From a virus (Duplodnaviria > Caudoviricetes): DNA of 64,000 nucleotides. The DNA is taken from the IMG/VR virus record IMGVR_UViG_3300034082_002867, positions 8,042 to 72,041 of that record; one strand, given 5' to 3'. A program made the position numbers and the translations under genes. The first letter of the stretch is position 1. Each line of letters begins with the position of its first letter. This document shows, piece after piece, positions 1 to 64,000 of this stretch. Under the pieces are notes generated by a model. The model was not told the origin of the DNA and ran no database searches. It worked only from the letters and a program-made list of their open reading frames with translations.

Positions 1-291
1 CGACCAGATACGATGTTTTTCACGGATAACTTCTTTTCCATTTATAGCATCGACCCGCCATTCAACATCATCTGGTATTTCTACAATCTTTAATGTAGTA
101 TACAAACCATTGGCTTTAGCACCAAGTTTTTGCACAGCTTCTACAAGTAAAGGATGACTTCTATCATTATCAAAAGCATAAGCATTTATTTGCGACTTGG
201 CTTTTGGGTTTTTTATCTTTTTTTGAATAAGTGATATAGCATCAGCACTTATAGCAAAATTACTATAAGAAGTATTAATTACGACTTGCAT
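1..291 (-). CDS. conserved phage hypothetical protein, stop beyond window edge
   Basis: Hand-translated, not in track: MQVVINTSYSNFAIS...HPLLVEAVQKLG.KANG...LKIVEIPDDVEW...EKHRIWS; resembles a common myovirus small-protein family. Confidence 0.7.
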   Translation of the reverse strand, partial: MQVVINTSYSNFAISADAISLIQKKIKNPKAKSQINAYAFDNDRSHPLLVEAVQKLGAKANGLYTTLKIVEIPDDVEWRVDAINGKEVIREKHRIWS

Positions 292-445
292 ATATTGAAA
301 TTAGTTTTTCGAGTTCGTCACAGACGGTTTTAATATCTGCGGTTAATTGGCTAGGTTGGATTCCGACTTCATCCATCGTGCGGTCATCTTCTCCGGTACG
401 CCATTTATTGTATGCGCGAAGACGTTCTATAGATTGTTCAATCAT
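275..445 (-). CDS. hypothetical protein (56 aa)
   Basis: Hand-translated MIEQSIERLRAYNKWRTGEDD...; tiles between neighbouring genes. Confidence 0.6.
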   Translation of the reverse strand: MIEQSIERLRAYNKWRTGEDDRTMDEVGIQPSQLTADIKTVCDELEKLISIYASRN

Positions 446-448
446 GAG

Positions 449-808
449 TTAAATAAAAATTTGGTTTAAATATAGCTTGAATATTATCCAGATAGTAAAA
501 ATGTGCCACACGTTATCAACAACGATTAATGACCACGGTGCAAGAGGTGGTTTTGTGAAATTCTTTTGCCCTATAGTTCTCATGTACCAAGGTATTAATT
601 GCCATCTATCTTGTATGTAATGTGTTATAAATAAAACGATAAATGCTGTAGGGTTCCATATAGAACCCATTAAACATACGCAACTCGCCCAAATTAAACA
701 GTGAAGCGCACAAATGTAATTATCTTTTTTCTTGTTTTCAGCGATAAAATCAAATTGCAGCAGATAATCTGCTACTAAATGTCCTATGATTGCTGAAGTT
801 AAGTCCAT
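449..808 (-). CDS. DUF3307-like membrane protein
   Basis: GHLVADYLLQ, HCLIW and THYIQD His motifs in hydrophobic helices. Confidence 0.7.
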   Translation of the reverse strand: MDLTSAIIGHLVADYLLQFDFIAENKKKDNYICALHCLIWASCVCLMGSIWNPTAFIVLFITHYIQDRWQLIPWYMRTIGQKNFTKPPLAPWSLIVVDNVWHIFTIWIIFKLYLNQIFI

Positions 809-1008
809 TACATCCTCGCTTCTATATCATCTATCGAACCATACTCATTATAAATATAATCAAACAGCCAATCTTCGGCGTAAATAGTTATATTTAATTC
901 TTTTGTTAGATTGTCGTATAATGCGTGCTGTTTGGCATTCATATCTCTGATTTCATCACGGGTTTTGCAAATCAGTTCGTATTGTTGGGGTGTAAATTTC
1001 ATTTCCAA
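808..1008 (-). CDS. hypothetical protein
   Basis: ORF track; overlaps neighbours in operon style. Confidence 0.55.
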   Translation of the reverse strand: MEMKFTPQQYELICKTRDEIRDMNAKQHALYDNLTKELNITIYAEDWLFDYIYNEYGSIDDIEARM

Positions 1009-1337
1009 AATATTTGAAGCGCGACTATACTAGCGCAAAAAAATAACAATGTCAACGTCTTTAAGTTTAATTTTTCACCAAAATGATAAGAAGTTAAAAT
1101 TGTAAATAATACTATACCGATACTGAATGTAAGTATTCTATTCGGCCAAATTAATCCGTTAAAGTGTTCATTGATTAGTTTGATTGCGCGAATAGATATT
1201 AAAGTTGATGGTACGCTTATCCATATTAAATAGTATTCATACTTCTTAAACCATTCAGATAAAAATTGTCCATGTATTTGATACCATCCAATTACATAAA
1301 CTAAGCTAAGTAATAATATTGCTAATAGTAGTTTCAT
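999..1337 (-). CDS. small multi-pass membrane protein
   Basis: About four hydrophobic segments in 112 aa. Confidence 0.6.
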   Translation of the reverse strand: MKLLLAILLLSLVYVIGWYQIHGQFLSEWFKKYEYYLIWISVPSTLISIRAIKLINEHFNGLIWPNRILTFSIGIVLFTILTSYHFGEKLNLKTLTLLFFCASIVALQIFWK

Positions 1338-2006
1338 TTATATCCACAGCATATCCATGTGGTCTACGAATAATTGTAAACCTTGTTTTTTACGAGTTTC
1401 GAGTTGATCGCATGTTTTTGTATATTCGTCCCAAGCTTGTTTTGCTTCAAGAGTTCTTTCTCTATTGAAGTAATTTTTATCTTTAATGTCCGAACTACAC
1501 GATTTAGGAAAAGGTGCATACTTATCAGGATCGATAATATAATCAAAAGCAAAAATCATTTCATCCAAAATGCGATTGATTTCTTTTTCACCGATCTTTT
1601 CCGCTTTTTCTCTATCTTCATCTTGTAGATTGTCATAATTACTAGGCAAAAATTTCATTGGGATACCCATCTTACCTTTTTTCTTAAAATATTGCAAACG
1701 AGGAACCATATATTTAGCAATATTAGTTTCTAAAGAGTAAACTTCATCATCGGAAACTCCATAACGGAATTTCTGATATTGGCATTTGATCCACCAACGC
1801 AATTCATTATAATTTCCTCTGAGTCCCCATCCAAGTCGATAAGGAAGAAAATCAATAAACTCATCTACATATTTATTATAAATATAATAATCATTAGCTT
1901 TTCCTTCAAACATCTTGTCTAGTTTTACTTGTTGATCATGCCAGTCTTTAAGACGTTTTTCTTTTTGTTCTAGCGTTTCGAAATCAAATTGTAATTGATA
2001 GCTCAT
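1338..2006 (-). CDS. conserved phage hypothetical protein
   Basis: 222 aa ORF with PRLQYFK and MIFAFD segments. Confidence 0.6.
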   Translation of the reverse strand: MSYQLQFDFETLEQKEKRLKDWHDQQVKLDKMFEGKANDYYIYNKYVDEFIDFLPYRLGWGLRGNYNELRWWIKCQYQKFRYGVSDDEVYSLETNIAKYMVPRLQYFKKKGKMGIPMKFLPSNYDNLQDEDREKAEKIGEKEINRILDEMIFAFDYIIDPDKYAPFPKSCSSDIKDKNYFNRERTLEAKQAWDEYTKTCDQLETRKKQGLQLFVDHMDMLWI

Positions 2007-2377
2007 AGTGTTTTATTATAAGAATCAATATAAGATTCTATATTGTATTTTCCTATGGGATTCATAGAATGCACAACATACGGTGGATGTTTAATTCCAC
2101 GCTCCATACAGTAATTTACTAACCATTTAGCTGCGTCATATCCTGTCTTTTCCTTATAAGAATCATAAGGAATATCATCGTTATTTAAACCGTGGCCGTA
2201 ATGAATATCTGCTAGATCGTGATCGTAACAAACATACTTTGGAACTTCTCTTCTCAACGTGATTAAATCTACAAATTCCTTGTAGCTTCGTACAACAGAA
2301 TAATGTTGATCAACTGGTATGTTAACCCAAGTGACATCGGTTGGGACGCGAATATCATCAAGCCATAAATTATACAT
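2003..2377 (-). CDS. cyclic-phosphate-processing receiver-like domain protein
   Basis: LWLDDIR, YDHDL, TGYDAAKWL and VHSMNPIG motifs. Confidence 0.75.
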   Translation of the reverse strand: MYNLWLDDIRVPTDVTWVNIPVDQHYSVVRSYKEFVDLITLRREVPKYVCYDHDLADIHYGHGLNNDDIPYDSYKEKTGYDAAKWLVNYCMERGIKHPPYVVHSMNPIGKYNIESYIDSYNKTL

Positions 2378-3128
2378 AATTAAATAATCCCTTTTTTATT
2401 TTAAAGTGAACTTGATGAATAGTCAAGTTTAATTCGTTTGCTGCTTCTTTTATTGATTTCCATATCTTTAAGGTTTTGGGGCATTTGATGCTCCTCCATC
2501 TCCAAGGAGCTTCAGTAAAATGATTCTTTTTGTATTCAATAAATAAATTTTCAAAAGACCAAAAATATCCTTTTGCGCTTTTAGTTATTTTTCTACAGCA
2601 TCCAGATATAGCTTGGTGTTGAATTCCAGTTTTATTTTCAGCATCTAATAAAGAATCGTATTTTTTTATAAAATTACCTTTTAAATCAAATTGATAAACA
2701 GTTTTATATTGAGATTCTGATATTTTCTTTTTGCTTTCTGAAGTATGTTTATGACCTAAATGAGCTAGACTCATATTTCGGCGACTTTCGTCTGTATGCT
2801 TTAGTCCTAAATTCGAATAAGCTGCTGGGCATAAATTATATCCTTTTTTTCTGTCAGAACTTCCAAAAAAATCAATCCAATATTGTTCTCTTTCTTGAAG
2901 ATTATTAACGTCAATAAATTCTACAACTTCCCAACTAAAATTTTCTTTTCCGTATTTTTTATACGCAGCAAGCAAATGTTCATTATAATGTTTTTCTCTA
3001 TTCAAAAGAGTTCTATGCGCTTTCCATCTTTTTCTAATATTTTTAGAACTACCAATATAAATTTTTTGAGTTATTTTGTTAGTTATTTTATAAATTCCGC
3101 TTTGATTTAATGGACTCTTTATGTTCAC
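2370..3128 (-). CDS. GIY-YIG homing endonuclease with NUMOD3/NUMOD1-like repeats
   Basis: SGIYKITNKITQKIYIGSS, EREQYWI, GLKHTDESRRNMS, VYQFDLKGNFIKKYDS; GTG start. Confidence 0.9.
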   Translation of the reverse strand: MNIKSPLNQSGIYKITNKITQKIYIGSSKNIRKRWKAHRTLLNREKHYNEHLLAAYKKYGKENFSWEVVEFIDVNNLQEREQYWIDFFGSSDRKKGYNLCPAAYSNLGLKHTDESRRNMSLAHLGHKHTSESKKKISESQYKTVYQFDLKGNFIKKYDSLLDAENKTGIQHQAISGCCRKITKSAKGYFWSFENLFIEYKKNHFTEAPWRWRSIKCPKTLKIWKSIKEAANELNLTIHQVHFKIKKGLFNYV

Positions 3129-3185
3129 TAACTATGTTACACTCAAAAACGAAATTATCATCAAGAAAAATATTATATTTAGTTA

Positions 3186-3860
3186 TCATAGCTCAAATGC
3201 GGCAATTGTATGTTGGAAAGGGTTGCCTTCTATATTCTTTACTAGATTTAACATCTCAGCAGCAATCTCTCGGATTTCTTTCTGAGCATCAGGCTTGTTG
3301 CGAAGCTCAAGGAAGTGATAAAAACTGCGCCAATTAAACATAACGTCAGCTTGAATTTGAGAATTATAAGCCTTAAAGAATCGAGCAGATTCCTTAGCTC
3401 GCTTGCGACCTAAACTTGGTTCAAGATCTTTAACGCATTGATGATAAAGAGTATTGCCAAGGTGAGTGTAATCTTCAAGTATTGTAGTCCATTTACTATT
3501 TTGGACTCCTTCTTTATCAAAGGTAGATTCAATATCTCCCCAATCACTAGGAATCAAATACTTATCTTCCTTTATCTCCTTGTACCTAGCAGACTCTCCA
3601 TTAATAGATACGCCGACTCGATGCTTAAGAAGATGAATGTGACTAGCAATATCAGTATCTACTAAGAAGTGAATGCTAGACTTTTCAAAGGGAGTATGAT
3701 GCCCCGCATCAGCGAGCATCTTAAGGAGCTTAGGGATTCTATTAATTTTATCTTCATTTAAATCTCGGCTTGTAGAAGTCCAAGCTGAACAAGCATGAAC
3801 TTGATCATTGCCATAATAGCCAAGCAACTGAACTTTGTTGTCGTTTTTATCGTTAATCAT
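3186..3860 (-). CDS. thyX: FAD-dependent thymidylate synthase
   Basis: GHHTPFE, KHRVGVSINGESARY (RHR..SxR motif variant), NWRSFYHFLELR, AQKEIR. Confidence 0.92.
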   Translation of the reverse strand: MINDKNDNKVQLLGYYGNDQVHACSAWTSTSRDLNEDKINRIPKLLKMLADAGHHTPFEKSSIHFLVDTDIASHIHLLKHRVGVSINGESARYKEIKEDKYLIPSDWGDIESTFDKEGVQNSKWTTILEDYTHLGNTLYHQCVKDLEPSLGRKRAKESARFFKAYNSQIQADVMFNWRSFYHFLELRNKPDAQKEIREIAAEMLNLVKNIEGNPFQHTIAAFEL

Positions 3861-3861
3861 T

Positions 3862-4317
3862 TTACTTTATCCCTGCTTCAACGTAAGTCATAGACACTTC
3901 CTTGTTATTAATCAAGAATTTACGATTAGATAAATGAGCTTGTGCGACTTTGTCTTTATTTTCTCCATTGTAAGCTACTGCATAATGACTAATAATCAAC
4001 CAATCATTAAGAACAGTATTATCTTTTGGATTAATAATTTTGCCAAGCAAACGTCCAAACTTTTCTTCGCTGTCACTTAGTACAGTCTGTAGGATAATTT
4101 GACCTTCGCATTTGTCAATGAATTCTTTGACTTTATTTTTACTGAGAGTCCCGAAAACTTTTTCTGCCTTATCGGATGTTCGGCTTTCAGGAGTGTCGAT
4201 CCCAAGAAGACGTACACTTTGATTGGACAATACTACATTAAATCCTAGATCAAGATCGACATTGATAGTGTCGCCGTCTATTACTTTATTTACTTTTGCG
4301 TGATATTCGAAAGGCAT
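3862..4317 (-). CDS. thermonuclease (SNase-like)
   Basis: KVIDGDTI, VRLLGIDTPE, KFGRLLG. Confidence 0.85.
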   Translation of the reverse strand: MPFEYHAKVNKVIDGDTINVDLDLGFNVVLSNQSVRLLGIDTPESRTSDKAEKVFGTLSKNKVKEFIDKCEGQIILQTVLSDSEEKFGRLLGKIINPKDNTVLNDWLIISHYAVAYNGENKDKVAQAHLSNRKFLINNKEVSMTYVEAGIK

Positions 4318-4320
4318 AAA

Positions 4321-5091
4321 TTATATATTTGAGAATTTTTTTATTTCTAACTTACCGTTGCTAAATACTATATACTCATTTAGTCCGTTGTCAATGCAAA
4401 GATTGTCGCAATCTGCTGGATTCACATTGCCATCTAAATGATGAGGATTAACTCTACCGTTTTTATGATAAGTGTGACCAACGATTTGTTTTAATCCTTC
4501 AATAGGTTGAAACTCTTGTTTAAAATCTAGCCAAACAATTCCTCCACCTTTCTTGGGACCACCTCGACTTCGGCCAGCATAATAAAACCAATGATTTTGA
4601 TCTGTCCGTAAAGCAATGTTTGCGCGTTCTATTTCTTTCACAAAAAATAGATTCAAGTCATCATTATTTTTAACAGATGGATCTATGTAATCAGAAAACA
4701 GTCCAGCATGAGTACAAAGATAGTCATCAATCCAAAAACGCCATTTGAATTTGTTGGTAATATTCTGACGCTCAGATCCTAGTATTTCATCGATAGCAAA
4801 ATACTTTCTATCTTCATATCCACTACATATAGTATAATGATTATTGAATAAATAATGCAAATCATGATTACCAAAAAGAGTATAATTATTTGGCGCAGAT
4901 AGATATCGCATCAAATAATCAGCAGTCTTTTTGTAATCATCGGAATCGTCCAAATTAAAACTATCAAACCAATCGCCAAGACAAATATTTATGTCTGCCG
5001 ATTCGTGCTGAATAATCTTATTGAACTTCTCAATGTTATTGTGAAGATCAGAAAGTAATACTATTTTCTTATTGTGACTATCGAATGTCAT
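4321..5091 (-). CDS. calcineurin-like metallophosphoesterase
   Basis: SDLH, LGDWFD, GNHD, THAG and GHT motifs; start placed at MTFDSH (track starts at 5118). Confidence 0.88.
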   Translation of the reverse strand: MTFDSHNKKIVLLSDLHNNIEKFNKIIQHESADINICLGDWFDSFNLDDSDDYKKTADYLMRYLSAPNNYTLFGNHDLHYLFNNHYTICSGYEDRKYFAIDEILGSERQNITNKFKWRFWIDDYLCTHAGLFSDYIDPSVKNNDDLNLFFVKEIERANIALRTDQNHWFYYAGRSRGGPKKGGGIVWLDFKQEFQPIEGLKQIVGHTYHKNGRVNPHHLDGNVNPADCDNLCIDNGLNEYIVFSNGKLEIKKFSNI

Positions 5092-5455
5092 TTCTAAATT
5101 GTGTTTTAAAAGGATCAATCGTTGGTTTGCTGATTATGATTCTTGTATTAGTTTCGTTTTCTTTAACTTCTAACCATTTGACTTCAAAGTCGCCTTTTTC
5201 ATTTCCACTCATTTCTAGCGTTCGATCATTAACATGAAAAATAATACCGTGGACATGGAGCTTAGTAATGGGCATGCTAGTTCCTAATCCAACGTTATCT
5301 GATCCTCCAATACCAAGATTGCCATTATTAAGTGAAAAATCTTTTGACGGTTGAATATTCTCTTCTGCTTTGATTAGAGATGGAGTCGCTGCTGCCGCTA
5401 CAAAACCGCCGAATATAGATTTAAAGAATCCCTTACGAGTGAATTTCATACTCAT
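5078..5455 (-). CDS. hypothetical protein with Tat-like leader and a fibre-like GNLGIG..KLHVHG segment
   Basis: TRKGFFK plus hydrophobic stretch; GNLGIGG and PITKLHVHG. Confidence 0.45.
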   Translation of the reverse strand: MSMKFTRKGFFKSIFGGFVAAAATPSLIKAEENIQPSKDFSLNNGNLGIGGSDNVGLGTSMPITKLHVHGIIFHVNDRTLEMSGNEKGDFEVKWLEVKENETNTRIIISKPTIDPFKTQFRNDIR

Positions 5456-5466
5456 ATATTATAACT

Positions 5467-5883
5467 TTACTTGTCATAATCTATTTTTCCAATGACGTTT
5501 ATGCGAAAAGTATTAGTTACTTTTCCATCATTAGAACTGGTTATAATGTAGCTCTCTTCAATCGTACCGTCAAGAAAAAAAATAATTTTTGTTGCAGATG
5601 ATTCTATAATTTTTAAATCGTTAGTTATTGCGGCGAGTTCATCTGGATTCTCAAGAGAGTTTATAGTGTATTCTTCATCGAAAGATAATTCAATATCTTT
5701 TTGATGGTATGCTGCTTGATGACGTTTGTTTATTAAAAATGTTTTTAAATTCTCTCGCGCTTCTTGATACCTGTTTCCGTTGAAAGAATCAAAATTAATA
5801 ACAATCGCGGCAATTATTGATAATAAAATCGTAGTTGCCAATACTATCTCTATAAGAGTAAACCCTTTGGATTTACCAATCAT
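5467..5883 (-). CDS. prepilin-type N-terminal cleavage/methylation protein (type IV pilin or pseudopilin-like)
   Basis: KSKG-FTLIEIVLATTILLSIIAAI: class III signal with G(-1), F(+1), E(+5). Confidence 0.85.
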   Translation of the reverse strand: MIGKSKGFTLIEIVLATTILLSIIAAIVINFDSFNGNRYQEARENLKTFLINKRHQAAYHQKDIELSFDEEYTINSLENPDELAAITNDLKIIESSATKIIFFLDGTIEESYIITSSNDGKVTNTFRINVIGKIDYDK

Positions 5884-6157
5884 TATATTTTGGTAGTTTT
5901 TCTAACTCTTTTTGTCTTTCAATAGCTCGTTTTAAAATGGTTTTTAACTCCATTAGTGCTGTCTCGTAAGAAACACAAGTTATTTCTATATTATCGGTGA
6001 CATATCCATGATGTAACACTCTATATTTTGGCTGCTCGCCATAAGACCAGCGCGTTTCTATATACCAATGACAGTCTTTATCTTTATGGTGATCGCCGCT
6101 GATAAGATCGTGCCATTCTTCAGATAACTTTACTATATCTTTTTGTATGTCAGTCAT
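5873..6157 (-). CDS. hypothetical protein
   Basis: ORF track; coupled overlaps. Confidence 0.55.
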   Translation of the reverse strand: MTDIQKDIVKLSEEWHDLISGDHHKDKDCHWYIETRWSYGEQPKYRVLHHGYVTDNIEITCVSYETALMELKTILKRAIERQKELEKLPKYNDW

Positions 6158-6371
6158 GAATATCTATGTGTCGAGCGTTAAGTTCATCATACAAAATTGT
6201 ATGAATGGTGTCAAGAGCTTCACTCACATTTTCGAAATCGTTACCGTGCTTGCGGTAGCTTCTTAATCTTTCAGCAAGATGACAAATCACTGCATACATA
6301 TCAGCAGATTGGTTTGCTATTTCAAATTGCTTTTGATCTTCAGGAAGATTGAATTCTAAGATTGCTTTCAT
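6150..6371 (-). CDS. hypothetical protein
   Basis: MKAILEFNLPED N-terminus, seen in small phage proteins. Confidence 0.6.
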   Translation of the reverse strand: MKAILEFNLPEDQKQFEIANQSADMYAVICHLAERLRSYRKHGNDFENVSEALDTIHTILYDELNARHIDIHD

Positions 6372-7029
6372 ATTTTAAAATTTGTTCACCGATGTATTTA
6401 GTATACGCAGGAGGAATGGCTTCAGTTAATTCCCAACCACGACCTGCCCAAGGCATATCCATTACCTTGCGCCAAACATCGATTGAGCCTTTGCGACGAC
6501 TCTTGCCGGTAACGCTCATATCGCGATAATCGATGCCATTATCTTCGGCGTATTTTTTAGAATATCCACGTTTAGTAATGCTTTTTAATTCTGCAACTGG
6601 AAAATTACATTCAAAATATCGCGTTCTTTCGATTGGCATATTAAACATATAGCCAGTTAACTTAAACGGTTCTATAAGATATTCTTTTGCGCCAGCAACG
6701 TTTTCAATAATATAATATTTACCAGTATTGATTAGCGCACTGCGAACTGGCTCAATTAGTTTTGGCGTGTCTTTGCCTTGAGAGTAATGAACGTAGACTG
6801 AATCAGGCTTTGTAGCGTTACTATATCCCTGACAAGGAGGTGATGCGTGAATAACGTCAAATGAGCCAAGAAACTCTTTATCTTTCAGGATTTCCATTAC
6901 ATCTCCTTTAATGAATTTAAAAGGATAACTAGGCTGATCTTTAATATCAACTCCGGTCACTTCGAATCCTGCTTGGCTGTAACCCATGCTGGCTCCACCA
7001 GCGCAACAAAATAAATCAAGTAATTTCAT
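6340..7029 (-). CDS. C5 DNA cytosine methyltransferase (short type)
   Basis: LDLFCCAGG (motif I), HASPPCQ (motif IV), IIENV (motif VI). Confidence 0.9.
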   Translation of the reverse strand: MKLLDLFCCAGGASMGYSQAGFEVTGVDIKDQPSYPFKFIKGDVMEILKDKEFLGSFDVIHASPPCQGYSNATKPDSVYVHYSQGKDTPKLIEPVRSALINTGKYYIIENVAGAKEYLIEPFKLTGYMFNMPIERTRYFECNFPVAELKSITKRGYSKKYAEDNGIDYRDMSVTGKSRRKGSIDVWRKVMDMPWAGRGWELTEAIPPAYTKYIGEQILKYESNLRIQSS

Positions 7030-7094
7030 AAATTTGTAAAGGAAATGTAAAAATTGTATCTTTTTGATTGTTTAACGTGTCAATTATTGTAGAT

Positions 7095-7361
7095 ATGAAA
7101 TATCTACTATCAATTATCGCGCTGACTCTTTCACTCAGCGCACAAGGTAAACCAGAAAATCCTCCCGGTCAAGGGGAAAATCGTCGCAAACCTCCTGAAA
7201 TTTCGAAAGAATTTCGAGAAGAGATGCTAAAAAAATACGATACGAATAAAGATGGAAAATTAGATAAAGAAGAAAGATCTAAAATTTCCTCTGAAGATCG
7301 CAAAAAGGTGGGTCCACCTCGCAGAGGACCAAAAGGCCCGCCTTCTCCAAGAAAAAATTAA
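7095..7361 (+). CDS. secreted EF-hand protein
   Basis: Signal peptide MKYLLSIIALTLSLSAQ; EF loop DTNKDGKLDKEE; Pro/Gly/Arg-rich flanks. Confidence 0.75.
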   Translation: MKYLLSIIALTLSLSAQGKPENPPGQGENRRKPPEISKEFREEMLKKYDTNKDGKLDKEERSKISSEDRKKVGPPRRGPKGPPSPRKN

Positions 7362-7362
7362 T

Positions 7363-7396
7363 AAAAAACCCACAGATTTAACTCTGTGGGTTGTTT
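7363..7396. terminator. bidirectional intrinsic terminator
   Basis: aacccacaga/tctgtgggtt stem between convergent genes. Confidence 0.8.
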
Positions 7397-7410
7397 GCTT
7401 ATATCAATAA

Positions 7411-7710
7411 TTACTCAGAAACTGTATTTGAATCGTTGTCAGAAGCAGCTTGTAGACGATCTGCTTGAGCGTTGATTACGTCTGCGGCTGCTTGAATAGC
7501 CTCTTCAGTAGGATGTGGAGTGTTTAGCACCTTTACGGCCTGATCAGTGATTGAAGATAGGCGGGTGATAGCGTCTTGTAGGTTAGTTAGTGAGGACATA
7601 ATATGTTCTATTTGTTTTTGTAACGATGCTTGCTTATCTGCGATCTCTTTAATCTGTTTATTTTCACTTAAAAATATAGATTTAAGATTTTTTAGAAAAG
7701 TATTCATCAT
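7411..7710 (-). CDS. hypothetical coiled-coil protein
   Basis: ORF track; helical, Ala/Gln-rich. Confidence 0.55.
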   Translation of the reverse strand: MMNTFLKNLKSIFLSENKQIKEIADKQASLQKQIEHIMSSLTNLQDAITRLSSITDQAVKVLNTPHPTEEAIQAAADVINAQADRLQAASDNDSNTVSE

Positions 7711-7759
7711 TAAAATATTTTATATAAAAAATTGAATTTGTAAGTCACAAACAAGTTAA

Positions 7760-8131
7760 TTATTCACACTTTTTAAAACCCAGCAGTATTGCCGATTGTG
7801 TAGATAGTGTTTTGTACCATCCATGTTTTTCGCAAAGATGTCCTTTGCCGCCAGTCACTTCACAAGTTTTAGATGAAAGTTTCGCATACTTGTCAATCAT
7901 AGCAGAGGTCACTTCATTTCCGCCGCTCGCATAAAACCGAAGTCCTGCAAATTTCTCCTTGACTTGAGCCGCGACGACTTGTTGGCAACCAGAGTTATTA
8001 ATTTCATGTTGCATGTCTTTGCAAAGATCAAAGATAATATCAAACCATCCATCATCACATTCAAAATAAAAATTCTCCTTAAAGATGTCAGGAAATCTAT
8101 TAATTAGTTTATCGCTATTCTTGTTAGTCAT
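7760..8131 (-). CDS. conserved phage hypothetical protein
   Basis: DDGWFDII and QVKEKFAGLRFY, with C-terminal CEVTG. Confidence 0.7.
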   Translation of the reverse strand: MTNKNSDKLINRFPDIFKENFYFECDDGWFDIIFDLCKDMQHEINNSGCQQVVAAQVKEKFAGLRFYASGGNEVTSAMIDKYAKLSSKTCEVTGGKGHLCEKHGWYKTLSTQSAILLGFKKCE

Positions 8132-8267
8132 TGTATTTATCTTTTTTGTTTAAATCAAAAGGGTTTTCGTCTTGTTCTTCGATTTCTCCAAGACAGTCTA
8201 TGCAAACAGAACAATAATTCAAATCTTCTAAAAATGCGGTTTTTTTGCCGCAGTAATCGCAGTTCAT
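8124..8267 (-). CDS. small Cys-rich (zinc-finger-like) protein, 47 aa
   Basis: Hand-translated MNCDYCGKK...YCSVCIDCLGE; fills the gap between two ORFs. Confidence 0.55.
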   Translation of the reverse strand: MNCDYCGKKTAFLEDLNYCSVCIDCLGEIEEQDENPFDLNKKDKYND

Positions 8268-8485
8268 TATAGAGCGGATAATTTAAGAATTTCGTCTAAG
8301 CTCTCTTTTACTCTAATTGGATGCATGGTACTATTTTTAGTAAAAATCAGACTATGAATATGAGACTGTTCTACATTAACAACCATATCTAAATTAATGA
8401 GTTGAGGATTGTATTGTCTATTAGTTTTATTTACCAAGTCGTCATGACCGGGATCTAATACGTTTAATTTTACAAAGTGAGCCAT
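8267..8485 (-). CDS. hypothetical protein
   Basis: ORF track. Confidence 0.55.
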   Translation of the reverse strand: MAHFVKLNVLDPGHDDLVNKTNRQYNPQLINLDMVVNVEQSHIHSLIFTKNSTMHPIRVKESLDEILKLSAL

Positions 8486-8530
8486 ATAAAAATAATATGC
8501 GGTTTCAAGGATAACCGCAAACCTTTTTAA

Positions 8531-8725
8531 TTAAAACCTGCGAGGCTCAGGAGCGCGAAAAACTTCTTGCTCTTTACTCATGTCGCCTTCGACATAATAA
8601 ATTACGCCGTTTACAGATTTAGCGCACTGCATAGCCCAATCATACGCTTGCTTCTTTCCTAGCGCAAGATTATAGGCTGACTGATACGCACCATCTCGGT
8701 CTCTGACAATATAACGCTTGTTCAT
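8531..8725 (-). CDS. hypothetical protein
   Basis: ORF track. Confidence 0.5.
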   Translation of the reverse strand: MNKRYIVRDRDGAYQSAYNLALGKKQAYDWAMQCAKSVNGVIYYVEGDMSKEQEVFRAPEPRRF

Positions 8726-8726
8726 A

Positions 8727-9011
8727 TTAAGAGTTTTGAATTAGAATGTCGTGAATTAGATGACGAGTCTTATGGTCAAGAATTCGACCAGTCTCGTCCT
8801 TCGGGAGATCTGTAACTACCTTATCAAAATTAAGTCCAAGCACAGAACTCATGCACTTAATCTTTCGGTAGATGCCAATCTCCTTGTACTTTAGAATTGA
8901 CCACAATGTGTCAACTTGTTCTGGAGTCGCCTTAGTAATTGCATTAGTCAAGGCAACTGGTTGTGTAATAACATCAGTCTTTTCACTCATATATTTTATA
9001 TTACTGATCAT
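8727..9011 (-). CDS. hypothetical protein
   Basis: ORF track. Confidence 0.5.
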   Translation of the reverse strand: MISNIKYMSEKTDVITQPVALTNAITKATPEQVDTLWSILKYKEIGIYRKIKCMSSVLGLNFDKVVTDLPKDETGRILDHKTRHLIHDILIQNS

Positions 9012-18128: not shown

Positions 18129-19897
18129 ATTGTTTTAGGTGTTGATTCTGTTTTTTTAACCCTAGAAGTTGGAAACGCTTTGTTTCCAAAGTCAGATGCG
18201 TATAAGCTATATAATCTCATAATAACTCCATGTTTAACAGTAACGTCGCCAAGATCTTCGACTAATACATAATTTGGCCTATCGTATTTAGCTACAACAT
18301 CAGAACTAACTAATAAATGATTAGTTTCTCCTGAATCCATTACTCTTTGTGCATAATTAATTCCATCACCACTAATGTTTAAATTGCCATTGATATCTTC
18401 AAGCGGGCAAACATCGCCACAATGAATACCCATTCTCATTTCTAAATCTGGTCTATTTTTTACAGCTTTTGCTACGGTAATGCCACAATTGATAGCGTCT
18501 TCAAGATAAGTAAAAAATCCGAGAATCATTCCATCTCCTGTCGGTAGAACGATTAATTTTTCAAGTGCGTTTGCGGTTTTAAATTGTATAGTTGATTTAA
18601 CTATTTCGCCCAAATCTTTAAAGCATTTTCTCTGCTCATCAGTGGTTTTTTTACTATATCCAACTATGTCCATGAAAAAAATATAGCCATCTTGTATTTT
18701 GTCCAATTCAAGACGACTAGATTTAACTTCAGCATCAATAGCTGCTACTTGATTTATTATTTTTTTAAGTGGTTTCGGAGCTTCGACTTTTTTAACTTCT
18801 TCGATTTTCTTTTCTTCGACGACTTTGTTTTTGCTTTTTAAAAATTCTTTCCAGTTGATTGTTTTTTTATCTTTTTTCTTTGGATCTTTTGCGACTTCTT
18901 CTTCGTGTATTTTTTTTAATTTATCTTCTTCTTCATTTCTTTTATCAATATAAGCTTGCATTTGTTTTTTAAATTCTTCGCTGATGTGAATTGTAACGTC
19001 TTTACCGTTGCCTCCATTGTCGATTTTTTTCTTTCTTGCCGCTCCTTTTAATTGAAGCAGTGTTTGCATTTTAATATTGCCGGTTTTAAAAGCCAAATCT
19101 AATGGAGCTATTTCGCCTTTAAAATCCGCTCCATTAACATTAGCTCCTAAACATATCAAAAACTCGACCATTTCTATATCGTTAGCGTTAACGGCATAAT
19201 GAATAGGCATCCATCCATTTTTTTCATCCCTACCGTTTATGCGACCATCAACATCAAAATACTTTTGAACACCTTCAAAATCTCCTGTTTCAGCACAAAA
19301 ATGAAGGCTTGAACCACCAGAAGATTTTGCGCCAGCTTTAGTTAATATTCTTACTATTTCGCCTCTATTACCTAAAGCTAATACGTCTATTGGATTATTC
19401 TTTCCTAAGAAGTCTTTAGCGTTAACATCTGCACCTTTGATTAATAAATATTCTACAAGATGTTTTTGTCCGTAGTGAGCCGCGTAATGCAGAGCGGTCC
19501 AGCCTTTTGCGGCATCAACTTCATTTAAAGTATGTCCTTTGTTCAACATCTCTTCGATAGAGACTATATCTCCATTTTTAGCGGCTAAATGAAAACTGCT
19601 ACCACTGCCGTATTTTGCGCCACGTTTTTGAAGAGTATCAACAATTGATAAAAACCCTTTTTGTTCTGCAATATCAAGTGCTGTATTTTTACTTGTCCAG
19701 TCTTTACAATTAACATCAGCACCATGATTCAATAATAATTCAACAATTTCTTTATTGTTTTCTGACACGGCTACGATAAGAGGAGGGTTGCCGGTATCCT
19801 CATCTCTTTCGTTTATATTAACTTTATCTTTAACTATGCAATTGTAGACATTATCATATAAATTGCGGCGGATATGAGTGAAAATATTAATTGCCAT
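18125..19897 (-). CDS. ankyrin-repeat protein fused to a class III nucleotidyl cyclase
   Basis: About 8 ankyrin repeats (e.g. GWTALHYAAHYG..GADVNAKD), K/E-rich linker, cyclase motifs FFMDIVGYS, PTGDG, RMGIHCGDV, GINYAQRV. Confidence 0.9.
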   Translation of the reverse strand: MAINIFTHIRRNLYDNVYNCIVKDKVNINERDEDTGNPPLIVAVSENNKEIVELLLNHGADVNCKDWTSKNTALDIAEQKGFLSIVDTLQKRGAKYGSGSSFHLAAKNGDIVSIEEMLNKGHTLNEVDAAKGWTALHYAAHYGQKHLVEYLLIKGADVNAKDFLGKNNPIDVLALGNRGEIVRILTKAGAKSSGGSSLHFCAETGDFEGVQKYFDVDGRINGRDEKNGWMPIHYAVNANDIEMVEFLICLGANVNGADFKGEIAPLDLAFKTGNIKMQTLLQLKGAARKKKIDNGGNGKDVTIHISEEFKKQMQAYIDKRNEEEDKLKKIHEEEVAKDPKKKDKKTINWKEFLKSKNKVVEEKKIEEVKKVEAPKPLKKIINQVAAIDAEVKSSRLELDKIQDGYIFFMDIVGYSKKTTDEQRKCFKDLGEIVKSTIQFKTANALEKLIVLPTGDGMILGFFTYLEDAINCGITVAKAVKNRPDLEMRMGIHCGDVCPLEDINGNLNISGDGINYAQRVMDSGETNHLLVSSDVVAKYDRPNYVLVEDLGDVTVKHGVIMRLYSLYASDFGNKAFPTSRVKKTESTPKTI

Positions 19898-19898
19898 T

Positions 19899-20279
19899 TT
19901 AGTCTTGCTTTTTAAATCTACTTAGATCTAAGTTAGCAAGAGGCTTTTCAATATTTAATGATGCTAGTCTTTCGTTTTGGACGACTAGTTTGCTGCCGCC
20001 CAAAACCTTTCCGTCAACAACATCGTATATGAAGAATACGGTCTTTGTTAAACCCACTCTAACTATTCTTCCAGGTTTACCATCTACATAAACGACATCA
20101 TCTTCTTTATAATCATTTCCAACAAACATGAATAAAGCTGCGGCAAGTTTTTCGATACTAGACTTAAACATTAATGCTACAAGTCCAATAATAAATAACC
20201 AAACATATTTGCCGGTCAAATCTTGACCAGTTGATTCTAATACTTGTTGTGATATAACGTGTGCGTCGTTTGTGTTCAT
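19899..20279 (-). CDS. truncated MscS-like protein (TM helix plus beta domain)
   Basis: Hydrophobic N-terminal half, then YKEDDVVYVDGKPGRIVRVGLTKTVF. Confidence 0.6.
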   Translation of the reverse strand: MNTNDAHVISQQVLESTGQDLTGKYVWLFIIGLVALMFKSSIEKLAAALFMFVGNDYKEDDVVYVDGKPGRIVRVGLTKTVFFIYDVVDGKVLGGSKLVVQNERLASLNIEKPLANLDLSRFKKQD

Positions 20280-20365
20280 ATAATCAGTTGTGTCATAACT
20301 GATTACACTAAAATAAATAAAATAGATTTTTTAAAGTTCTCCGGTATTTTTTAGTATATTGCCGG

Positions 20366-21325
20366 TTATTTGATCCACTTTTGTTCTCTTAATATATTAT
20401 CTATTAAATCTTTTTCATCGCTATCCATTTCTTTCTCGAAACGTTTTAGTAATTCATTTAATGGATATACTCTATCAGGAGATTCTTTCTGTTTTACTTT
20501 CAATTCTTGAATAACATCTACAATTTTAACAAGAGGAGATTTAAATTCATCAACCTTATCTTTTGTTGCGAAATCACACATTTCAAAAGCTTTGGGAGTA
20601 AGAGCTTTAAGAATAGATATGATTGCAGATCCCAACATATTAAATATTGAGAATGCAGCGGCGGCAGCAGGATGAACCGTAGCCAATAAACGAAGAAGAA
20701 CGAATACCACAACAAATACTAATATTGCAGTTAACGCGCTAACAATAAATTTCTTTAATCCCCAAAATACTGCATTAAGACCAAACATTCCGCTCATTGA
20801 ATCTAATACAGCTTTATTTTGATCAGCTTCTTTGGCTACTTCTTTAGCTTTATCGGTTAGTTGCCAGAGTTGATCGTCGTATTTTTGATTTAATTCTGAT
20901 TTTTCTTTTTGAAGTTTATTTATTAGCTCGTCTCTTTGAGTTAATAACTCTTCGCCTTTTTTACGTTCTTCAACTAAAGCGGAGTTTAAAAGATCTACTG
21001 TAGCTTTAATTCTTTTTGTTTCGTCTATGTGAGGCGAACCGACAATGGAAATAACTCTTTCGTTCAATTTTAATGCCGTGTCTACTTGCACAGGAGCATT
21101 AGTAACTTGATTTAAAGAATGTTGAATGCCGATTGAAAGCCCAGAGGTTTGTATTTTCTTACCTTTGTCGTTCTTTTCGATTTCTACTAAAGTGTTATCT
21201 ACTTTTTTTTCTTCTTTCGCGATAATCTTTTGATTGTCATCGATTTGTTTAGAAGGTTTAACAGTAGAAAAACATCCAGTTAATAAAAAAACCAATATAA
21301 TAAATATTGGTAGCTTGAAAGTCAT
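20366..21325 (-). CDS. lipoprotein with coiled coil and C-terminal TM segments (spanin-like topology)
   Basis: Lipobox LTGC at Cys18, long coiled coil, hydrophobic block FIVSALTAILVFVVVFVLL. Confidence 0.6.
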   Translation of the reverse strand: MTFKLPIFIILVFLLTGCFSTVKPSKQIDDNQKIIAKEEKKVDNTLVEIEKNDKGKKIQTSGLSIGIQHSLNQVTNAPVQVDTALKLNERVISIVGSPHIDETKRIKATVDLLNSALVEERKKGEELLTQRDELINKLQKEKSELNQKYDDQLWQLTDKAKEVAKEADQNKAVLDSMSGMFGLNAVFWGLKKFIVSALTAILVFVVVFVLLRLLATVHPAAAAAFSIFNMLGSAIISILKALTPKAFEMCDFATKDKVDEFKSPLVKIVDVIQELKVKQKESPDRVYPLNELLKRFEKEMDSDEKDLIDNILREQKWIK

Positions 21326-21367
21326 ATCTATGATTACACAGATAATGATAAAAAGAAAATATAAAAA

Positions 21368-22678
21368 TTATCTGCTTACTTCTTCCCAATCTATAGCCGC
21401 AAAAATAGTTTCATTACCAGTCGCAGCGGTAACAACAAGTGTTAATTCATTTGGAGTTGAAGTTAGACCGTTTCTTTCTAGTTGAAACTTAAAAACGGCT
21501 TCTCTGACAATGTCAATTGATGGAGAACCTCGATTTGATGAATTTAAAAATCCACTTGCAAGTATTCTTCCTCCGCTAAAAGAGGTTCCAGTGATATTAT
21601 ATTCAACTGCGCTATCGCTTCCAGCACTGACCCAAGTTCCTGCTGATGTTGTTCCGGCTACTATTATTCGCCAATTGTAATTAATACCATTAGCAGTTCC
21701 CATCATAGAAAATGCAGTTGGAATCACAATTGCATCTAAAAAAGCACTTTTTAATCTTATACTAATTATTGGATAATAAGTTCCAGCGGTAGTCAAAGCT
21801 CTTGGAGAGGTGATCGGTATATTTATTGATTGTTGCAATCCATTGAGTTCAAAACCGCCTTCAGAAACAACAGTAGAGCAAATTTGTTTTAATGTGCTAT
21901 TACCAGAAGTTGCGGCAGTGTTTTTAATTTCATAACGAAGCGGCAAAGATGCTGATGTGATATACGTTGAGGTTATTAAATTTGCATGATAAAATATATG
22001 ACATAAAACAAACTGACCATTTATAACAAATCCTGTTCTAACAGAACCTACACCCAACCATTCAATATCCATCCATAAAATTTGAGCTTTAGAAATGTCT
22101 AAAGTTAAACCAGAAGGCCCACTTCCATCTAACTTGTCGTTGCTCCAAGAAGATTGTGCTATTCTAGTATCTACTAAAACGCCGCTTACAGAACTTCTTT
22201 TAACTATATATAAAACAGAATTGGCGAGTTCAATATATATTCCATTATTAGCACCATAATATCCAACTCTTTGACGAAGACCAGTTTTTGCTGATTGCAT
22301 TACAAAGGTATTCATTACTAATAATGATTTTCCCGGTTGATAAGCAAACACTTTTACAGTTTCTCTAACTACTTCGGAATTAATAGTATTATCAACTTCT
22401 AAATCAACTAGACCTTCATTAGCGTCGAATGTTGCTGATGCTGTTCCTGTAGTCGCCGTACTCCAAAGATTGTTATCCTTAAATCTATGAGAGCTATCAA
22501 ATAAAGTAAAAGGATTTGAAACTCTTTGGCGACCAAAAGCATCATTAGATGGGTTCGTGACTGAATTTCCACCGTAAAAATCACTATCCTTAAATGGTCT
22601 ATAATACTCTTTTTGAGTATCATAAATCAAATTAGTATTTACATTTTGAGGAAACTGAGCGGCGAACAATTGAGCCAT
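21368..22678 (-). CDS. probable virion structural protein
   Basis: NDAFGRQRVSNPFTLFD, YQPGKS and WLGVG motifs; beta-rich, Thr/Ser/Gly-rich. Confidence 0.55.
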   Translation of the reverse strand: MAQLFAAQFPQNVNTNLIYDTQKEYYRPFKDSDFYGGNSVTNPSNDAFGRQRVSNPFTLFDSSHRFKDNNLWSTATTGTASATFDANEGLVDLEVDNTINSEVVRETVKVFAYQPGKSLLVMNTFVMQSAKTGLRQRVGYYGANNGIYIELANSVLYIVKRSSVSGVLVDTRIAQSSWSNDKLDGSGPSGLTLDISKAQILWMDIEWLGVGSVRTGFVINGQFVLCHIFYHANLITSTYITSASLPLRYEIKNTAATSGNSTLKQICSTVVSEGGFELNGLQQSINIPITSPRALTTAGTYYPIISIRLKSAFLDAIVIPTAFSMMGTANGINYNWRIIVAGTTSAGTWVSAGSDSAVEYNITGTSFSGGRILASGFLNSSNRGSPSIDIVREAVFKFQLERNGLTSTPNELTLVVTAATGNETIFAAIDWEEVSR

Positions 22679-22692
22679 AAATAGTTTTACAC

Positions 22693-22908
22693 TTACTTTT
22701 TTCTATACACGGAGTTTTCTTTTGTTATCTTAATTTTTAAAAGACGGTTTCCATCGCCAATTTTAACGTATTGATCGTCGTACAGTAATACATAATCATC
22801 TTTTTTAAATAACTCGCCTATTTTAACTAGGTTGTATTTTTTAATATCTTTATCGGATAAGGTAAAAACATTAACTGCTCTATGTATATTTGAAACATTA
22901 TCGTTCAC
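22693..22908 (-). CDS. hypothetical protein (probable GTG start)
   Basis: 3-prime part of track ORF 22693..23022; GTG overlaps the upstream stop. Confidence 0.4.
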   Translation of the reverse strand: MNDNVSNIHRAVNVFTLSDKDIKKYNLVKIGELFKKDDYVLLYDDQYVKIGDGNRLLKIKITKENSVYRKK

Positions 22909-23026
22909 TATTGGAGCCTTTTTTAATTTTCTTTGTATTCTTGCGTCCCCAATTGATTGAATCGTGATTATCTTTATATTGTTTGCTAAAACAATTCCTT
23001 GGTTTATCGCCTTTGCCAGCACTCAT
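22898..23026 (-). CDS. small basic phage protein (42 aa)
   Basis: Hand-translated MSAGKGDKPRNCFSKQYKDNHDSINWGRK...; GKGxxPR..Y..N.D.I.W pattern. Confidence 0.65.
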   Translation of the reverse strand: MSAGKGDKPRNCFSKQYKDNHDSINWGRKNTKKIKKGSNSER

Positions 23027-23058
23027 ATTTTTTATTTATATAATTCTTGCTTATAAAA

Positions 23059-23132
23059 TGGTTGTCCGAACAGGATTTGAACCTATACAAAAAGAGTCAA
23101 AGTCTTTTGTGCTACCGTTACACCATCGGACA
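23059..23132 (-). tRNA. trnQ: tRNA-Gln(TTG)
   Basis: TGTCCGA/TCGGACA acceptor, anticodon loop CTTTGAC, GGTTCAAATCC T arm, encoded CCA. Confidence 0.95.
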
Positions 23133-23140
23133 ATTTAAAT

Positions 23141-23233
23141 TGGCGGTGAGAGAAGGATTTGAACCTTCGGTACTCTTTTGGAGTACGGAATTTTAGTAGA
23201 ATTCTGCCATAAACCAGACTCGGCCACCTCACC
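23141..23233 (-). tRNA. trnS: tRNA-Ser with anticodon ACT (class II, long variable arm)
   Basis: GGTGAGG/TCTCACC acceptor, G73, CCA; anticodon arm GAATT-CTACTAA-AATTC; variable stem GTACTC/GAGTAC; T loop TTCAAAT. Confidence 0.9.
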
Positions 23234-23510
23234 TAAGCTTTTCTACTTCAAAACATCCAAAACCAGCTTGATGTTCAAAAGTTAGTAGTCCACATCTTTT
23301 ACTTTTTTTATTTGCACAGACTCCGTAATCAAAGTCTGCATCTCTATATTTCTGATTGTATAAAGGAATAAAATGCTTACACCCGCCGCTACAATCATTG
23401 TACTCAGCATCAGGATCAGCCCAGCGAGATATTTTTCCTCCATAATCTATATAATCAGTATCAAGAACTTTACAAAGATCCAATAGACCTAAATCTTTGT
23501 TTTTTTTCAC
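23229..23510 (-). CDS. Cys-rich hypothetical protein
   Basis: CSGGCKHF, GVC, GFGC; its stop codon lies inside the tRNA-Ser 5-prime end. Confidence 0.6.
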   Translation of the reverse strand: MKKNKDLGLLDLCKVLDTDYIDYGGKISRWADPDAEYNDCSGGCKHFIPLYNQKYRDADFDYGVCANKKSKRCGLLTFEHQAGFGCFEVEKLR

Positions 23511-23800
23511 TTCTTCTTTCTATTTTTCACAGAACGAGTTGAAGTATTAAGACCAAAATTCAAATCTATCCACGCTGTTTCTATTAACGCTTTGTCTTTA
23601 GTGAGCTTCATCTTTTCGCGCATATACTTCATCGTCCAGTTCTTCCACTTCTCATTCTCTTCTGGGGAATATGTATACTTCTGATACCAATTTGGTACTT
23701 GATTATTGCAAATATCTTCGTATTTTATATCTAAATTCGCAATTTTAAATTGTTTATCTATTATCTTTTTAATATGTTTATCGTTCATACGCCGGTCCAT
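23507..23800 (-). CDS. hypothetical protein
   Basis: ORF track. Confidence 0.55.
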   Translation of the reverse strand: MDRRMNDKHIKKIIDKQFKIANLDIKYEDICNNQVPNWYQKYTYSPEENEKWKNWTMKYMREKMKLTKDKALIETAWIDLNFGLNTSTRSVKNRKKK

Positions 23801-24225
23801 CCAAATCCACCGTCTTCTCTTACGGTATTATCAAGAGTGTTGGTTTCATTAAAGTTTACCGAATAACAAGCTTCAAATATAATTTGAGCAATTCGATCAC
23901 CTTTCTTAACTATAAAATCAATATCCTTGTCTGTATTATAAAGAATAACTCCAATATCTCCACGATAATCGCAATCAATCACGCCAGCCAGAACATCAAT
24001 ACCATTTTTATAAGCCAAGCCAGAACGAGGAGCAATACGTCCGTAGTGGCCGGTAGTAATTGCCATTGAAATATTAGTCTTTACTAATTTGCGAGTTCCG
24101 CAAACGATTGTAGCGTCTTCTGCCGCATATAAATCATATCCAGCCGCAAAATTTGTTCCTTGAGTGGGAATTGTTGCGTTATCAGAAAGCTTCTTAATAT
24201 TTATTTGTAGAACTTCTTTATACAT
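23785..24225 (-). CDS. dut: trimeric dUTPase
   Basis: AAGYDL, RIAPRSGLA, GVIDCDYRG, RIAQ, REDGGFGWTG. Confidence 0.95.
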   Translation of the reverse strand: MYKEVLQINIKKLSDNATIPTQGTNFAAGYDLYAAEDATIVCGTRKLVKTNISMAITTGHYGRIAPRSGLAYKNGIDVLAGVIDCDYRGDIGVILYNTDKDIDFIVKKGDRIAQIIFEACYSVNFNETNTLDNTVREDGGFGWTGV

Positions 24226-24226
24226 A

Positions 24227-24976
24227 TTACTTATCTTTTAACATTGACATTAAAATTCTAGCTTCTTTTGCGGGAATATCATTGTAACAAGTCCAAACTT
24301 TAGCTTCGGCATTCTTATAAACACCAAGCTTCCAAGCGTTTCGAAGGTAATCTTGAAACTCTTCAAAATTACTGAGTCCAGAATTTTTAGCAGTCTTTTC
24401 TAACATACCTTGAGAAGAAGGAAGAGCGACTTCATTATCGTCTTCAAACACTGAAGGGGTTCCCTTCTTGGAAGCATCGATTTCATCGCTACCTACGATA
24501 TGTACGCCTAGAAAGTTTCTTACAGACCTAACGAATGCACGATTAGCTGCAATCGTCTCCAAAAATTTGACAGCAAAATCTGAAGTGTTATTGACTGTAG
24601 CATTTGCGATATCTTCGTAGTAGCTTTCATGTTCTGATTCATAATTTGAAATCCATGTTATACCGCATTTAATGGCGACATAAGACGCTTCACATTTAAC
24701 AACATCGTATTTTACGCTTGTATAACCTCGTAGTTTTGCAAGTTCTTTAATACCAGACAGCTTGATAAGAAGTTGATTGTCAGCAAGACCTTCAATCGAA
24801 GTTGGCATCTGCTGTTTGCGCGATTCAAACCAGCCTCTATTAGGAAATAGATGCTCTGGTTTAACCATTGCTCGCCAGTTGATTGAGCCGTCTTCATTTG
24901 TCTTGTAATCTATTCCTTGAATTAGACCCCATGCATTACGCGATTGGGGTGTTAGATGTGGGTTCTTCTCGCTCAT
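24227..24976 (-). CDS. possible Rad52/Sak-like single-strand annealing protein
   Basis: IKLSGIKELA and ETIAANRAFVR; start placed at MSEKN (track starts at 25048). Confidence 0.4.
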   Translation of the reverse strand: MSEKNPHLTPQSRNAWGLIQGIDYKTNEDGSINWRAMVKPEHLFPNRGWFESRKQQMPTSIEGLADNQLLIKLSGIKELAKLRGYTSVKYDVVKCEASYVAIKCGITWISNYESEHESYYEDIANATVNNTSDFAVKFLETIAANRAFVRSVRNFLGVHIVGSDEIDASKKGTPSVFEDDNEVALPSSQGMLEKTAKNSGLSNFEEFQDYLRNAWKLGVYKNAEAKVWTCYNDIPAKEARILMSMLKDK

Positions 24977-26129
24977 TGTAGATTTTAAAGAATTCGATTT
25001 CTTTTTCGAACTCTCTTGAGAGAATAACACATTCGTCTGAATTGTCAAGGTGTTTGTTCAAGGTATGATTGGCCTTGCAGGAAAATTGTTTCCCTTTGGA
25101 TATTAAAATCTTAGAGCTAATGAATTTAGACTTCTCTGAAATTGTTGGCAGCTTTTCCAAAGCCGAGTCGTTTTCAAAATCTTTATTTATGTCCCAATCT
25201 AAAAATTTAAATTTATATTCATTTAGCTTTTCTTTGTCGTCGCAAAATATTTTTAATTTAAGACCTATCGTTTTGCAGTGTTTTAAGAATTTTTCAGATA
25301 TGTTCTCTGACATCATTATAGTCATAAGAATGATATTGCTTCTATGAGGAGCTATAAGATTTATGTTTATATCTTTGTCTGTGATAATATTTACTTTTCT
25401 ATTAGCCATCCAATAATTAAACACAGAAACGTTTAAATTTTTTATGTAATCTAGTCGTAAATTTATTGATCGCCCTTTCATGAAATCTTCTCCAGATATA
25501 AAATCTGGAACAATCTCTACGATTTTTTGATTAAAACTATTGCCAAGACTTACCAGTTCAAATCTATGAAGATCATTTTCAATATTTAAATTATCTAATA
25601 TGTTTTTGGCGATTACATAAGGGCTAATTAAATTAATTGTTTTTGGCGTTTCTTTCAAGCTTCCGTATGAAGGTAAGTTGCCTTCTCTGTCAGATTCTAA
25701 AATTATTTGAGAATTTTGATTCCAAACTGGTTGTGTGTTTTTTGGATTGAATACAGAATATAAACCAATAGATTTTACATTAAAAACAGAAGCAATATAT
25801 AAACTATAATTTTCATTAGAAATTAACAGTTTAGCTTTTGATATCAAATAGTTTTCTTGTTTTTTGTTTATCGTTATGTAGCATTTACTGCAAGCAAGTT
25901 TAGTATTTTTCTCGGTTGCTAGTTGAAAAACATCTATATTAGCTTCTTTTAAGTAATCTTTAATAAGATCAAGGACATCATTAAAATAATCATATTCACC
26001 AGTATCGTTTTTGCTTCTTGTGTCGATGATTATATAATTATCATTTTTGATTGGCAGAAAATATTTATCAAGATAAGGCTTAGAGATTTTAACTCCGCAA
26101 TCTAAAGCCATTTTTTCAGTTAGATTCAT
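24936..26129 (-). CDS. GT9-like glycosyltransferase domain protein
   Basis: YDYFNDVLDL, AKLLISNENYSLYIASVFNVKSIGLY resemble the GT9 C-terminal lobe. Confidence 0.55.
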   Translation of the reverse strand: MNLTEKMALDCGVKISKPYLDKYFLPIKNDNYIIIDTRSKNDTGEYDYFNDVLDLIKDYLKEANIDVFQLATEKNTKLACSKCYITINKKQENYLISKAKLLISNENYSLYIASVFNVKSIGLYSVFNPKNTQPVWNQNSQIILESDREGNLPSYGSLKETPKTINLISPYVIAKNILDNLNIENDLHRFELVSLGNSFNQKIVEIVPDFISGEDFMKGRSINLRLDYIKNLNVSVFNYWMANRKVNIITDKDININLIAPHRSNIILMTIMMSENISEKFLKHCKTIGLKLKIFCDDKEKLNEYKFKFLDWDINKDFENDSALEKLPTISEKSKFISSKILISKGKQFSCKANHTLNKHLDNSDECVILSREFEKEIEFFKIYNEREEPTSNTPIA

Positions 26130-28011
26130 ATATGTTGTATTGAATAATATCTTCTGCGTTTCTGAAATAATTATTATTAATAGATAGATATGGCGCAAAC
26201 ACTATATCAAAATATTTATTATTAGCCCCTTTGCCTTCGAAAAATAACGGATCATCCATTTTATTAAAATAGTTTAAGACTTTTTTAACATCAGGGTGCG
26301 AGTTTATTAAATCAAAATACTCGTTTCTTGTGAAGAAATAAATATCATAATCAGGGTAGGTCTTTTTAATGGAAGTCACTAAAGATGTGGCAATAATAAT
26401 TTCTTCAACTCCATTGGGTTGAATAAATGCTATTTTTTTTGAATCTTTATTTTCTTTGAGAGAAGAAAGCATTTCATCTAAAAACGAATTTTGATTTTCT
26501 GACAAAGCTACTTTTCTGAAATAATTTAATACATCAGATCTTTTAAGATCAGCTTTTAATCTTTGCATCCAATGAACGACACCTGCTGGATCTTGTTTCG
26601 TTAAGATGTTGTCATATAAAGATTCTACCCATTCTTTATCTTGTAAATTGGGATCTGGATCGTAAAATGCATCGCATTTTAATTTTTTATTTTCAAAAAC
26701 ATAATCTACATGCGGAAAACTATCGAATAAATTTTCAAAAAACTTACCAACGACTTCTATGCTATAATTATCTATTACAAATTGTCTTGCTGATTTACCC
26801 AATAGTTTCTTGGTTTCTAATGGTAAATTATATACATGCTGTAATTGAGAAAAAATGCTAGTTGGCAATGTAGAAGCTTTAATGAATTGAGTTCCAGGCT
26901 CTCTGTATTCAGCCCATTCAAGAGGAAAGCCTCCACTAGCTTCTGTGGAACAATCTTCGCCGCAACTATAATTAGTGACAAGAGTTATTAGTTCGGTCAG
27001 TTTTGCTTCTTGAATCGGGATTTCTTGTCCGCCAGAAGTGAATGGATGACAATATACATCCATAAGATTATATATTTCATTCAATTGTTGTTCGTTTACT
27101 CCTGTTTTAACATTGGTGGTTTCGCAACTGTTTTGTGTGCGACAAAAATCACAATTTACAACGTGAGACGAGAATGATTTTACATTATAAGCGTTGCAAT
27201 TTTTACATATATAAGTAGTTAATATGTTTTTTGTATCAATTTCTTTTTCTTTTAAAAGCTTTAATATATCCCAACCTTCGTTCCAAGAGGTGTGTAAAAG
27301 AAGTTTTACTTTGGATTGTTTATTATTTTCTTGAAATAGTTTGAAACCATCGAGTAAATTTGGAACTGATTTACGCAATTGGTTTCTAAAAACGAAACCA
27401 ATAATGTATTCATCTGATAGCTTAAATCTATTTCTTAATTTTAATCTATCTTCATCAGTAAGACGATAAAAAGAAGAAGCGTCTAATGTTCCATGTACGG
27501 TTTTTACATGAGTGTGACCAAGTTTATGCATCGCTTTTTCAGCGAAAGATGCCCAAACAAAATAATTCTTTATCTTATCTGCGGCGTTAACCGCATCAGG
27601 AAGTATTGGAAGACTGTCTAATGTCGTATGAACGATGCAATGAATTTTATTCCACCATTCTTTTTCTATAAAGCCATTGAACGCCCAAACGTCTTCGATT
27701 CCTAAATAAATATCGGGTTTTAATTCTTTTACTGCATGATCAATCATTTCGGCTCCATAGCCAGCAGCATTTTTACGTCTTTCATCAATAGCTATTTCTT
27801 TATGAATCTCTGGATCGCTAGGTAACGTACCGTAAGATTCCCAAGGAACAAATTTTAATTGTTCAGATTCCCAAGTATATCCATTACTTAATTCTATTAT
27901 ATCGTATTTGCCGGTATTATATAAATATGATAATAGATTCTTTTTATGCTTACCGAAGCCGGTAAACATTTTGCAAAAATTGCTATGAATTAAAACCCGT
28001 TTTTTACGCAT
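26116..28011 (-). CDS. multidomain glycosyltransferase (GT4-like, Cys4 insert, DUF4214-like helix, GT9-like start)
   Basis: TGFGKH, FRNQLRKSVP, EIPIQEA; CKNC..CDFC; WVESLYDNILTKQDPAGVVHW. Confidence 0.8.
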   Translation of the reverse strand: MRKKRVLIHSNFCKMFTGFGKHKKNLLSYLYNTGKYDIIELSNGYTWESEQLKFVPWESYGTLPSDPEIHKEIAIDERRKNAAGYGAEMIDHAVKELKPDIYLGIEDVWAFNGFIEKEWWNKIHCIVHTTLDSLPILPDAVNAADKIKNYFVWASFAEKAMHKLGHTHVKTVHGTLDASSFYRLTDEDRLKLRNRFKLSDEYIIGFVFRNQLRKSVPNLLDGFKLFQENNKQSKVKLLLHTSWNEGWDILKLLKEKEIDTKNILTTYICKNCNAYNVKSFSSHVVNCDFCRTQNSCETTNVKTGVNEQQLNEIYNLMDVYCHPFTSGGQEIPIQEAKLTELITLVTNYSCGEDCSTEASGGFPLEWAEYREPGTQFIKASTLPTSIFSQLQHVYNLPLETKKLLGKSARQFVIDNYSIEVVGKFFENLFDSFPHVDYVFENKKLKCDAFYDPDPNLQDKEWVESLYDNILTKQDPAGVVHWMQRLKADLKRSDVLNYFRKVALSENQNSFLDEMLSSLKENKDSKKIAFIQPNGVEEIIIATSLVTSIKKTYPDYDIYFFTRNEYFDLINSHPDVKKVLNYFNKMDDPLFFEGKGANNKYFDIVFAPYLSINNNYFRNAEDIIQYNIYESN

Positions 28012-28610
28012 TAGAAATCCATTTCTTCTGAATCAGCAACAACTGGTTCTACCTTCTTAGTCTTTGGAGCGGATTCTTGAACTGGTTCGCGCTTTTGTAC
28101 TGGCGTTTGCGCTGGAGCTTGATCTGTCTTCGGAATCATCTTCCGAGAATCATCGAGAACAGAATAAAACTTATTAATAAAAGCGATTAACCTAACAGCT
28201 TCTCCCGGTTCTAGTGGAACCTTGAAAGTGTCAGCACCGTTTCTAATAAAAGAAATACCGAATGCAGTATACTTTACAGCGTAATCGCCAGTACCCTTAG
28301 TCTTTTCATAAGGAGCTAACTTAATTTGCGTCTTATTTGATTCACTTGAATGGAATGCGGAATAAGAAGTCTTTTGTTGAAATGCATTGATCATTTCTCC
28401 AAGTTCAAATTCGTTGAACTTAACAGCAATAGTCTTTGAAGGATTATTTCTGCTTTCTGCGAATGATGCAGTCTTGGTCTGATCGTTCCAAGAGTGTTGA
28501 GCAATACAGTTTACATAAAACTGAGGCTCATTGTTTGGCTTTTGTGAGATTTGAAAACTAATTGCACAACCTTGATTCTTTGGGTTGGGCTTGTAAATCT
28601 GAAGATTCAT
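28011..28610 (-). CDS. hypothetical protein, possible ssDNA-binding protein
   Basis: Beta-rich core, Pro/Gln linker, acidic tail ADSEEMDF. Confidence 0.4.
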   Translation of the reverse strand: MNLQIYKPNPKNQGCAISFQISQKPNNEPQFYVNCIAQHSWNDQTKTASFAESRNNPSKTIAVKFNEFELGEMINAFQQKTSYSAFHSSESNKTQIKLAPYEKTKGTGDYAVKYTAFGISFIRNGADTFKVPLEPGEAVRLIAFINKFYSVLDDSRKMIPKTDQAPAQTPVQKREPVQESAPKTKKVEPVVADSEEMDF

Positions 28611-28643
28611 ATATCGCAGGATATTATTAGTATCCTGCGATAT
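28611..28643. promoter_or_regulatory. perfect 13-bp inverted repeat abutting a start codon
   Basis: atatcgcaggata-ttattag-tatcctgcgatat. Confidence 0.7.
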
Positions 28644-28654
28644 TTCTAGCCAAA

Positions 28655-28882
28655 TTATTCGAAATAATAAAACAAACTTCTAGCAGTTCCGCTAACAACT
28701 GGACTAGAAATTTTAATTGGAACGGTAGGATTTAAAGACTGATTTGCGCCTACAGTTACAGTGCCAAAATCGCCGCTAAATGAAGCTAGTGCAGAAACGA
28801 TATAGACATCTTTATCGCTAGTTGGGGTGATAGTTGTTCCAGTATTGAAATAACAAAATTGTAAATCTTGATTATAAGACAT
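28655..28882 (-). CDS. small beta-rich protein, possibly structural
   Basis: ORF track; preceded by GTGTAA-N8-ATG. Confidence 0.55.
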   Translation of the reverse strand: MSYNQDLQFCYFNTGTTITPTSDKDVYIVSALASFSGDFGTVTVGANQSLNPTVPIKISSPVVSGTARSLFYYFE

Positions 28883-28896
28883 ATAATTTATTACAC

Positions 28897-30045
28897 TTAT
28901 TGACTAGCTTTTAGAAGAGCGTCTAATTTATCAGTAGGAGTTGCAATGCCTCCGATAGCGGTAAATATAGAAAGACCTTCTTTCACTCCTTTGTAAACGC
29001 CTTGGTGAACTGTGCTGTTGGTTTTAAGAGTTCTATTTAATTGATTGAAAGCGTTGTCTAAGTATTCTTGAGGAATACTATCTAATGTCTTTTCATCGCA
29101 AATAGCCACAGCAGCAGCGGTGCTACCAGTAGAAAGATCAAGCTCGCCGCAAAGAACATTTCTCTTAAGATTTTCGCGTACTGCTTTGCTGATCTCGGAT
29201 TCACTACTAACATTAGTAATGTTAGCTGCACCAAAAACCATAATACCAGAATCGAGAACAGTTCTGAAATCATTTGTGTCAAATGTGCTATACTGACTAT
29301 TTTTAGTAATTATGTTGTTAAACAAATGGAACAAAGAACAAATATTTGCATTTGCTACTTGCCAGAATTTATTTACAGATAATTTTGGATAAAGAGAATT
29401 GATTCTTTCGTTATCAAGAATGATAAGAGGAGAAACAATCTTTTGTTCTACTAGTTCGCAAGCTTCTTTTAATGTTTCATAAGCGTTTTGACTCACCTTC
29501 TTACCTTCAGAAAGTTTTGGCAGAGCTAGAATCAAGCCAACGTAAGGAGAGCCAGCTTTAATCGTGTTCTGATATTCTTTAACGGTTTTAACAAGCTCAG
29601 AACAAACACCAGCGCCAGTTCCACCGCCAGCACCAACTGTTACAAAGATACGATCTATATCAGTACCGATAGAAGACTTAATAAAATCAACGACATCTTC
29701 TTTACTGTTTAAAAAAGCCTGTTTAGCGAATTCTCTGTTTTTTCCTGCTCCTTGTTGTTCGCCAAATTTCATTTTATTTGGTACATTAATTGTCGCAAGA
29801 TCTTGATCGGCGGTATTAATAACACCAACGCGAGCGTAACCAATTTGAGAAAATGTTTCAGCCAATTTTCCGCCACCTTGACCAGCACCAATAAATCCAA
29901 ATTTAAAACCTACAGAATCTCTATCTTTAGGTTCTGGCTTTTCATTTTGCGGTGGTTCAGGAATGTCTGGCATCACAAAATCAAATGTGTCATTAGATGA
30001 TGGCGGATTTGGATTTATACCATAAATAGGGTTATGTTCATTCAT
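28897..30045 (-). CDS. tubulin/FtsZ-superfamily GTPase (PhuZ/TubZ/CetZ-like)
   Basis: IGAGQGGGKL, INTADQD, GAGK, GAGGGTGAG signature, LDNE, FDTND. Confidence 0.9.
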   Translation of the reverse strand: MNEHNPIYGINPNPPSSNDTFDFVMPDIPEPPQNEKPEPKDRDSVGFKFGFIGAGQGGGKLAETFSQIGYARVGVINTADQDLATINVPNKMKFGEQQGAGKNREFAKQAFLNSKEDVVDFIKSSIGTDIDRIFVTVGAGGGTGAGVCSELVKTVKEYQNTIKAGSPYVGLILALPKLSEGKKVSQNAYETLKEACELVEQKIVSPLIILDNERINSLYPKLSVNKFWQVANANICSLFHLFNNIITKNSQYSTFDTNDFRTVLDSGIMVFGAANITNVSSESEISKAVRENLKRNVLCGELDLSTGSTAAAVAICDEKTLDSIPQEYLDNAFNQLNRTLKTNSTVHQGVYKGVKEGLSIFTAIGGIATPTDKLDALLKASQ

Positions 30046-30048
30046 ATA

Positions 30049-30252
30049 TTATAGAATATTTAAACTGTCACCTTTACGAACGTCATCCCAACTGGTTTCG
30101 CCTTTAGATTTATGACGAATCTTATATTGAGAATAACAAACAGCAACGCGCTGCTTTTGATCTTTAAAGTCTTTATTCATCATATCGTCACCCATGCAAC
30201 GACTAACGAATTCTTGTTCTGTTTCTTTTTTAGATGGTTTCGGAAGCGGCAT
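30049..30252 (-). CDS. small conserved phage protein
   Basis: [26 protein letters not shown]. Confidence 0.65.
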
Positions 30253-30255
30253 AGA

Positions 30256-32664
30256 TTATATTACACAAATATTACCATCTTTGATAGAAATTTCTAAATT
30301 CAATTTCTTGTCCGCATCTAGCATTTTTTCTGCAACTTGAGTTTGCAATTCACGTTGAATGGTTTTGATAACTTGTCTTGCGCCAAAATTATTAAATTGA
30401 ATCTTACTGAAGATATGATTTGTAACTTCTGAAGAATATTTAATAGTTACGTCTCTATTAGATAGATCGCTTTTAAATAGTTGAAGTTCTTTCTCTATGA
30501 TTGATTTGATATTCTCTTCACCAAGGGAATCAAAAATAACAATTTCATCGATTCGATTAAGTAAATCAGCGGGAAAATGTTTTTTAATTGATGATAGCAC
30601 ATCTGATTTGCTAGATTTTTGTTTGCCGAATCCAATAGCAGAATGATTGATGCTTTCGGCACCAATGTTTGTAGTCATGACAATCATGGAATTAGAAAAA
30701 TCAACCGTTTTTCCTGAAGAGTCGGTTATCTTGCCTTCTTCTAAAATTTGTAACAAACAATACAAAACATCTTCATCAGCTTTTTGTATTTCATCAAAAA
30801 GAATCAAAGAGTATGGATTCTTTCTAACTTTCTCTGTTAGAACTCCTCCTTTATCAAATCCAATATAACCGGGGTTAGAACCAACTAATTTATTTACAGC
30901 CGCTTTGTCTGTGTATTCAGACATATCGATTGTTATAAAATTATTTTTATTAATAAATAGACACTCAGCTATGATTTTTGCAGTCATGGTCTTTCCAACA
31001 CCTGTTGGACCTGCATAAAGCATAGAACATATCGGTTTGCTAGGGTTGCGAAAGCCAGCCTTGACCCTAATTAAAGATTTATAAATATGTTCTATTTGAG
31101 GTTCTTGACCGAAAACTTGTTCTTTCAGTTTGATCTTGAGAGATTTAACTTTTTCAAAGTCTTGTAATTTTAAATCATCAATTGGAATATTTGTTTTATC
31201 AGATATAACTTCTAAAATATCAGAGTTTGTTATTTGATATTTATTATTTCGCCAATTGTTTATCATCTTTTTTGTTGATTCTTCATATTCAACTAAAAGA
31301 GTTTCTAAAGAAGCTATTTTTTTGTTTTCGCTAACTCGTTCGTTTGAGCCGACAAATTTGCTGAGTTTTTTTTCTATCTTGATCATCTCGGCGGATTTTA
31401 CAAAATTTTTCAATTTAACTTTCGCTCCAACTTGATCAATAATATCTAAAGCTTTATCAGGGAATCTTCCTTCAATATATTTCTCAGCACTGTTAATAGT
31501 AAAGCGTAAAACTTCGTCAGTAAAATCAATAATATGAAAACTCTCGTATCCGCCTTTAATATTTTTAATTAAATTAAAAGTTTGTTCTTTTGTCGGCTCT
31601 TCAATTTTAATGATTTGAAAACGCCTAGATAAAGCTGGATCGTCTGAAATGGTTTTTTTATATTCATCAAATGTTGTTGCTCCAATACAGCTAATCTCTC
31701 CTCTAGCTAAATATGGTTTTAAAATATTAGCCATGTCGTTTCCATTCTCTGGATTACCAGCACCAATAATAGTGTGAATTTCATCTATAAAAAGAATAAT
31801 GTATGGATCATCAGTTATTTCTTTTAATAGGTTCTTAATCTTTTCTTCAAATTCGCCGCGAAATTTACAACCAGCAATCATCATGGGAATGTCTAGGCTA
31901 TAAATTTGTTTAAGACTAAGCAAATCCGAAGCTTCTCCTTTTACTATCGCTTGAGCCAAAGATTCAACAAGTGCGGTTTTACCTACACCGGCTTCGCCAA
32001 CAATTAAAGGATTGTTCTTATTTTTGCGGCAAAGGACTTCTGAAATTTTTTGTATTAGTTCTTTATTTAAATGTAAGTTATTAATTTTTCCATTAACTAC
32101 TTGTGTATTTAAATTGTTAGCATAAGTGTTTAAGATTTTATACTTCTTAATATCAAAGGTTTGCTTCGCTTTATTAGGAACATTTATTTCTTCTTCTTCA
32201 ACACTTGGAAGCATGTCGTCGTTTTCTAGCTTTTGTTCAACGTAATCTACTATTTTAACAAAGTCATAATTATAATCTATTAAGTATAGTTCAAACTTTT
32301 GATCAGGCACTTCAAATAAACTTATAAATACATGTTCTAAACCAATATACTTATGATCAAATTTAGAAGATATACTCTTGGCGCATTTAAAAATGGTCTT
32401 TATGCCTTCAGATAATAAAGGTCTAGTTACTGCTTTCTTTTGCGCTGTAGTGTTGGTTTTTAAAAATTTTATAGCACTGTTTTTTATTTTTAAAGAATCT
32501 ATTCCAAAATTACCAAACGCTTCTTCTATTTGGCTTTGACTAAGATTAAGAAAACTTATAAACAAATGAAGATGCGTGATCTCTGTGTGCTTGAAATCTA
32601 CGGCTATTTTATAAGCTTCTTTGATTAGTTTTTGCGCTCTAGGAGTAAGATTTAAATTTTTCAT
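30256..32664 (-). CDS. clpC: ClpC/ClpA-like AAA+ unfoldase
   Basis: Clp-N repeats; GEAGVGKT and FIDEIH; GPTGVGKT and FDEIQK; IGF loop. Confidence 0.9.
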   Translation of the reverse strand: MKNLNLTPRAQKLIKEAYKIAVDFKHTEITHLHLFISFLNLSQSQIEEAFGNFGIDSLKIKNSAIKFLKTNTTAQKKAVTRPLLSEGIKTIFKCAKSISSKFDHKYIGLEHVFISLFEVPDQKFELYLIDYNYDFVKIVDYVEQKLENDDMLPSVEEEEINVPNKAKQTFDIKKYKILNTYANNLNTQVVNGKINNLHLNKELIQKISEVLCRKNKNNPLIVGEAGVGKTALVESLAQAIVKGEASDLLSLKQIYSLDIPMMIAGCKFRGEFEEKIKNLLKEITDDPYIILFIDEIHTIIGAGNPENGNDMANILKPYLARGEISCIGATTFDEYKKTISDDPALSRRFQIIKIEEPTKEQTFNLIKNIKGGYESFHIIDFTDEVLRFTINSAEKYIEGRFPDKALDIIDQVGAKVKLKNFVKSAEMIKIEKKLSKFVGSNERVSENKKIASLETLLVEYEESTKKMINNWRNNKYQITNSDILEVISDKTNIPIDDLKLQDFEKVKSLKIKLKEQVFGQEPQIEHIYKSLIRVKAGFRNPSKPICSMLYAGPTGVGKTMTAKIIAECLFINKNNFITIDMSEYTDKAAVNKLVGSNPGYIGFDKGGVLTEKVRKNPYSLILFDEIQKADEDVLYCLLQILEEGKITDSSGKTVDFSNSMIVMTTNIGAESINHSAIGFGKQKSSKSDVLSSIKKHFPADLLNRIDEIVIFDSLGEENIKSIIEKELQLFKSDLSNRDVTIKYSSEVTNHIFSKIQFNNFGARQVIKTIQRELQTQVAEKMLDADKKLNLEISIKDGNICVI

Positions 32665-35213
32665 TCTATATCAGATAATTTCATGTAGATCTTTTCGTCT
32701 AAGATTCCTATGTTCTCTATCCATAACACATCATCTCCTTTTCTGCCAGTGAAAACTACAATACTTTCTTTCTCTGGTATCTTTAGACCGTCTTCAAGAT
32801 ATTCTGTTAATCTCTGATGTTTTCCACCATCTAAAAACATAGCACTTATGCTGCCCACTTCATCTTTTAATTGAAAACGATAAAACGTAGAGTTAGATTT
32901 TTTAGTCTTTCCTTTATATACGTCATCTATTACACCAATCATTTTAATTCTGTCTTCTTTAAAAGCAGAATGAAACTCTAACGTATCTGTGAAAGTGCAT
33001 TCAGATTGTTGGAAAATTGTCTTTAGTCTAATTGTTGGAGTGTATCCTAACAACCTGTTTTCAAAGACCCAGTTTGCAAATTTTTCATAATTCTTGTTTT
33101 GCTCGTAGATTTTCTTATACTCATCATACTTTTTCTTGAATGTGACCTTACGCTTTTCATTCATGAATGGTTTTCCGCTTTCATTAAGAGATTGAGCTTT
33201 GAACGCGCATTCACTAATAATATTTAAGATATCATAATCGTATTTTGGGCCGACACTACAAGCGAACTTCTTTTCTTTGTCTGTTAAGACATTAAAAGCT
33301 TGAGCTTCAAGGACCAAGCGTGATCGTCGATGAGTATATGAGCCAAGAGTTCCAGCTTGAATCAAAGATGAAAGTACGCCTATATTAATTCCTGCTTGTT
33401 TTGCAGAAATAAAGATATCGAATTTTGTGGGAGTAGTTGTTTCGCGAAAATTCTGAAGAGATTGAAGAGTCTTTTCTGAAACGCCTTTGATAGAATTCAA
33501 ACCAAATCTAATATTTCCATCTTCAATCTTGAAATCAAGAGATGACTTGGCTAGATCAGGAGGCAAAAGCTTAATGTCAAAGAATACTAACTCTTTAGAT
33601 ATTTTGTTAATTTCTTGATGTGAATCAGGTTCAAATTTAGACAATCGAAGAAGAGCTAAGAAAAATTCATGTGGATATTTGAATTTAAGATAAATCGTCC
33701 ATGCAGCTAAAATAGCGTATGAAATCGAGTGCGATTTATTAAAAGAATAATTTGCTGAGTCTTCAGCTACCTTCCATAACACATCTCCAATTGCTGGGTC
33801 TAAATTCTGCTCTGTAACTTTTTGACGGATCTTGCCTTGCCAAGCTGGCATTTGATCTACTTTCTTTTTACCAACAATTCGACGCAACTGTTCAGATTCA
33901 TCAAGAGTAAATCCAAGACGCACGGCCATCTTCATTAATTGCTCCTGATAGAGAGGAATGCCTCCAGTGTATGAAAGCTCGTCTTTAAAGAAATCATGCA
34001 CCAATTGGAATACTCCTGATGCGGAATATGTAGCGTACTGATCAGCGAAGTCCAAAGCACCGGGGCGAGCAATAGCCACCACTGCACTAAGTTGTTCTAG
34101 CGACTTGGGTTGAACTTTACGACATACTTTAAAATTAGTTTCAGCTTCAATTTGAAATAATCCTTGTGGAGTTCTAAGACCCTGCAAGTTTTCATAAATA
34201 AAAGGATCTTCTGGATCAATAGAAGCCATTTGTATATTTAACCTCTTGCAAACCTCACTAACCACAGTTAAAGTCCTCAACCCAAGAACGTCAAACTTCA
34301 CCATCAACTCAGCTACATAATTCATATCGTAGCCGCTAACTAAATCGCCATCCGAAGTCTTTTGTACTGGGCAGACTTCTTCAATCTTGTAATAAGAAAT
34401 AGCGATACCGGAAGGATGAACGCCAGTATTCTTGTTCAAGCCTTCAATCTTCTTTCCTATTTCGAAAACGAATTTATTCTGATCCACCCAAGCTTTGAAT
34501 TTATCGTTAGCTTTATAAGCCTCTTCTAATTCAAAAACTCGACCAAATAGTTTTGGAATATTATCGCTGACTTCGTTTACCTCTGTCTCGGAAAGACCGC
34601 CGACAATTTTTCCACATTCTTTGATGCAAAGTTTACTAGATAAAGTATTAAGAGTTAATATCTTTGATGTTTTACCTAGATGCTTTTGCTCGATATATTT
34701 AATTACTTCAATACGTCGATCATAACTAATGTCGTTATCAACGTCAGGAAGCAAAGAACCGTCAAGATAAGTTATGTCATCTTTAATAATCTTCTTTGCG
34801 CGAGAGCGACTAACGAAACGCTCAAAGAACAACTCGTATCTTATTGGATCGACTTTCGTAACACCCACGATAAACAAAACCAAAGAACCCGCAGCACTAC
34901 CACGGCCAGCACCAGTTGGAATATTATTTTCATGGCAGAAATTAAGAATATCCCAGTTGAGAAGTACATAGTCAACGAAGTCAAGCTCTTTGAAGATTTC
35001 TAACTCCATCTCCATTCGCTCAACATATTGATTATTATTTAATCCTAAATTATTTAAACTCTTGTAACACAAAGTCTTCAGAAATGTAAAATTATCTGAA
35101 GAAGTGGGTATGCTCAACAAGTCGTAATATTTACTTTCGATGGAGATCTGTGGCAATCGAACGCCGGGAAGCATGGCGTTATCATAAGGCTTTATGTCTT
35201 GTAAAAAATTCAT
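32661..35213 (-). CDS. dnaE: DNA polymerase III alpha core lacking the PHP domain
   Basis: GRGSAAGS, FERF, PDVDND, HPSG, KFDVLGL, YSFNKSH, FGLNSIKGV, C-terminal OB fold. Confidence 0.95.
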   Translation of the reverse strand: MNFLQDIKPYDNAMLPGVRLPQISIESKYYDLLSIPTSSDNFTFLKTLCYKSLNNLGLNNNQYVERMEMELEIFKELDFVDYVLLNWDILNFCHENNIPTGAGRGSAAGSLVLFIVGVTKVDPIRYELFFERFVSRSRAKKIIKDDITYLDGSLLPDVDNDISYDRRIEVIKYIEQKHLGKTSKILTLNTLSSKLCIKECGKIVGGLSETEVNEVSDNIPKLFGRVFELEEAYKANDKFKAWVDQNKFVFEIGKKIEGLNKNTGVHPSGIAISYYKIEEVCPVQKTSDGDLVSGYDMNYVAELMVKFDVLGLRTLTVVSEVCKRLNIQMASIDPEDPFIYENLQGLRTPQGLFQIEAETNFKVCRKVQPKSLEQLSAVVAIARPGALDFADQYATYSASGVFQLVHDFFKDELSYTGGIPLYQEQLMKMAVRLGFTLDESEQLRRIVGKKKVDQMPAWQGKIRQKVTEQNLDPAIGDVLWKVAEDSANYSFNKSHSISYAILAAWTIYLKFKYPHEFFLALLRLSKFEPDSHQEINKISKELVFFDIKLLPPDLAKSSLDFKIEDGNIRFGLNSIKGVSEKTLQSLQNFRETTTPTKFDIFISAKQAGINIGVLSSLIQAGTLGSYTHRRSRLVLEAQAFNVLTDKEKKFACSVGPKYDYDILNIISECAFKAQSLNESGKPFMNEKRKVTFKKKYDEYKKIYEQNKNYEKFANWVFENRLLGYTPTIRLKTIFQQSECTFTDTLEFHSAFKEDRIKMIGVIDDVYKGKTKKSNSTFYRFQLKDEVGSISAMFLDGGKHQRLTEYLEDGLKIPEKESIVVFTGRKGDDVLWIENIGILDEKIYMKLSDIE

Positions 35214-35839
35214 ATTTCAATTTGCCAAAGCTGCTTCTGAAAAATCTTAAAATTCATCTGAACGTCGTACATAGAATTATGTAGCATGTTCTCGTCAAAG
35301 TCAATCTTATATTCTTTCAATTGAGTTTTAATGCTGGTCTTCAAGCCTTTTTCTCGAAAATCATTTAATCTATACTGCCAGAAAGTAAAATCAGAATCTC
35401 TTTGGGGTTTTAGATTCTTTTTAATGGCTTTGGCGATACAGTTAGTATCAACAATCCTCTTAACGTAAGAGAAATCACTTTTATAACCGAGAAGTCTTCT
35501 GTATGTGTTGTGGATATAAACGTCAAAACCAAGAAGATTTTGTCCTATAATTAAGTATTGATCATCATAAATGATCTCCTCAAACGCAGCCAACACTTCT
35601 TTTGGATCGACTGCTAGTGAACGATATTTGCGCTCATCAAAATGAGTGACGAGTTTGGCTCCTTCAGAAAGCTTTAAATCAGGCCAATAGATATGATTAT
35701 CTACTTCTTTAATTATGTTGCTACCTTTAGCTATTAAATAGCTTAGTTGCCAAGGTTTATTGCTGTTGTCTAAAAGATTGAGATGGCAGGTCTCAAAATC
35801 AAAGCAAATGTATTTTTGTTCTTTATTAAATCGTAACAT
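35210..35839 (-). CDS. DEDDh 3-prime-5-prime exonuclease (epsilon-like)
   Basis: FDFET, GQNLLGFD, HNSMYDV. Confidence 0.88.
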   Translation of the reverse strand: MLRFNKEQKYICFDFETCHLNLLDNSNKPWQLSYLIAKGSNIIKEVDNHIYWPDLKLSEGAKLVTHFDERKYRSLAVDPKEVLAAFEEIIYDDQYLIIGQNLLGFDVYIHNTYRRLLGYKSDFSYVKRIVDTNCIAKAIKKNLKPQRDSDFTFWQYRLNDFREKGLKTSIKTQLKEYKIDFDENMLHNSMYDVQMNFKIFQKQLWQIEI

Positions 35840-36584
35840 TCTCTTCCTTCCAAGCTTCGAAGCTAAATTTATCGCTGCAAAAATGCGGCAGTTCTGGTTT
35901 ATCTAAAGATCTATCTCGACCAAAAGTTCTATTACAAATTATCTTATAAGCCATAAAGGCTTTAACGTCTGACTTTTTGTTGTAATAAATGCTACGAACT
36001 TTAGTCATTGGGATATCATTGTTAATAGAAAATTCTTTTACCTTCTCTTTTAAAATGAAATCTAACGCCAAATCATTCTCTTCGAAGAATAAGGTTGGTT
36101 TTGTAAAAGAAATATCAGGCACGGCATTTCCAAAAGATAGGTTATTTATATAAATAAACGAATCGTAAAATGGAATAGCGAGCTTGAGAGAATCTTCGCT
36201 CCATAAGTCTTTAAGATCATTATAATCTAAGAATCCAGTATTAGTGCAAAATGCTTTAGAATATATTTTGTTAAGCAGCTTGCATCCGAGATCATCTTTT
36301 GCAAAGATGATTATCTTATGTTGGCTTCCTTCGTCTTCTGGCAAAGCCGAATTTCTCATTGATAATCTAAGACCAAATATTAATTGAATGCCCATCTCTT
36401 TGCTGCGCTTGTACGCCTCAAAGAAACCAATTAAAGTATCTTCGACTAAAATGACTTGTTTAAGACCGTTATCTTTTGCGATCTTAAAAACGCTATCTGA
36501 TCCACCTTCAGTTACTTTTTTTGGATCATCTAAAGTTAGTATAGATTTTCCTATACTAAAGTGTGATTTAAACAATGGCAGCAT
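35826..36584 (-). CDS. stand-alone PHP domain of DNA polymerase III alpha
   Basis: FKSHFSIGKS, VILVED, GFFEAYK, GIQLIFG, IIFAKDDLGCKLL. Confidence 0.8.
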   Translation of the reverse strand: MLPLFKSHFSIGKSILTLDDPKKVTEGGSDSVFKIAKDNGLKQVILVEDTLIGFFEAYKRSKEMGIQLIFGLRLSMRNSALPEDEGSQHKIIIFAKDDLGCKLLNKIYSKAFCTNTGFLDYNDLKDLWSEDSLKLAIPFYDSFIYINNLSFGNAVPDISFTKPTLFFEENDLALDFILKEKVKEFSINNDIPMTKVRSIYYNKKSDVKAFMAYKIICNRTFGRDRSLDKPELPHFCSDKFSFEAWKEENVTI

Positions 36585-36593
36585 GCTGCATAC

Positions 36594-36621
36594 ACTTTAG
36601 CAAAAGACTAAAACTTGTCAA
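36594..36621 (-). promoter_or_regulatory. sigma70-type promoter for the polymerase genes
   Basis: TTGACA-N16-TAAAGT with TGC extended -10. Confidence 0.6.
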
Positions 36622-37666
36622 GGTCGAAAGCGTCAAAATCATCAGGAGTTTCAGTGGGTTTAGGTTTAAAACAAGGACATCCATCGTATTTGTTTTTTAT
36701 TATCTTGTCTCCTTCTTGAAGTTTTATTTTCTCTAGTTCTTTTTTTGTGAATGCAGATTTTTTAATCTTATTATCTTTGTCTACAATCGCATAATAATCA
36801 AATCCAAATTTATATGTGCAATACCACATTGGGGTTCCATCTTTTTTAATCTGATTAGGCTCTTTAGCGAAACCACATAAAAGTTTTCCTGAAAAGCTGC
36901 CATCTTTTGGCATTCCTTGATTCGCGGCCATGTTAGATGTGGCGGTCTTTTCAACGAAAGAATCAGCGTATTTTTGATAACCACTTAACTCATGTTCAAA
37001 ACCCAAAAGTTCGTATTTGTCTTTGGGATGCATTGGCATGGCCCCACCATCATTTAAATCTTGTTTCAAAAACAAGAATTCCATTTTTACATCTTTTAAT
37101 TCAGGGTAAAGCTTTCTAATAGCAAGCGTGTACATGTAATCTTGTAGATTATCAGTAACTTCTTTACCTTCATATTTCTTTTTATTTGTTTTGAAGTCTC
37201 TTATTAGGACGACTCCATGATTTCCATAGATAAAGAGCTTATCTATAAATCCTTTTATTTTGTATTCAATGCCTTCTTCTTGGACAACTATTTCAAAATC
37301 TTTTTCTGACACGACTTCTGTAGGTTCGCCGTATTTCTTTCCGAAGAAATCGTAAGTCAAACCATTCAAAGCCATTGAACGAATATTTTCTAAATCAGTG
37401 GTCTCATTAAGATTTTTTCTCTTAATGTGTTTATACACCATTCTTTTTATAGCTTTAGATGCAAAAATGTCTTTATTCTTTACTATCTTATTGTAATGAC
37501 TCTTGTGCCTTGCAGAGCCAAGGCATTCAAGAATAATATGAACAGTATCTCCAATCAAAGCTCCAGAGTTAGTCTTGTCTGGAAGTTTTAAAATATATTT
37601 GCACCAATACTGCCATGAGCAGGATTTTAGCGTTTTAATTTTGCTGGCTGATAATGTTTCTTTCAA
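36608..37666 (-). CDS. PD-(D/E)XK exonuclease (RecB/Cas4-like)
   Basis: LSASKI..C.W.Y, GDTVH, KGFIDKL, IRDFKT, Q..MY, terminal Cys residues. Confidence 0.85.
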   Translation of the reverse strand: MKETLSASKIKTLKSCSWQYWCKYILKLPDKTNSGALIGDTVHIILECLGSARHKSHYNKIVKNKDIFASKAIKRMVYKHIKRKNLNETTDLENIRSMALNGLTYDFFGKKYGEPTEVVSEKDFEIVVQEEGIEYKIKGFIDKLFIYGNHGVVLIRDFKTNKKKYEGKEVTDNLQDYMYTLAIRKLYPELKDVKMEFLFLKQDLNDGGAMPMHPKDKYELLGFEHELSGYQKYADSFVEKTATSNMAANQGMPKDGSFSGKLLCGFAKEPNQIKKDGTPMWYCTYKFGFDYYAIVDKDNKIKKSAFTKKELEKIKLQEGDKIIKNKYDGCPCFKPKPTETPDDFDAFDLDKF

Positions 37667-38742
37667 AGGTTTAAGCTTTCTAGGTAATCTTTAAGAATAG
37701 AAATAACCTTCTTATCCTTGTCGTTATTATACACATAGTCAAGAATGTATTCCACTTGAGTTATCCTATTCCTTTTCTTATTTTCCCATCTTTCCATTGA
37801 AATATCTTTTTCCAACATCTCACCAAAATCTTTACAGATAGGAAGCATAATTTTAACCTTATCAATATCAATGTATTTAATAAGTTTTAAGAATATTTTA
37901 ATAGCAGCTTGTAAGCCGCGATTGTCAGTTTTATCGGCATCGTTGTTTGTGGAGATTATTATTTCGTCCACAGACAAAGACATTAGATATGACAATTGTT
38001 TAGAACTGATTTCAAGACCAAAAATAACAAGATGATTATAATAACCTTGTTGCGACAAAGCTAGACTGTCGCCGATTCCTTCAACAAGAATTATTTTTCG
38101 TTTTTCTTCAATAGTTTTCTTGAATACATTATCTTCTTCTCCTTGAATATTTATAGGATATATCCAATTACCTTTTCTACCAATATGTTTCCACTTAGGA
38201 GCGGAACTGTTTGGTTTCCATAGCAAATGTCTTCCGCTGATACCTATTACTTTTTTATTTTCATCGAATATCGGAAACACAAATCGGCCATTCATCTTTC
38301 CAGACATTGAAAAACCAGATCGATAAAGCTCAAGAGTTTGTGAACTTATGGCTTTTTTATTGTAAAAATCATAATGAGGAAGCAGTGTCTTTACTTCTTC
38401 ATGGTCAAAAAATTGGTCTGATTCCATTTTGGGCGTTCTAATTGATTCTATACAAGGATCGTTATTGTTCTTAATTGAATGTAAAATATCGTCTATCTTA
38501 GAATCATCTTTACAAGATAGTTCAAGTAATCTTTTAAAAGGTTGATACGTTGTGTTGGCTACGAAATCTTTCCAAATTCCAGTGTCTTTCCAGATTTGTA
38601 AAGCAGTTCTGTTGTCGCCATCACGATAAATAGCATTACATTGCCAATACTTGCCACGATCTGATAATTGATATCCTAAATCAATCAAAGTTTTTTCTAT
38701 AACTTCCGCTCGATTATTAATGGAGGTTAGGTACGTCGTCAT
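37663..38742 (-). CDS. dnaG: DnaG-type primase
   Basis: GRFVFPIFD, GISGR, TOPRIM LVEGIGD, C..KDFGE. Confidence 0.85.
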   Translation of the reverse strand: MTTYLTSINNRAEVIEKTLIDLGYQLSDRGKYWQCNAIYRDGDNRTALQIWKDTGIWKDFVANTTYQPFKRLLELSCKDDSKIDDILHSIKNNNDPCIESIRTPKMESDQFFDHEEVKTLLPHYDFYNKKAISSQTLELYRSGFSMSGKMNGRFVFPIFDENKKVIGISGRHLLWKPNSSAPKWKHIGRKGNWIYPINIQGEEDNVFKKTIEEKRKIILVEGIGDSLALSQQGYYNHLVIFGLEISSKQLSYLMSLSVDEIIISTNNDADKTDNRGLQAAIKIFLKLIKYIDIDKVKIMLPICKDFGEMLEKDISMERWENKKRNRITQVEYILDYVYNNDKDKKVISILKDYLESLNL

Positions 38743-40231
38743 CGTTATCTTTAATCACATTTGCATTAGCACCGAGAGCGTCCACTATATCTCTGTAATC
38801 ACCTTTTTCTGAAACACAGAAATTAGCGATTTCAAGATTAACAAAATTCTTTTTAAGAGTACCGTCTGCGAGCTTTACTGGATTAATAGCTCCTGCAATA
38901 TCTTTACCAAGATGGCGAGCTTTTACGTTGATAAACTTATGAGTTCCGAAGCTGACTTCGTTCTGTAGTTCATCAGACGTTTTCTGTCTTAGGATGAACA
39001 TGTGAGATGAAAATTGAGTAATACGATCAGAGAGAGAAACAATGCTTTCGTCGTCAGTTATACTTGATGAATTTTTGTTCGTGACAATACCTGCGCGATT
39101 AGACTGTACAGAAGTCATCATTGATATGCATGGCCCTTTATCGCTTACTATATCTTTCTGAATGCAGCGTTTATATTTATCGACCATTTCTCCAACAAGT
39201 TGCCATTCTGTTTTATTACCTCCGCTTTCACTTGTAGTTTTAATATAATCAAAACTAAAAATCATAGGATTTCCGCGACCTATCTTGGAATAGTAGAATC
39301 TTTTTAGAACACTAATCTGAGCATCAACGCTCATGCCGCCTACGTTATAATAATATAAATGCTTGTACCGTTTGTTGATGGTACTCCATACTGCCCTAAC
39401 ATTATCTACAACTTCTGCGCCAGCCTTTCGCCAGTTGCCGCTTTCTAGTAGATACATTGGAACTTTAGACATTGCAGCGCATTGTCTAAAAATAAGTTCT
39501 TCTTTGCTCATTTCTCCATTATCAAAATGAAGAACTGGAACTTCGTATTGTTCAGATACTTTTGTAGTGAAATCTAAACAGAATTGAGTTTTACCTACGC
39601 CTGAACGAGCTACAATAACTGTGATGTTACCCGGTCTCAAAAGAGAGCCGTACATATCTTGAATTTTAGGATGAGGTCCAGCAAATCCAAATTCTGTAAC
39701 CGGATTGTTTCCTCGCTCTTCAATGAGAGCTTCCATTTCAGAAAAGATGTTTTCTGGTTGATCGCTGCCAGTTTCGTACAAATTGATCTGATCATTATAA
39801 AGCTTATCAGCAGTCTCAATAATGACGTTGTAATCAGAAGATGGAGATATTGACTTCATCTTCTTGTTTATTTCTGCTCCACACATCGCTATTTCGCGGC
39901 GTATAGTGTATTTCTTTAATTCTTTAGCAACGCTAATAATTGATTCTGGAGATAGCTTTTTAAGAGATAGTGATTCAATATAATCTGATGGATTAATATT
40001 ATCTTCGAAAGTTACTCCAAAGTTCTTTACTCTTTGAGAAATAACTACATCATCAATTTTTTCTCCGTTATCGATTGCTTGACGAAGCACGCAAAAGATA
40101 GTTCTATTAATTTTGGAACTTTCGCTCCAAAAGTCTTTTTCAGTTATAAAAACAGCGACATCTGAATATCGTTCTGGATATTTAATCAATCCAGCAAGCA
40201 ACTGAGTCTCTAAATCATACGAATAAATCAT
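38717..40231 (-). CDS. dnaB: DnaB-like replicative helicase
   Basis: ARSGVGKT, FDNGEMS, FDYI, SVQSNR, KARH. Confidence 0.92.
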   Translation of the reverse strand: MIYSYDLETQLLAGLIKYPERYSDVAVFITEKDFWSESSKINRTIFCVLRQAIDNGEKIDDVVISQRVKNFGVTFEDNINPSDYIESLSLKKLSPESIISVAKELKKYTIRREIAMCGAEINKKMKSISPSSDYNVIIETADKLYNDQINLYETGSDQPENIFSEMEALIEERGNNPVTEFGFAGPHPKIQDMYGSLLRPGNITVIVARSGVGKTQFCLDFTTKVSEQYEVPVLHFDNGEMSKEELIFRQCAAMSKVPMYLLESGNWRKAGAEVVDNVRAVWSTINKRYKHLYYYNVGGMSVDAQISVLKRFYYSKIGRGNPMIFSFDYIKTTSESGGNKTEWQLVGEMVDKYKRCIQKDIVSDKGPCISMMTSVQSNRAGIVTNKNSSSITDDESIVSLSDRITQFSSHMFILRQKTSDELQNEVSFGTHKFINVKARHLGKDIAGAINPVKLADGTLKKNFVNLEIANFCVSEKGDYRDIVDALGANANVIKDNDDDVPNLH

Positions 40232-40246
40232 GCCAACCGCACATTA

Positions 40247-40507
40247 TCACTCTTCATCGGTGATGTCAATCGAATCTTGACTATTGTTCACTTCGTTTAA
40301 ATATTTTTCGAGAGCTTTGACGAGTCCCATTTCAACGATTGGGTTGGAGACTTTGGTATAAATCATTGGGCATCCATCTTGAGAGACGTAAGCCACTATA
40401 AATCCTTTGGAGGACTCATCGGAACCAGTAAACTCATAGAGTTTATTAAAATAGTTTTCAGGAATTTTAAACTGTTTAAAATTCTCTGATTGTGAATCTC
40501 TCTTCAT
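40247..40507 (-). CDS. hypothetical protein
   Basis: ORF track. Confidence 0.55.
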   Translation of the reverse strand: MKRDSQSENFKQFKIPENYFNKLYEFTGSDESSKGFIVAYVSQDGCPMIYTKVSNPIVEMGLVKALEKYLNEVNNSQDSIDITDEE

Positions 40508-40508
40508 A

Positions 40509-40922
40509 TTATAATATTACACCTTGACTCTCGAAAAGCTCTTTATTTATAGTATCGTTTTCAAATATAGTTACAAGTGTAATTTTATTAAGTTCGCAAA
40601 AACGTTCTTTTTTCTTATCTCTATTGAGTTGATGAAGAAAATTCATTCTATTTGTATGGAAGAACTTAACAAATCCAGTGTGTTGTCTGCCTTGAACTTC
40701 TATAGCTATCTTTTTATTAGCGTTATAAAAGTCCAAGGTAAGACGAGTTCCAACTATTGGAAACTCTTCAAACACAATATTCTGTTGCCAATAGTTGCTT
40801 AAAAATTTCTTAGCTTCTGTTTGAAATTTACTACGACTATTCGCGCTCCAATCAATTAAATAATTGCGAGCATTCTTGCAACGTCTTTTTTTATTACTCA
40901 GTGATAGAAATTCCATCGCCAA
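40509..40922 (-). CDS. DUF559/Vsr-like endonuclease
   Basis: LDFY, IAIEVQGRQH, RDKKKERFC. Confidence 0.75.
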   Translation of the reverse strand: MAMEFLSLSNKKRRCKNARNYLIDWSANSRSKFQTEAKKFLSNYWQQNIVFEEFPIVGTRLTLDFYNANKKIAIEVQGRQHTGFVKFFHTNRMNFLHQLNRDKKKERFCELNKITLVTIFENDTINKELFESQGVIL

Positions 40923-42072
40923 AATTTAATAAGTTTTCACTGATGTATTTAAAGAAAAACGATTTCAACTTTTCGTTGTTGTTGACCATCTGTTCAAATT
41001 TAGCAGACCCTTGAATCTGAGCAGGAAAGTCTGTGAACCCAGCTTCTTTTAGAATATTCAGAAACTCTTCGTCGAAACTAATCCAAGCTCCCTTTTTAAT
41101 GGCGATCTCCCACATAGTTAGAAAGTCAAAGATTTCCTTTTCGATCCAATTTGACGTTCCATTCTTTCTTCCATACTTAATAGGATAACGAATAGTACAG
41201 TTAGTTCTTTCGTTTGGCGACTTTTTAACTATAATTTTTACAAAATGACCTAGATAAGGATTCTTTTGTTCGTCGTAAGAAGCGGTAGGATCTTCAAGAA
41301 TCAAATCACTCTTGAAGCGAGAATCAAATTCAAAAATCCAATTAGCAAAATGTAGTAAAGCGTTTCCGCCTGTAGCTGTAGTTTGGCGAATTGGAGCCTT
41401 GCTATAAGGATCGAGCTTGATATCAGCGCGAACTTGAGAAACGAATACCGCAACATGACCGCGTTTTTGCAACGCAATGGACATGCGCTTCATTAGATCG
41501 GCGGCAATAACTGCGCCACCGGCAACTTTTTGAGATTCTTCAAAAGTCTTTTCTAAATCACCTTTACGAATCAAGCCATCGACAGAATCGAGTAAAAAGA
41601 AATATTGAATCTTTTCATCGTTTTTTCCGACTAGTTCTCGCATTGAATCAAATACTGTTTCATGAATATTAGATTCAAATACAAAACATGTGCCTTCCAC
41701 CCATTCGTCACCATTAAATACAAATTTAACTCCAGAACGGTCAATCATCTCCTTGCTCAATCGCCCTTCGGCTTTGATATAAAAGCCTTTACGCTTCTTA
41801 GGTTGATCTAAGAAGTTCTTCATGAACTGAAGCGCACAGCTAGTTTTGCCGCCTTCATTGATGCCGCAGAAACGATGCAGCCCAGTACCAATGCCGCCAT
41901 TTAAAAAGTAATCAAGAAGAAGGCTTCCGCTAGAAATTTTATACTCTATACTTTCTTCAAAATTATAATGCGAATCTTTATTGTTCTTCAAGAAACTTTT
42001 TAGTTGATCTTGAGAAGTGATTATTTTACCGCTTTCTGTTTCTACTTTTACTTCTTTTATTTTCTTAGTCAT
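40894..42072 (-). CDS. recA: RecA/UvsX-like recombinase
   Basis: SSGSLLLD, GINEGGKT, LLDSVD, SQVR, TGGNAL. Confidence 0.88.
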   Translation of the reverse strand: MTKKIKEVKVETESGKIITSQDQLKSFLKNNKDSHYNFEESIEYKISSGSLLLDYFLNGGIGTGLHRFCGINEGGKTSCALQFMKNFLDQPKKRKGFYIKAEGRLSKEMIDRSGVKFVFNGDEWVEGTCFVFESNIHETVFDSMRELVGKNDEKIQYFFLLDSVDGLIRKGDLEKTFEESQKVAGGAVIAADLMKRMSIALQKRGHVAVFVSQVRADIKLDPYSKAPIRQTTATGGNALLHFANWIFEFDSRFKSDLILEDPTASYDEQKNPYLGHFVKIIVKKSPNERTNCTIRYPIKYGRKNGTSNWIEKEIFDFLTMWEIAIKKGAWISFDEEFLNILKEAGFTDFPAQIQGSAKFEQMVNNNEKLKSFFFKYISENLLNFGDGISITE

Positions 42073-42389
42073 TTTAAAAAGTCTTTAACTGTCTTAGGTT
42101 TTATACTAATATTATAGTCTTGTCCAGTCTTTTCGCCAATCTGTACTTCTGTATTTTTAAATTCAGGTTGAAAAACGTATTTCTTGTATTTTTCCGATAT
42201 TCCGTTCGCGTCTTCTCCTGCATATAAAGTCAAACAATTGACTTTAACTACAACAATCTGTTCCCAGAATTTTAAATCAGGAAACTTCTTTAGTAGAGAA
42301 TTTAATATTCTAAACTGTTTTCCCCAAAATGAAGGCTGCACCTTTTGAGGAATATGCAAAAGCTTTCTTAGTAGCTCTCTTTTATTCAT
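42069..42389 (-). CDS. hypothetical protein
   Basis: ORF track. Confidence 0.55.
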   Translation of the reverse strand: MNKRELLRKLLHIPQKVQPSFWGKQFRILNSLLKKFPDLKFWEQIVVVKVNCLTLYAGEDANGISEKYKKYVFQPEFKNTEVQIGEKTGQDYNISIKPKTVKDFLK

Positions 42390-42396
42390 CTTGGAT

Positions 42397-42424
42397 AGAT
42401 TAGCACGAAGACAAAGGATGTCAA
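42397..42424 (-). promoter_or_regulatory. sigma70-type promoter for the recA-dnaB-dnaG operon
   Basis: TTGACA-N16-TAATCT with TGC extended -10. Confidence 0.6.
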
Positions 42425-42428
42425 CAGC

Positions 42429-42454
42429 AAAAAACCGCTAGTTTCCTAGCGGTT
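42429..42454 (-). terminator. intrinsic terminator
   Basis: aaccgctag/ctagcggtt stem followed by a U tract. Confidence 0.8.
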
Positions 42455-42473
42455 GATTTTGATTTATTTTTTA

Positions 42474-43004
42474 TTAAGCTTTTGGATCGAAGCCAGCACT
42501 CTGAAGACCGGGATTTTTAGGAGCAGATTTTTCCTGTTGTATTTTTAATTTTTCATCTATACTTAAACCTTCGATGGCTGCATCTGGGGTGATATTTCCT
42601 GATGGAGCGGCGGGGGTTTCTGGAAAAACAGCTATCTGAGCGGCTTCGGACTTTTCAGCTTCTGGTGATTCTCCAGCTTCTTTCTTGCCTTCTTCATTTA
42701 GCTTTCCTTTTTTTTGCATATTTTTAAGAATAGCTTTTTGAAGAGCAGGAGGAAGAGTTTTTTGTTTTTCAGTTAATTGCCCAGCCATTTCAGTAAGCAT
42801 TGGGCGGTTTTTCATGTATGACATGCCGCACATATACTTAGCGTCACTTGTGGACATTCCGGCAGTGTTGATCAAAGATTCATCTTTGAGCATACACTCG
42901 CTCATGTATTCGCTATGCATTTCAGTTTCGTCTTCCTCCATTATGTTGGAGATGGAGACTTCAGCTATGAGATTTTTTGTATCGAATTTTAAATTTGATT
43001 TCAT
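42474..43004 (-). CDS. acidic low-complexity phage protein
   Basis: QKTLPPALQKAIL motif; Glu/Met-rich. Confidence 0.55.
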   Translation of the reverse strand: MKSNLKFDTKNLIAEVSISNIMEEDETEMHSEYMSECMLKDESLINTAGMSTSDAKYMCGMSYMKNRPMLTEMAGQLTEKQKTLPPALQKAILKNMQKKGKLNEEGKKEAGESPEAEKSEAAQIAVFPETPAAPSGNITPDAAIEGLSIDEKLKIQQEKSAPKNPGLQSAGFDPKA

Positions 43005-43005
43005 A

Positions 43006-43866
43006 TTATTTATTACCTTCTAGGATTTTGATTTGATCTATTGTTTTTGTTAAAATATCGCCCTTCTTAAAAGTTTGCCCATCATTGATAACTTCATAAG
43101 CAATTATTTTTCCCATGTCATCAGGAAGATCTTTAATTTCTTTAACGATTCCTTCGCTATTATAATGTTTACATGAAGCGTTGATGTTTAGAATTCTCAT
43201 TCCAGCTTCAATTACGTTTTTATTGTCTTCTCCTTTTTGGGAATATACAAGATAATTGTAAATAGCAAATAAATAATCTTCCATTAAAGTAATCTTGCTC
43301 TGAACCCAAGACTCAATCTCTTCAGACATCTTCGGATTTGCACGAAGTTTCTCAAGCAAATCTTTAGAATAGTCTGAAATGTAAGCTAATTGTGCCATTG
43401 CCATCTCGGCAGCTTCTTCATTTACGTCTTCGGATTCAGTTTCTATTTCTTCAGTGATTTCTTCAGCTTTAGCTAGATGAGGAGCTAGCTTTAAAAGATC
43501 AGATTCTTCCCACAAGGTGATACCATCCCATTGATGAACGACATCATCGACTCCACCTTTAGAAGTATAATCAGTTACAGACTTCTTTGATTCCCACATT
43601 TTGCAGCTCCAGAAATTAGCTTTCCAACGAGGGCCGGGGTTTGTGTCGCATTTCATTCGGGCGCGAAAACTCTTTCTACGAGCGGGATCATCACGCTTGA
43701 TCTCCATATTTGGATCGCCAAAATTAACTTTTACAACATTACCTTTTTCATTTTTAACATAAACAGAAAACTTTTTAGGGCCTTTTGATGTTCTAAAAGG
43801 TTTATTAAGAGCTTTCTTGTCTTTTGCAGCACGAATTTCGTTAGTAAAATTTACTGATATGTTCAT
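43006..43866 (-). CDS. modular phage protein, possibly head-associated
   Basis: VKVNFGDPNM, RRKSFRARMKC, ANFWSC; second module EMAMAQL..WVQSKIT. Confidence 0.6.
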   Translation of the reverse strand: MNISVNFTNEIRAAKDKKALNKPFRTSKGPKKFSVYVKNEKGNVVKVNFGDPNMEIKRDDPARRKSFRARMKCDTNPGPRWKANFWSCKMWESKKSVTDYTSKGGVDDVVHQWDGITLWEESDLLKLAPHLAKAEEITEEIETESEDVNEEAAEMAMAQLAYISDYSKDLLEKLRANPKMSEEIESWVQSKITLMEDYLFAIYNYLVYSQKGEDNKNVIEAGMRILNINASCKHYNSEGIVKEIKDLPDDMGKIIAYEVINDGQTFKKGDILTKTIDQIKILEGNK

Positions 43867-43870
43867 TTTT

Positions 43871-44236
43871 TTACTTTAGGGTTAAAAGATACTTTGTTTG
43901 ATTTACAGAAGCTAGTATTTCATCTCTTATATTTAATAGATCTGTGTCTTTTTTTGGATCAAGCATTGTTGGTAATTCATTTATTAAATAGTTTTCCATA
44001 TCAAGCATTAAACCCATAGGAGGCATATTTTTATAATTTTCCAACGTTAAATTGAAATTAATCTGAGCTATTATTCTACCATACTTACCCATAAAAGTCT
44101 CAACAAATTCATCAATATTTCCAGAAAGGCTTCCATATAGCCCATCAAGAGTTTTATGTTCAGAAAAAGAAGTTGTTTGCCAATGAAGAATTTTTACTTG
44201 ATTTTGATAAGTAAGTAATTTGGTGACTATGTTCAT
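43871..44236 (-). CDS. ferritin/Dps-like four-helix protein (DUF5856-like)
   Basis: LHWQT, EHKTLD, IDEFVE, IRDEIL. Confidence 0.7.
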   Translation of the reverse strand: MNIVTKLLTYQNQVKILHWQTTSFSEHKTLDGLYGSLSGNIDEFVETFMGKYGRIIAQINFNLTLENYKNMPPMGLMLDMENYLINELPTMLDPKKDTDLLNIRDEILASVNQTKYLLTLK

Positions 44237-44238
44237 TT

Positions 44239-44376
44239 TTATTCTTCTATGTTAATAAAATTAAGATTCAATTCATCTTCATTTACACCAAATTGCTTAA
44301 GATCAGAAAGAGATTCATCAAAATCAGCCTCTTCAAAATCATTAAATGAATAAATGTCTACTATTTTATCGTTCAT
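44239..44376 (-). CDS. small acidic protein (45 aa)
   Basis: Hand-translated MNDKIVDIYSFNDFEEADFDESL... Confidence 0.5.
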   Translation of the reverse strand: MNDKIVDIYSFNDFEEADFDESLSDLKQFGVNEDELNLNFINIEE

Positions 44377-44380
44377 GTTA

Positions 44381-44848
44381 TTAGTTGGCTATATCTTGAT
44401 CTGCGCGACGATAAGCGTCTTTGACTTTACCACCACTTTGCATTCTTAAAAATGTATTCACACGCGCCATACTCCAAGCCGCTCTTGATTGTCCCGGTCT
44501 ATGACTAGAACTAAACGCGCCTGATCCTCTGCGATATACCTTCTTTAATTGTCCAAGAGTTACTTTCTTGGAATGTTTAGCGTTGTGATTTTTTACTTTT
44601 TCTTTTAAAGCGTTAGTTACCTTTTGGCTAAAAGTGATTTCAGCTTTACTTACTAATTGCTTTTCGTCTTTTTTATTTAACGCTTCTTTAGCTTTTTCTT
44701 TAGCGTCTGGACTTGTGCCAGCAGATCCCGGTTTATTTACGCTAGAACCTTTTTTGCGTTCATCTGGTTTCGCTGGAGTTTGGGCCGAGCTTTTTGGGCC
44801 TTGTCTTTTTTTTGCAATAAGCTCAGAAAAATCTAATATTAAATTCAT
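44381..44848 (-). CDS. basic conserved viral protein
   Basis: LKKVYRRGSGAF.SSHRPG..AWSMARVN. Confidence 0.65.
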   Translation of the reverse strand: MNLILDFSELIAKKRQGPKSSAQTPAKPDERKKGSSVNKPGSAGTSPDAKEKAKEALNKKDEKQLVSKAEITFSQKVTNALKEKVKNHNAKHSKKVTLGQLKKVYRRGSGAFSSSHRPGQSRAAWSMARVNTFLRMQSGGKVKDAYRRADQDIAN

Positions 44849-44880
44849 ATTTAAAATTACACTAATTTAACAATGTGTAG

Positions 44881-44920
44881 AAAAAAGTAAAGCCGCTTTT
44901 TTAGAGCGGCTTTTTTTGTT
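44881..44920. terminator. intrinsic terminator
   Basis: aaagccgct/agcggcttt stem flanked by A and T tracts. Confidence 0.75.
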
Positions 44921-44931
44921 TTAATTGACTA

Positions 44932-45045
44932 TTACTTCTTCTTTACTGGAGGCTTGGCTGGAACTGGAGGCTTTCCAGTGGGCTTTGCAACCTTAGCGGA
45001 AGCGGTGGGAGTCTTAGTCATTGTCTTTACTGTAGTCTTGCTCAT
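44932..45045 (-). CDS. Lys/Pro/Thr-rich peptide (37 aa)
   Basis: Hand-translated MSKTTVKTMTKTPTASAKVAKPTGKPPVPAKPPVKKK, followed by a terminator. Confidence 0.5.
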   Translation of the reverse strand: MSKTTVKTMTKTPTASAKVAKPTGKPPVPAKPPVKKK

Positions 45046-45093
45046 ATTTGTATATGTAGTTTATGTTATATTTGTGAAAATGTTTTTCAACTT

Positions 45094-47076
45094 TTATCTG
45101 ATTGGACATGCACCACCGGCACATTCGGCCATATCTAGCATTTCAATGTTTCCTGATAGGATGGTAATTAAAGGTTTAACTTTAGCATTGGCTGCTAAAT
45201 ATGCGGCTTCGTCAATTTCTTGATATGGAGCTTGTTTGAATCCATGATCCTTGAACAAAAGAAAACTGACGCTCTTGATATTGTTTTCGTAATTATCTTT
45301 TAGCCAAACTTTGAGAGACTCAAGTTCTTCTGGTTTGTAATAAGCGGTTACAGAAACAGCGTTATCTGACCAAATAGTTTGTAACTTTTTAACCATATCA
45401 AGCTGCTTGATAACATCCATATCCTTTGTAAGGATAGATCCTTCAGGAGTCTTGCATGGGAAATAAACAACAACCGTATCACGATTCTCAGTTCCATCAA
45501 AATTAATAATGAACTCTACATGATAACCCATGTCTTTGCATGTTTGAACGAGACTGTCAGAGCTAGACATGCGTACTGTACGCATATAATATTCACTAAA
45601 AGCTGGATGAACACCGGGAGTAGCTCCACCAAGTAAACTTAATGTTCCGCTGGGTTTGATGGTTGTAAGCTTAATGCTTTCAGGCCAACCACGATGCTTA
45701 CTCCAAGACTTGTCAAAATTGCGTAGAGCAACATAACAATCATCAAGCCAATCAAGCTTATCAAGAGACTGGCACACGCCAGTAACGCCAAGGCCAAGGC
45801 GCATGTTCTTGTGGACAATACGATTAGTTTCTTCGTGTATGAAAGGTAACGCAGCAATAGCCTTTTGAGTTTTATAAAGAAGTTTTGCACAGTCAATTAA
45901 TTCCTCTTTAGAGGTAATGTTGTTTAAATAAAGTTCAGAAAGGTTGCAGCACTCATAATTTGCAAGGCTGATTTCAGCGCATGGATTTGTCATTTCACAA
46001 TTATCTGCATCCGTTGGGTATAAAAGATTTTGAGAAATTGGTCCATCTTTAATACGTCCAAATTTTTGAGAAAGAGGAAGGTTAAAGAATCCATAAGGCT
46101 CACCATTTGCATAACCTGAATCTTTATTTATTTCGTATCCATTTTTCCAAACTTCTTCAAGAACATGATCGTAGCTATCTGCATAGATAGTATTGTTGCT
46201 CATTGCTCGCCAATTTGGAACGTTGCTAGAACCCCAATTCTTGGCGCGAAGATAAAGAATATCATCAGGATCGCCTAGAGCGATTTCCGCACTGCGCCGC
46301 ACATTGCCAGCGACAACAACACTGCCAATAATATTGCAGATATCCAACACATCAATCGAGCGAAGTTTTTTGCCTTCGCGAGCTTGGAATATTTTTGTGA
46401 TTTTATCGATTCCGTCAATAAGGATTTGTGGACCACTAGCTTTTCCGCCAAAACCCTTGATTGGTTCGCCGTAACCTCTGATGAGAATAGTTGAATACGA
46501 AAACGATTTACCTGTAACGTAAAAAGCATCCAGAACTTTAGAAAGTAGATTAACCCAACCTTCGCGTTTATCTGGCACAATATAATCAGCGTCTTTAGTG
46601 GCTTCATGAATAACATTTACACCTTTCTTAATTTTTGGTAGTTCGTGAACATCTTCGCGACGAATACTGTAACCCACACCGCCACCAAGCATTAGATTCT
46701 CAAAGAGAAACAAAAAAGCCTTTGGCTCGCGCATTGCTGTTGCCCAGCAATTAAGAAGAGAATTCGCTCCAAAACGATCTACAGTTGAAGTGCCGAGTTG
46801 CCAAAGCATTCGACCTGCAAAATTGCATTTTAAATTAAAAACGTAATCATAAATACGTTCTGCTTCTTCTTTTGTATATTGTGCGCCAATTTTCTGTGCG
46901 CCATTGATACAACGTTCTACTGTTTCATTCCATTCTTCTGTTGTTCCATCTTCCTTTTGGCGAGCATAAGTTCTTTTGTATACAATATATCCAAGACCGC
47001 TAAAGCCCCAGTTGGGTTGTTTGTTTTTATATTGTGCTAAAAAAGAAGAAGACAGAATATTTAATTCATCGTTCAT
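45094..47076 (-). CDS. nrdJ: class II (adenosylcobalamin-dependent) ribonucleotide reductase, monomeric type
   Basis: LLNC, GNVRRSA, TNPCAEI, TTIKPSGT, C-terminal CAGGAC. Confidence 0.93.
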   Translation of the reverse strand: MNDELNILSSSFLAQYKNKQPNWGFSGLGYIVYKRTYARQKEDGTTEEWNETVERCINGAQKIGAQYTKEEAERIYDYVFNLKCNFAGRMLWQLGTSTVDRFGANSLLNCWATAMREPKAFLFLFENLMLGGGVGYSIRREDVHELPKIKKGVNVIHEATKDADYIVPDKREGWVNLLSKVLDAFYVTGKSFSYSTILIRGYGEPIKGFGGKASGPQILIDGIDKITKIFQAREGKKLRSIDVLDICNIIGSVVVAGNVRRSAEIALGDPDDILYLRAKNWGSSNVPNWRAMSNNTIYADSYDHVLEEVWKNGYEINKDSGYANGEPYGFFNLPLSQKFGRIKDGPISQNLLYPTDADNCEMTNPCAEISLANYECCNLSELYLNNITSKEELIDCAKLLYKTQKAIAALPFIHEETNRIVHKNMRLGLGVTGVCQSLDKLDWLDDCYVALRNFDKSWSKHRGWPESIKLTTIKPSGTLSLLGGATPGVHPAFSEYYMRTVRMSSSDSLVQTCKDMGYHVEFIINFDGTENRDTVVVYFPCKTPEGSILTKDMDVIKQLDMVKKLQTIWSDNAVSVTAYYKPEELESLKVWLKDNYENNIKSVSFLLFKDHGFKQAPYQEIDEAAYLAANAKVKPLITILSGNIEMLDMAECAGGACPIR

Positions 47077-47094
47077 GGTAAAAAGTATTATACA

Positions 47095-48150
47095 CTAGAT
47101 TTTAAAAATCTCTATGTCGTACTTTACCATACGTTCTACGAGGTTGTCAAAGGAAATTTTCGGTTTCCAACCTAATTCTTTTCTGGCTGGAGTCGAGTCT
47201 CCCAAAAGAAGCTCAACTTCGGCGGGCCTGTAAAATTTAGGATTAATTTTAACTAAAATAGACGATTGAATTTCATTTTTAATGGCGTATTCAGTAGACA
47301 CGCTCATCTGTTCTTCTTGTCCGCATCCATGCCAAACACCTTCGATCCCGGCGCAAACAAAAGATTTATTAATGAATTCCCTAATTGTGTGTGTTTCGTT
47401 GCTTGAGAGAACGTAATCTTTTGGTTTTTCTTGATTCATTATTTTCCAAACGCCATCGACAAAATCTTCAGAATCTGACCAGTCTCTTTGAGCGTCTAAA
47501 TTTCCAAGTTCAATTGGAGAGAATGGTTGATTGTTTTTAATAGCATGGTGTATGCGAGCAACGCCTTTGCTGATTTTTCTTGTTACAAATTCTTCTCCAC
47601 GTTTAGTTCCTTCGTGATTAAAAAGAATGCCATGCACAGCATATAGATTATAAGATTCACGATAAACTTTAACCAAATGACGAGCAGCGGCTTTGCTTGC
47701 TCCGTATGGGCTTCTTGGTCTAACTGGATGAAGAATGTCTTGTGGATTATATTGAACATCTCCAAATTCTTCGCTAGACCCAGCGGAATAAAATCGACAC
47801 TTTGGTTGAAAACGACGAATAGCTTCAAGGCATCTTGCTACACCAGTAGCGTTGACATCGAAAGTTTGCAAAGGTATTTCCCAACTGCATCCAACAAAAC
47901 TTTGTGCGCCAAAATTAATAAAATAGTCTGGTTGAATATCTCTTACAATATTGTCTAAACTTATAGAATCAGCAAGATCGCCATATACAAATTTAAATCT
48001 AGTATTTTTAATGAATGCATTACAATTTATAAAATTAGGATTAGAGGTTCTTCGCATCATGCCATAAATTTGAGCGTCAGTATTCTTAAGCAAATATTCG
48101 CACATGTTTGCGCCATCTTGTCCTAAAATTCCAGTTATAATTATTTTCAT
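47095..48150 (-). CDS. gmd: GDP-mannose 4,6-dehydratase
   Basis: ITGILGQDG, AQSFV, PRSPYGASK, LFNHE, GNLDAQRDW. Confidence 0.95.
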   Translation of the reverse strand: MKIIITGILGQDGANMCEYLLKNTDAQIYGMMRRTSNPNFINCNAFIKNTRFKFVYGDLADSISLDNIVRDIQPDYFINFGAQSFVGCSWEIPLQTFDVNATGVARCLEAIRRFQPKCRFYSAGSSEEFGDVQYNPQDILHPVRPRSPYGASKAAARHLVKVYRESYNLYAVHGILFNHEGTKRGEEFVTRKISKGVARIHHAIKNNQPFSPIELGNLDAQRDWSDSEDFVDGVWKIMNQEKPKDYVLSSNETHTIREFINKSFVCAGIEGVWHGCGQEEQMSVSTEYAIKNEIQSSILVKINPKFYRPAEVELLLGDSTPARKELGWKPKISFDNLVERMVKYDIEIFKI

Positions 48151-48590
48151 ATATTTTGATATTTTATAACGTAGTCAGTGCATATTCCATAACATATTGA
48201 TAGATCACCATCAAAACCTAGTTCTGGTAGTACGCAGATACTATTGGTAAATAATTTTTTATTTGGATAAGTCCAAATATATTTCTTACTTGTTAAAATC
48301 CAATCTTCAGTAGTATGCCAAAATACATTGAAATTGAAGTTTTTATCATTAAGCAATTTATAAAATACTTCACCATTTTTAGCGTGTAACCAAAATCGAG
48401 AATCAAATAAAAAATTATATTTTATTTCGTATCTAGGATCATCATGACCTAAATAAAATTTATTATTAATAAACCAAACGTCGATTTCAACGTTATGACC
48501 TAATTTAATTGCTTCATTTATATAATCAGGATGATTTTCTTTTTCTGGATTTGATCCATTTATATTACCGCGATGTGCTATCAACTTCAT
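48147..48590 (-). CDS. short GDPD-like (PLC-like phosphodiesterase) protein
   Basis: IAHRGN, VEIDVW, LGHD, WLHAKN, ICTDY. Confidence 0.65.
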   Translation of the reverse strand: MKLIAHRGNINGSNPEKENHPDYINEAIKLGHNVEIDVWFINNKFYLGHDDPRYEIKYNFLFDSRFWLHAKNGEVFYKLLNDKNFNFNVFWHTTEDWILTSKKYIWTYPNKKLFTNSICVLPELGFDGDLSICYGICTDYVIKYQNI

Positions 48591-49293
48591 AATTTTTTAA
48601 AAAATATTGCAAATCTTCAGGAGTTCCTAGTCCCCACATTTTTTCTATATTATATGTTTTGATTTTTTTTCCGTCTTGGATGGCTTCGTTAAATACAGGG
48701 CATACATAAAATTCATTATTAACTCTAATGTTTTTATTTATCATCTGTTCGGAATATTTAACGTATTGGCTACCTTTTTTCCAAAAATATATTCCAGCGG
48801 TAGCTATATCGCTTATAACTTTTTTTTCTGCAACTTCTATAACATGACCATTTTCATTTAATTTTACGAAACTCCATTTAGCATCTGTATTATTAAATAC
48901 GGTTATGTTTCCATCTATTTCATTGTGTAAGCATTCATTAAAAAAGTTTTTAGCATTCCATTCGAAAAAATGATCGCTATTAGAAATAAATAAAGGATCA
49001 TTGGTATTTATATATTCTTTCGCTAATAAAGTTGTGCAAGCAGCGCCTTCAGTTAAGCGATCTGTTTCAATTATTTTACAGTTTTTAGATATTTTTTTAA
49101 GAATATTATCTAAGTCATATAATTGCCTATGTTCCTTTTGAACAATAAATATATATTGACCTTCAACATTTAAATTCTCAACAACATGTTGAATCATTGG
49201 TTTTCCTCTTATATCTATTAAAGGTTTAGGTAGATCATATCCTGCATTTTTAAATCGACTTCCAGCACCAGCCATTGGTATTAAAATATTCAT
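48565..49293 (-). CDS. sugar-phosphate nucleotidyltransferase
   Basis: IPMAGAGSRF, PKPLI, NSD, VAEK, GLGTPEDL. Confidence 0.85.
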   Translation of the reverse strand: MNILIPMAGAGSRFKNAGYDLPKPLIDIRGKPMIQHVVENLNVEGQYIFIVQKEHRQLYDLDNILKKISKNCKIIETDRLTEGAACTTLLAKEYINTNDPLFISNSDHFFEWNAKNFFNECLHNEIDGNITVFNNTDAKWSFVKLNENGHVIEVAEKKVISDIATAGIYFWKKGSQYVKYSEQMINKNIRVNNEFYVCPVFNEAIQDGKKIKTYNIEKMWGLGTPEDLQYFLKNYEVDSTSR

Positions 49294-49619
49294 ATTTTTT
49301 TTATGATATCTATTTTATCGTTCTTAGAGGGGGTTTTCACTACTATTATTTCGCAGTCTTCTATAAATTCAGGATCTGAAATTTCATAAGGATAGACAAC
49401 GAATATATCATTTTTTTGTAATATTTTATTTTGGAATTTAATTTTTCCGTTTATTATCAAATTTATTTCTACTACATCTGTATGGTAGTGCGGATTCCAA
49501 ATATCAGATTTGAGATGTTTTTTAAAAGCGACTTCAAAGTCATCGGTTTTATACGCTGTAGGGTTAAAATTTCCTACAAACCATCCTCCTTTCATGTTGT
49601 TAAAATCGAATATGTTCAT
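49290..49619 (-). CDS. cupin, possible sugar epimerase/isomerase
   Basis: GGWFVGNF, HYH, EINL, VVKTPS. Confidence 0.7.
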   Translation of the reverse strand: MNIFDFNNMKGGWFVGNFNPTAYKTDDFEVAFKKHLKSDIWNPHYHTDVVEINLIINGKIKFQNKILQKNDIFVVYPYEISDPEFIEDCEIIVVKTPSKNDKIDIIKKI

Positions 49620-50668
49620 TTTGACATTTCAGATTGAATCATTTTATAAATAATTTTATCAATTGAATGGTTAAGTTTCCAATTTGGATAGTCTTTGTTA
49701 AATTTATTTAAATTGGTTATATACCATTTGTGGTCTCCTATTCTGTTTTCTTCTAAAATTGTATGTTTATTCCAATTGATATTGGCTATATTATTAATTT
49801 TTTCTATAGCTTCAATTATAGATATAGAGTTTTCTCTGCCTCCTCCAGCATTATAAACTTCGCCTTTTTTAGGATTTAAGTGAAAACTCCAAAACATATC
49901 TACTAAATCGTTACTATAAATATTATCTCTAACTTGTTTACCTTTATATCCAAAAATATTATATGATTTATTCTTGATCATGCATTTAATCAAATAAGAT
50001 AAAAATCCATGCATTTCTGAACCTTTATGATTTTGCCCAGTTAAACAGCCGCCTCTAAATGATACAGTGTTCAGATCAAAGTATTTACCATACTCTTGAA
50101 CCATAATATCTGCTGAAACTTTAGAAGCTCCAAAAACAGAATGTTTACAATTATCTATAGACATAGATTCATCTATAGATGAAGGAATATTATTTTCAAA
50201 AAAATCAAATCTTTTTTCTAATTCTGTTAAGTTTAAAAAATTAGGTCTGTCTCCGTAAACCTTATTAGTTGAAGTGAATATAAAACTAGCCTTTGGGCAA
50301 TACTTTCTAAACATTTCTAACAAATTAATTGTGCCTAAAGCGTTTATTGAAAAATCTGTAATAGGTTCTTTTGCTGCCCAGTCATGAGATGGTTGGGCCG
50401 CTGTATGTATTACAATAGATATGTCAGAATTAAATTTATTGAAAATCATTTCAAGATTTGATAAATCTCTTATATCTATATTAAAAGATTGAAAATTTTG
50501 AAATTCTTGTTTTAGACTATGTTCGACTTCCGAGGTAGAGCATTCTTGTCCAAAAAAATAAGATCTCATGTCATTGTCAATCCCAATAACTCTAAAGCCT
50601 TTTTTTGAAAAAAATTCAACACAAGAAGATCCAATCAATCCAGAAGATCCAGTTATTAAAGCTATCAT
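49616..50668 (-). CDS. NAD-dependent sugar epimerase (CDP-paratose 2-epimerase-like)
   Basis: TGSSGLIG, HTAAQPSHD, STNKVYG, FGASK, GKQVRD. Confidence 0.85.
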   Translation of the reverse strand: MIALITGSSGLIGSSCVEFFSKKGFRVIGIDNDMRSYFFGQECSTSEVEHSLKQEFQNFQSFNIDIRDLSNLEMIFNKFNSDISIVIHTAAQPSHDWAAKEPITDFSINALGTINLLEMFRKYCPKASFIFTSTNKVYGDRPNFLNLTELEKRFDFFENNIPSSIDESMSIDNCKHSVFGASKVSADIMVQEYGKYFDLNTVSFRGGCLTGQNHKGSEMHGFLSYLIKCMIKNKSYNIFGYKGKQVRDNIYSNDLVDMFWSFHLNPKKGEVYNAGGGRENSISIIEAIEKINNIANINWNKHTILEENRIGDHKWYITNLNKFNKDYPNWKLNHSIDKIIYKMIQSEMSK

Positions 50669-51294
50669 AATTCGTTATTCTTATAAACATCATCTATGAT
50701 TAACCTGTTAACAAATGTAAAATTAGCTTTCTCTAAAACTTGTTTAATTTGATAATTGTTATAATTATTTTCGACTGAAATATATTTTATTTTAAATTTT
50801 GAAAAGTCTATTTTTTTTAAAATTTCAATTTCGCCACCTTCTACATCAATTGATAAAAAATCAATATTGTATAAATTATATTTTGACAGCAAAGCGTTGA
50901 TGTCTACGCATTGTATTTCTATTTCAATTGATTTTTGATTAAAAGATTGTATTTCAGAATCTATTCTTTTTTTATGTTCGCCTTCGTAACAATCGATTAA
51001 TCCACTTAACATTTCTGAATAGCCCTCAATTATCTTAAATTTTTTTATATCGTTTTCTTTCCAAGCTGCAACTTGTTCGCAAAAACAATTTCTATTTTTA
51101 ATTAATTTTTTAAATACAGATGGAATAGGTTCTATGCATAGACCTTCCCAGTCTAAATATTTTTCAAAAAAATAAGAATTGCTTCCATCTATTCCATCGT
51201 AAGCTCCAATGTCTACGAAGATGCCATTTCTTTTGTTTTTAAAAAAGTTTTCGTTTAGAAATTCATCTTGTTTGTATTGGGAAAAATATTTCAT
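50665..51294 (-). CDS. FkbM-family methyltransferase
   Basis: FVDIGAYDG, SNSYFFE, IEP, LSIDVEG. Confidence 0.9.
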   Translation of the reverse strand: MKYFSQYKQDEFLNENFFKNKRNGIFVDIGAYDGIDGSNSYFFEKYLDWEGLCIEPIPSVFKKLIKNRNCFCEQVAAWKENDIKKFKIIEGYSEMLSGLIDCYEGEHKKRIDSEIQSFNQKSIEIEIQCVDINALLSKYNLYNIDFLSIDVEGGEIEILKKIDFSKFKIKYISVENNYNNYQIKQVLEKANFTFVNRLIIDDVYKNNEL

Positions 51295-51299
51295 TTATT

Positions 51300-52043
51300 T
51301 TACTCTCTTATTAAATTATATTCTAAATCAACAGTGGAAATGCTAATTTTATTTATTCCGCGACTTATGTATCCAAGATAAGCTTCGGCATAAACAAATG
51401 GATAAATATCATTATATATTTTTTCAAAATTTGGATATATTTCACAACATATATTTATATTTTTAGAAGAACCCATTAACCAAGTGTCAGACAAACTACT
51501 ATAAGAAAAATTGGACTTTGTTGGATAACTATCGTTCATTCTGCATTCTTGATACTTTTTTGCACAAAAAATATTATTTTCGTAGTTATCATTAATTAGT
51601 TTTAATATATCTAGTTGCTGATTGTATTCTATGTCAATTCTTGTTTTTATAACTAAATCATATATAAATCCATTTTCATGTTCGTATTCTTTTTTTAGTT
51701 GATTGCAACGATACATTGAATAAAACATACTGGCAAGTTTTGTTTGTTTAGCTGTTGGAAGATCTACCAAGTGAGAAAATTCTTCAAAATTTTTAGGTTG
51801 CTCTAAAATTATTTTTTTTGGAGAAAGGTTGTTGAGAATAGATTCTGTTTTTTCACTTTGATGTCCAGTTTTAGAATCTAAATAAAATTGAGAAGAATCA
51901 AATTTTTTATTTTTATTGTTTTTATCGTACCAGTTATGAATAAATATATCAACATTATTATTTTTTAAAATATTTTTTTGAAAACTGTCAACCCCTTTTT
52001 CTACAAATCTCGGTTGACCTGATAGACAAAAGGCTATTTTCAT
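51300..52043 (-). CDS. putative glycosyltransferase-like protein
   Basis: KIAFCLSGQPR, SMFYS, YDLVIKTRID; start placed at MKIAF. Confidence 0.6.
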   Translation of the reverse strand: MKIAFCLSGQPRFVEKGVDSFQKNILKNNNVDIFIHNWYDKNNKNKKFDSSQFYLDSKTGHQSEKTESILNNLSPKKIILEQPKNFEEFSHLVDLPTAKQTKLASMFYSMYRCNQLKKEYEHENGFIYDLVIKTRIDIEYNQQLDILKLINDNYENNIFCAKKYQECRMNDSYPTKSNFSYSSLSDTWLMGSSKNINICCEIYPNFEKIYNDIYPFVYAEAYLGYISRGINKISISTVDLEYNLIRE

Positions 52044-52867
52044 TTTTGGATGTTTGGTGATAGATATTGTTTCCATAAGTAGTCTTCTGCAACTTTATAC
52101 TGCAAAGCTAAATGGAAGTTTTGTATTATAATGTTTTTATTTTTTGTATAAAAATCTAATAAAAAATTTTTGTTTTCTACTATTTCTCTAACTTCTTCTA
52201 AAGTATTAAATGTAAAAAACCCATTCTTATCAAAGAAATTACCGATTGATGGGCATCCCCAATAAATTGGAATAACTCCAGTAAGAAAACAATCTATAAT
52301 TTTTTCTGTAAAATAACAATCTTCTTTACAGTTTTCAATTACAATAGAGTATTTAAAATTTTTACAGGATTCTATTTTTGGAACATGAATACCGTTTTGT
52401 CCGCTTCCCATTACGTTGACAAAATCGGATAAGGTGTTTGCTATTTGAAAACGAATATTATGTCCAGGAGCAAATCGTTTGAAAGAATACATCATAGATA
52501 CTAATTTATTTTTTTCGTGTTCGTATGATATATCGTTTTCATTTATGTGGCAACCTCCGATTGGGAGAAGATGTGCATTAGGTCTTTCTAAAATCCTGTT
52601 TGAATGAGTAAAAATTTTGTCAAACTTATTCCAATTTTCATAAATATAACTGTATGCTTGCGGAGTAACTGCTGGCGACTCAACTAGCCATGCGTATTTT
52701 TTTATATTAGAATATGAATCAACTTTATGTAAATTATTATCGGTAAAAAAAAGAATATTACCATCAATATTTTTGAAATCCCATTCGAAAAACGTTGGTT
52801 TAAACCAATTGCTTGATGAATAGGCGTGTGAAAATAAATTATCGATTATAGAAATTTTAGGAAGCAT
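52040..52867 (-). CDS. GT10 fucosyltransferase-like protein
   Basis: YSIVIEN, YFTEKIIDCFLTGVIPIYWG. Confidence 0.8.
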   Translation of the reverse strand: MLPKISIIDNLFSHAYSSSNWFKPTFFEWDFKNIDGNILFFTDNNLHKVDSYSNIKKYAWLVESPAVTPQAYSYIYENWNKFDKIFTHSNRILERPNAHLLPIGGCHINENDISYEHEKNKLVSMMYSFKRFAPGHNIRFQIANTLSDFVNVMGSGQNGIHVPKIESCKNFKYSIVIENCKEDCYFTEKIIDCFLTGVIPIYWGCPSIGNFFDKNGFFTFNTLEEVREIVENKNFLLDFYTKNKNIIIQNFHLALQYKVAEDYLWKQYLSPNIQK

Positions 52868-52870
52868 TTT

Positions 52871-53545
52871 TTATTTTTCAGTTGTTAGTATTTGTTCAAG
52901 TCGATCATACGTTTCCCAATTAGCAGCAAAAGATGGGAAAATTTGTAATCTTTCTTTATTTATTAATTGTTTCCAAACATCAATCCAATTGTCGCATGGA
53001 GATATAATTTTATTTACTATAGATGGAGTTAACGCTTGTAGACCGCTCGCGCATATACTGCATCCTTTATATGAAGACCCTCTGCCTATAGAAGTGACTT
53101 TATATTTTAATTGTTTATCTTTGCATTTAATAAAATCAGGATTCATTCCTTTTTTATATTTTACTGGTAAAATATAAGAGTCTTCTTCAGAAATATATTC
53201 TTTATTCAATTGTTTAAAATTAAAAGACATAATGATATCACAAGGCATGATAATTACAGGTTTATTTATATATTTAATTACGGTATTAAATAAAAAATAA
53301 GAATTGTCTTGACTTATTGTGTTTATTAGGCCGCTAACTTTTTTTTCAATATGAGAAGTTAATAATTCTGATTTATAGTTATATGTTACATAAATATTGT
53401 TTATGCCATTTTCTTTTAAATTATCTATGCAATGATCGATTAATGTTTTGTTTTTTACTTTAACGAGCGGCTTGGGTACATAATCAGAAACAGGAAACAT
53501 TCTAGCTCCTTTGCCTCCTGCCATTATTATAGCCGTATCAAACAT
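52871..53545 (-). CDS. nucleotidyltransferase
   Basis: IMAGGKGARM, PKPLV, MPCD. Confidence 0.8.
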   Translation of the reverse strand: MFDTAIIMAGGKGARMFPVSDYVPKPLVKVKNKTLIDHCIDNLKENGINNIYVTYNYKSELLTSHIEKKVSGLINTISQDNSYFLFNTVIKYINKPVIIMPCDIIMSFNFKQLNKEYISEEDSYILPVKYKKGMNPDFIKCKDKQLKYKVTSIGRGSSYKGCSICASGLQALTPSIVNKIISPCDNWIDVWKQLINKERLQIFPSFAANWETYDRLEQILTTEK

Positions 53546-53547
53546 GA

Positions 53548-54495
53548 TTAAATTGAATCAGAATGCGCGTTTAGCAGTTTAATAATTTCTTCTTCGGTTA
53601 ATCGAATTGCATTTCCAGAGTGAAGTGTATTTGTTAATGGATTTTTAGATTTTTCATTTGGTGATATAACGAAATGTTTAACATTATCAATTGCCAATTC
53701 CTCGCAAAAAGGTAATTCAGCTTCTCCCATTAGATATTCGTCAAGTCTATCTCCAGGTCTACCTTCTATTTTTTCATAAGTTCCACCAAACGTTTTAACC
53801 CAACATTTTAATATGTCTTCCATTTGGGCTGACTTCATTTCTCTAGATAATATTTTACCTGCAATAGTTTCTTTTAAATTAATAGCATTAATAACAAGAT
53901 TTACAGCTTCATCAATTGTAAAAAAGAATCTTCTCATCTCTGGTCCTGTAGTCTTTAAAATTTTAGTGTCTTCCCACATTTTTTTCCATAGAGGAAGAAC
54001 AGATCCAGTTGACCATGCAACATTTCCATATCTAACGCATGCAAATTTAGTATTGGTTTTTCCGTTCATTAAACAGAACATTTTTTCCATAGTTGCTTTA
54101 GATATTCCATAGATATTTCTAATTGGAGGTGCAGCTTTATCAGTAGAAATTCCAATTACATATTCTACGCCACACTCTATTGCCACTCTGGCTATATTTT
54201 GAGATCCAACCACGTTTACATCTATCGTTTCCATTGGATATTTTTCAGATAGATCAACAAATTTAGTTGCAGCAGCATGAATAATAATATCTGGTTTTAC
54301 AGTATTAATAACATCTCTTACTGAATTTATATTTGATACATCTAGTGGTAAGCTTTCGCAATCAGTTATTTTACTTGCATAAAAATTATTTTTATTATTT
54401 CGCGAACCAAGATATACTTTATAGTTTGATTTTAGTGATTGCGCGAGATTTCTTCCTAAAAATCCGCTGCCTCCTGTAATTAATATCTTTTTCAT
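53548..54495 (-). CDS. UDP-sugar 4,6-dehydratase (PseB/CapD-like)
   Basis: TGGSGFLG, HAAATK, ISTDKA, YGISK, VRYGNV, GSV. Confidence 0.85.
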   Translation of the reverse strand: MKKILITGGSGFLGRNLAQSLKSNYKVYLGSRNNKNNFYASKITDCESLPLDVSNINSVRDVINTVKPDIIIHAAATKFVDLSEKYPMETIDVNVVGSQNIARVAIECGVEYVIGISTDKAAPPIRNIYGISKATMEKMFCLMNGKTNTKFACVRYGNVAWSTGSVLPLWKKMWEDTKILKTTGPEMRRFFFTIDEAVNLVINAINLKETIAGKILSREMKSAQMEDILKCWVKTFGGTYEKIEGRPGDRLDEYLMGEAELPFCEELAIDNVKHFVISPNEKSKNPLTNTLHSGNAIRLTEEEIIKLLNAHSDSI

Positions 54496-54496
54496 T

Positions 54497-55876
54497 TTAT
54501 TGATTGCTTTTTTCAGTGCTGCTATTTGTACCGATGTGTTTACAATAGCTATTCTTTAAACATGCTGAAATTTTTCCAGAAGAAAAATATTTATTTCCAA
54601 CTCCGCTTTCTTCATTATACTGTTTATAAGGTTTTATTTCATTATAATCAGATAATTTTCTTAAGCCGGGATTCCAAGAAAATCCATGCCACACACCAAG
54701 ATAACCGGGAATATATTCGTGATAAAAATTTTCTTTATTTGTTTTTAGAGTGTTTGAAACTGGATGCATACTTCCTTTTTCTCCATCGAATCTTACTCTT
54801 AAATTAACGTTTATTATTCTTTTATCAAATTTTAATAAATCTATAGATTTTTGAATAAATCCTTTATCGAAAAATTCCCAATCATCTTCGCAATGAAAAA
54901 TATATTCAGTTTCTACAAAAGAATAGGCTTTATCTATGCTGGCAACTTGACCTATATTTTCTTCATTTATTATGATTTGACAATTTTTTAAATTTTTTGT
55001 TATTTTTTTTAAATTTTCTTCTGTATTTTTTCTTCCAGAATTTTCAATTATGATATATTTTTCTATTGGATAAGTGTTATTTTTTACAAATGAATTAATA
55101 GTTTTTTCAAGCAAATCGAATCTTGCGCATGAAGTAAATACCGCTGTAACTAAATCATCTTTAAATATCGACTCAGCAAAATGATTATAGTTATTTAACA
55201 TCCAATTTTTATAATTATATGTATTTTGTTCAATGTCGGAAAAATCTTCTTGCTGAAGAATTAAAAGAGGATTTATTATAAAAGCGTTACTGAAATAAAG
55301 GACTTCTTGATTTAAAAATACATCGATAGTTCCTTTTTTAATAATCCATTGTACGATATTATCTACATAACCTATTTTTTGAGCTGTTTTTTGCATTCCG
55401 CTTCGATTGAAAGCTATTGCGTGTGTAGTATGACATGACTTAACTTGATATAGAGATTTTGAATATTTTTCTATTGGAGCTTTACCGTATACATCAGTCA
55501 GGTTTCCTCCTAAATATAAGACGTCCCAATCAGATGGAAGTTCTGCCAAACTGTTTTTTAAATTTGATAAAACGTCTATTTGTGCGTCATTTATTTCAAA
55601 ATCATCTTCTAAAACTAAATAATTAGAATAATTATTATCTAAAGCTTTCTTTAGTATAGTCATATGAGATAACGTGCATCCTGCTTGTCCTAGCAATTTT
55701 TTAAATTCAATGTTTTCGTGTTTTAGTTTAAAAGCCGAGAATCTTTCGACTTTATTTAAAATTCCTAATTTTTTAAATTTTTCTTGACACTTTGCCCATC
55801 TGTCTGTTCTGTGGTCTAAATTAATGCAATATATTTTTTCAAAAAAATCAAATGGATTGTTCATATTTTGTTCCAA
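54497..55876 (-). CDS. GT25 plus GT2 fusion glycosyltransferase
   Basis: INLDHRTDRW, GCTLSH, VLEDD; second domain TSCARFDLL, FHCEDDW. Confidence 0.85.
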   Translation of the reverse strand: MEQNMNNPFDFFEKIYCINLDHRTDRWAKCQEKFKKLGILNKVERFSAFKLKHENIEFKKLLGQAGCTLSHMTILKKALDNNYSNYLVLEDDFEINDAQIDVLSNLKNSLAELPSDWDVLYLGGNLTDVYGKAPIEKYSKSLYQVKSCHTTHAIAFNRSGMQKTAQKIGYVDNIVQWIIKKGTIDVFLNQEVLYFSNAFIINPLLILQQEDFSDIEQNTYNYKNWMLNNYNHFAESIFKDDLVTAVFTSCARFDLLEKTINSFVKNNTYPIEKYIIIENSGRKNTEENLKKITKNLKNCQIIINEENIGQVASIDKAYSFVETEYIFHCEDDWEFFDKGFIQKSIDLLKFDKRIINVNLRVRFDGEKGSMHPVSNTLKTNKENFYHEYIPGYLGVWHGFSWNPGLRKLSDYNEIKPYKQYNEESGVGNKYFSSGKISACLKNSYCKHIGTNSSTEKSNQ

Positions 55877-56724
55877 AAATCAACCGAAGCGTTTTTACAA
55901 TTATCTTTAAACTTTTCTGTGCCATATTTTTCTATGTCATGAATACATCCTATCTGAGATTGTTTAGAAGTTAAAATTAACATTCCACAAATAATTGCTT
56001 CAGCAACTGATCTACAGAAAGGTTCTCTTAAATTTGGTTCATAATAAAGAGATTTGTATTTATTATAAACTTCGGGCATTTGTTCGTATTTAATAAGACC
56101 AAGATATTCAATGTTTGGAACATTAGTACTTAGAAAATTATAAGTTTGATAATCGCTCCACCCGGCGATAGCGTATTTCTTATCTGGATCTCTTAAAGCC
56201 AGTTCAAAGAAGTTGCTTGTTCCCTTCAATGGGTGCATATACCCAACATACAAAATCTTATCTTCGCGTTGCTGGTTATAATCATAAAACTTATCTGTTT
56301 CAATTGGATCTGGAACAATTTCCACGTTCTTGAAAATATCTCCGTACAATTGTTTAAAAAACCAAAAATGATAATCAGTTAAGAAAAACGTCTTTTTACA
56401 GAACGAAAATAGTTTCACTCTGTTTTCTTGGCTTAAATAATCGTTTGAATCGTGTTCAATTCTAACATGGTATTTGTGCTTGGTTATCTCATCTAAAACC
56501 CAAGGATGCTTTTGCAAGACAGCGCAAACGTTTGACGTAACCAGTACATCATAATCATGAATATTGATATGCTTTCCAAAAGTTTCATGGTTTGTTTTCA
56601 GAACGTTAAAACCAAGCAACTTACCTTGATCTATGATTATCTTATCGCTTCTTTGTGCGCCGCCTGGAGATCTATCTAAATCAAAGTCAGCTAACCATAA
56701 TATTTTTTGGTTGACATTTATCAT
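55861..56724 (-). CDS. GT4-like glycosyltransferase
   Basis: GGAQ, YVG..HPLKG, EPFCRSVAEA. Confidence 0.8.
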   Translation of the reverse strand: MINVNQKILWLADFDLDRSPGGAQRSDKIIIDQGKLLGFNVLKTNHETFGKHINIHDYDVLVTSNVCAVLQKHPWVLDEITKHKYHVRIEHDSNDYLSQENRVKLFSFCKKTFFLTDYHFWFFKQLYGDIFKNVEIVPDPIETDKFYDYNQQREDKILYVGYMHPLKGTSNFFELALRDPDKKYAIAGWSDYQTYNFLSTNVPNIEYLGLIKYEQMPEVYNKYKSLYYEPNLREPFCRSVAEAIICGMLILTSKQSQIGCIHDIEKYGTEKFKDNCKNASVDFWNKI

Positions 56725-56744
56725 TTAAAGAATATAGTAATCTT

Positions 56745-57050
56745 ATGATTAGGGCTTTAGGATTTCAAGACAATTTTTACTTGGTAATATGCGCTGATAT
56801 AGAGTGCATGGTTTTAGCGAATTCATTCGAAGAAGCCGCTACAAATGGTTTAAAAAACATATTAAACAAACTTGGGGTAAAAACCAATCTTTCTTTCTTG
56901 ATCAGCGTTGATTTAATAAATAATCATGAAATAGAAACGTCCATTTTTCAAACTTCGTCTATTTTAAATGACCTTGGCTATTTTAAATTGGCAAAAGATT
57001 TGGAATCTTTGAGAGATTTTTTCCTTGACAAAGGAGAAAATTCTCATTAA
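56745..57050 (+). CDS. hypothetical protein
   Basis: ORF track; first plus-strand gene after the strand switch. Confidence 0.5.
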   Translation: MIRALGFQDNFYLVICADIECMVLANSFEEAATNGLKNILNKLGVKTNLSFLISVDLINNHEIETSIFQTSSILNDLGYFKLAKDLESLRDFFLDKGENSH

Positions 57051-57136
57051 ACTCTGAAGCGAAGCGAAAGAGTTTAATTAATCTTAAGAAGATCTTACAT
57101 AAAATCTTAAATAATATCTTAATAAAAAGTTAGGTT

Positions 57137-57190
57137 AACCTAAAGAGCGAAACCTAAAGAGCGAAACCTAAAGAGCGAAACCTAAGAGAA
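57137..57190 (+). repeat. three perfect 14-bp direct repeats plus one degenerate copy
   Basis: AACCTAAAGAGCGA x3, then AACCTAAGAGAA. Confidence 0.9.
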
Positions 57191-57232
57191 ATGAACAAGA
57201 CTCATAAATTTATAATACGAAGAAGAAAAAAA

Positions 57233-57820
57233 ATGATTTCAAAAGAATTACCTTTAATATTTGGTATCGCTGGCGTAGCAAGATGCGGCAAAGACACGCT
57301 TGGAAAACACCTCATAAGCAAACTTAATAAATCTGGATTCCCAGCGATGAATATCTCTTTCGCTATGGAATTGAAAAGAGACCTAGACCCCTTCTTAAAA
57401 GAGAAGCTTAATGTTTCAGCTTTTACAGAAATTAATTCTGAAAAAGATCTTATTAGACCAATCCTTGTTTGTTGGGGAACCGATGTTTGCAGAAAAATTG
57501 ATTCTGATTATTGGATAAAGAAAGTCGAAAAGCAGATAAAATCTTCTATAAACAATAAGATCATAGTCGTTATCACAGACGTTCGATACGAAAACGAGTC
57601 TAAATGGATAAAAGAAAACGGCGGTTTCATGATTCATCTTAGCAGAATGGGTCAAAAACCTTCTAATTTTCAAGAAAGATTAAACGATCCGATTGTAAAA
57701 CGAAATTCAGACTATGCAATCAAGTGGAAAACGTTCACCGATGAAAAAGAAACTTGCAATTATCATCTAAGCAAGTTATTCTATCAGAAAGGATGGTCAA
57801 CATATGGAGACTTTAAGTGA
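57233..57820 (+). CDS. deoxynucleoside monophosphate kinase
   Basis: GIAGVARCGKDT, SFA..LK, RPIL, VITDVRYENE. Confidence 0.85.
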   Translation: MISKELPLIFGIAGVARCGKDTLGKHLISKLNKSGFPAMNISFAMELKRDLDPFLKEKLNVSAFTEINSEKDLIRPILVCWGTDVCRKIDSDYWIKKVEKQIKSSINNKIIVVITDVRYENESKWIKENGGFMIHLSRMGQKPSNFQERLNDPIVKRNSDYAIKWKTFTDEKETCNYHLSKLFYQKGWSTYGDFK

Positions 57821-58409
57821 TTTAGATTTAATCAACAGCATTAAAAACAAGAATAAAATAAATGAATGTCTACAAGAACTTATAGACAGGCATTCGGGAA
57901 TTTACTTGGACATAGTAAATTCTTTTCTCAAGAACTGTAACAACGATTCATTGAGGCATGAAATAATAAACGACAAAGAATATGCGATTTATAATTCCGT
58001 TCTCAAGTACGACGAGAATCGCGGCACTAAGTTTTCTACATTTCTCGGAAATGAAGCTAAATGGATATGTCTAAACGCTTCCAATAAGAATAAAAAATAT
58101 GTAGAATTAAACGACAACACTTACGATTTTGAATGCATAAAAGATGAGTACGAACAAACTTCTATAAACCTTCAAGATCAAATATTGAAAGATTTCAACG
58201 AACACATATCTAAACATCCAGACAAGCGAATACAAAAAATCTTTTCAATGCGTTATTCTGGCAACAAAAAACTTATTCCTTGGAGGAAGATAAGTAAAAC
58301 AATGAATTTAAGCATTCAAGGATGCATAAATATACACAACGCAGCTTTAAATTCCATTTCTAAAAACATAAGATCCAAATATGAAATTATTAGTCAACGC
58401 TCCAATTAA
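57804..58409 (+). CDS. sigma70-family RNA polymerase sigma factor (regions 2 and 4)
   Basis: VLKYDENRGTKFSTFL; C-terminal HTH PWRKISKTMNLSIQGC. Confidence 0.82.
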   Translation: METLSDLDLINSIKNKNKINECLQELIDRHSGIYLDIVNSFLKNCNNDSLRHEIINDKEYAIYNSVLKYDENRGTKFSTFLGNEAKWICLNASNKNKKYVELNDNTYDFECIKDEYEQTSINLQDQILKDFNEHISKHPDKRIQKIFSMRYSGNKKLIPWRKISKTMNLSIQGCINIHNAALNSISKNIRSKYEIISQRSN

Positions 58410-59469
58410 CGCACTATCTTTTGGCAACGTATCTGTAAACATTCTTAGAGAATTGTTTAAGAAAAATATTGATTTAATATTTTTTCCTATTGGCGATAAA
58501 GCCGAAATGGAAGCTTATGATAAGATCGAACCTGATTTTGTAAAATATTTACAAGCAGCCACAAACGATAGGTACAGTAAAATTTCAAAAGATATTCCTT
58601 CTTTAAAATTGTGGCATATTTTTGGCAGCGAAACTAGATATTCAAAGAATCAATCTTTGTTTACTTTTCACGAAGTGTCCGAAGTTACAAATATAGAAAA
58701 AAATCTTTTAAGTTTGCAAGACAGAATATTTGCAAGTTCTAATTATACCAAAAACATTTTCAATCTTAACGGATTAGACAATGTAACTCATGTGCCACTA
58801 GGTTTTGACAACGACTTTCAAATAACCAATAAAACTTATTTACAAGATAAAATTCATTTCGGAATTCTAGGGAAGTTTGAAAATAGAAAAAATACCGCTC
58901 GCATCATCAAGTCTTGGCTTAAGCTTTTTGGTAATAAGCCAGAATACCAACTTAGCTGCGCGATCACCAATCCTTTCCTCGATAAAGCCAGATTCCAAAA
59001 CGAACTATTAAAAGTTTTAGAAGGAAAACAATACAATAATTTAAACTTCATCCCATATATGCAAACCAACAGCGAAGTTAACGATTACTTAAATAGTATT
59101 GATATTGATCTTGGGGGACTGAGCGGAGCGGAAGGGTGGAATCTTCCATCGTTCAACGCAACCGCACTTGGCAAATGGAGTGTCGTTATAAACGCAACAG
59201 CGCATAAAGACTGGGCGACCAAGGATAATAGCATCCTAATAGAACCTTCTTCTCTAAAGGATTGTTATGATGATGTCTTCTTTAAGAAAGGGCAGTCCTT
59301 TAATCAAGGACAATTCTTTGATATTTCTGATCAAGAAATGGATAATGCTATTCTAAAGTCTTTATCTTATGCAAAAACACCAAATCCAGAAGGATTAAAA
59401 CTTCAAAAACAATTTACTTACGAAAAAACAGTTGAGACAATACTGTGTGCCATAAGTAGCCAGATGTGA
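58381..59469 (+). CDS. GT4-like glycosyltransferase
   Basis: SFGNVS, GKFENRKN, GAEGWNLP. Confidence 0.8.
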   Translation: MKLLVNAPINALSFGNVSVNILRELFKKNIDLIFFPIGDKAEMEAYDKIEPDFVKYLQAATNDRYSKISKDIPSLKLWHIFGSETRYSKNQSLFTFHEVSEVTNIEKNLLSLQDRIFASSNYTKNIFNLNGLDNVTHVPLGFDNDFQITNKTYLQDKIHFGILGKFENRKNTARIIKSWLKLFGNKPEYQLSCAITNPFLDKARFQNELLKVLEGKQYNNLNFIPYMQTNSEVNDYLNSIDIDLGGLSGAEGWNLPSFNATALGKWSVVINATAHKDWATKDNSILIEPSSLKDCYDDVFFKKGQSFNQGQFFDISDQEMDNAILKSLSYAKTPNPEGLKLQKQFTYEKTVETILCAISSQM

Positions 59470-59530
59470 CGCGTTATGTGTCATAAACGCTCTAAAGCGT
59501 CTTTAATGGCGCTTTAAACGCCACAAAAAG

Positions 59531-59547
59531 TTGGCACGATTCTTGCT
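59531..59547 (+). promoter_or_regulatory. sigma54 (-24/-12) promoter
   Basis: TTGGCACGATTCTTGCT matches TGGCAC-N5-TTGC. Confidence 0.75.
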
Positions 59548-59562
59548 ACAGCATAAATAACT

Positions 59563-59841
59563 ATGTATAATAAACTAGTATATAAATATCAAGTAACAGA
59601 AGACGGTTTAACATTCAACGTCGAACTCGCTGGAAAATCTAAAGAAGATGTAAAAATCTTTAAGGAAGATTATTCTATAGCAATCAACGTTAATGATAAC
59701 AAGTATAGAATTAGCTATGAAGATTATCTTCTAAGATCAAAATATGATTTTGATAATCCGAAAGCGAAAATGAAAAACGGCCTTTTAACCATTGTTGTTC
59801 CACAAATTAAAAAAGTAGAAAAACAAATAGAAATAGAATAA
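59563..59841 (+). CDS. Hsp20 small heat-shock protein
   Basis: VELAGKSKEDVKI, AKMKNGLLTIVVP, C-terminal IEI. Confidence 0.85.
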   Translation: MYNKLVYKYQVTEDGLTFNVELAGKSKEDVKIFKEDYSIAINVNDNKYRISYEDYLLRSKYDFDNPKAKMKNGLLTIVVPQIKKVEKQIEIE

Positions 59842-59847
59842 ACAAAC

Positions 59848-59879
59848 AAAGCGCGGCGAAAGTCGCGCTTTAATTTTTT
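59848..59879 (+). terminator. intrinsic terminator
   Basis: aaagcgcggc-gaaa-gtcgcgcttt followed by a T tract. Confidence 0.8.
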
Positions 59880-59899
59880 CTACATATCATATAATAGAT

Positions 59900-60292
59900 A
59901 TGGTTTATCAATTCAAAAATAAAAAGACTGGCAAAATCGTAGATATAGTTATGTCTATGAAAGATTATAAGCCATATCGCGGTGAAAGCGGTAATGACAA
60001 TTTCTGGGAACGTATTTACGATGTACCGCAAGTAAATTTAGGAGACGCTAAAATTGTCGATCCATTTGATAATAAAGCATTTGTAAATAAAACAGGAAAT
60101 ATGTCAGGAAAATACGGCGATCTTCTTGATTACTCTTCAGAACTTTCTGATAGAAGAGCGGCTTTGGCTGGCGGCGAAGATCCATTAAAGCGCAAATATT
60201 TTAATGATTATAAAAAGAAAACAAATGGAAAAAAGCATTTAAAAGACACGCCCAAAAAGATAGAAACAAAAAACGCAACAATTGAATTTTAA
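59900..60292 (+). CDS. FmdB-like phage protein without the zinc-binding Cys residues
   Basis: MVYQFKNKKTGKIVDIVMSM. Confidence 0.45.
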   Translation: MVYQFKNKKTGKIVDIVMSMKDYKPYRGESGNDNFWERIYDVPQVNLGDAKIVDPFDNKAFVNKTGNMSGKYGDLLDYSSELSDRRAALAGGEDPLKRKYFNDYKKKTNGKKHLKDTPKKIETKNATIEF

Positions 60293-61392
60293 ATTAACCT
60301 TGCCGCACCACTTATTCTCATTCCATCTGCTTCAAAGATCTTAAATGAAAAACTAGATTGAAAATTCATATTATCTCCTATTGATAAATCAAAAGATTGA
60401 TTGTCTATTCTTGCATTTAAAATTTCCACCCTTAAACCAGTTGCGCCATCATAGTTTTTTAAATTAAAAGTTAAATCGTAAGCGGTATCGTTATTAAAAA
60501 TATTACTAAAATCACCTGTTACTGGTTCATCAAAAGTTCCATTAAAATTTACTGTACCAATTAATGGATACATGATTCTTTTGTCGTATGGATAATTACT
60601 GCCAAAACCTAATAAATCTTTTCTTTCAATTGGAACGCTAATCTCTAAAGAAGATATTGTAGCTGGCACATCTCCAGAATACCTGACACCACCCATAAAC
60701 GTTTGCGGTAATTGCAGAACTATATCTCCAGGTCTAATAGCATACGGTCTATTAGCTTGATTTGATAGGTAATTTAATGAAGACATGTTGGCTCCGGTAA
60801 GCAAATATTTTTCTGTTGATTTTATTCCATTTGTTAAATTGATTGCCGGAACCTCACTTCCGTTCGCTCCAGTTCCATTATAAGTTTGAAACGTCATGTT
60901 TAAGCAAGAGAAAGAAGTAGAAACAGTTGGAACAGATCCAACTTCAGCAGATATAGAATAGTTAGTTAAAAAAGTATTACCTACTGCAAAAACATCATTG
61001 CCAACCATATTAGTTAAACTGTCGGCATCTTGAGCGTTAGTATCTGTTAATATAAAGAACAAATTCTTATCTTGACCAGAAACAGCCATGTTCTTTAAGA
61101 ACGATTCATTACCAGTAGCGTTCAATCCTAAAATTAACTCATTAGAGTTGTCAGAAACAAGGTATTTTAAATCTACAGATATTTCTGGAATAGTTATGTA
61201 TTTTTCAAATGCAAAATCAGAACTGCCGATTTGTTTTGGACGAGTAATTGGATTAGATACAGATATGCTGCTTGATTGAACTCTTTTTAATAATTTTAAA
61301 GATGCAATACCTGTTTGCCCAGTCCATGACGGCGAATCAGAAACTAAAACATCTGTTCCAGCATATATAACTCTGTTTCTAGTAATTGGCAT
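60289..61392 (-). CDS. putative tail tube/major tail protein
   Basis: RVQSSSIS..RPKQIG, ISVDLKY, IERKDLLGFG; beta-rich; preceded by the GTGTAA motif. Confidence 0.5.
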   Translation of the reverse strand: MPITRNRVIYAGTDVLVSDSPSWTGQTGIASLKLLKRVQSSSISVSNPITRPKQIGSSDFAFEKYITIPEISVDLKYLVSDNSNELILGLNATGNESFLKNMAVSGQDKNLFFILTDTNAQDADSLTNMVGNDVFAVGNTFLTNYSISAEVGSVPTVSTSFSCLNMTFQTYNGTGANGSEVPAINLTNGIKSTEKYLLTGANMSSLNYLSNQANRPYAIRPGDIVLQLPQTFMGGVRYSGDVPATISSLEISVPIERKDLLGFGSNYPYDKRIMYPLIGTVNFNGTFDEPVTGDFSNIFNNDTAYDLTFNLKNYDGATGLRVEILNARIDNQSFDLSIGDNMNFQSSFSFKIFEADGMRISGAARLI

Positions 61393-61412
61393 ATAAAATA
61401 TTACACAGTTAA

Positions 61413-61991
61413 TTAAAAAATAAATTCTTTCCCATGAAGATCTTTATATTTTTTAAAAAAATTTATTTTATTTTGTTCAAAAATTTCTTTACAATATTGA
61501 TATCTTAAAATTAAAGGCGGATCTTCTGGCGGCAAATCTAAAGCCAATAAACTATCTAAATTTTGTTTTTCAATATCTTTACATTCATTATGAACAAAAT
61601 CAAAATCATCCCAACCATAACAAGAAAACGATTCATCTAAACAATGATTCATGTATATTTTTTTTGACATTATCCAATGAGAACACCCTTCTGGAATACC
61701 GGCCACATCTATTTTCTTTCCTAAATATAATATATTTTCATTTAAAGTTTTGAAGTCTGGCAGTTTTTGAATACTTGCGTCTATTCCAGACAACAAAACA
61801 AGCCAGTCAGGTTTAGTTATTCTCGCCGCTTTAATACATTTATTTTTCAATGCTGCTATGTTAAAATCAAAAGGAAAATTTTCACATAAATCAGAAGCCA
61901 CAAAATAATTGAAATTCCCTATAACTCTTGGAAAAAAATTATATCTATGACTAGCTTGAGGAGTCATGAAAGAAGATATAAGGACTTTCAT
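61413..61991 (-). CDS. GT2-like hypothetical protein
   Basis: LDESFSCYGWDDFDF. Confidence 0.5.
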   Translation of the reverse strand: MKVLISSFMTPQASHRYNFFPRVIGNFNYFVASDLCENFPFDFNIAALKNKCIKAARITKPDWLVLLSGIDASIQKLPDFKTLNENILYLGKKIDVAGIPEGCSHWIMSKKIYMNHCLDESFSCYGWDDFDFVHNECKDIEKQNLDSLLALDLPPEDPPLILRYQYCKEIFEQNKINFFKKYKDLHGKEFIF

Positions 61992-63034
61992 AATAAATTT
62001 AATTGATTTATCAAATTTGTTTTGTAATTTTCAATAGAAAATTTTGGAACAACGCTGTTGGAATAGTTTTTCCAGTTATGTCTTATAGAATCTTTATTTT
62101 CATAACATAATCTCATTTGATCAATTAAAGATTGTTCTTTTATTTCTGCCCAATAACCCCCATTTTTACCCCACCCTTCACACGCTAACTCTTCAGAGAA
62201 ATCTACAAAAAACGAATTATCATTATTGCAAAAATCTTTGACTCCTCCATAATTCGGAGTTATTACTGGCCTACCAATAGCTAAACTTTCTATTTGAAAA
62301 AATCCCCAACCTTCAGCTTTTGCGCTAGTTACAAAAACGTCTGATTGACTTAAATAATCACTAACTTCAACATCAGTCAAATAATTATAATTAAAAGAAA
62401 TTCTATCGTCTAAAATATTAGAAAGCTTTGGTTTATCGCAGTTAGATATTTTAAACTTTAATTCAACGTCTTTGATTCCTTTAAAAGCTTTTCGAAACGC
62501 ATTTAAAATTATATCAAAGTTTTTTCTTTTACTATTTCCAGTGGAAGTTGCGCTGCAAGCTCCAGCGGTAAAAGTAAACTTGTCTAAATTTATTTTTTCT
62601 TTGTATTTAAAAGTTACATCATCGACAAACAACGGTAAGTATTGAACATTTTTAACTCCGCTTACGTTAAACGTTTCTTCTGTCCACATAGAAGGAACAA
62701 ATACTTTTCCAGCAAATAAATTTAATTCTTCGACTGCAAAACGAGGCAGCAAAGTTGATTCCCACATAGTTAAAAAAGAAATATTATCTTTATCTGGCAA
62801 AACGTTAGCTAACGATGAATATCTATCTAAAGTTAATGGAGAAATTATTATTTCAGGATGTTTAAAGTTGCTTTTATTTATTTTTCCATATTTATAATCA
62901 GAATCTAAAGAAACTCCATCTAAAGGAACTAAAATTAAATCAAAATTATCAACAAGAATTGATAATGTTTTATGTATTAATTTCTTATATCCTGATATAG
63001 AATTAGATGGTACTCTACAAATTAAAGGCTTCAT
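61988..63034 (-). CDS. GT4-like glycosyltransferase
   Basis: TMWES, VPSMW, RKN, KAEGWGFFQIES. Confidence 0.82.
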   Translation of the reverse strand: MKPLICRVPSNSISGYKKLIHKTLSILVDNFDLILVPLDGVSLDSDYKYGKINKSNFKHPEIIISPLTLDRYSSLANVLPDKDNISFLTMWESTLLPRFAVEELNLFAGKVFVPSMWTEETFNVSGVKNVQYLPLFVDDVTFKYKEKINLDKFTFTAGACSATSTGNSKRKNFDIILNAFRKAFKGIKDVELKFKISNCDKPKLSNILDDRISFNYNYLTDVEVSDYLSQSDVFVTSAKAEGWGFFQIESLAIGRPVITPNYGGVKDFCNNDNSFFVDFSEELACEGWGKNGGYWAEIKEQSLIDQMRLCYENKDSIRHNWKNYSNSVVPKFSIENYKTNLINQLNLL

Positions 63035-63291
63035 TATTCTGGTATAAATTGAAAACCAACTTTGCTAGTTTTTTGCTGCTGTAATCTATTAAGAATTTCT
63101 TCTATTTTTATCTTAACATTATCATAAGCTAATTGACAAATTTCAGTTGGAGTTTTCCCTGACGTTTGCGACAACAATAAAGGAGATTCAATATAAAAAG
63201 AAGAATTAGATTCATCTTTTATATTAAATGCTACTAAAAAAGTATCAGCACTTATTAATTCGTATCTTGCTATTGTATATATAATATTCAT
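63034..63291 (-). CDS. hypothetical protein
   Basis: ORF track. Confidence 0.5.
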   Translation of the reverse strand: MNIIYTIARYELISADTFLVAFNIKDESNSSFYIESPLLLSQTSGKTPTEICQLAYDNVKIKIEEILNRLQQQKTSKVGFQFIPE

Positions 63292-63293
63292 TT

Positions 63294-63998
63294 TTAACCT
63301 GTATAGAAAGGCATTGTATAAGTAGTTCCATCAATATCTATGGGCAACCAACCTGCAAGAGTTTTACCCGCAGAACTATTAGTTATAGTGGCATTAGCGT
63401 TTACAATTTTAATTGCTGGTCTACCTGTAGTACTGACGCTATTTATAGTGAAAGTTCTACTTGCTGTATGAGAACCGTTCAAACCAAATTCACGATTCGT
63501 GCTGTTACGTGAAACAGTCATGGCGGTTGTCGCATTAACAGCGTCATATAATAAAAGATCATCTGTAGCTGCATACCAACCCCATCTATCGGCAGAAGTT
63601 GCTCTAGATCTAATAAACAATCCGCCTACAGCGCTAGAACTTATAACAGCTCTATCAATTATAAAATACGTACCATCATCTGTAGCGCCACTATTTCCAA
63701 TGGTTGAAGCTGATGTAAATTTAACTATTGTATTATTTGTACCAGAAACAGCTACGCTTGTTCCAGAAGATCCACTTGTTCCGTTGATACCAGAAGATCC
63801 ACTTGTTCCGTTGATACCAGAAGATCCACTTGTTCCGTTAATACCAGAAGATCCACTTGTTCCGTTAATACCAGAAGATCCACTTGTTCCGTTGATACCA
63901 GAAGATCCACTTGTTCCGTTAATACCAGAAGATCCACTTGTTCCGTTGATTCCGCTGGTTCCTGAAGATCCACTAGTTCCGTTGATTCCGCTGGTTCC
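63294..63998 (-). CDS. collagen-like Ser/Thr-rich fibre protein, 5-prime end beyond the window
   Basis: Frame is open from the window edge: (GTSGSSGIN)n, then VAVSGTNNTIVKF...LPIDIDGTTYTMPFYTG. Confidence 0.8.
   Translation of the reverse strand, partial: GTSGINGTSGSSGTSGINGTSGSSGINGTSGSSGINGTSGSSGINGTSGSSGINGTSGSSGINGTSGSSGINGTSGSSGTSVAVSGTNNTIVKFTSASTIGNSGATDDGTYFIIDRAVISSSAVGGLFIRSRATSADRWGWYAATDDLLLYDAVNATTAMTVSRNSTNREFGLNGSHTASRTFTINSVSTTGRPAIKIVNANATITNSSAGKTLAGWLPIDIDGTTYTMPFYTG
63763..63951. repeat. seven tandem 27-bp coding repeats
   Basis: ccagaagatccacttgttccgttrata x7, encoding Gly-X-Y triplets. Confidence 0.9.
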
Positions 63999-64000
63999 TG

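Follow-up and report, generated by a model that had tools for sequence, protein, structure and literature searches.

A GTGTA(A/T) box close to start codons as a putative phage-specific promoter in a family of uncultured phages

GTGTAA sites and their genes in the window

The window (the whole stretch of DNA analysed: 64,000 nt, positions 8,042 to 72,041 of IMG/VR record IMGVR_UViG_3300034082_002867) comes from an uncultured, aquatic phage. Nine minus-strand genes are preceded by the hexamer GTGTAA, with eight nucleotides (N8) separating it from a start codon that is ATG at eight sites and GTG at the GIY-YIG gene. All nine sites were listed in an earlier note on this DNA and all were present at the coordinates given there. 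Additional sites which that note had missed are marked in Table 1, together with a terminator, a sigma-70-family gene (57804-58409) and the promoter of its operon.

In the window, the boxes precede genes for a homing endonuclease, rIIB, a DUF5824 protein, a putative membrane protein, one virion protein and class II RNR (as GTGTAT), and three small genes within the replication module. In relatives, they precede genes for RNR, PhoH, a kinase, a sugar epimerase and a protease, and two large terminase-adjacent genes with no assigned function. The earlier note had described most targets as structural or lysis genes; the targets are in fact mixed, with RNR, PhoH, kinase, rIIB and homing endonuclease among them, and its label of a "late" promoter is for this reason not supported. 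We infer that the timing is non-early, i.e. middle and/or late. The labels "holin-like", "lipoprotein" and "tail tube", used in the same note for three of the genes, found no support in PHROGs and Pfam.

Table 1. Boxes and associated features in the window (N followed by a number: nucleotides between box and start codon)
Feature	Coordinates	Strand	Remarks
GTGTAA, N8	3137..3142	-	GTG start 3128 of GIY-YIG homing endonuclease (2370-3128)
GTGTAA, N8	10089..10094	-	ATG 10080 of rIIB (9001-10080); predicted TTGACT-N16-TAGCAT promoter ~30 nt upstream
GTGTAA, N12	17583..17588	-	ATG 17570 of 235-aa gene; box overlaps -10 of TTGACT-N16-TAAAAT promoter (17607); missed in earlier note
GTGTAA, N8	17851..17856	-	ATG 17842 of 73-aa gene
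GTGTAA	20303..20308	-	N23 to ATG 20279, or N6 to a mini-ORF of 6 codons (stop overlapping ATG 20279); missed in earlier note
GTGTAA, N8	21334..21339	-	ATG 21325 of 319-aa gene (Pfam matches to membrane-protein families, all sub-threshold); box kept in relative L024
GTGTAA, N8	22687..22692	-	Adjoins upstream stop codon; ATG 22678 of 436-aa virion structural protein
GTGTAA, N8	28891..28896	-	Adjoins stop of tubulin-like gene; ATG 28882 of 75-aa gene; orthologous spacings N8, N9, N11
GTGTAA, N8	30261..30266	-	Within last codons of ClpC-like gene; ATG 30252 of 67-aa gene; orthologous spacings N8-N10
GTGTAA, N9	40517..40522	-	Inside 3' end of upstream gene; ATG 40507 of 86-aa gene; box kept in G002, G003, G004 (N7-N14 in relatives); missed in earlier note
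GTGTAA, N8	44857..44862	-	ATG 44848 of 155-aa DUF5824 gene
Intrinsic terminator	44881..44915	-	Stem AAAGCCGC/GCGGCTTT and T run; ends ~18 nt before 44862 box
GTGTAT variant, N13	47090..47095	-	ATG 47076 of class II RNR; G004 orthologue carries identical GTGTAT-N13; missed in earlier note
TTGACA-N16-TATAGT-N6-ATG promoter	56711..56747	+	Predicted +1 = A of ATG 56745; heads operon holding sigma gene
Sigma-70-family protein, candidate box reader	57804..58409	+	Family profile, structure model
GTGTAA, N8	61401..61406	-	ATG 61392 of 367-aa gene with no assigned function; box kept before G002 and G004 orthologues (28-39% identity)

Position, sequence and conservation of the box

When hexamers were counted at fixed offsets from 93 ORF starts, GTGTAA at -14 ranked first (n=9), and the next unrelated hexamer reached n=4. 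The computed expectation for GTGTAA at this offset was 0.034 (binomial P about 1e-19). When the upstream 60-mers were shuffled 1000 times, the highest count that a hexamer reached at a single offset was 2-6. The signal is purely positional, since the hexamer total in the window (26 copies) matches the expectation (25.7).

The box is sharply defined. At 570 gene starts from four genomes, 38 exact copies of GTGTAA were found, against 0-1 copies for each single substitution at positions 1-5; GTGTAT was present in nine copies, and position 6 is A or T. The note had also pointed to AGGTAA-N8-ATG before 42474-43004. This sequence exists, but it is probably not a member of the class: substituted boxes occur at background level and the G004 orthologue has no box. 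In 59 aligned sites, no conserved -35 element was detected (information content never above 0.2 bits over positions -50 to -1, counted from the box). The sequence downstream of the aligned boxes is AT-rich, the bases after GTG read TAWWAW, and a pyrimidine directly precedes the start codon in 44 of the 59. With N8/N9 modal, Y at -1 and A at +1, the layout would suit leaderless messages. Within 443 kb of coding DNA, GTGTA is avoided: it ranks 14th (sense) and 11th (antisense) for under-representation among the 1024 pentamers.

The spacing of exactly eight nucleotides holds for the nine sites of this genome but not in relatives, where orthologous sites range from N8 to N14 (N8 being commonest and N9 second). 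About 10% of genes carry the box upstream; the remaining genes have plain A-rich upstream regions. The spacers lack a Shine-Dalgarno (SD) sequence, as had been claimed, but so does the phage throughout: the core SD occurs at 3-8% of genes, the same as in the in-gene control. A ribosome-binding site of the SD type was rejected on these two grounds.

Conservation of the box extends across a large family of uncultured phages, for which 270 related IMG/VR contigs and, at 128-184 kb, three near-complete genomes are available. In G002, G003 and G004 the box stands before orthologues that share 28-68% protein identity, and the flanks are unrelated. Searches against 50,697 phage records gave no match to the whole-region DNA or to the sigma protein, and matches at no more than 50% identity to the DnaE, RNR and rIIA proteins; among these records, no cultured relative of the family was found. 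Hints from MAG binning point to a flavobacterium as host.

A terminator-like hairpin with T run was found within 25 nt upstream of 9 of 80 boxes, compared with 15 of 581 control starts (Fisher P 0.001); the 44862 box of the window is one of these. One box comes directly after a tRNA, and others lie in divergent gaps of 24-60 nt, as back-to-back pairs or on first genes. Sites of these kinds are places that would need a promoter.

A candidate phage promoter, its possible reader and the alternatives

A second, predicted promoter class was recognised in the same genomes: TTGACA-N16/17-TAnnnT, at a distance that places +1 on the A of ATG. In G002, 23 genes have TTGAC beginning exactly 35 nt upstream of ATG; at eight starts of the window the distance is 34-37 nt. 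This class is concentrated in regions of small ORFs (26 of 38 G002 sites lie at 80-120 kb), in which boxes are nearly absent. Upstream of rIIB, the window carries the box and the G002 orthologue a TTGACA(-35) promoter, so that at this gene the two predicted elements are interchangeable.

The earlier note had named the 57804-58409 product as a sigma factor, and profile and structure matches place it in the sigma-70 family. It has sigma2 and sigma4-like domains with a disordered linker between them. Its family profile retrieved only sigma factors from the PDB (FliA, E 3e-4), and all Foldseek matches of its AlphaFold model were sigma factors, covering both domains. By its promoter sequence, the gene is predicted to be made from an early-type (TTGACA) promoter. 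Relatives carry a second sigma (r2 and r4) beside the terminase gene, giving the family two sigma-like proteins, and a search of three relatives for a phage RNA polymerase found none.

GTGTA(A/T) is probably a phage-specific promoter that lacks a -35 box and gives leaderless or near-leaderless mRNAs. The earlier note had proposed a single-box promoter of this kind, and the comparative evidence (position, conservation, no -35) favours it. The box would be the core, -10-like element of the class, bound by host RNA polymerase core with a phage-encoded sigma factor; the candidate is the 57804-58409 protein, itself apparently the product of an early sigma-70-type promoter. Having melted the 8-9 bp of AT-rich DNA beyond the box, the polymerase would start transcription at the A of the start codon, or no more than 1-2 nt from it; the messages would then be leaderless or nearly so, and a leaderless start would in turn fix the box-ATG spacing. 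The geometry suggests this start site: as in leaderless genes, a putative -10-type element stands close to the start codon, at a set distance, and there is no SD. Contig ends, taken as a proxy for transcript 5' ends, yielded nothing on it. With transcription starting on the A of the start codon, an N8 box would span -14 to -9.

Several observations count against the promoter reading. GTG abuts TA without the one-base gap. This matches neither the register of a canonical extended -10 nor that of a canonical hexamer, and at N8 a standard 6-nt discriminator would place +1 on the T of ATG. Some orthologous sites, at N10-N14, would have leaders of 2-6 nt, so strict leaderlessness cannot be general. 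Leaderless mRNAs are also rare in hosts of the flavobacterium type, if the host is one (5.5% in F. psychrophilum; PMC9723704).

Three other explanations of the fixed position were weighed. It is improbable that the host primary sigma reads the box as an extended -10 without a -35, phage factors having disabled -35 recognition, as they do in Thermus phage P23-45, and no phage sigma being involved. The middle and late promoters of P23-45 do lack a -35 and show TG(TG) ahead of the -10 (PMC5758890), most middle and late mRNAs of phiYS40 are leaderless (PMC3594737), and TAWWAW after GTG resembles TATAAT. The box nevertheless does not conform to an extended -10 element (TG at -15/-14, one base, TAnnnT at -12 to -7): GTG-TA is one base out of register with the sigma-70-type promoters of the same genomes (TGn-TAnnnT, one base between TG and hexamer). 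Its positions 1-5 are invariant, unlike degenerate host -10 elements, and a family that encodes two sigma-like proteins fits poorly with dispensing with a phage sigma.

The other two explanations place the signal in the RNA. GUGUAA 8-9 nt before the start could serve to bring in ribosomes, or a translational activator of the phage, where the host makes no use of SD pairing; a distance of 5-10 nt would be expected of a ribosome-binding signal too, SD is absent throughout the phage, and the motif is strand-specific, always pointing into the gene. Against this, the conserved 3' tail of 16S rRNA is not known to contain UUACAC. A translation signal is made distinctly improbable by its restriction to about 10% of genes and by its exchange with a sigma-70-type promoter at rIIB. 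Alternatively, an endoribonuclease of phage or host could cut at a fixed distance downstream of GUGUAA and release leaderless mRNAs from longer precursors. Such processing would likewise fix the distance to the start codon and would explain the boxes in the 3' ends of upstream genes (30266, 40522), but no candidate nuclease is linked to the motif, and this explanation is hardly credible. Boxes after terminators and in divergent gaps, which leave no room for another promoter, speak against both RNA-level explanations, as does the avoidance of GTGTA on the antisense strand, on which an RNA signal exerts no counter-selection.

If the box is indeed a promoter and transcription begins on the start codon itself, it offers a simple, exact rule by which transcription units, and the start codons truly in use, can be found in this large, abundant and uncultured phage family. 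The phage would then join those of Thermus as the second natural case of reliance on leaderless messages. The box would also represent a very sharp sigma-promoter pair of 5-6 bp, usable as an orthogonal expression part, and would raise the question of how leaderless messages are translated efficiently in a host that perhaps does not normally use them. On the Flavobacteriales reading, the host phylum has its own sigma A, which reads TAnnTTTG. A broader and rather unlikely proposal is that the very abundant, aquatic family (128-184 kb, probably Flavobacteriales phages) runs nearly all its transcription units leaderless from two non-host-like promoter classes, the E. coli-like TTGACA-N17-TAnnnT and the invariant GTGTAW, each possibly read by one of two phage sigmas, in a phylum with this sigma A and ~5% leaderless mRNAs. 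Were this so, initiation of phage transcription and translation would be insulated from the host.

Comparison with known systems

The late promoters of T4 carry TATAAATA at -10 and depend on gp55/gp33/gp45; the mRNAs made from them carry leaders with an SD, at variable distance. The analogy with T4 drawn in the earlier note holds for the logic of a single-box, -35-less promoter with a small sigma-like phage protein (here a candidate) as reader, but not for the sequence, to which the AATGTA of phiEco32 is closer. A T4-type late promoter was rejected: the box is not TATAAATA, and its targets (RNR, PhoH, kinase, rIIB and homing endonuclease among them) are not restricted to late functions.

In phiEco32, the middle and late promoters have AATGTA centred at -11.5 and are read by the phage sigma gp36 (with gp79), a distant sigma homologue that is made earlier from host-type promoters and needs no specific -35 (PMC12276001). 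Both systems have a short conserved box with a TGTA core, no -35 and a phage-encoded sigma-family protein, and, should +1 fall on the A of ATG, the box would occupy the same place as AATGTA (-14 to -9). The present box differs in being GTGTAW, with two invariant G, and in being tied to the start codon, so that the mRNAs would lack leaders; moreover, the promoter is here a prediction from sequence. Against the PDB, the 57804-58409 profile matched cellular sigmas only and no gp36 chain at E at or below 1, in a PDB copy that may lack gp36.

In Thermus phages phiYS40 and P23-45, too, there is a promoter class that lacks a -35 and in which a TG-containing motif precedes an AT-rich -10; their middle and late messages are mostly leaderless. 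Their promoters are read by host sigma A in the normal TGn register, whereas the present box is invariant and off register by one, in a phage with its own sigma genes. In leaderless genes of Deinococcus-Thermus and Actinobacteria, the -10 box adjoins the ORF, at a short and constant distance from ATG that brings +1 onto the start codon (PMC12340547, PMC3160421). The predicted TTGACA-N17-TAnnnT-N6-ATG class has exactly the same arrangement; GTGTAW differs as a putative non-host box, in a host phylum in which leaderless mRNAs may be rare.

The GTGTAA box in the window and in related phages

GTGTAA occurs 26 times on the two strands of the window, against 25.7 in dinucleotide shuffles, and 9 of the 18 minus-strand copies stand exactly 8 nt (N8) before the start codon of a long ORF. 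The earlier note had reported nine such genes, and all nine sites were found where it had placed them. Across the 93 window ORF starts, GTGTAA at -14 was the commonest hexamer at any fixed offset (9 copies; 0.034 expected at one offset, P 1e-19). In shuffled upstream 60-mers (n = 1000) the top count for any hexamer at any offset was 2-6: the positional enrichment is borne out and a chance origin is ruled out. Four additional boxes, with longer spacers, are listed in the table below. The box at 20308 also stands 6 nt before a mini-ORF of 6 codons, and the TGA of this mini-ORF overlaps the ATG of a 126-aa gene (19899-20279). In this arrangement (20279-20308) the mini-ORF may be leaderless and coupled to the 126-aa gene, or the gene may just have a 23-nt leader. 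The GTGTAA at 23123 falls within a tRNA-Gln gene and is regarded as a chance copy.

The window, part of a phage genome, has 33% GC and is coded almost wholly on the minus strand; its genes include those for rIIA/rIIB, a DnaE-type polymerase, a ClpC-like ATPase, a tubulin-like protein, a DnaB-type helicase, a class II RNR and many glycosyltransferases. Megablast of 24 kb of the window gave no match to a cultured relative, and with the virion protein, RNR, DnaE polymerase, rIIA and sigma as protein queries, phage matches were distant or absent; by these searches no cultured phage is close. The DnaE polymerase query retrieved 270 related IMG/VR contigs (58-100% identity), and some lake metagenomes contain near-identical copies of this phage. 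Three relatives, G002, G003 and G004, are near-complete (184, 139 and 128 kb, respectively).

Throughout the phage family the box lies on the coding strand. GTGTA(A/T) (GTGTAW) was found 8-10 nt ahead of ORF starts at 59 sites in the window and the three relatives (N8, 39; N9, 17; N10, 3). Relative to the box, these sites carry no information at any position from -50 to -1, so this class is without a -35 element; the 8 bases 3' of the box are AT-rich, and 44 of the 59 sites have a pyrimidine just ahead of the start codon. An unbiased count at offsets -14/-15 of 570 gene starts gave 38 GTGTAA and 9 GTGTAT, with C or G at position 6 found twice each. Every substitution at positions 1-5 had 0-1 copies, and the box is therefore essentially invariant. 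The AGGTAA ahead of 42474-43004, which the earlier note had offered as a near match, is unlikely to belong, given these invariant positions and a G004 orthologue that has no box.

Ahead of orthologues of the window box genes the box is kept at 28-68% protein identity, in non-coding sequence that is otherwise unrelated, and its spacing ranges from N7 to N14. An offset of exactly 8 thus describes this genome, but not the element itself. The box is real and conserved.

Its targets are mixed. Those in the window are a homing endonuclease, rIIB, small replication-module genes, DUF5824, one virion protein and RNR; those in the relatives are RNR, PhoH, a kinase, an epimerase, a protease and two large genes with no assigned function, immediately after the terminase gene. 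For this reason a strictly late regulon was rejected, the label 'late' is unsupported, and 'non-early' is at most what can be said of box timing. The spacers do lack a Shine-Dalgarno (SD) sequence, as had been observed, but this is not special to box genes, because core SD sequences occur family-wide at the level of the in-gene control (3-8% of genes). Upstream regions of genes without a box are A-rich and G-poor, with A at -3 in 56%.

Boxes, promoters and tRNA genes by position (window coordinates unless a relative is named)
Feature	Position	Strand	Detail
Additional box	40522	minus	GTGTAA, N9
Additional box	17588	minus	GTGTAA, N12
Additional box	47095	minus	GTGTAT, N13, ahead of class II RNR
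Additional box	20308	minus	GTGTAA, N23
TTGAC promoter starts	42424, 36621, 17607, 16806, 14178, 12346	minus	34-37 nt before ATG
TTGAC promoter start	56711	plus	34-37 nt before ATG
Divergent gap of 24-60 nt	G002 127304-127356		back-to-back GTGTAW boxes, or box + TTGACA promoter
Divergent gap of 24-60 nt	G003 121511-121555		back-to-back GTGTAW boxes, or box + TTGACA promoter
Divergent gap of 24-60 nt	G003 15221-15246		back-to-back GTGTAW boxes, or box + TTGACA promoter
tRNA-Ser (anticodon ACT)	23141-23233	minus	ARAGORN
tRNA-Gln(TTG)	23059-23132	minus	ARAGORN

Promoter or RNA signal

The box is most likely a promoter specific to the phage, with no -35 element, whose transcripts would be leaderless or nearly so. 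It might instead act in the RNA; five lines of evidence favour the DNA-level promoter. A terminator-like hairpin with a T run lies no more than 25 nt upstream of 9 of 80 boxes; among control starts the figure is 15 of 581 (Fisher P 0.001). The window terminator at 44915-44881, for example, leaves about 18 nt to the box at 44862. One box is directly preceded by a tRNA gene. Many first genes at divergent junctions are headed by the box, with back-to-back boxes at two such junctions, and because some of these gaps are only 24-60 nt long, two promoters in one gap must overlap. By these placements, boxes stand where a promoter is needed. Within genes, GTGTA is among the pentamers rarest against expectation (of 1024 pentamers it ranks 14th in sense and 11th in antisense, with z near -4), and its antisense avoidance counts against an RNA signal, which would not be selected against there. 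rIIB carries the box in the window and a TTGACA (-35) promoter in G002: the two classes are interchangeable. The other two lines are the start geometry of this second class and its separation from the boxes along the genome. Assembly contig ends, taken as stand-ins for transcript 5' ends, were uninformative: a scan with the initial 20 nt of the 436-aa gene matched one metagenome contig, and a search for encoding contigs returned long metagenome contigs only.

The second class (TTGACA-N16/17-TAnnnT) is of sigma-70 type. In 23 G002 genes its -35 hexamer begins exactly 35 nt before the ATG; in the window the distance is 34-37 nt at eight ORF starts, including rIIA at 12310 and the ORFs at 16772 and 56745. 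Under the familiar sigma-70 promoter geometry this spacing puts the predicted +1 on or next to the A of the ATG. Since this class also would start on the ATG, leaderless messages would be a common feature of these phages, whether or not a gene has the box. TTGACA promoters are clustered in small-ORF regions (26 of 38 in G002 at 80-120 kb), where boxes are almost absent; elsewhere boxes head larger genes. This segregation fits an early and a non-early class. A search for a third class in upstream regions with neither motif returned AT-rich words only. The longest-ORF start of 13199-14197 (minus strand) falls in a terminator hairpin (14210-14187), and the true start is likely the ATG at 14143, to which the TTGACA promoter at 14178 points.

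Candidate sigma factors and host

The gene at 57804-58409 (plus strand), named as a sigma factor in the earlier note, encodes 201 aa and has 436 metagenomic homologues, some labelled sigma subunit by JGI; homologues in the relatives gave weak Sigma70_r2 scores. Its identity was upheld: the family profile matched sigma factors only in the PDB (region 2 aligned to FliA, E 3e-4), as did Foldseek with the AlphaFold model (mean pLDDT 81, two helical domains with a disordered linker between them). This gene belongs to an operon that begins with the TTGACA promoter at 56711, and homologues on other contigs likewise lie behind TTGACA promoters. A second sigma (regions 2 and 4) adjoins the terminase gene in relatives, downstream of a box-headed unit in G002 and G004. 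We infer a role for a sigma of this kind at the box, and the choice of a particular one is tentative. Searches with PF00940 and PF00623 found no phage RNA polymerase in the three relatives, a weak negative, as the PF00940 control matched nowhere.

Protein-cluster names were inconsistent as to host (archaeon, Gammaproteobacteria, Crocinitomicaceae). MAG bins with the sigma gene lean to Bacteroidota/Flavobacteriales (4 of the 7, including the three closest), which is thus a possible host group. Family contigs (L121-L127, one of 210 kb) were in MAGs named Bacteroidota, Flavobacterium sp., Crocinitomicaceae and Flavobacteriaceae, and others in MAGs named Coraliomargarita, Cellvibrionales and Bacteriovoracaceae. 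A lone exact sigma-54 consensus, TGGCACGATTCTTGCT (59532-59547, plus strand), stands 15 nt before the ATG of Hsp20 (59563-59841). This could be a heat-shock promoter of host type that came with the gene; as a hint of a flavobacterial host, it recalls the chaperone genes under sigma-54 control in Flavobacterium psychrophilum (PMC9723704). Against such a host, the early-type promoters resemble those of E. coli, the phage shows no enrichment of Bacteroidota-type TAnnTTTG promoters, and only 5.5% of F. psychrophilum mRNAs are leaderless (PMC9723704). In coding DNA of the window and G002-G004, no other pentamers are avoided nearly as strongly as CCAGG and CCTGG (z near -8), which suggests that the phage evades a host restriction system specific for CCWGG.

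Comparison with known systems

A literature search found nothing relevant on GTGTAA as a phage promoter. Among published systems phiEco32 comes closest: its phage sigma, gp36, reads middle/late promoters that carry AATGTA centred at -11.5 (PMC12276001). Thermus phages offer precedents: P23-45 for middle/late promoters without a -35 element (PMC5758890) and phiYS40 for middle/late mRNAs that are mostly leaderless (PMC3594737). Deinococcus-Thermus and Actinobacteria have leaderless cellular genes in which a -10 box adjoins the ORF. The window box differs from these systems in sequence and register (GTG abuts TA), in its invariance and in a position tied to the start codon.
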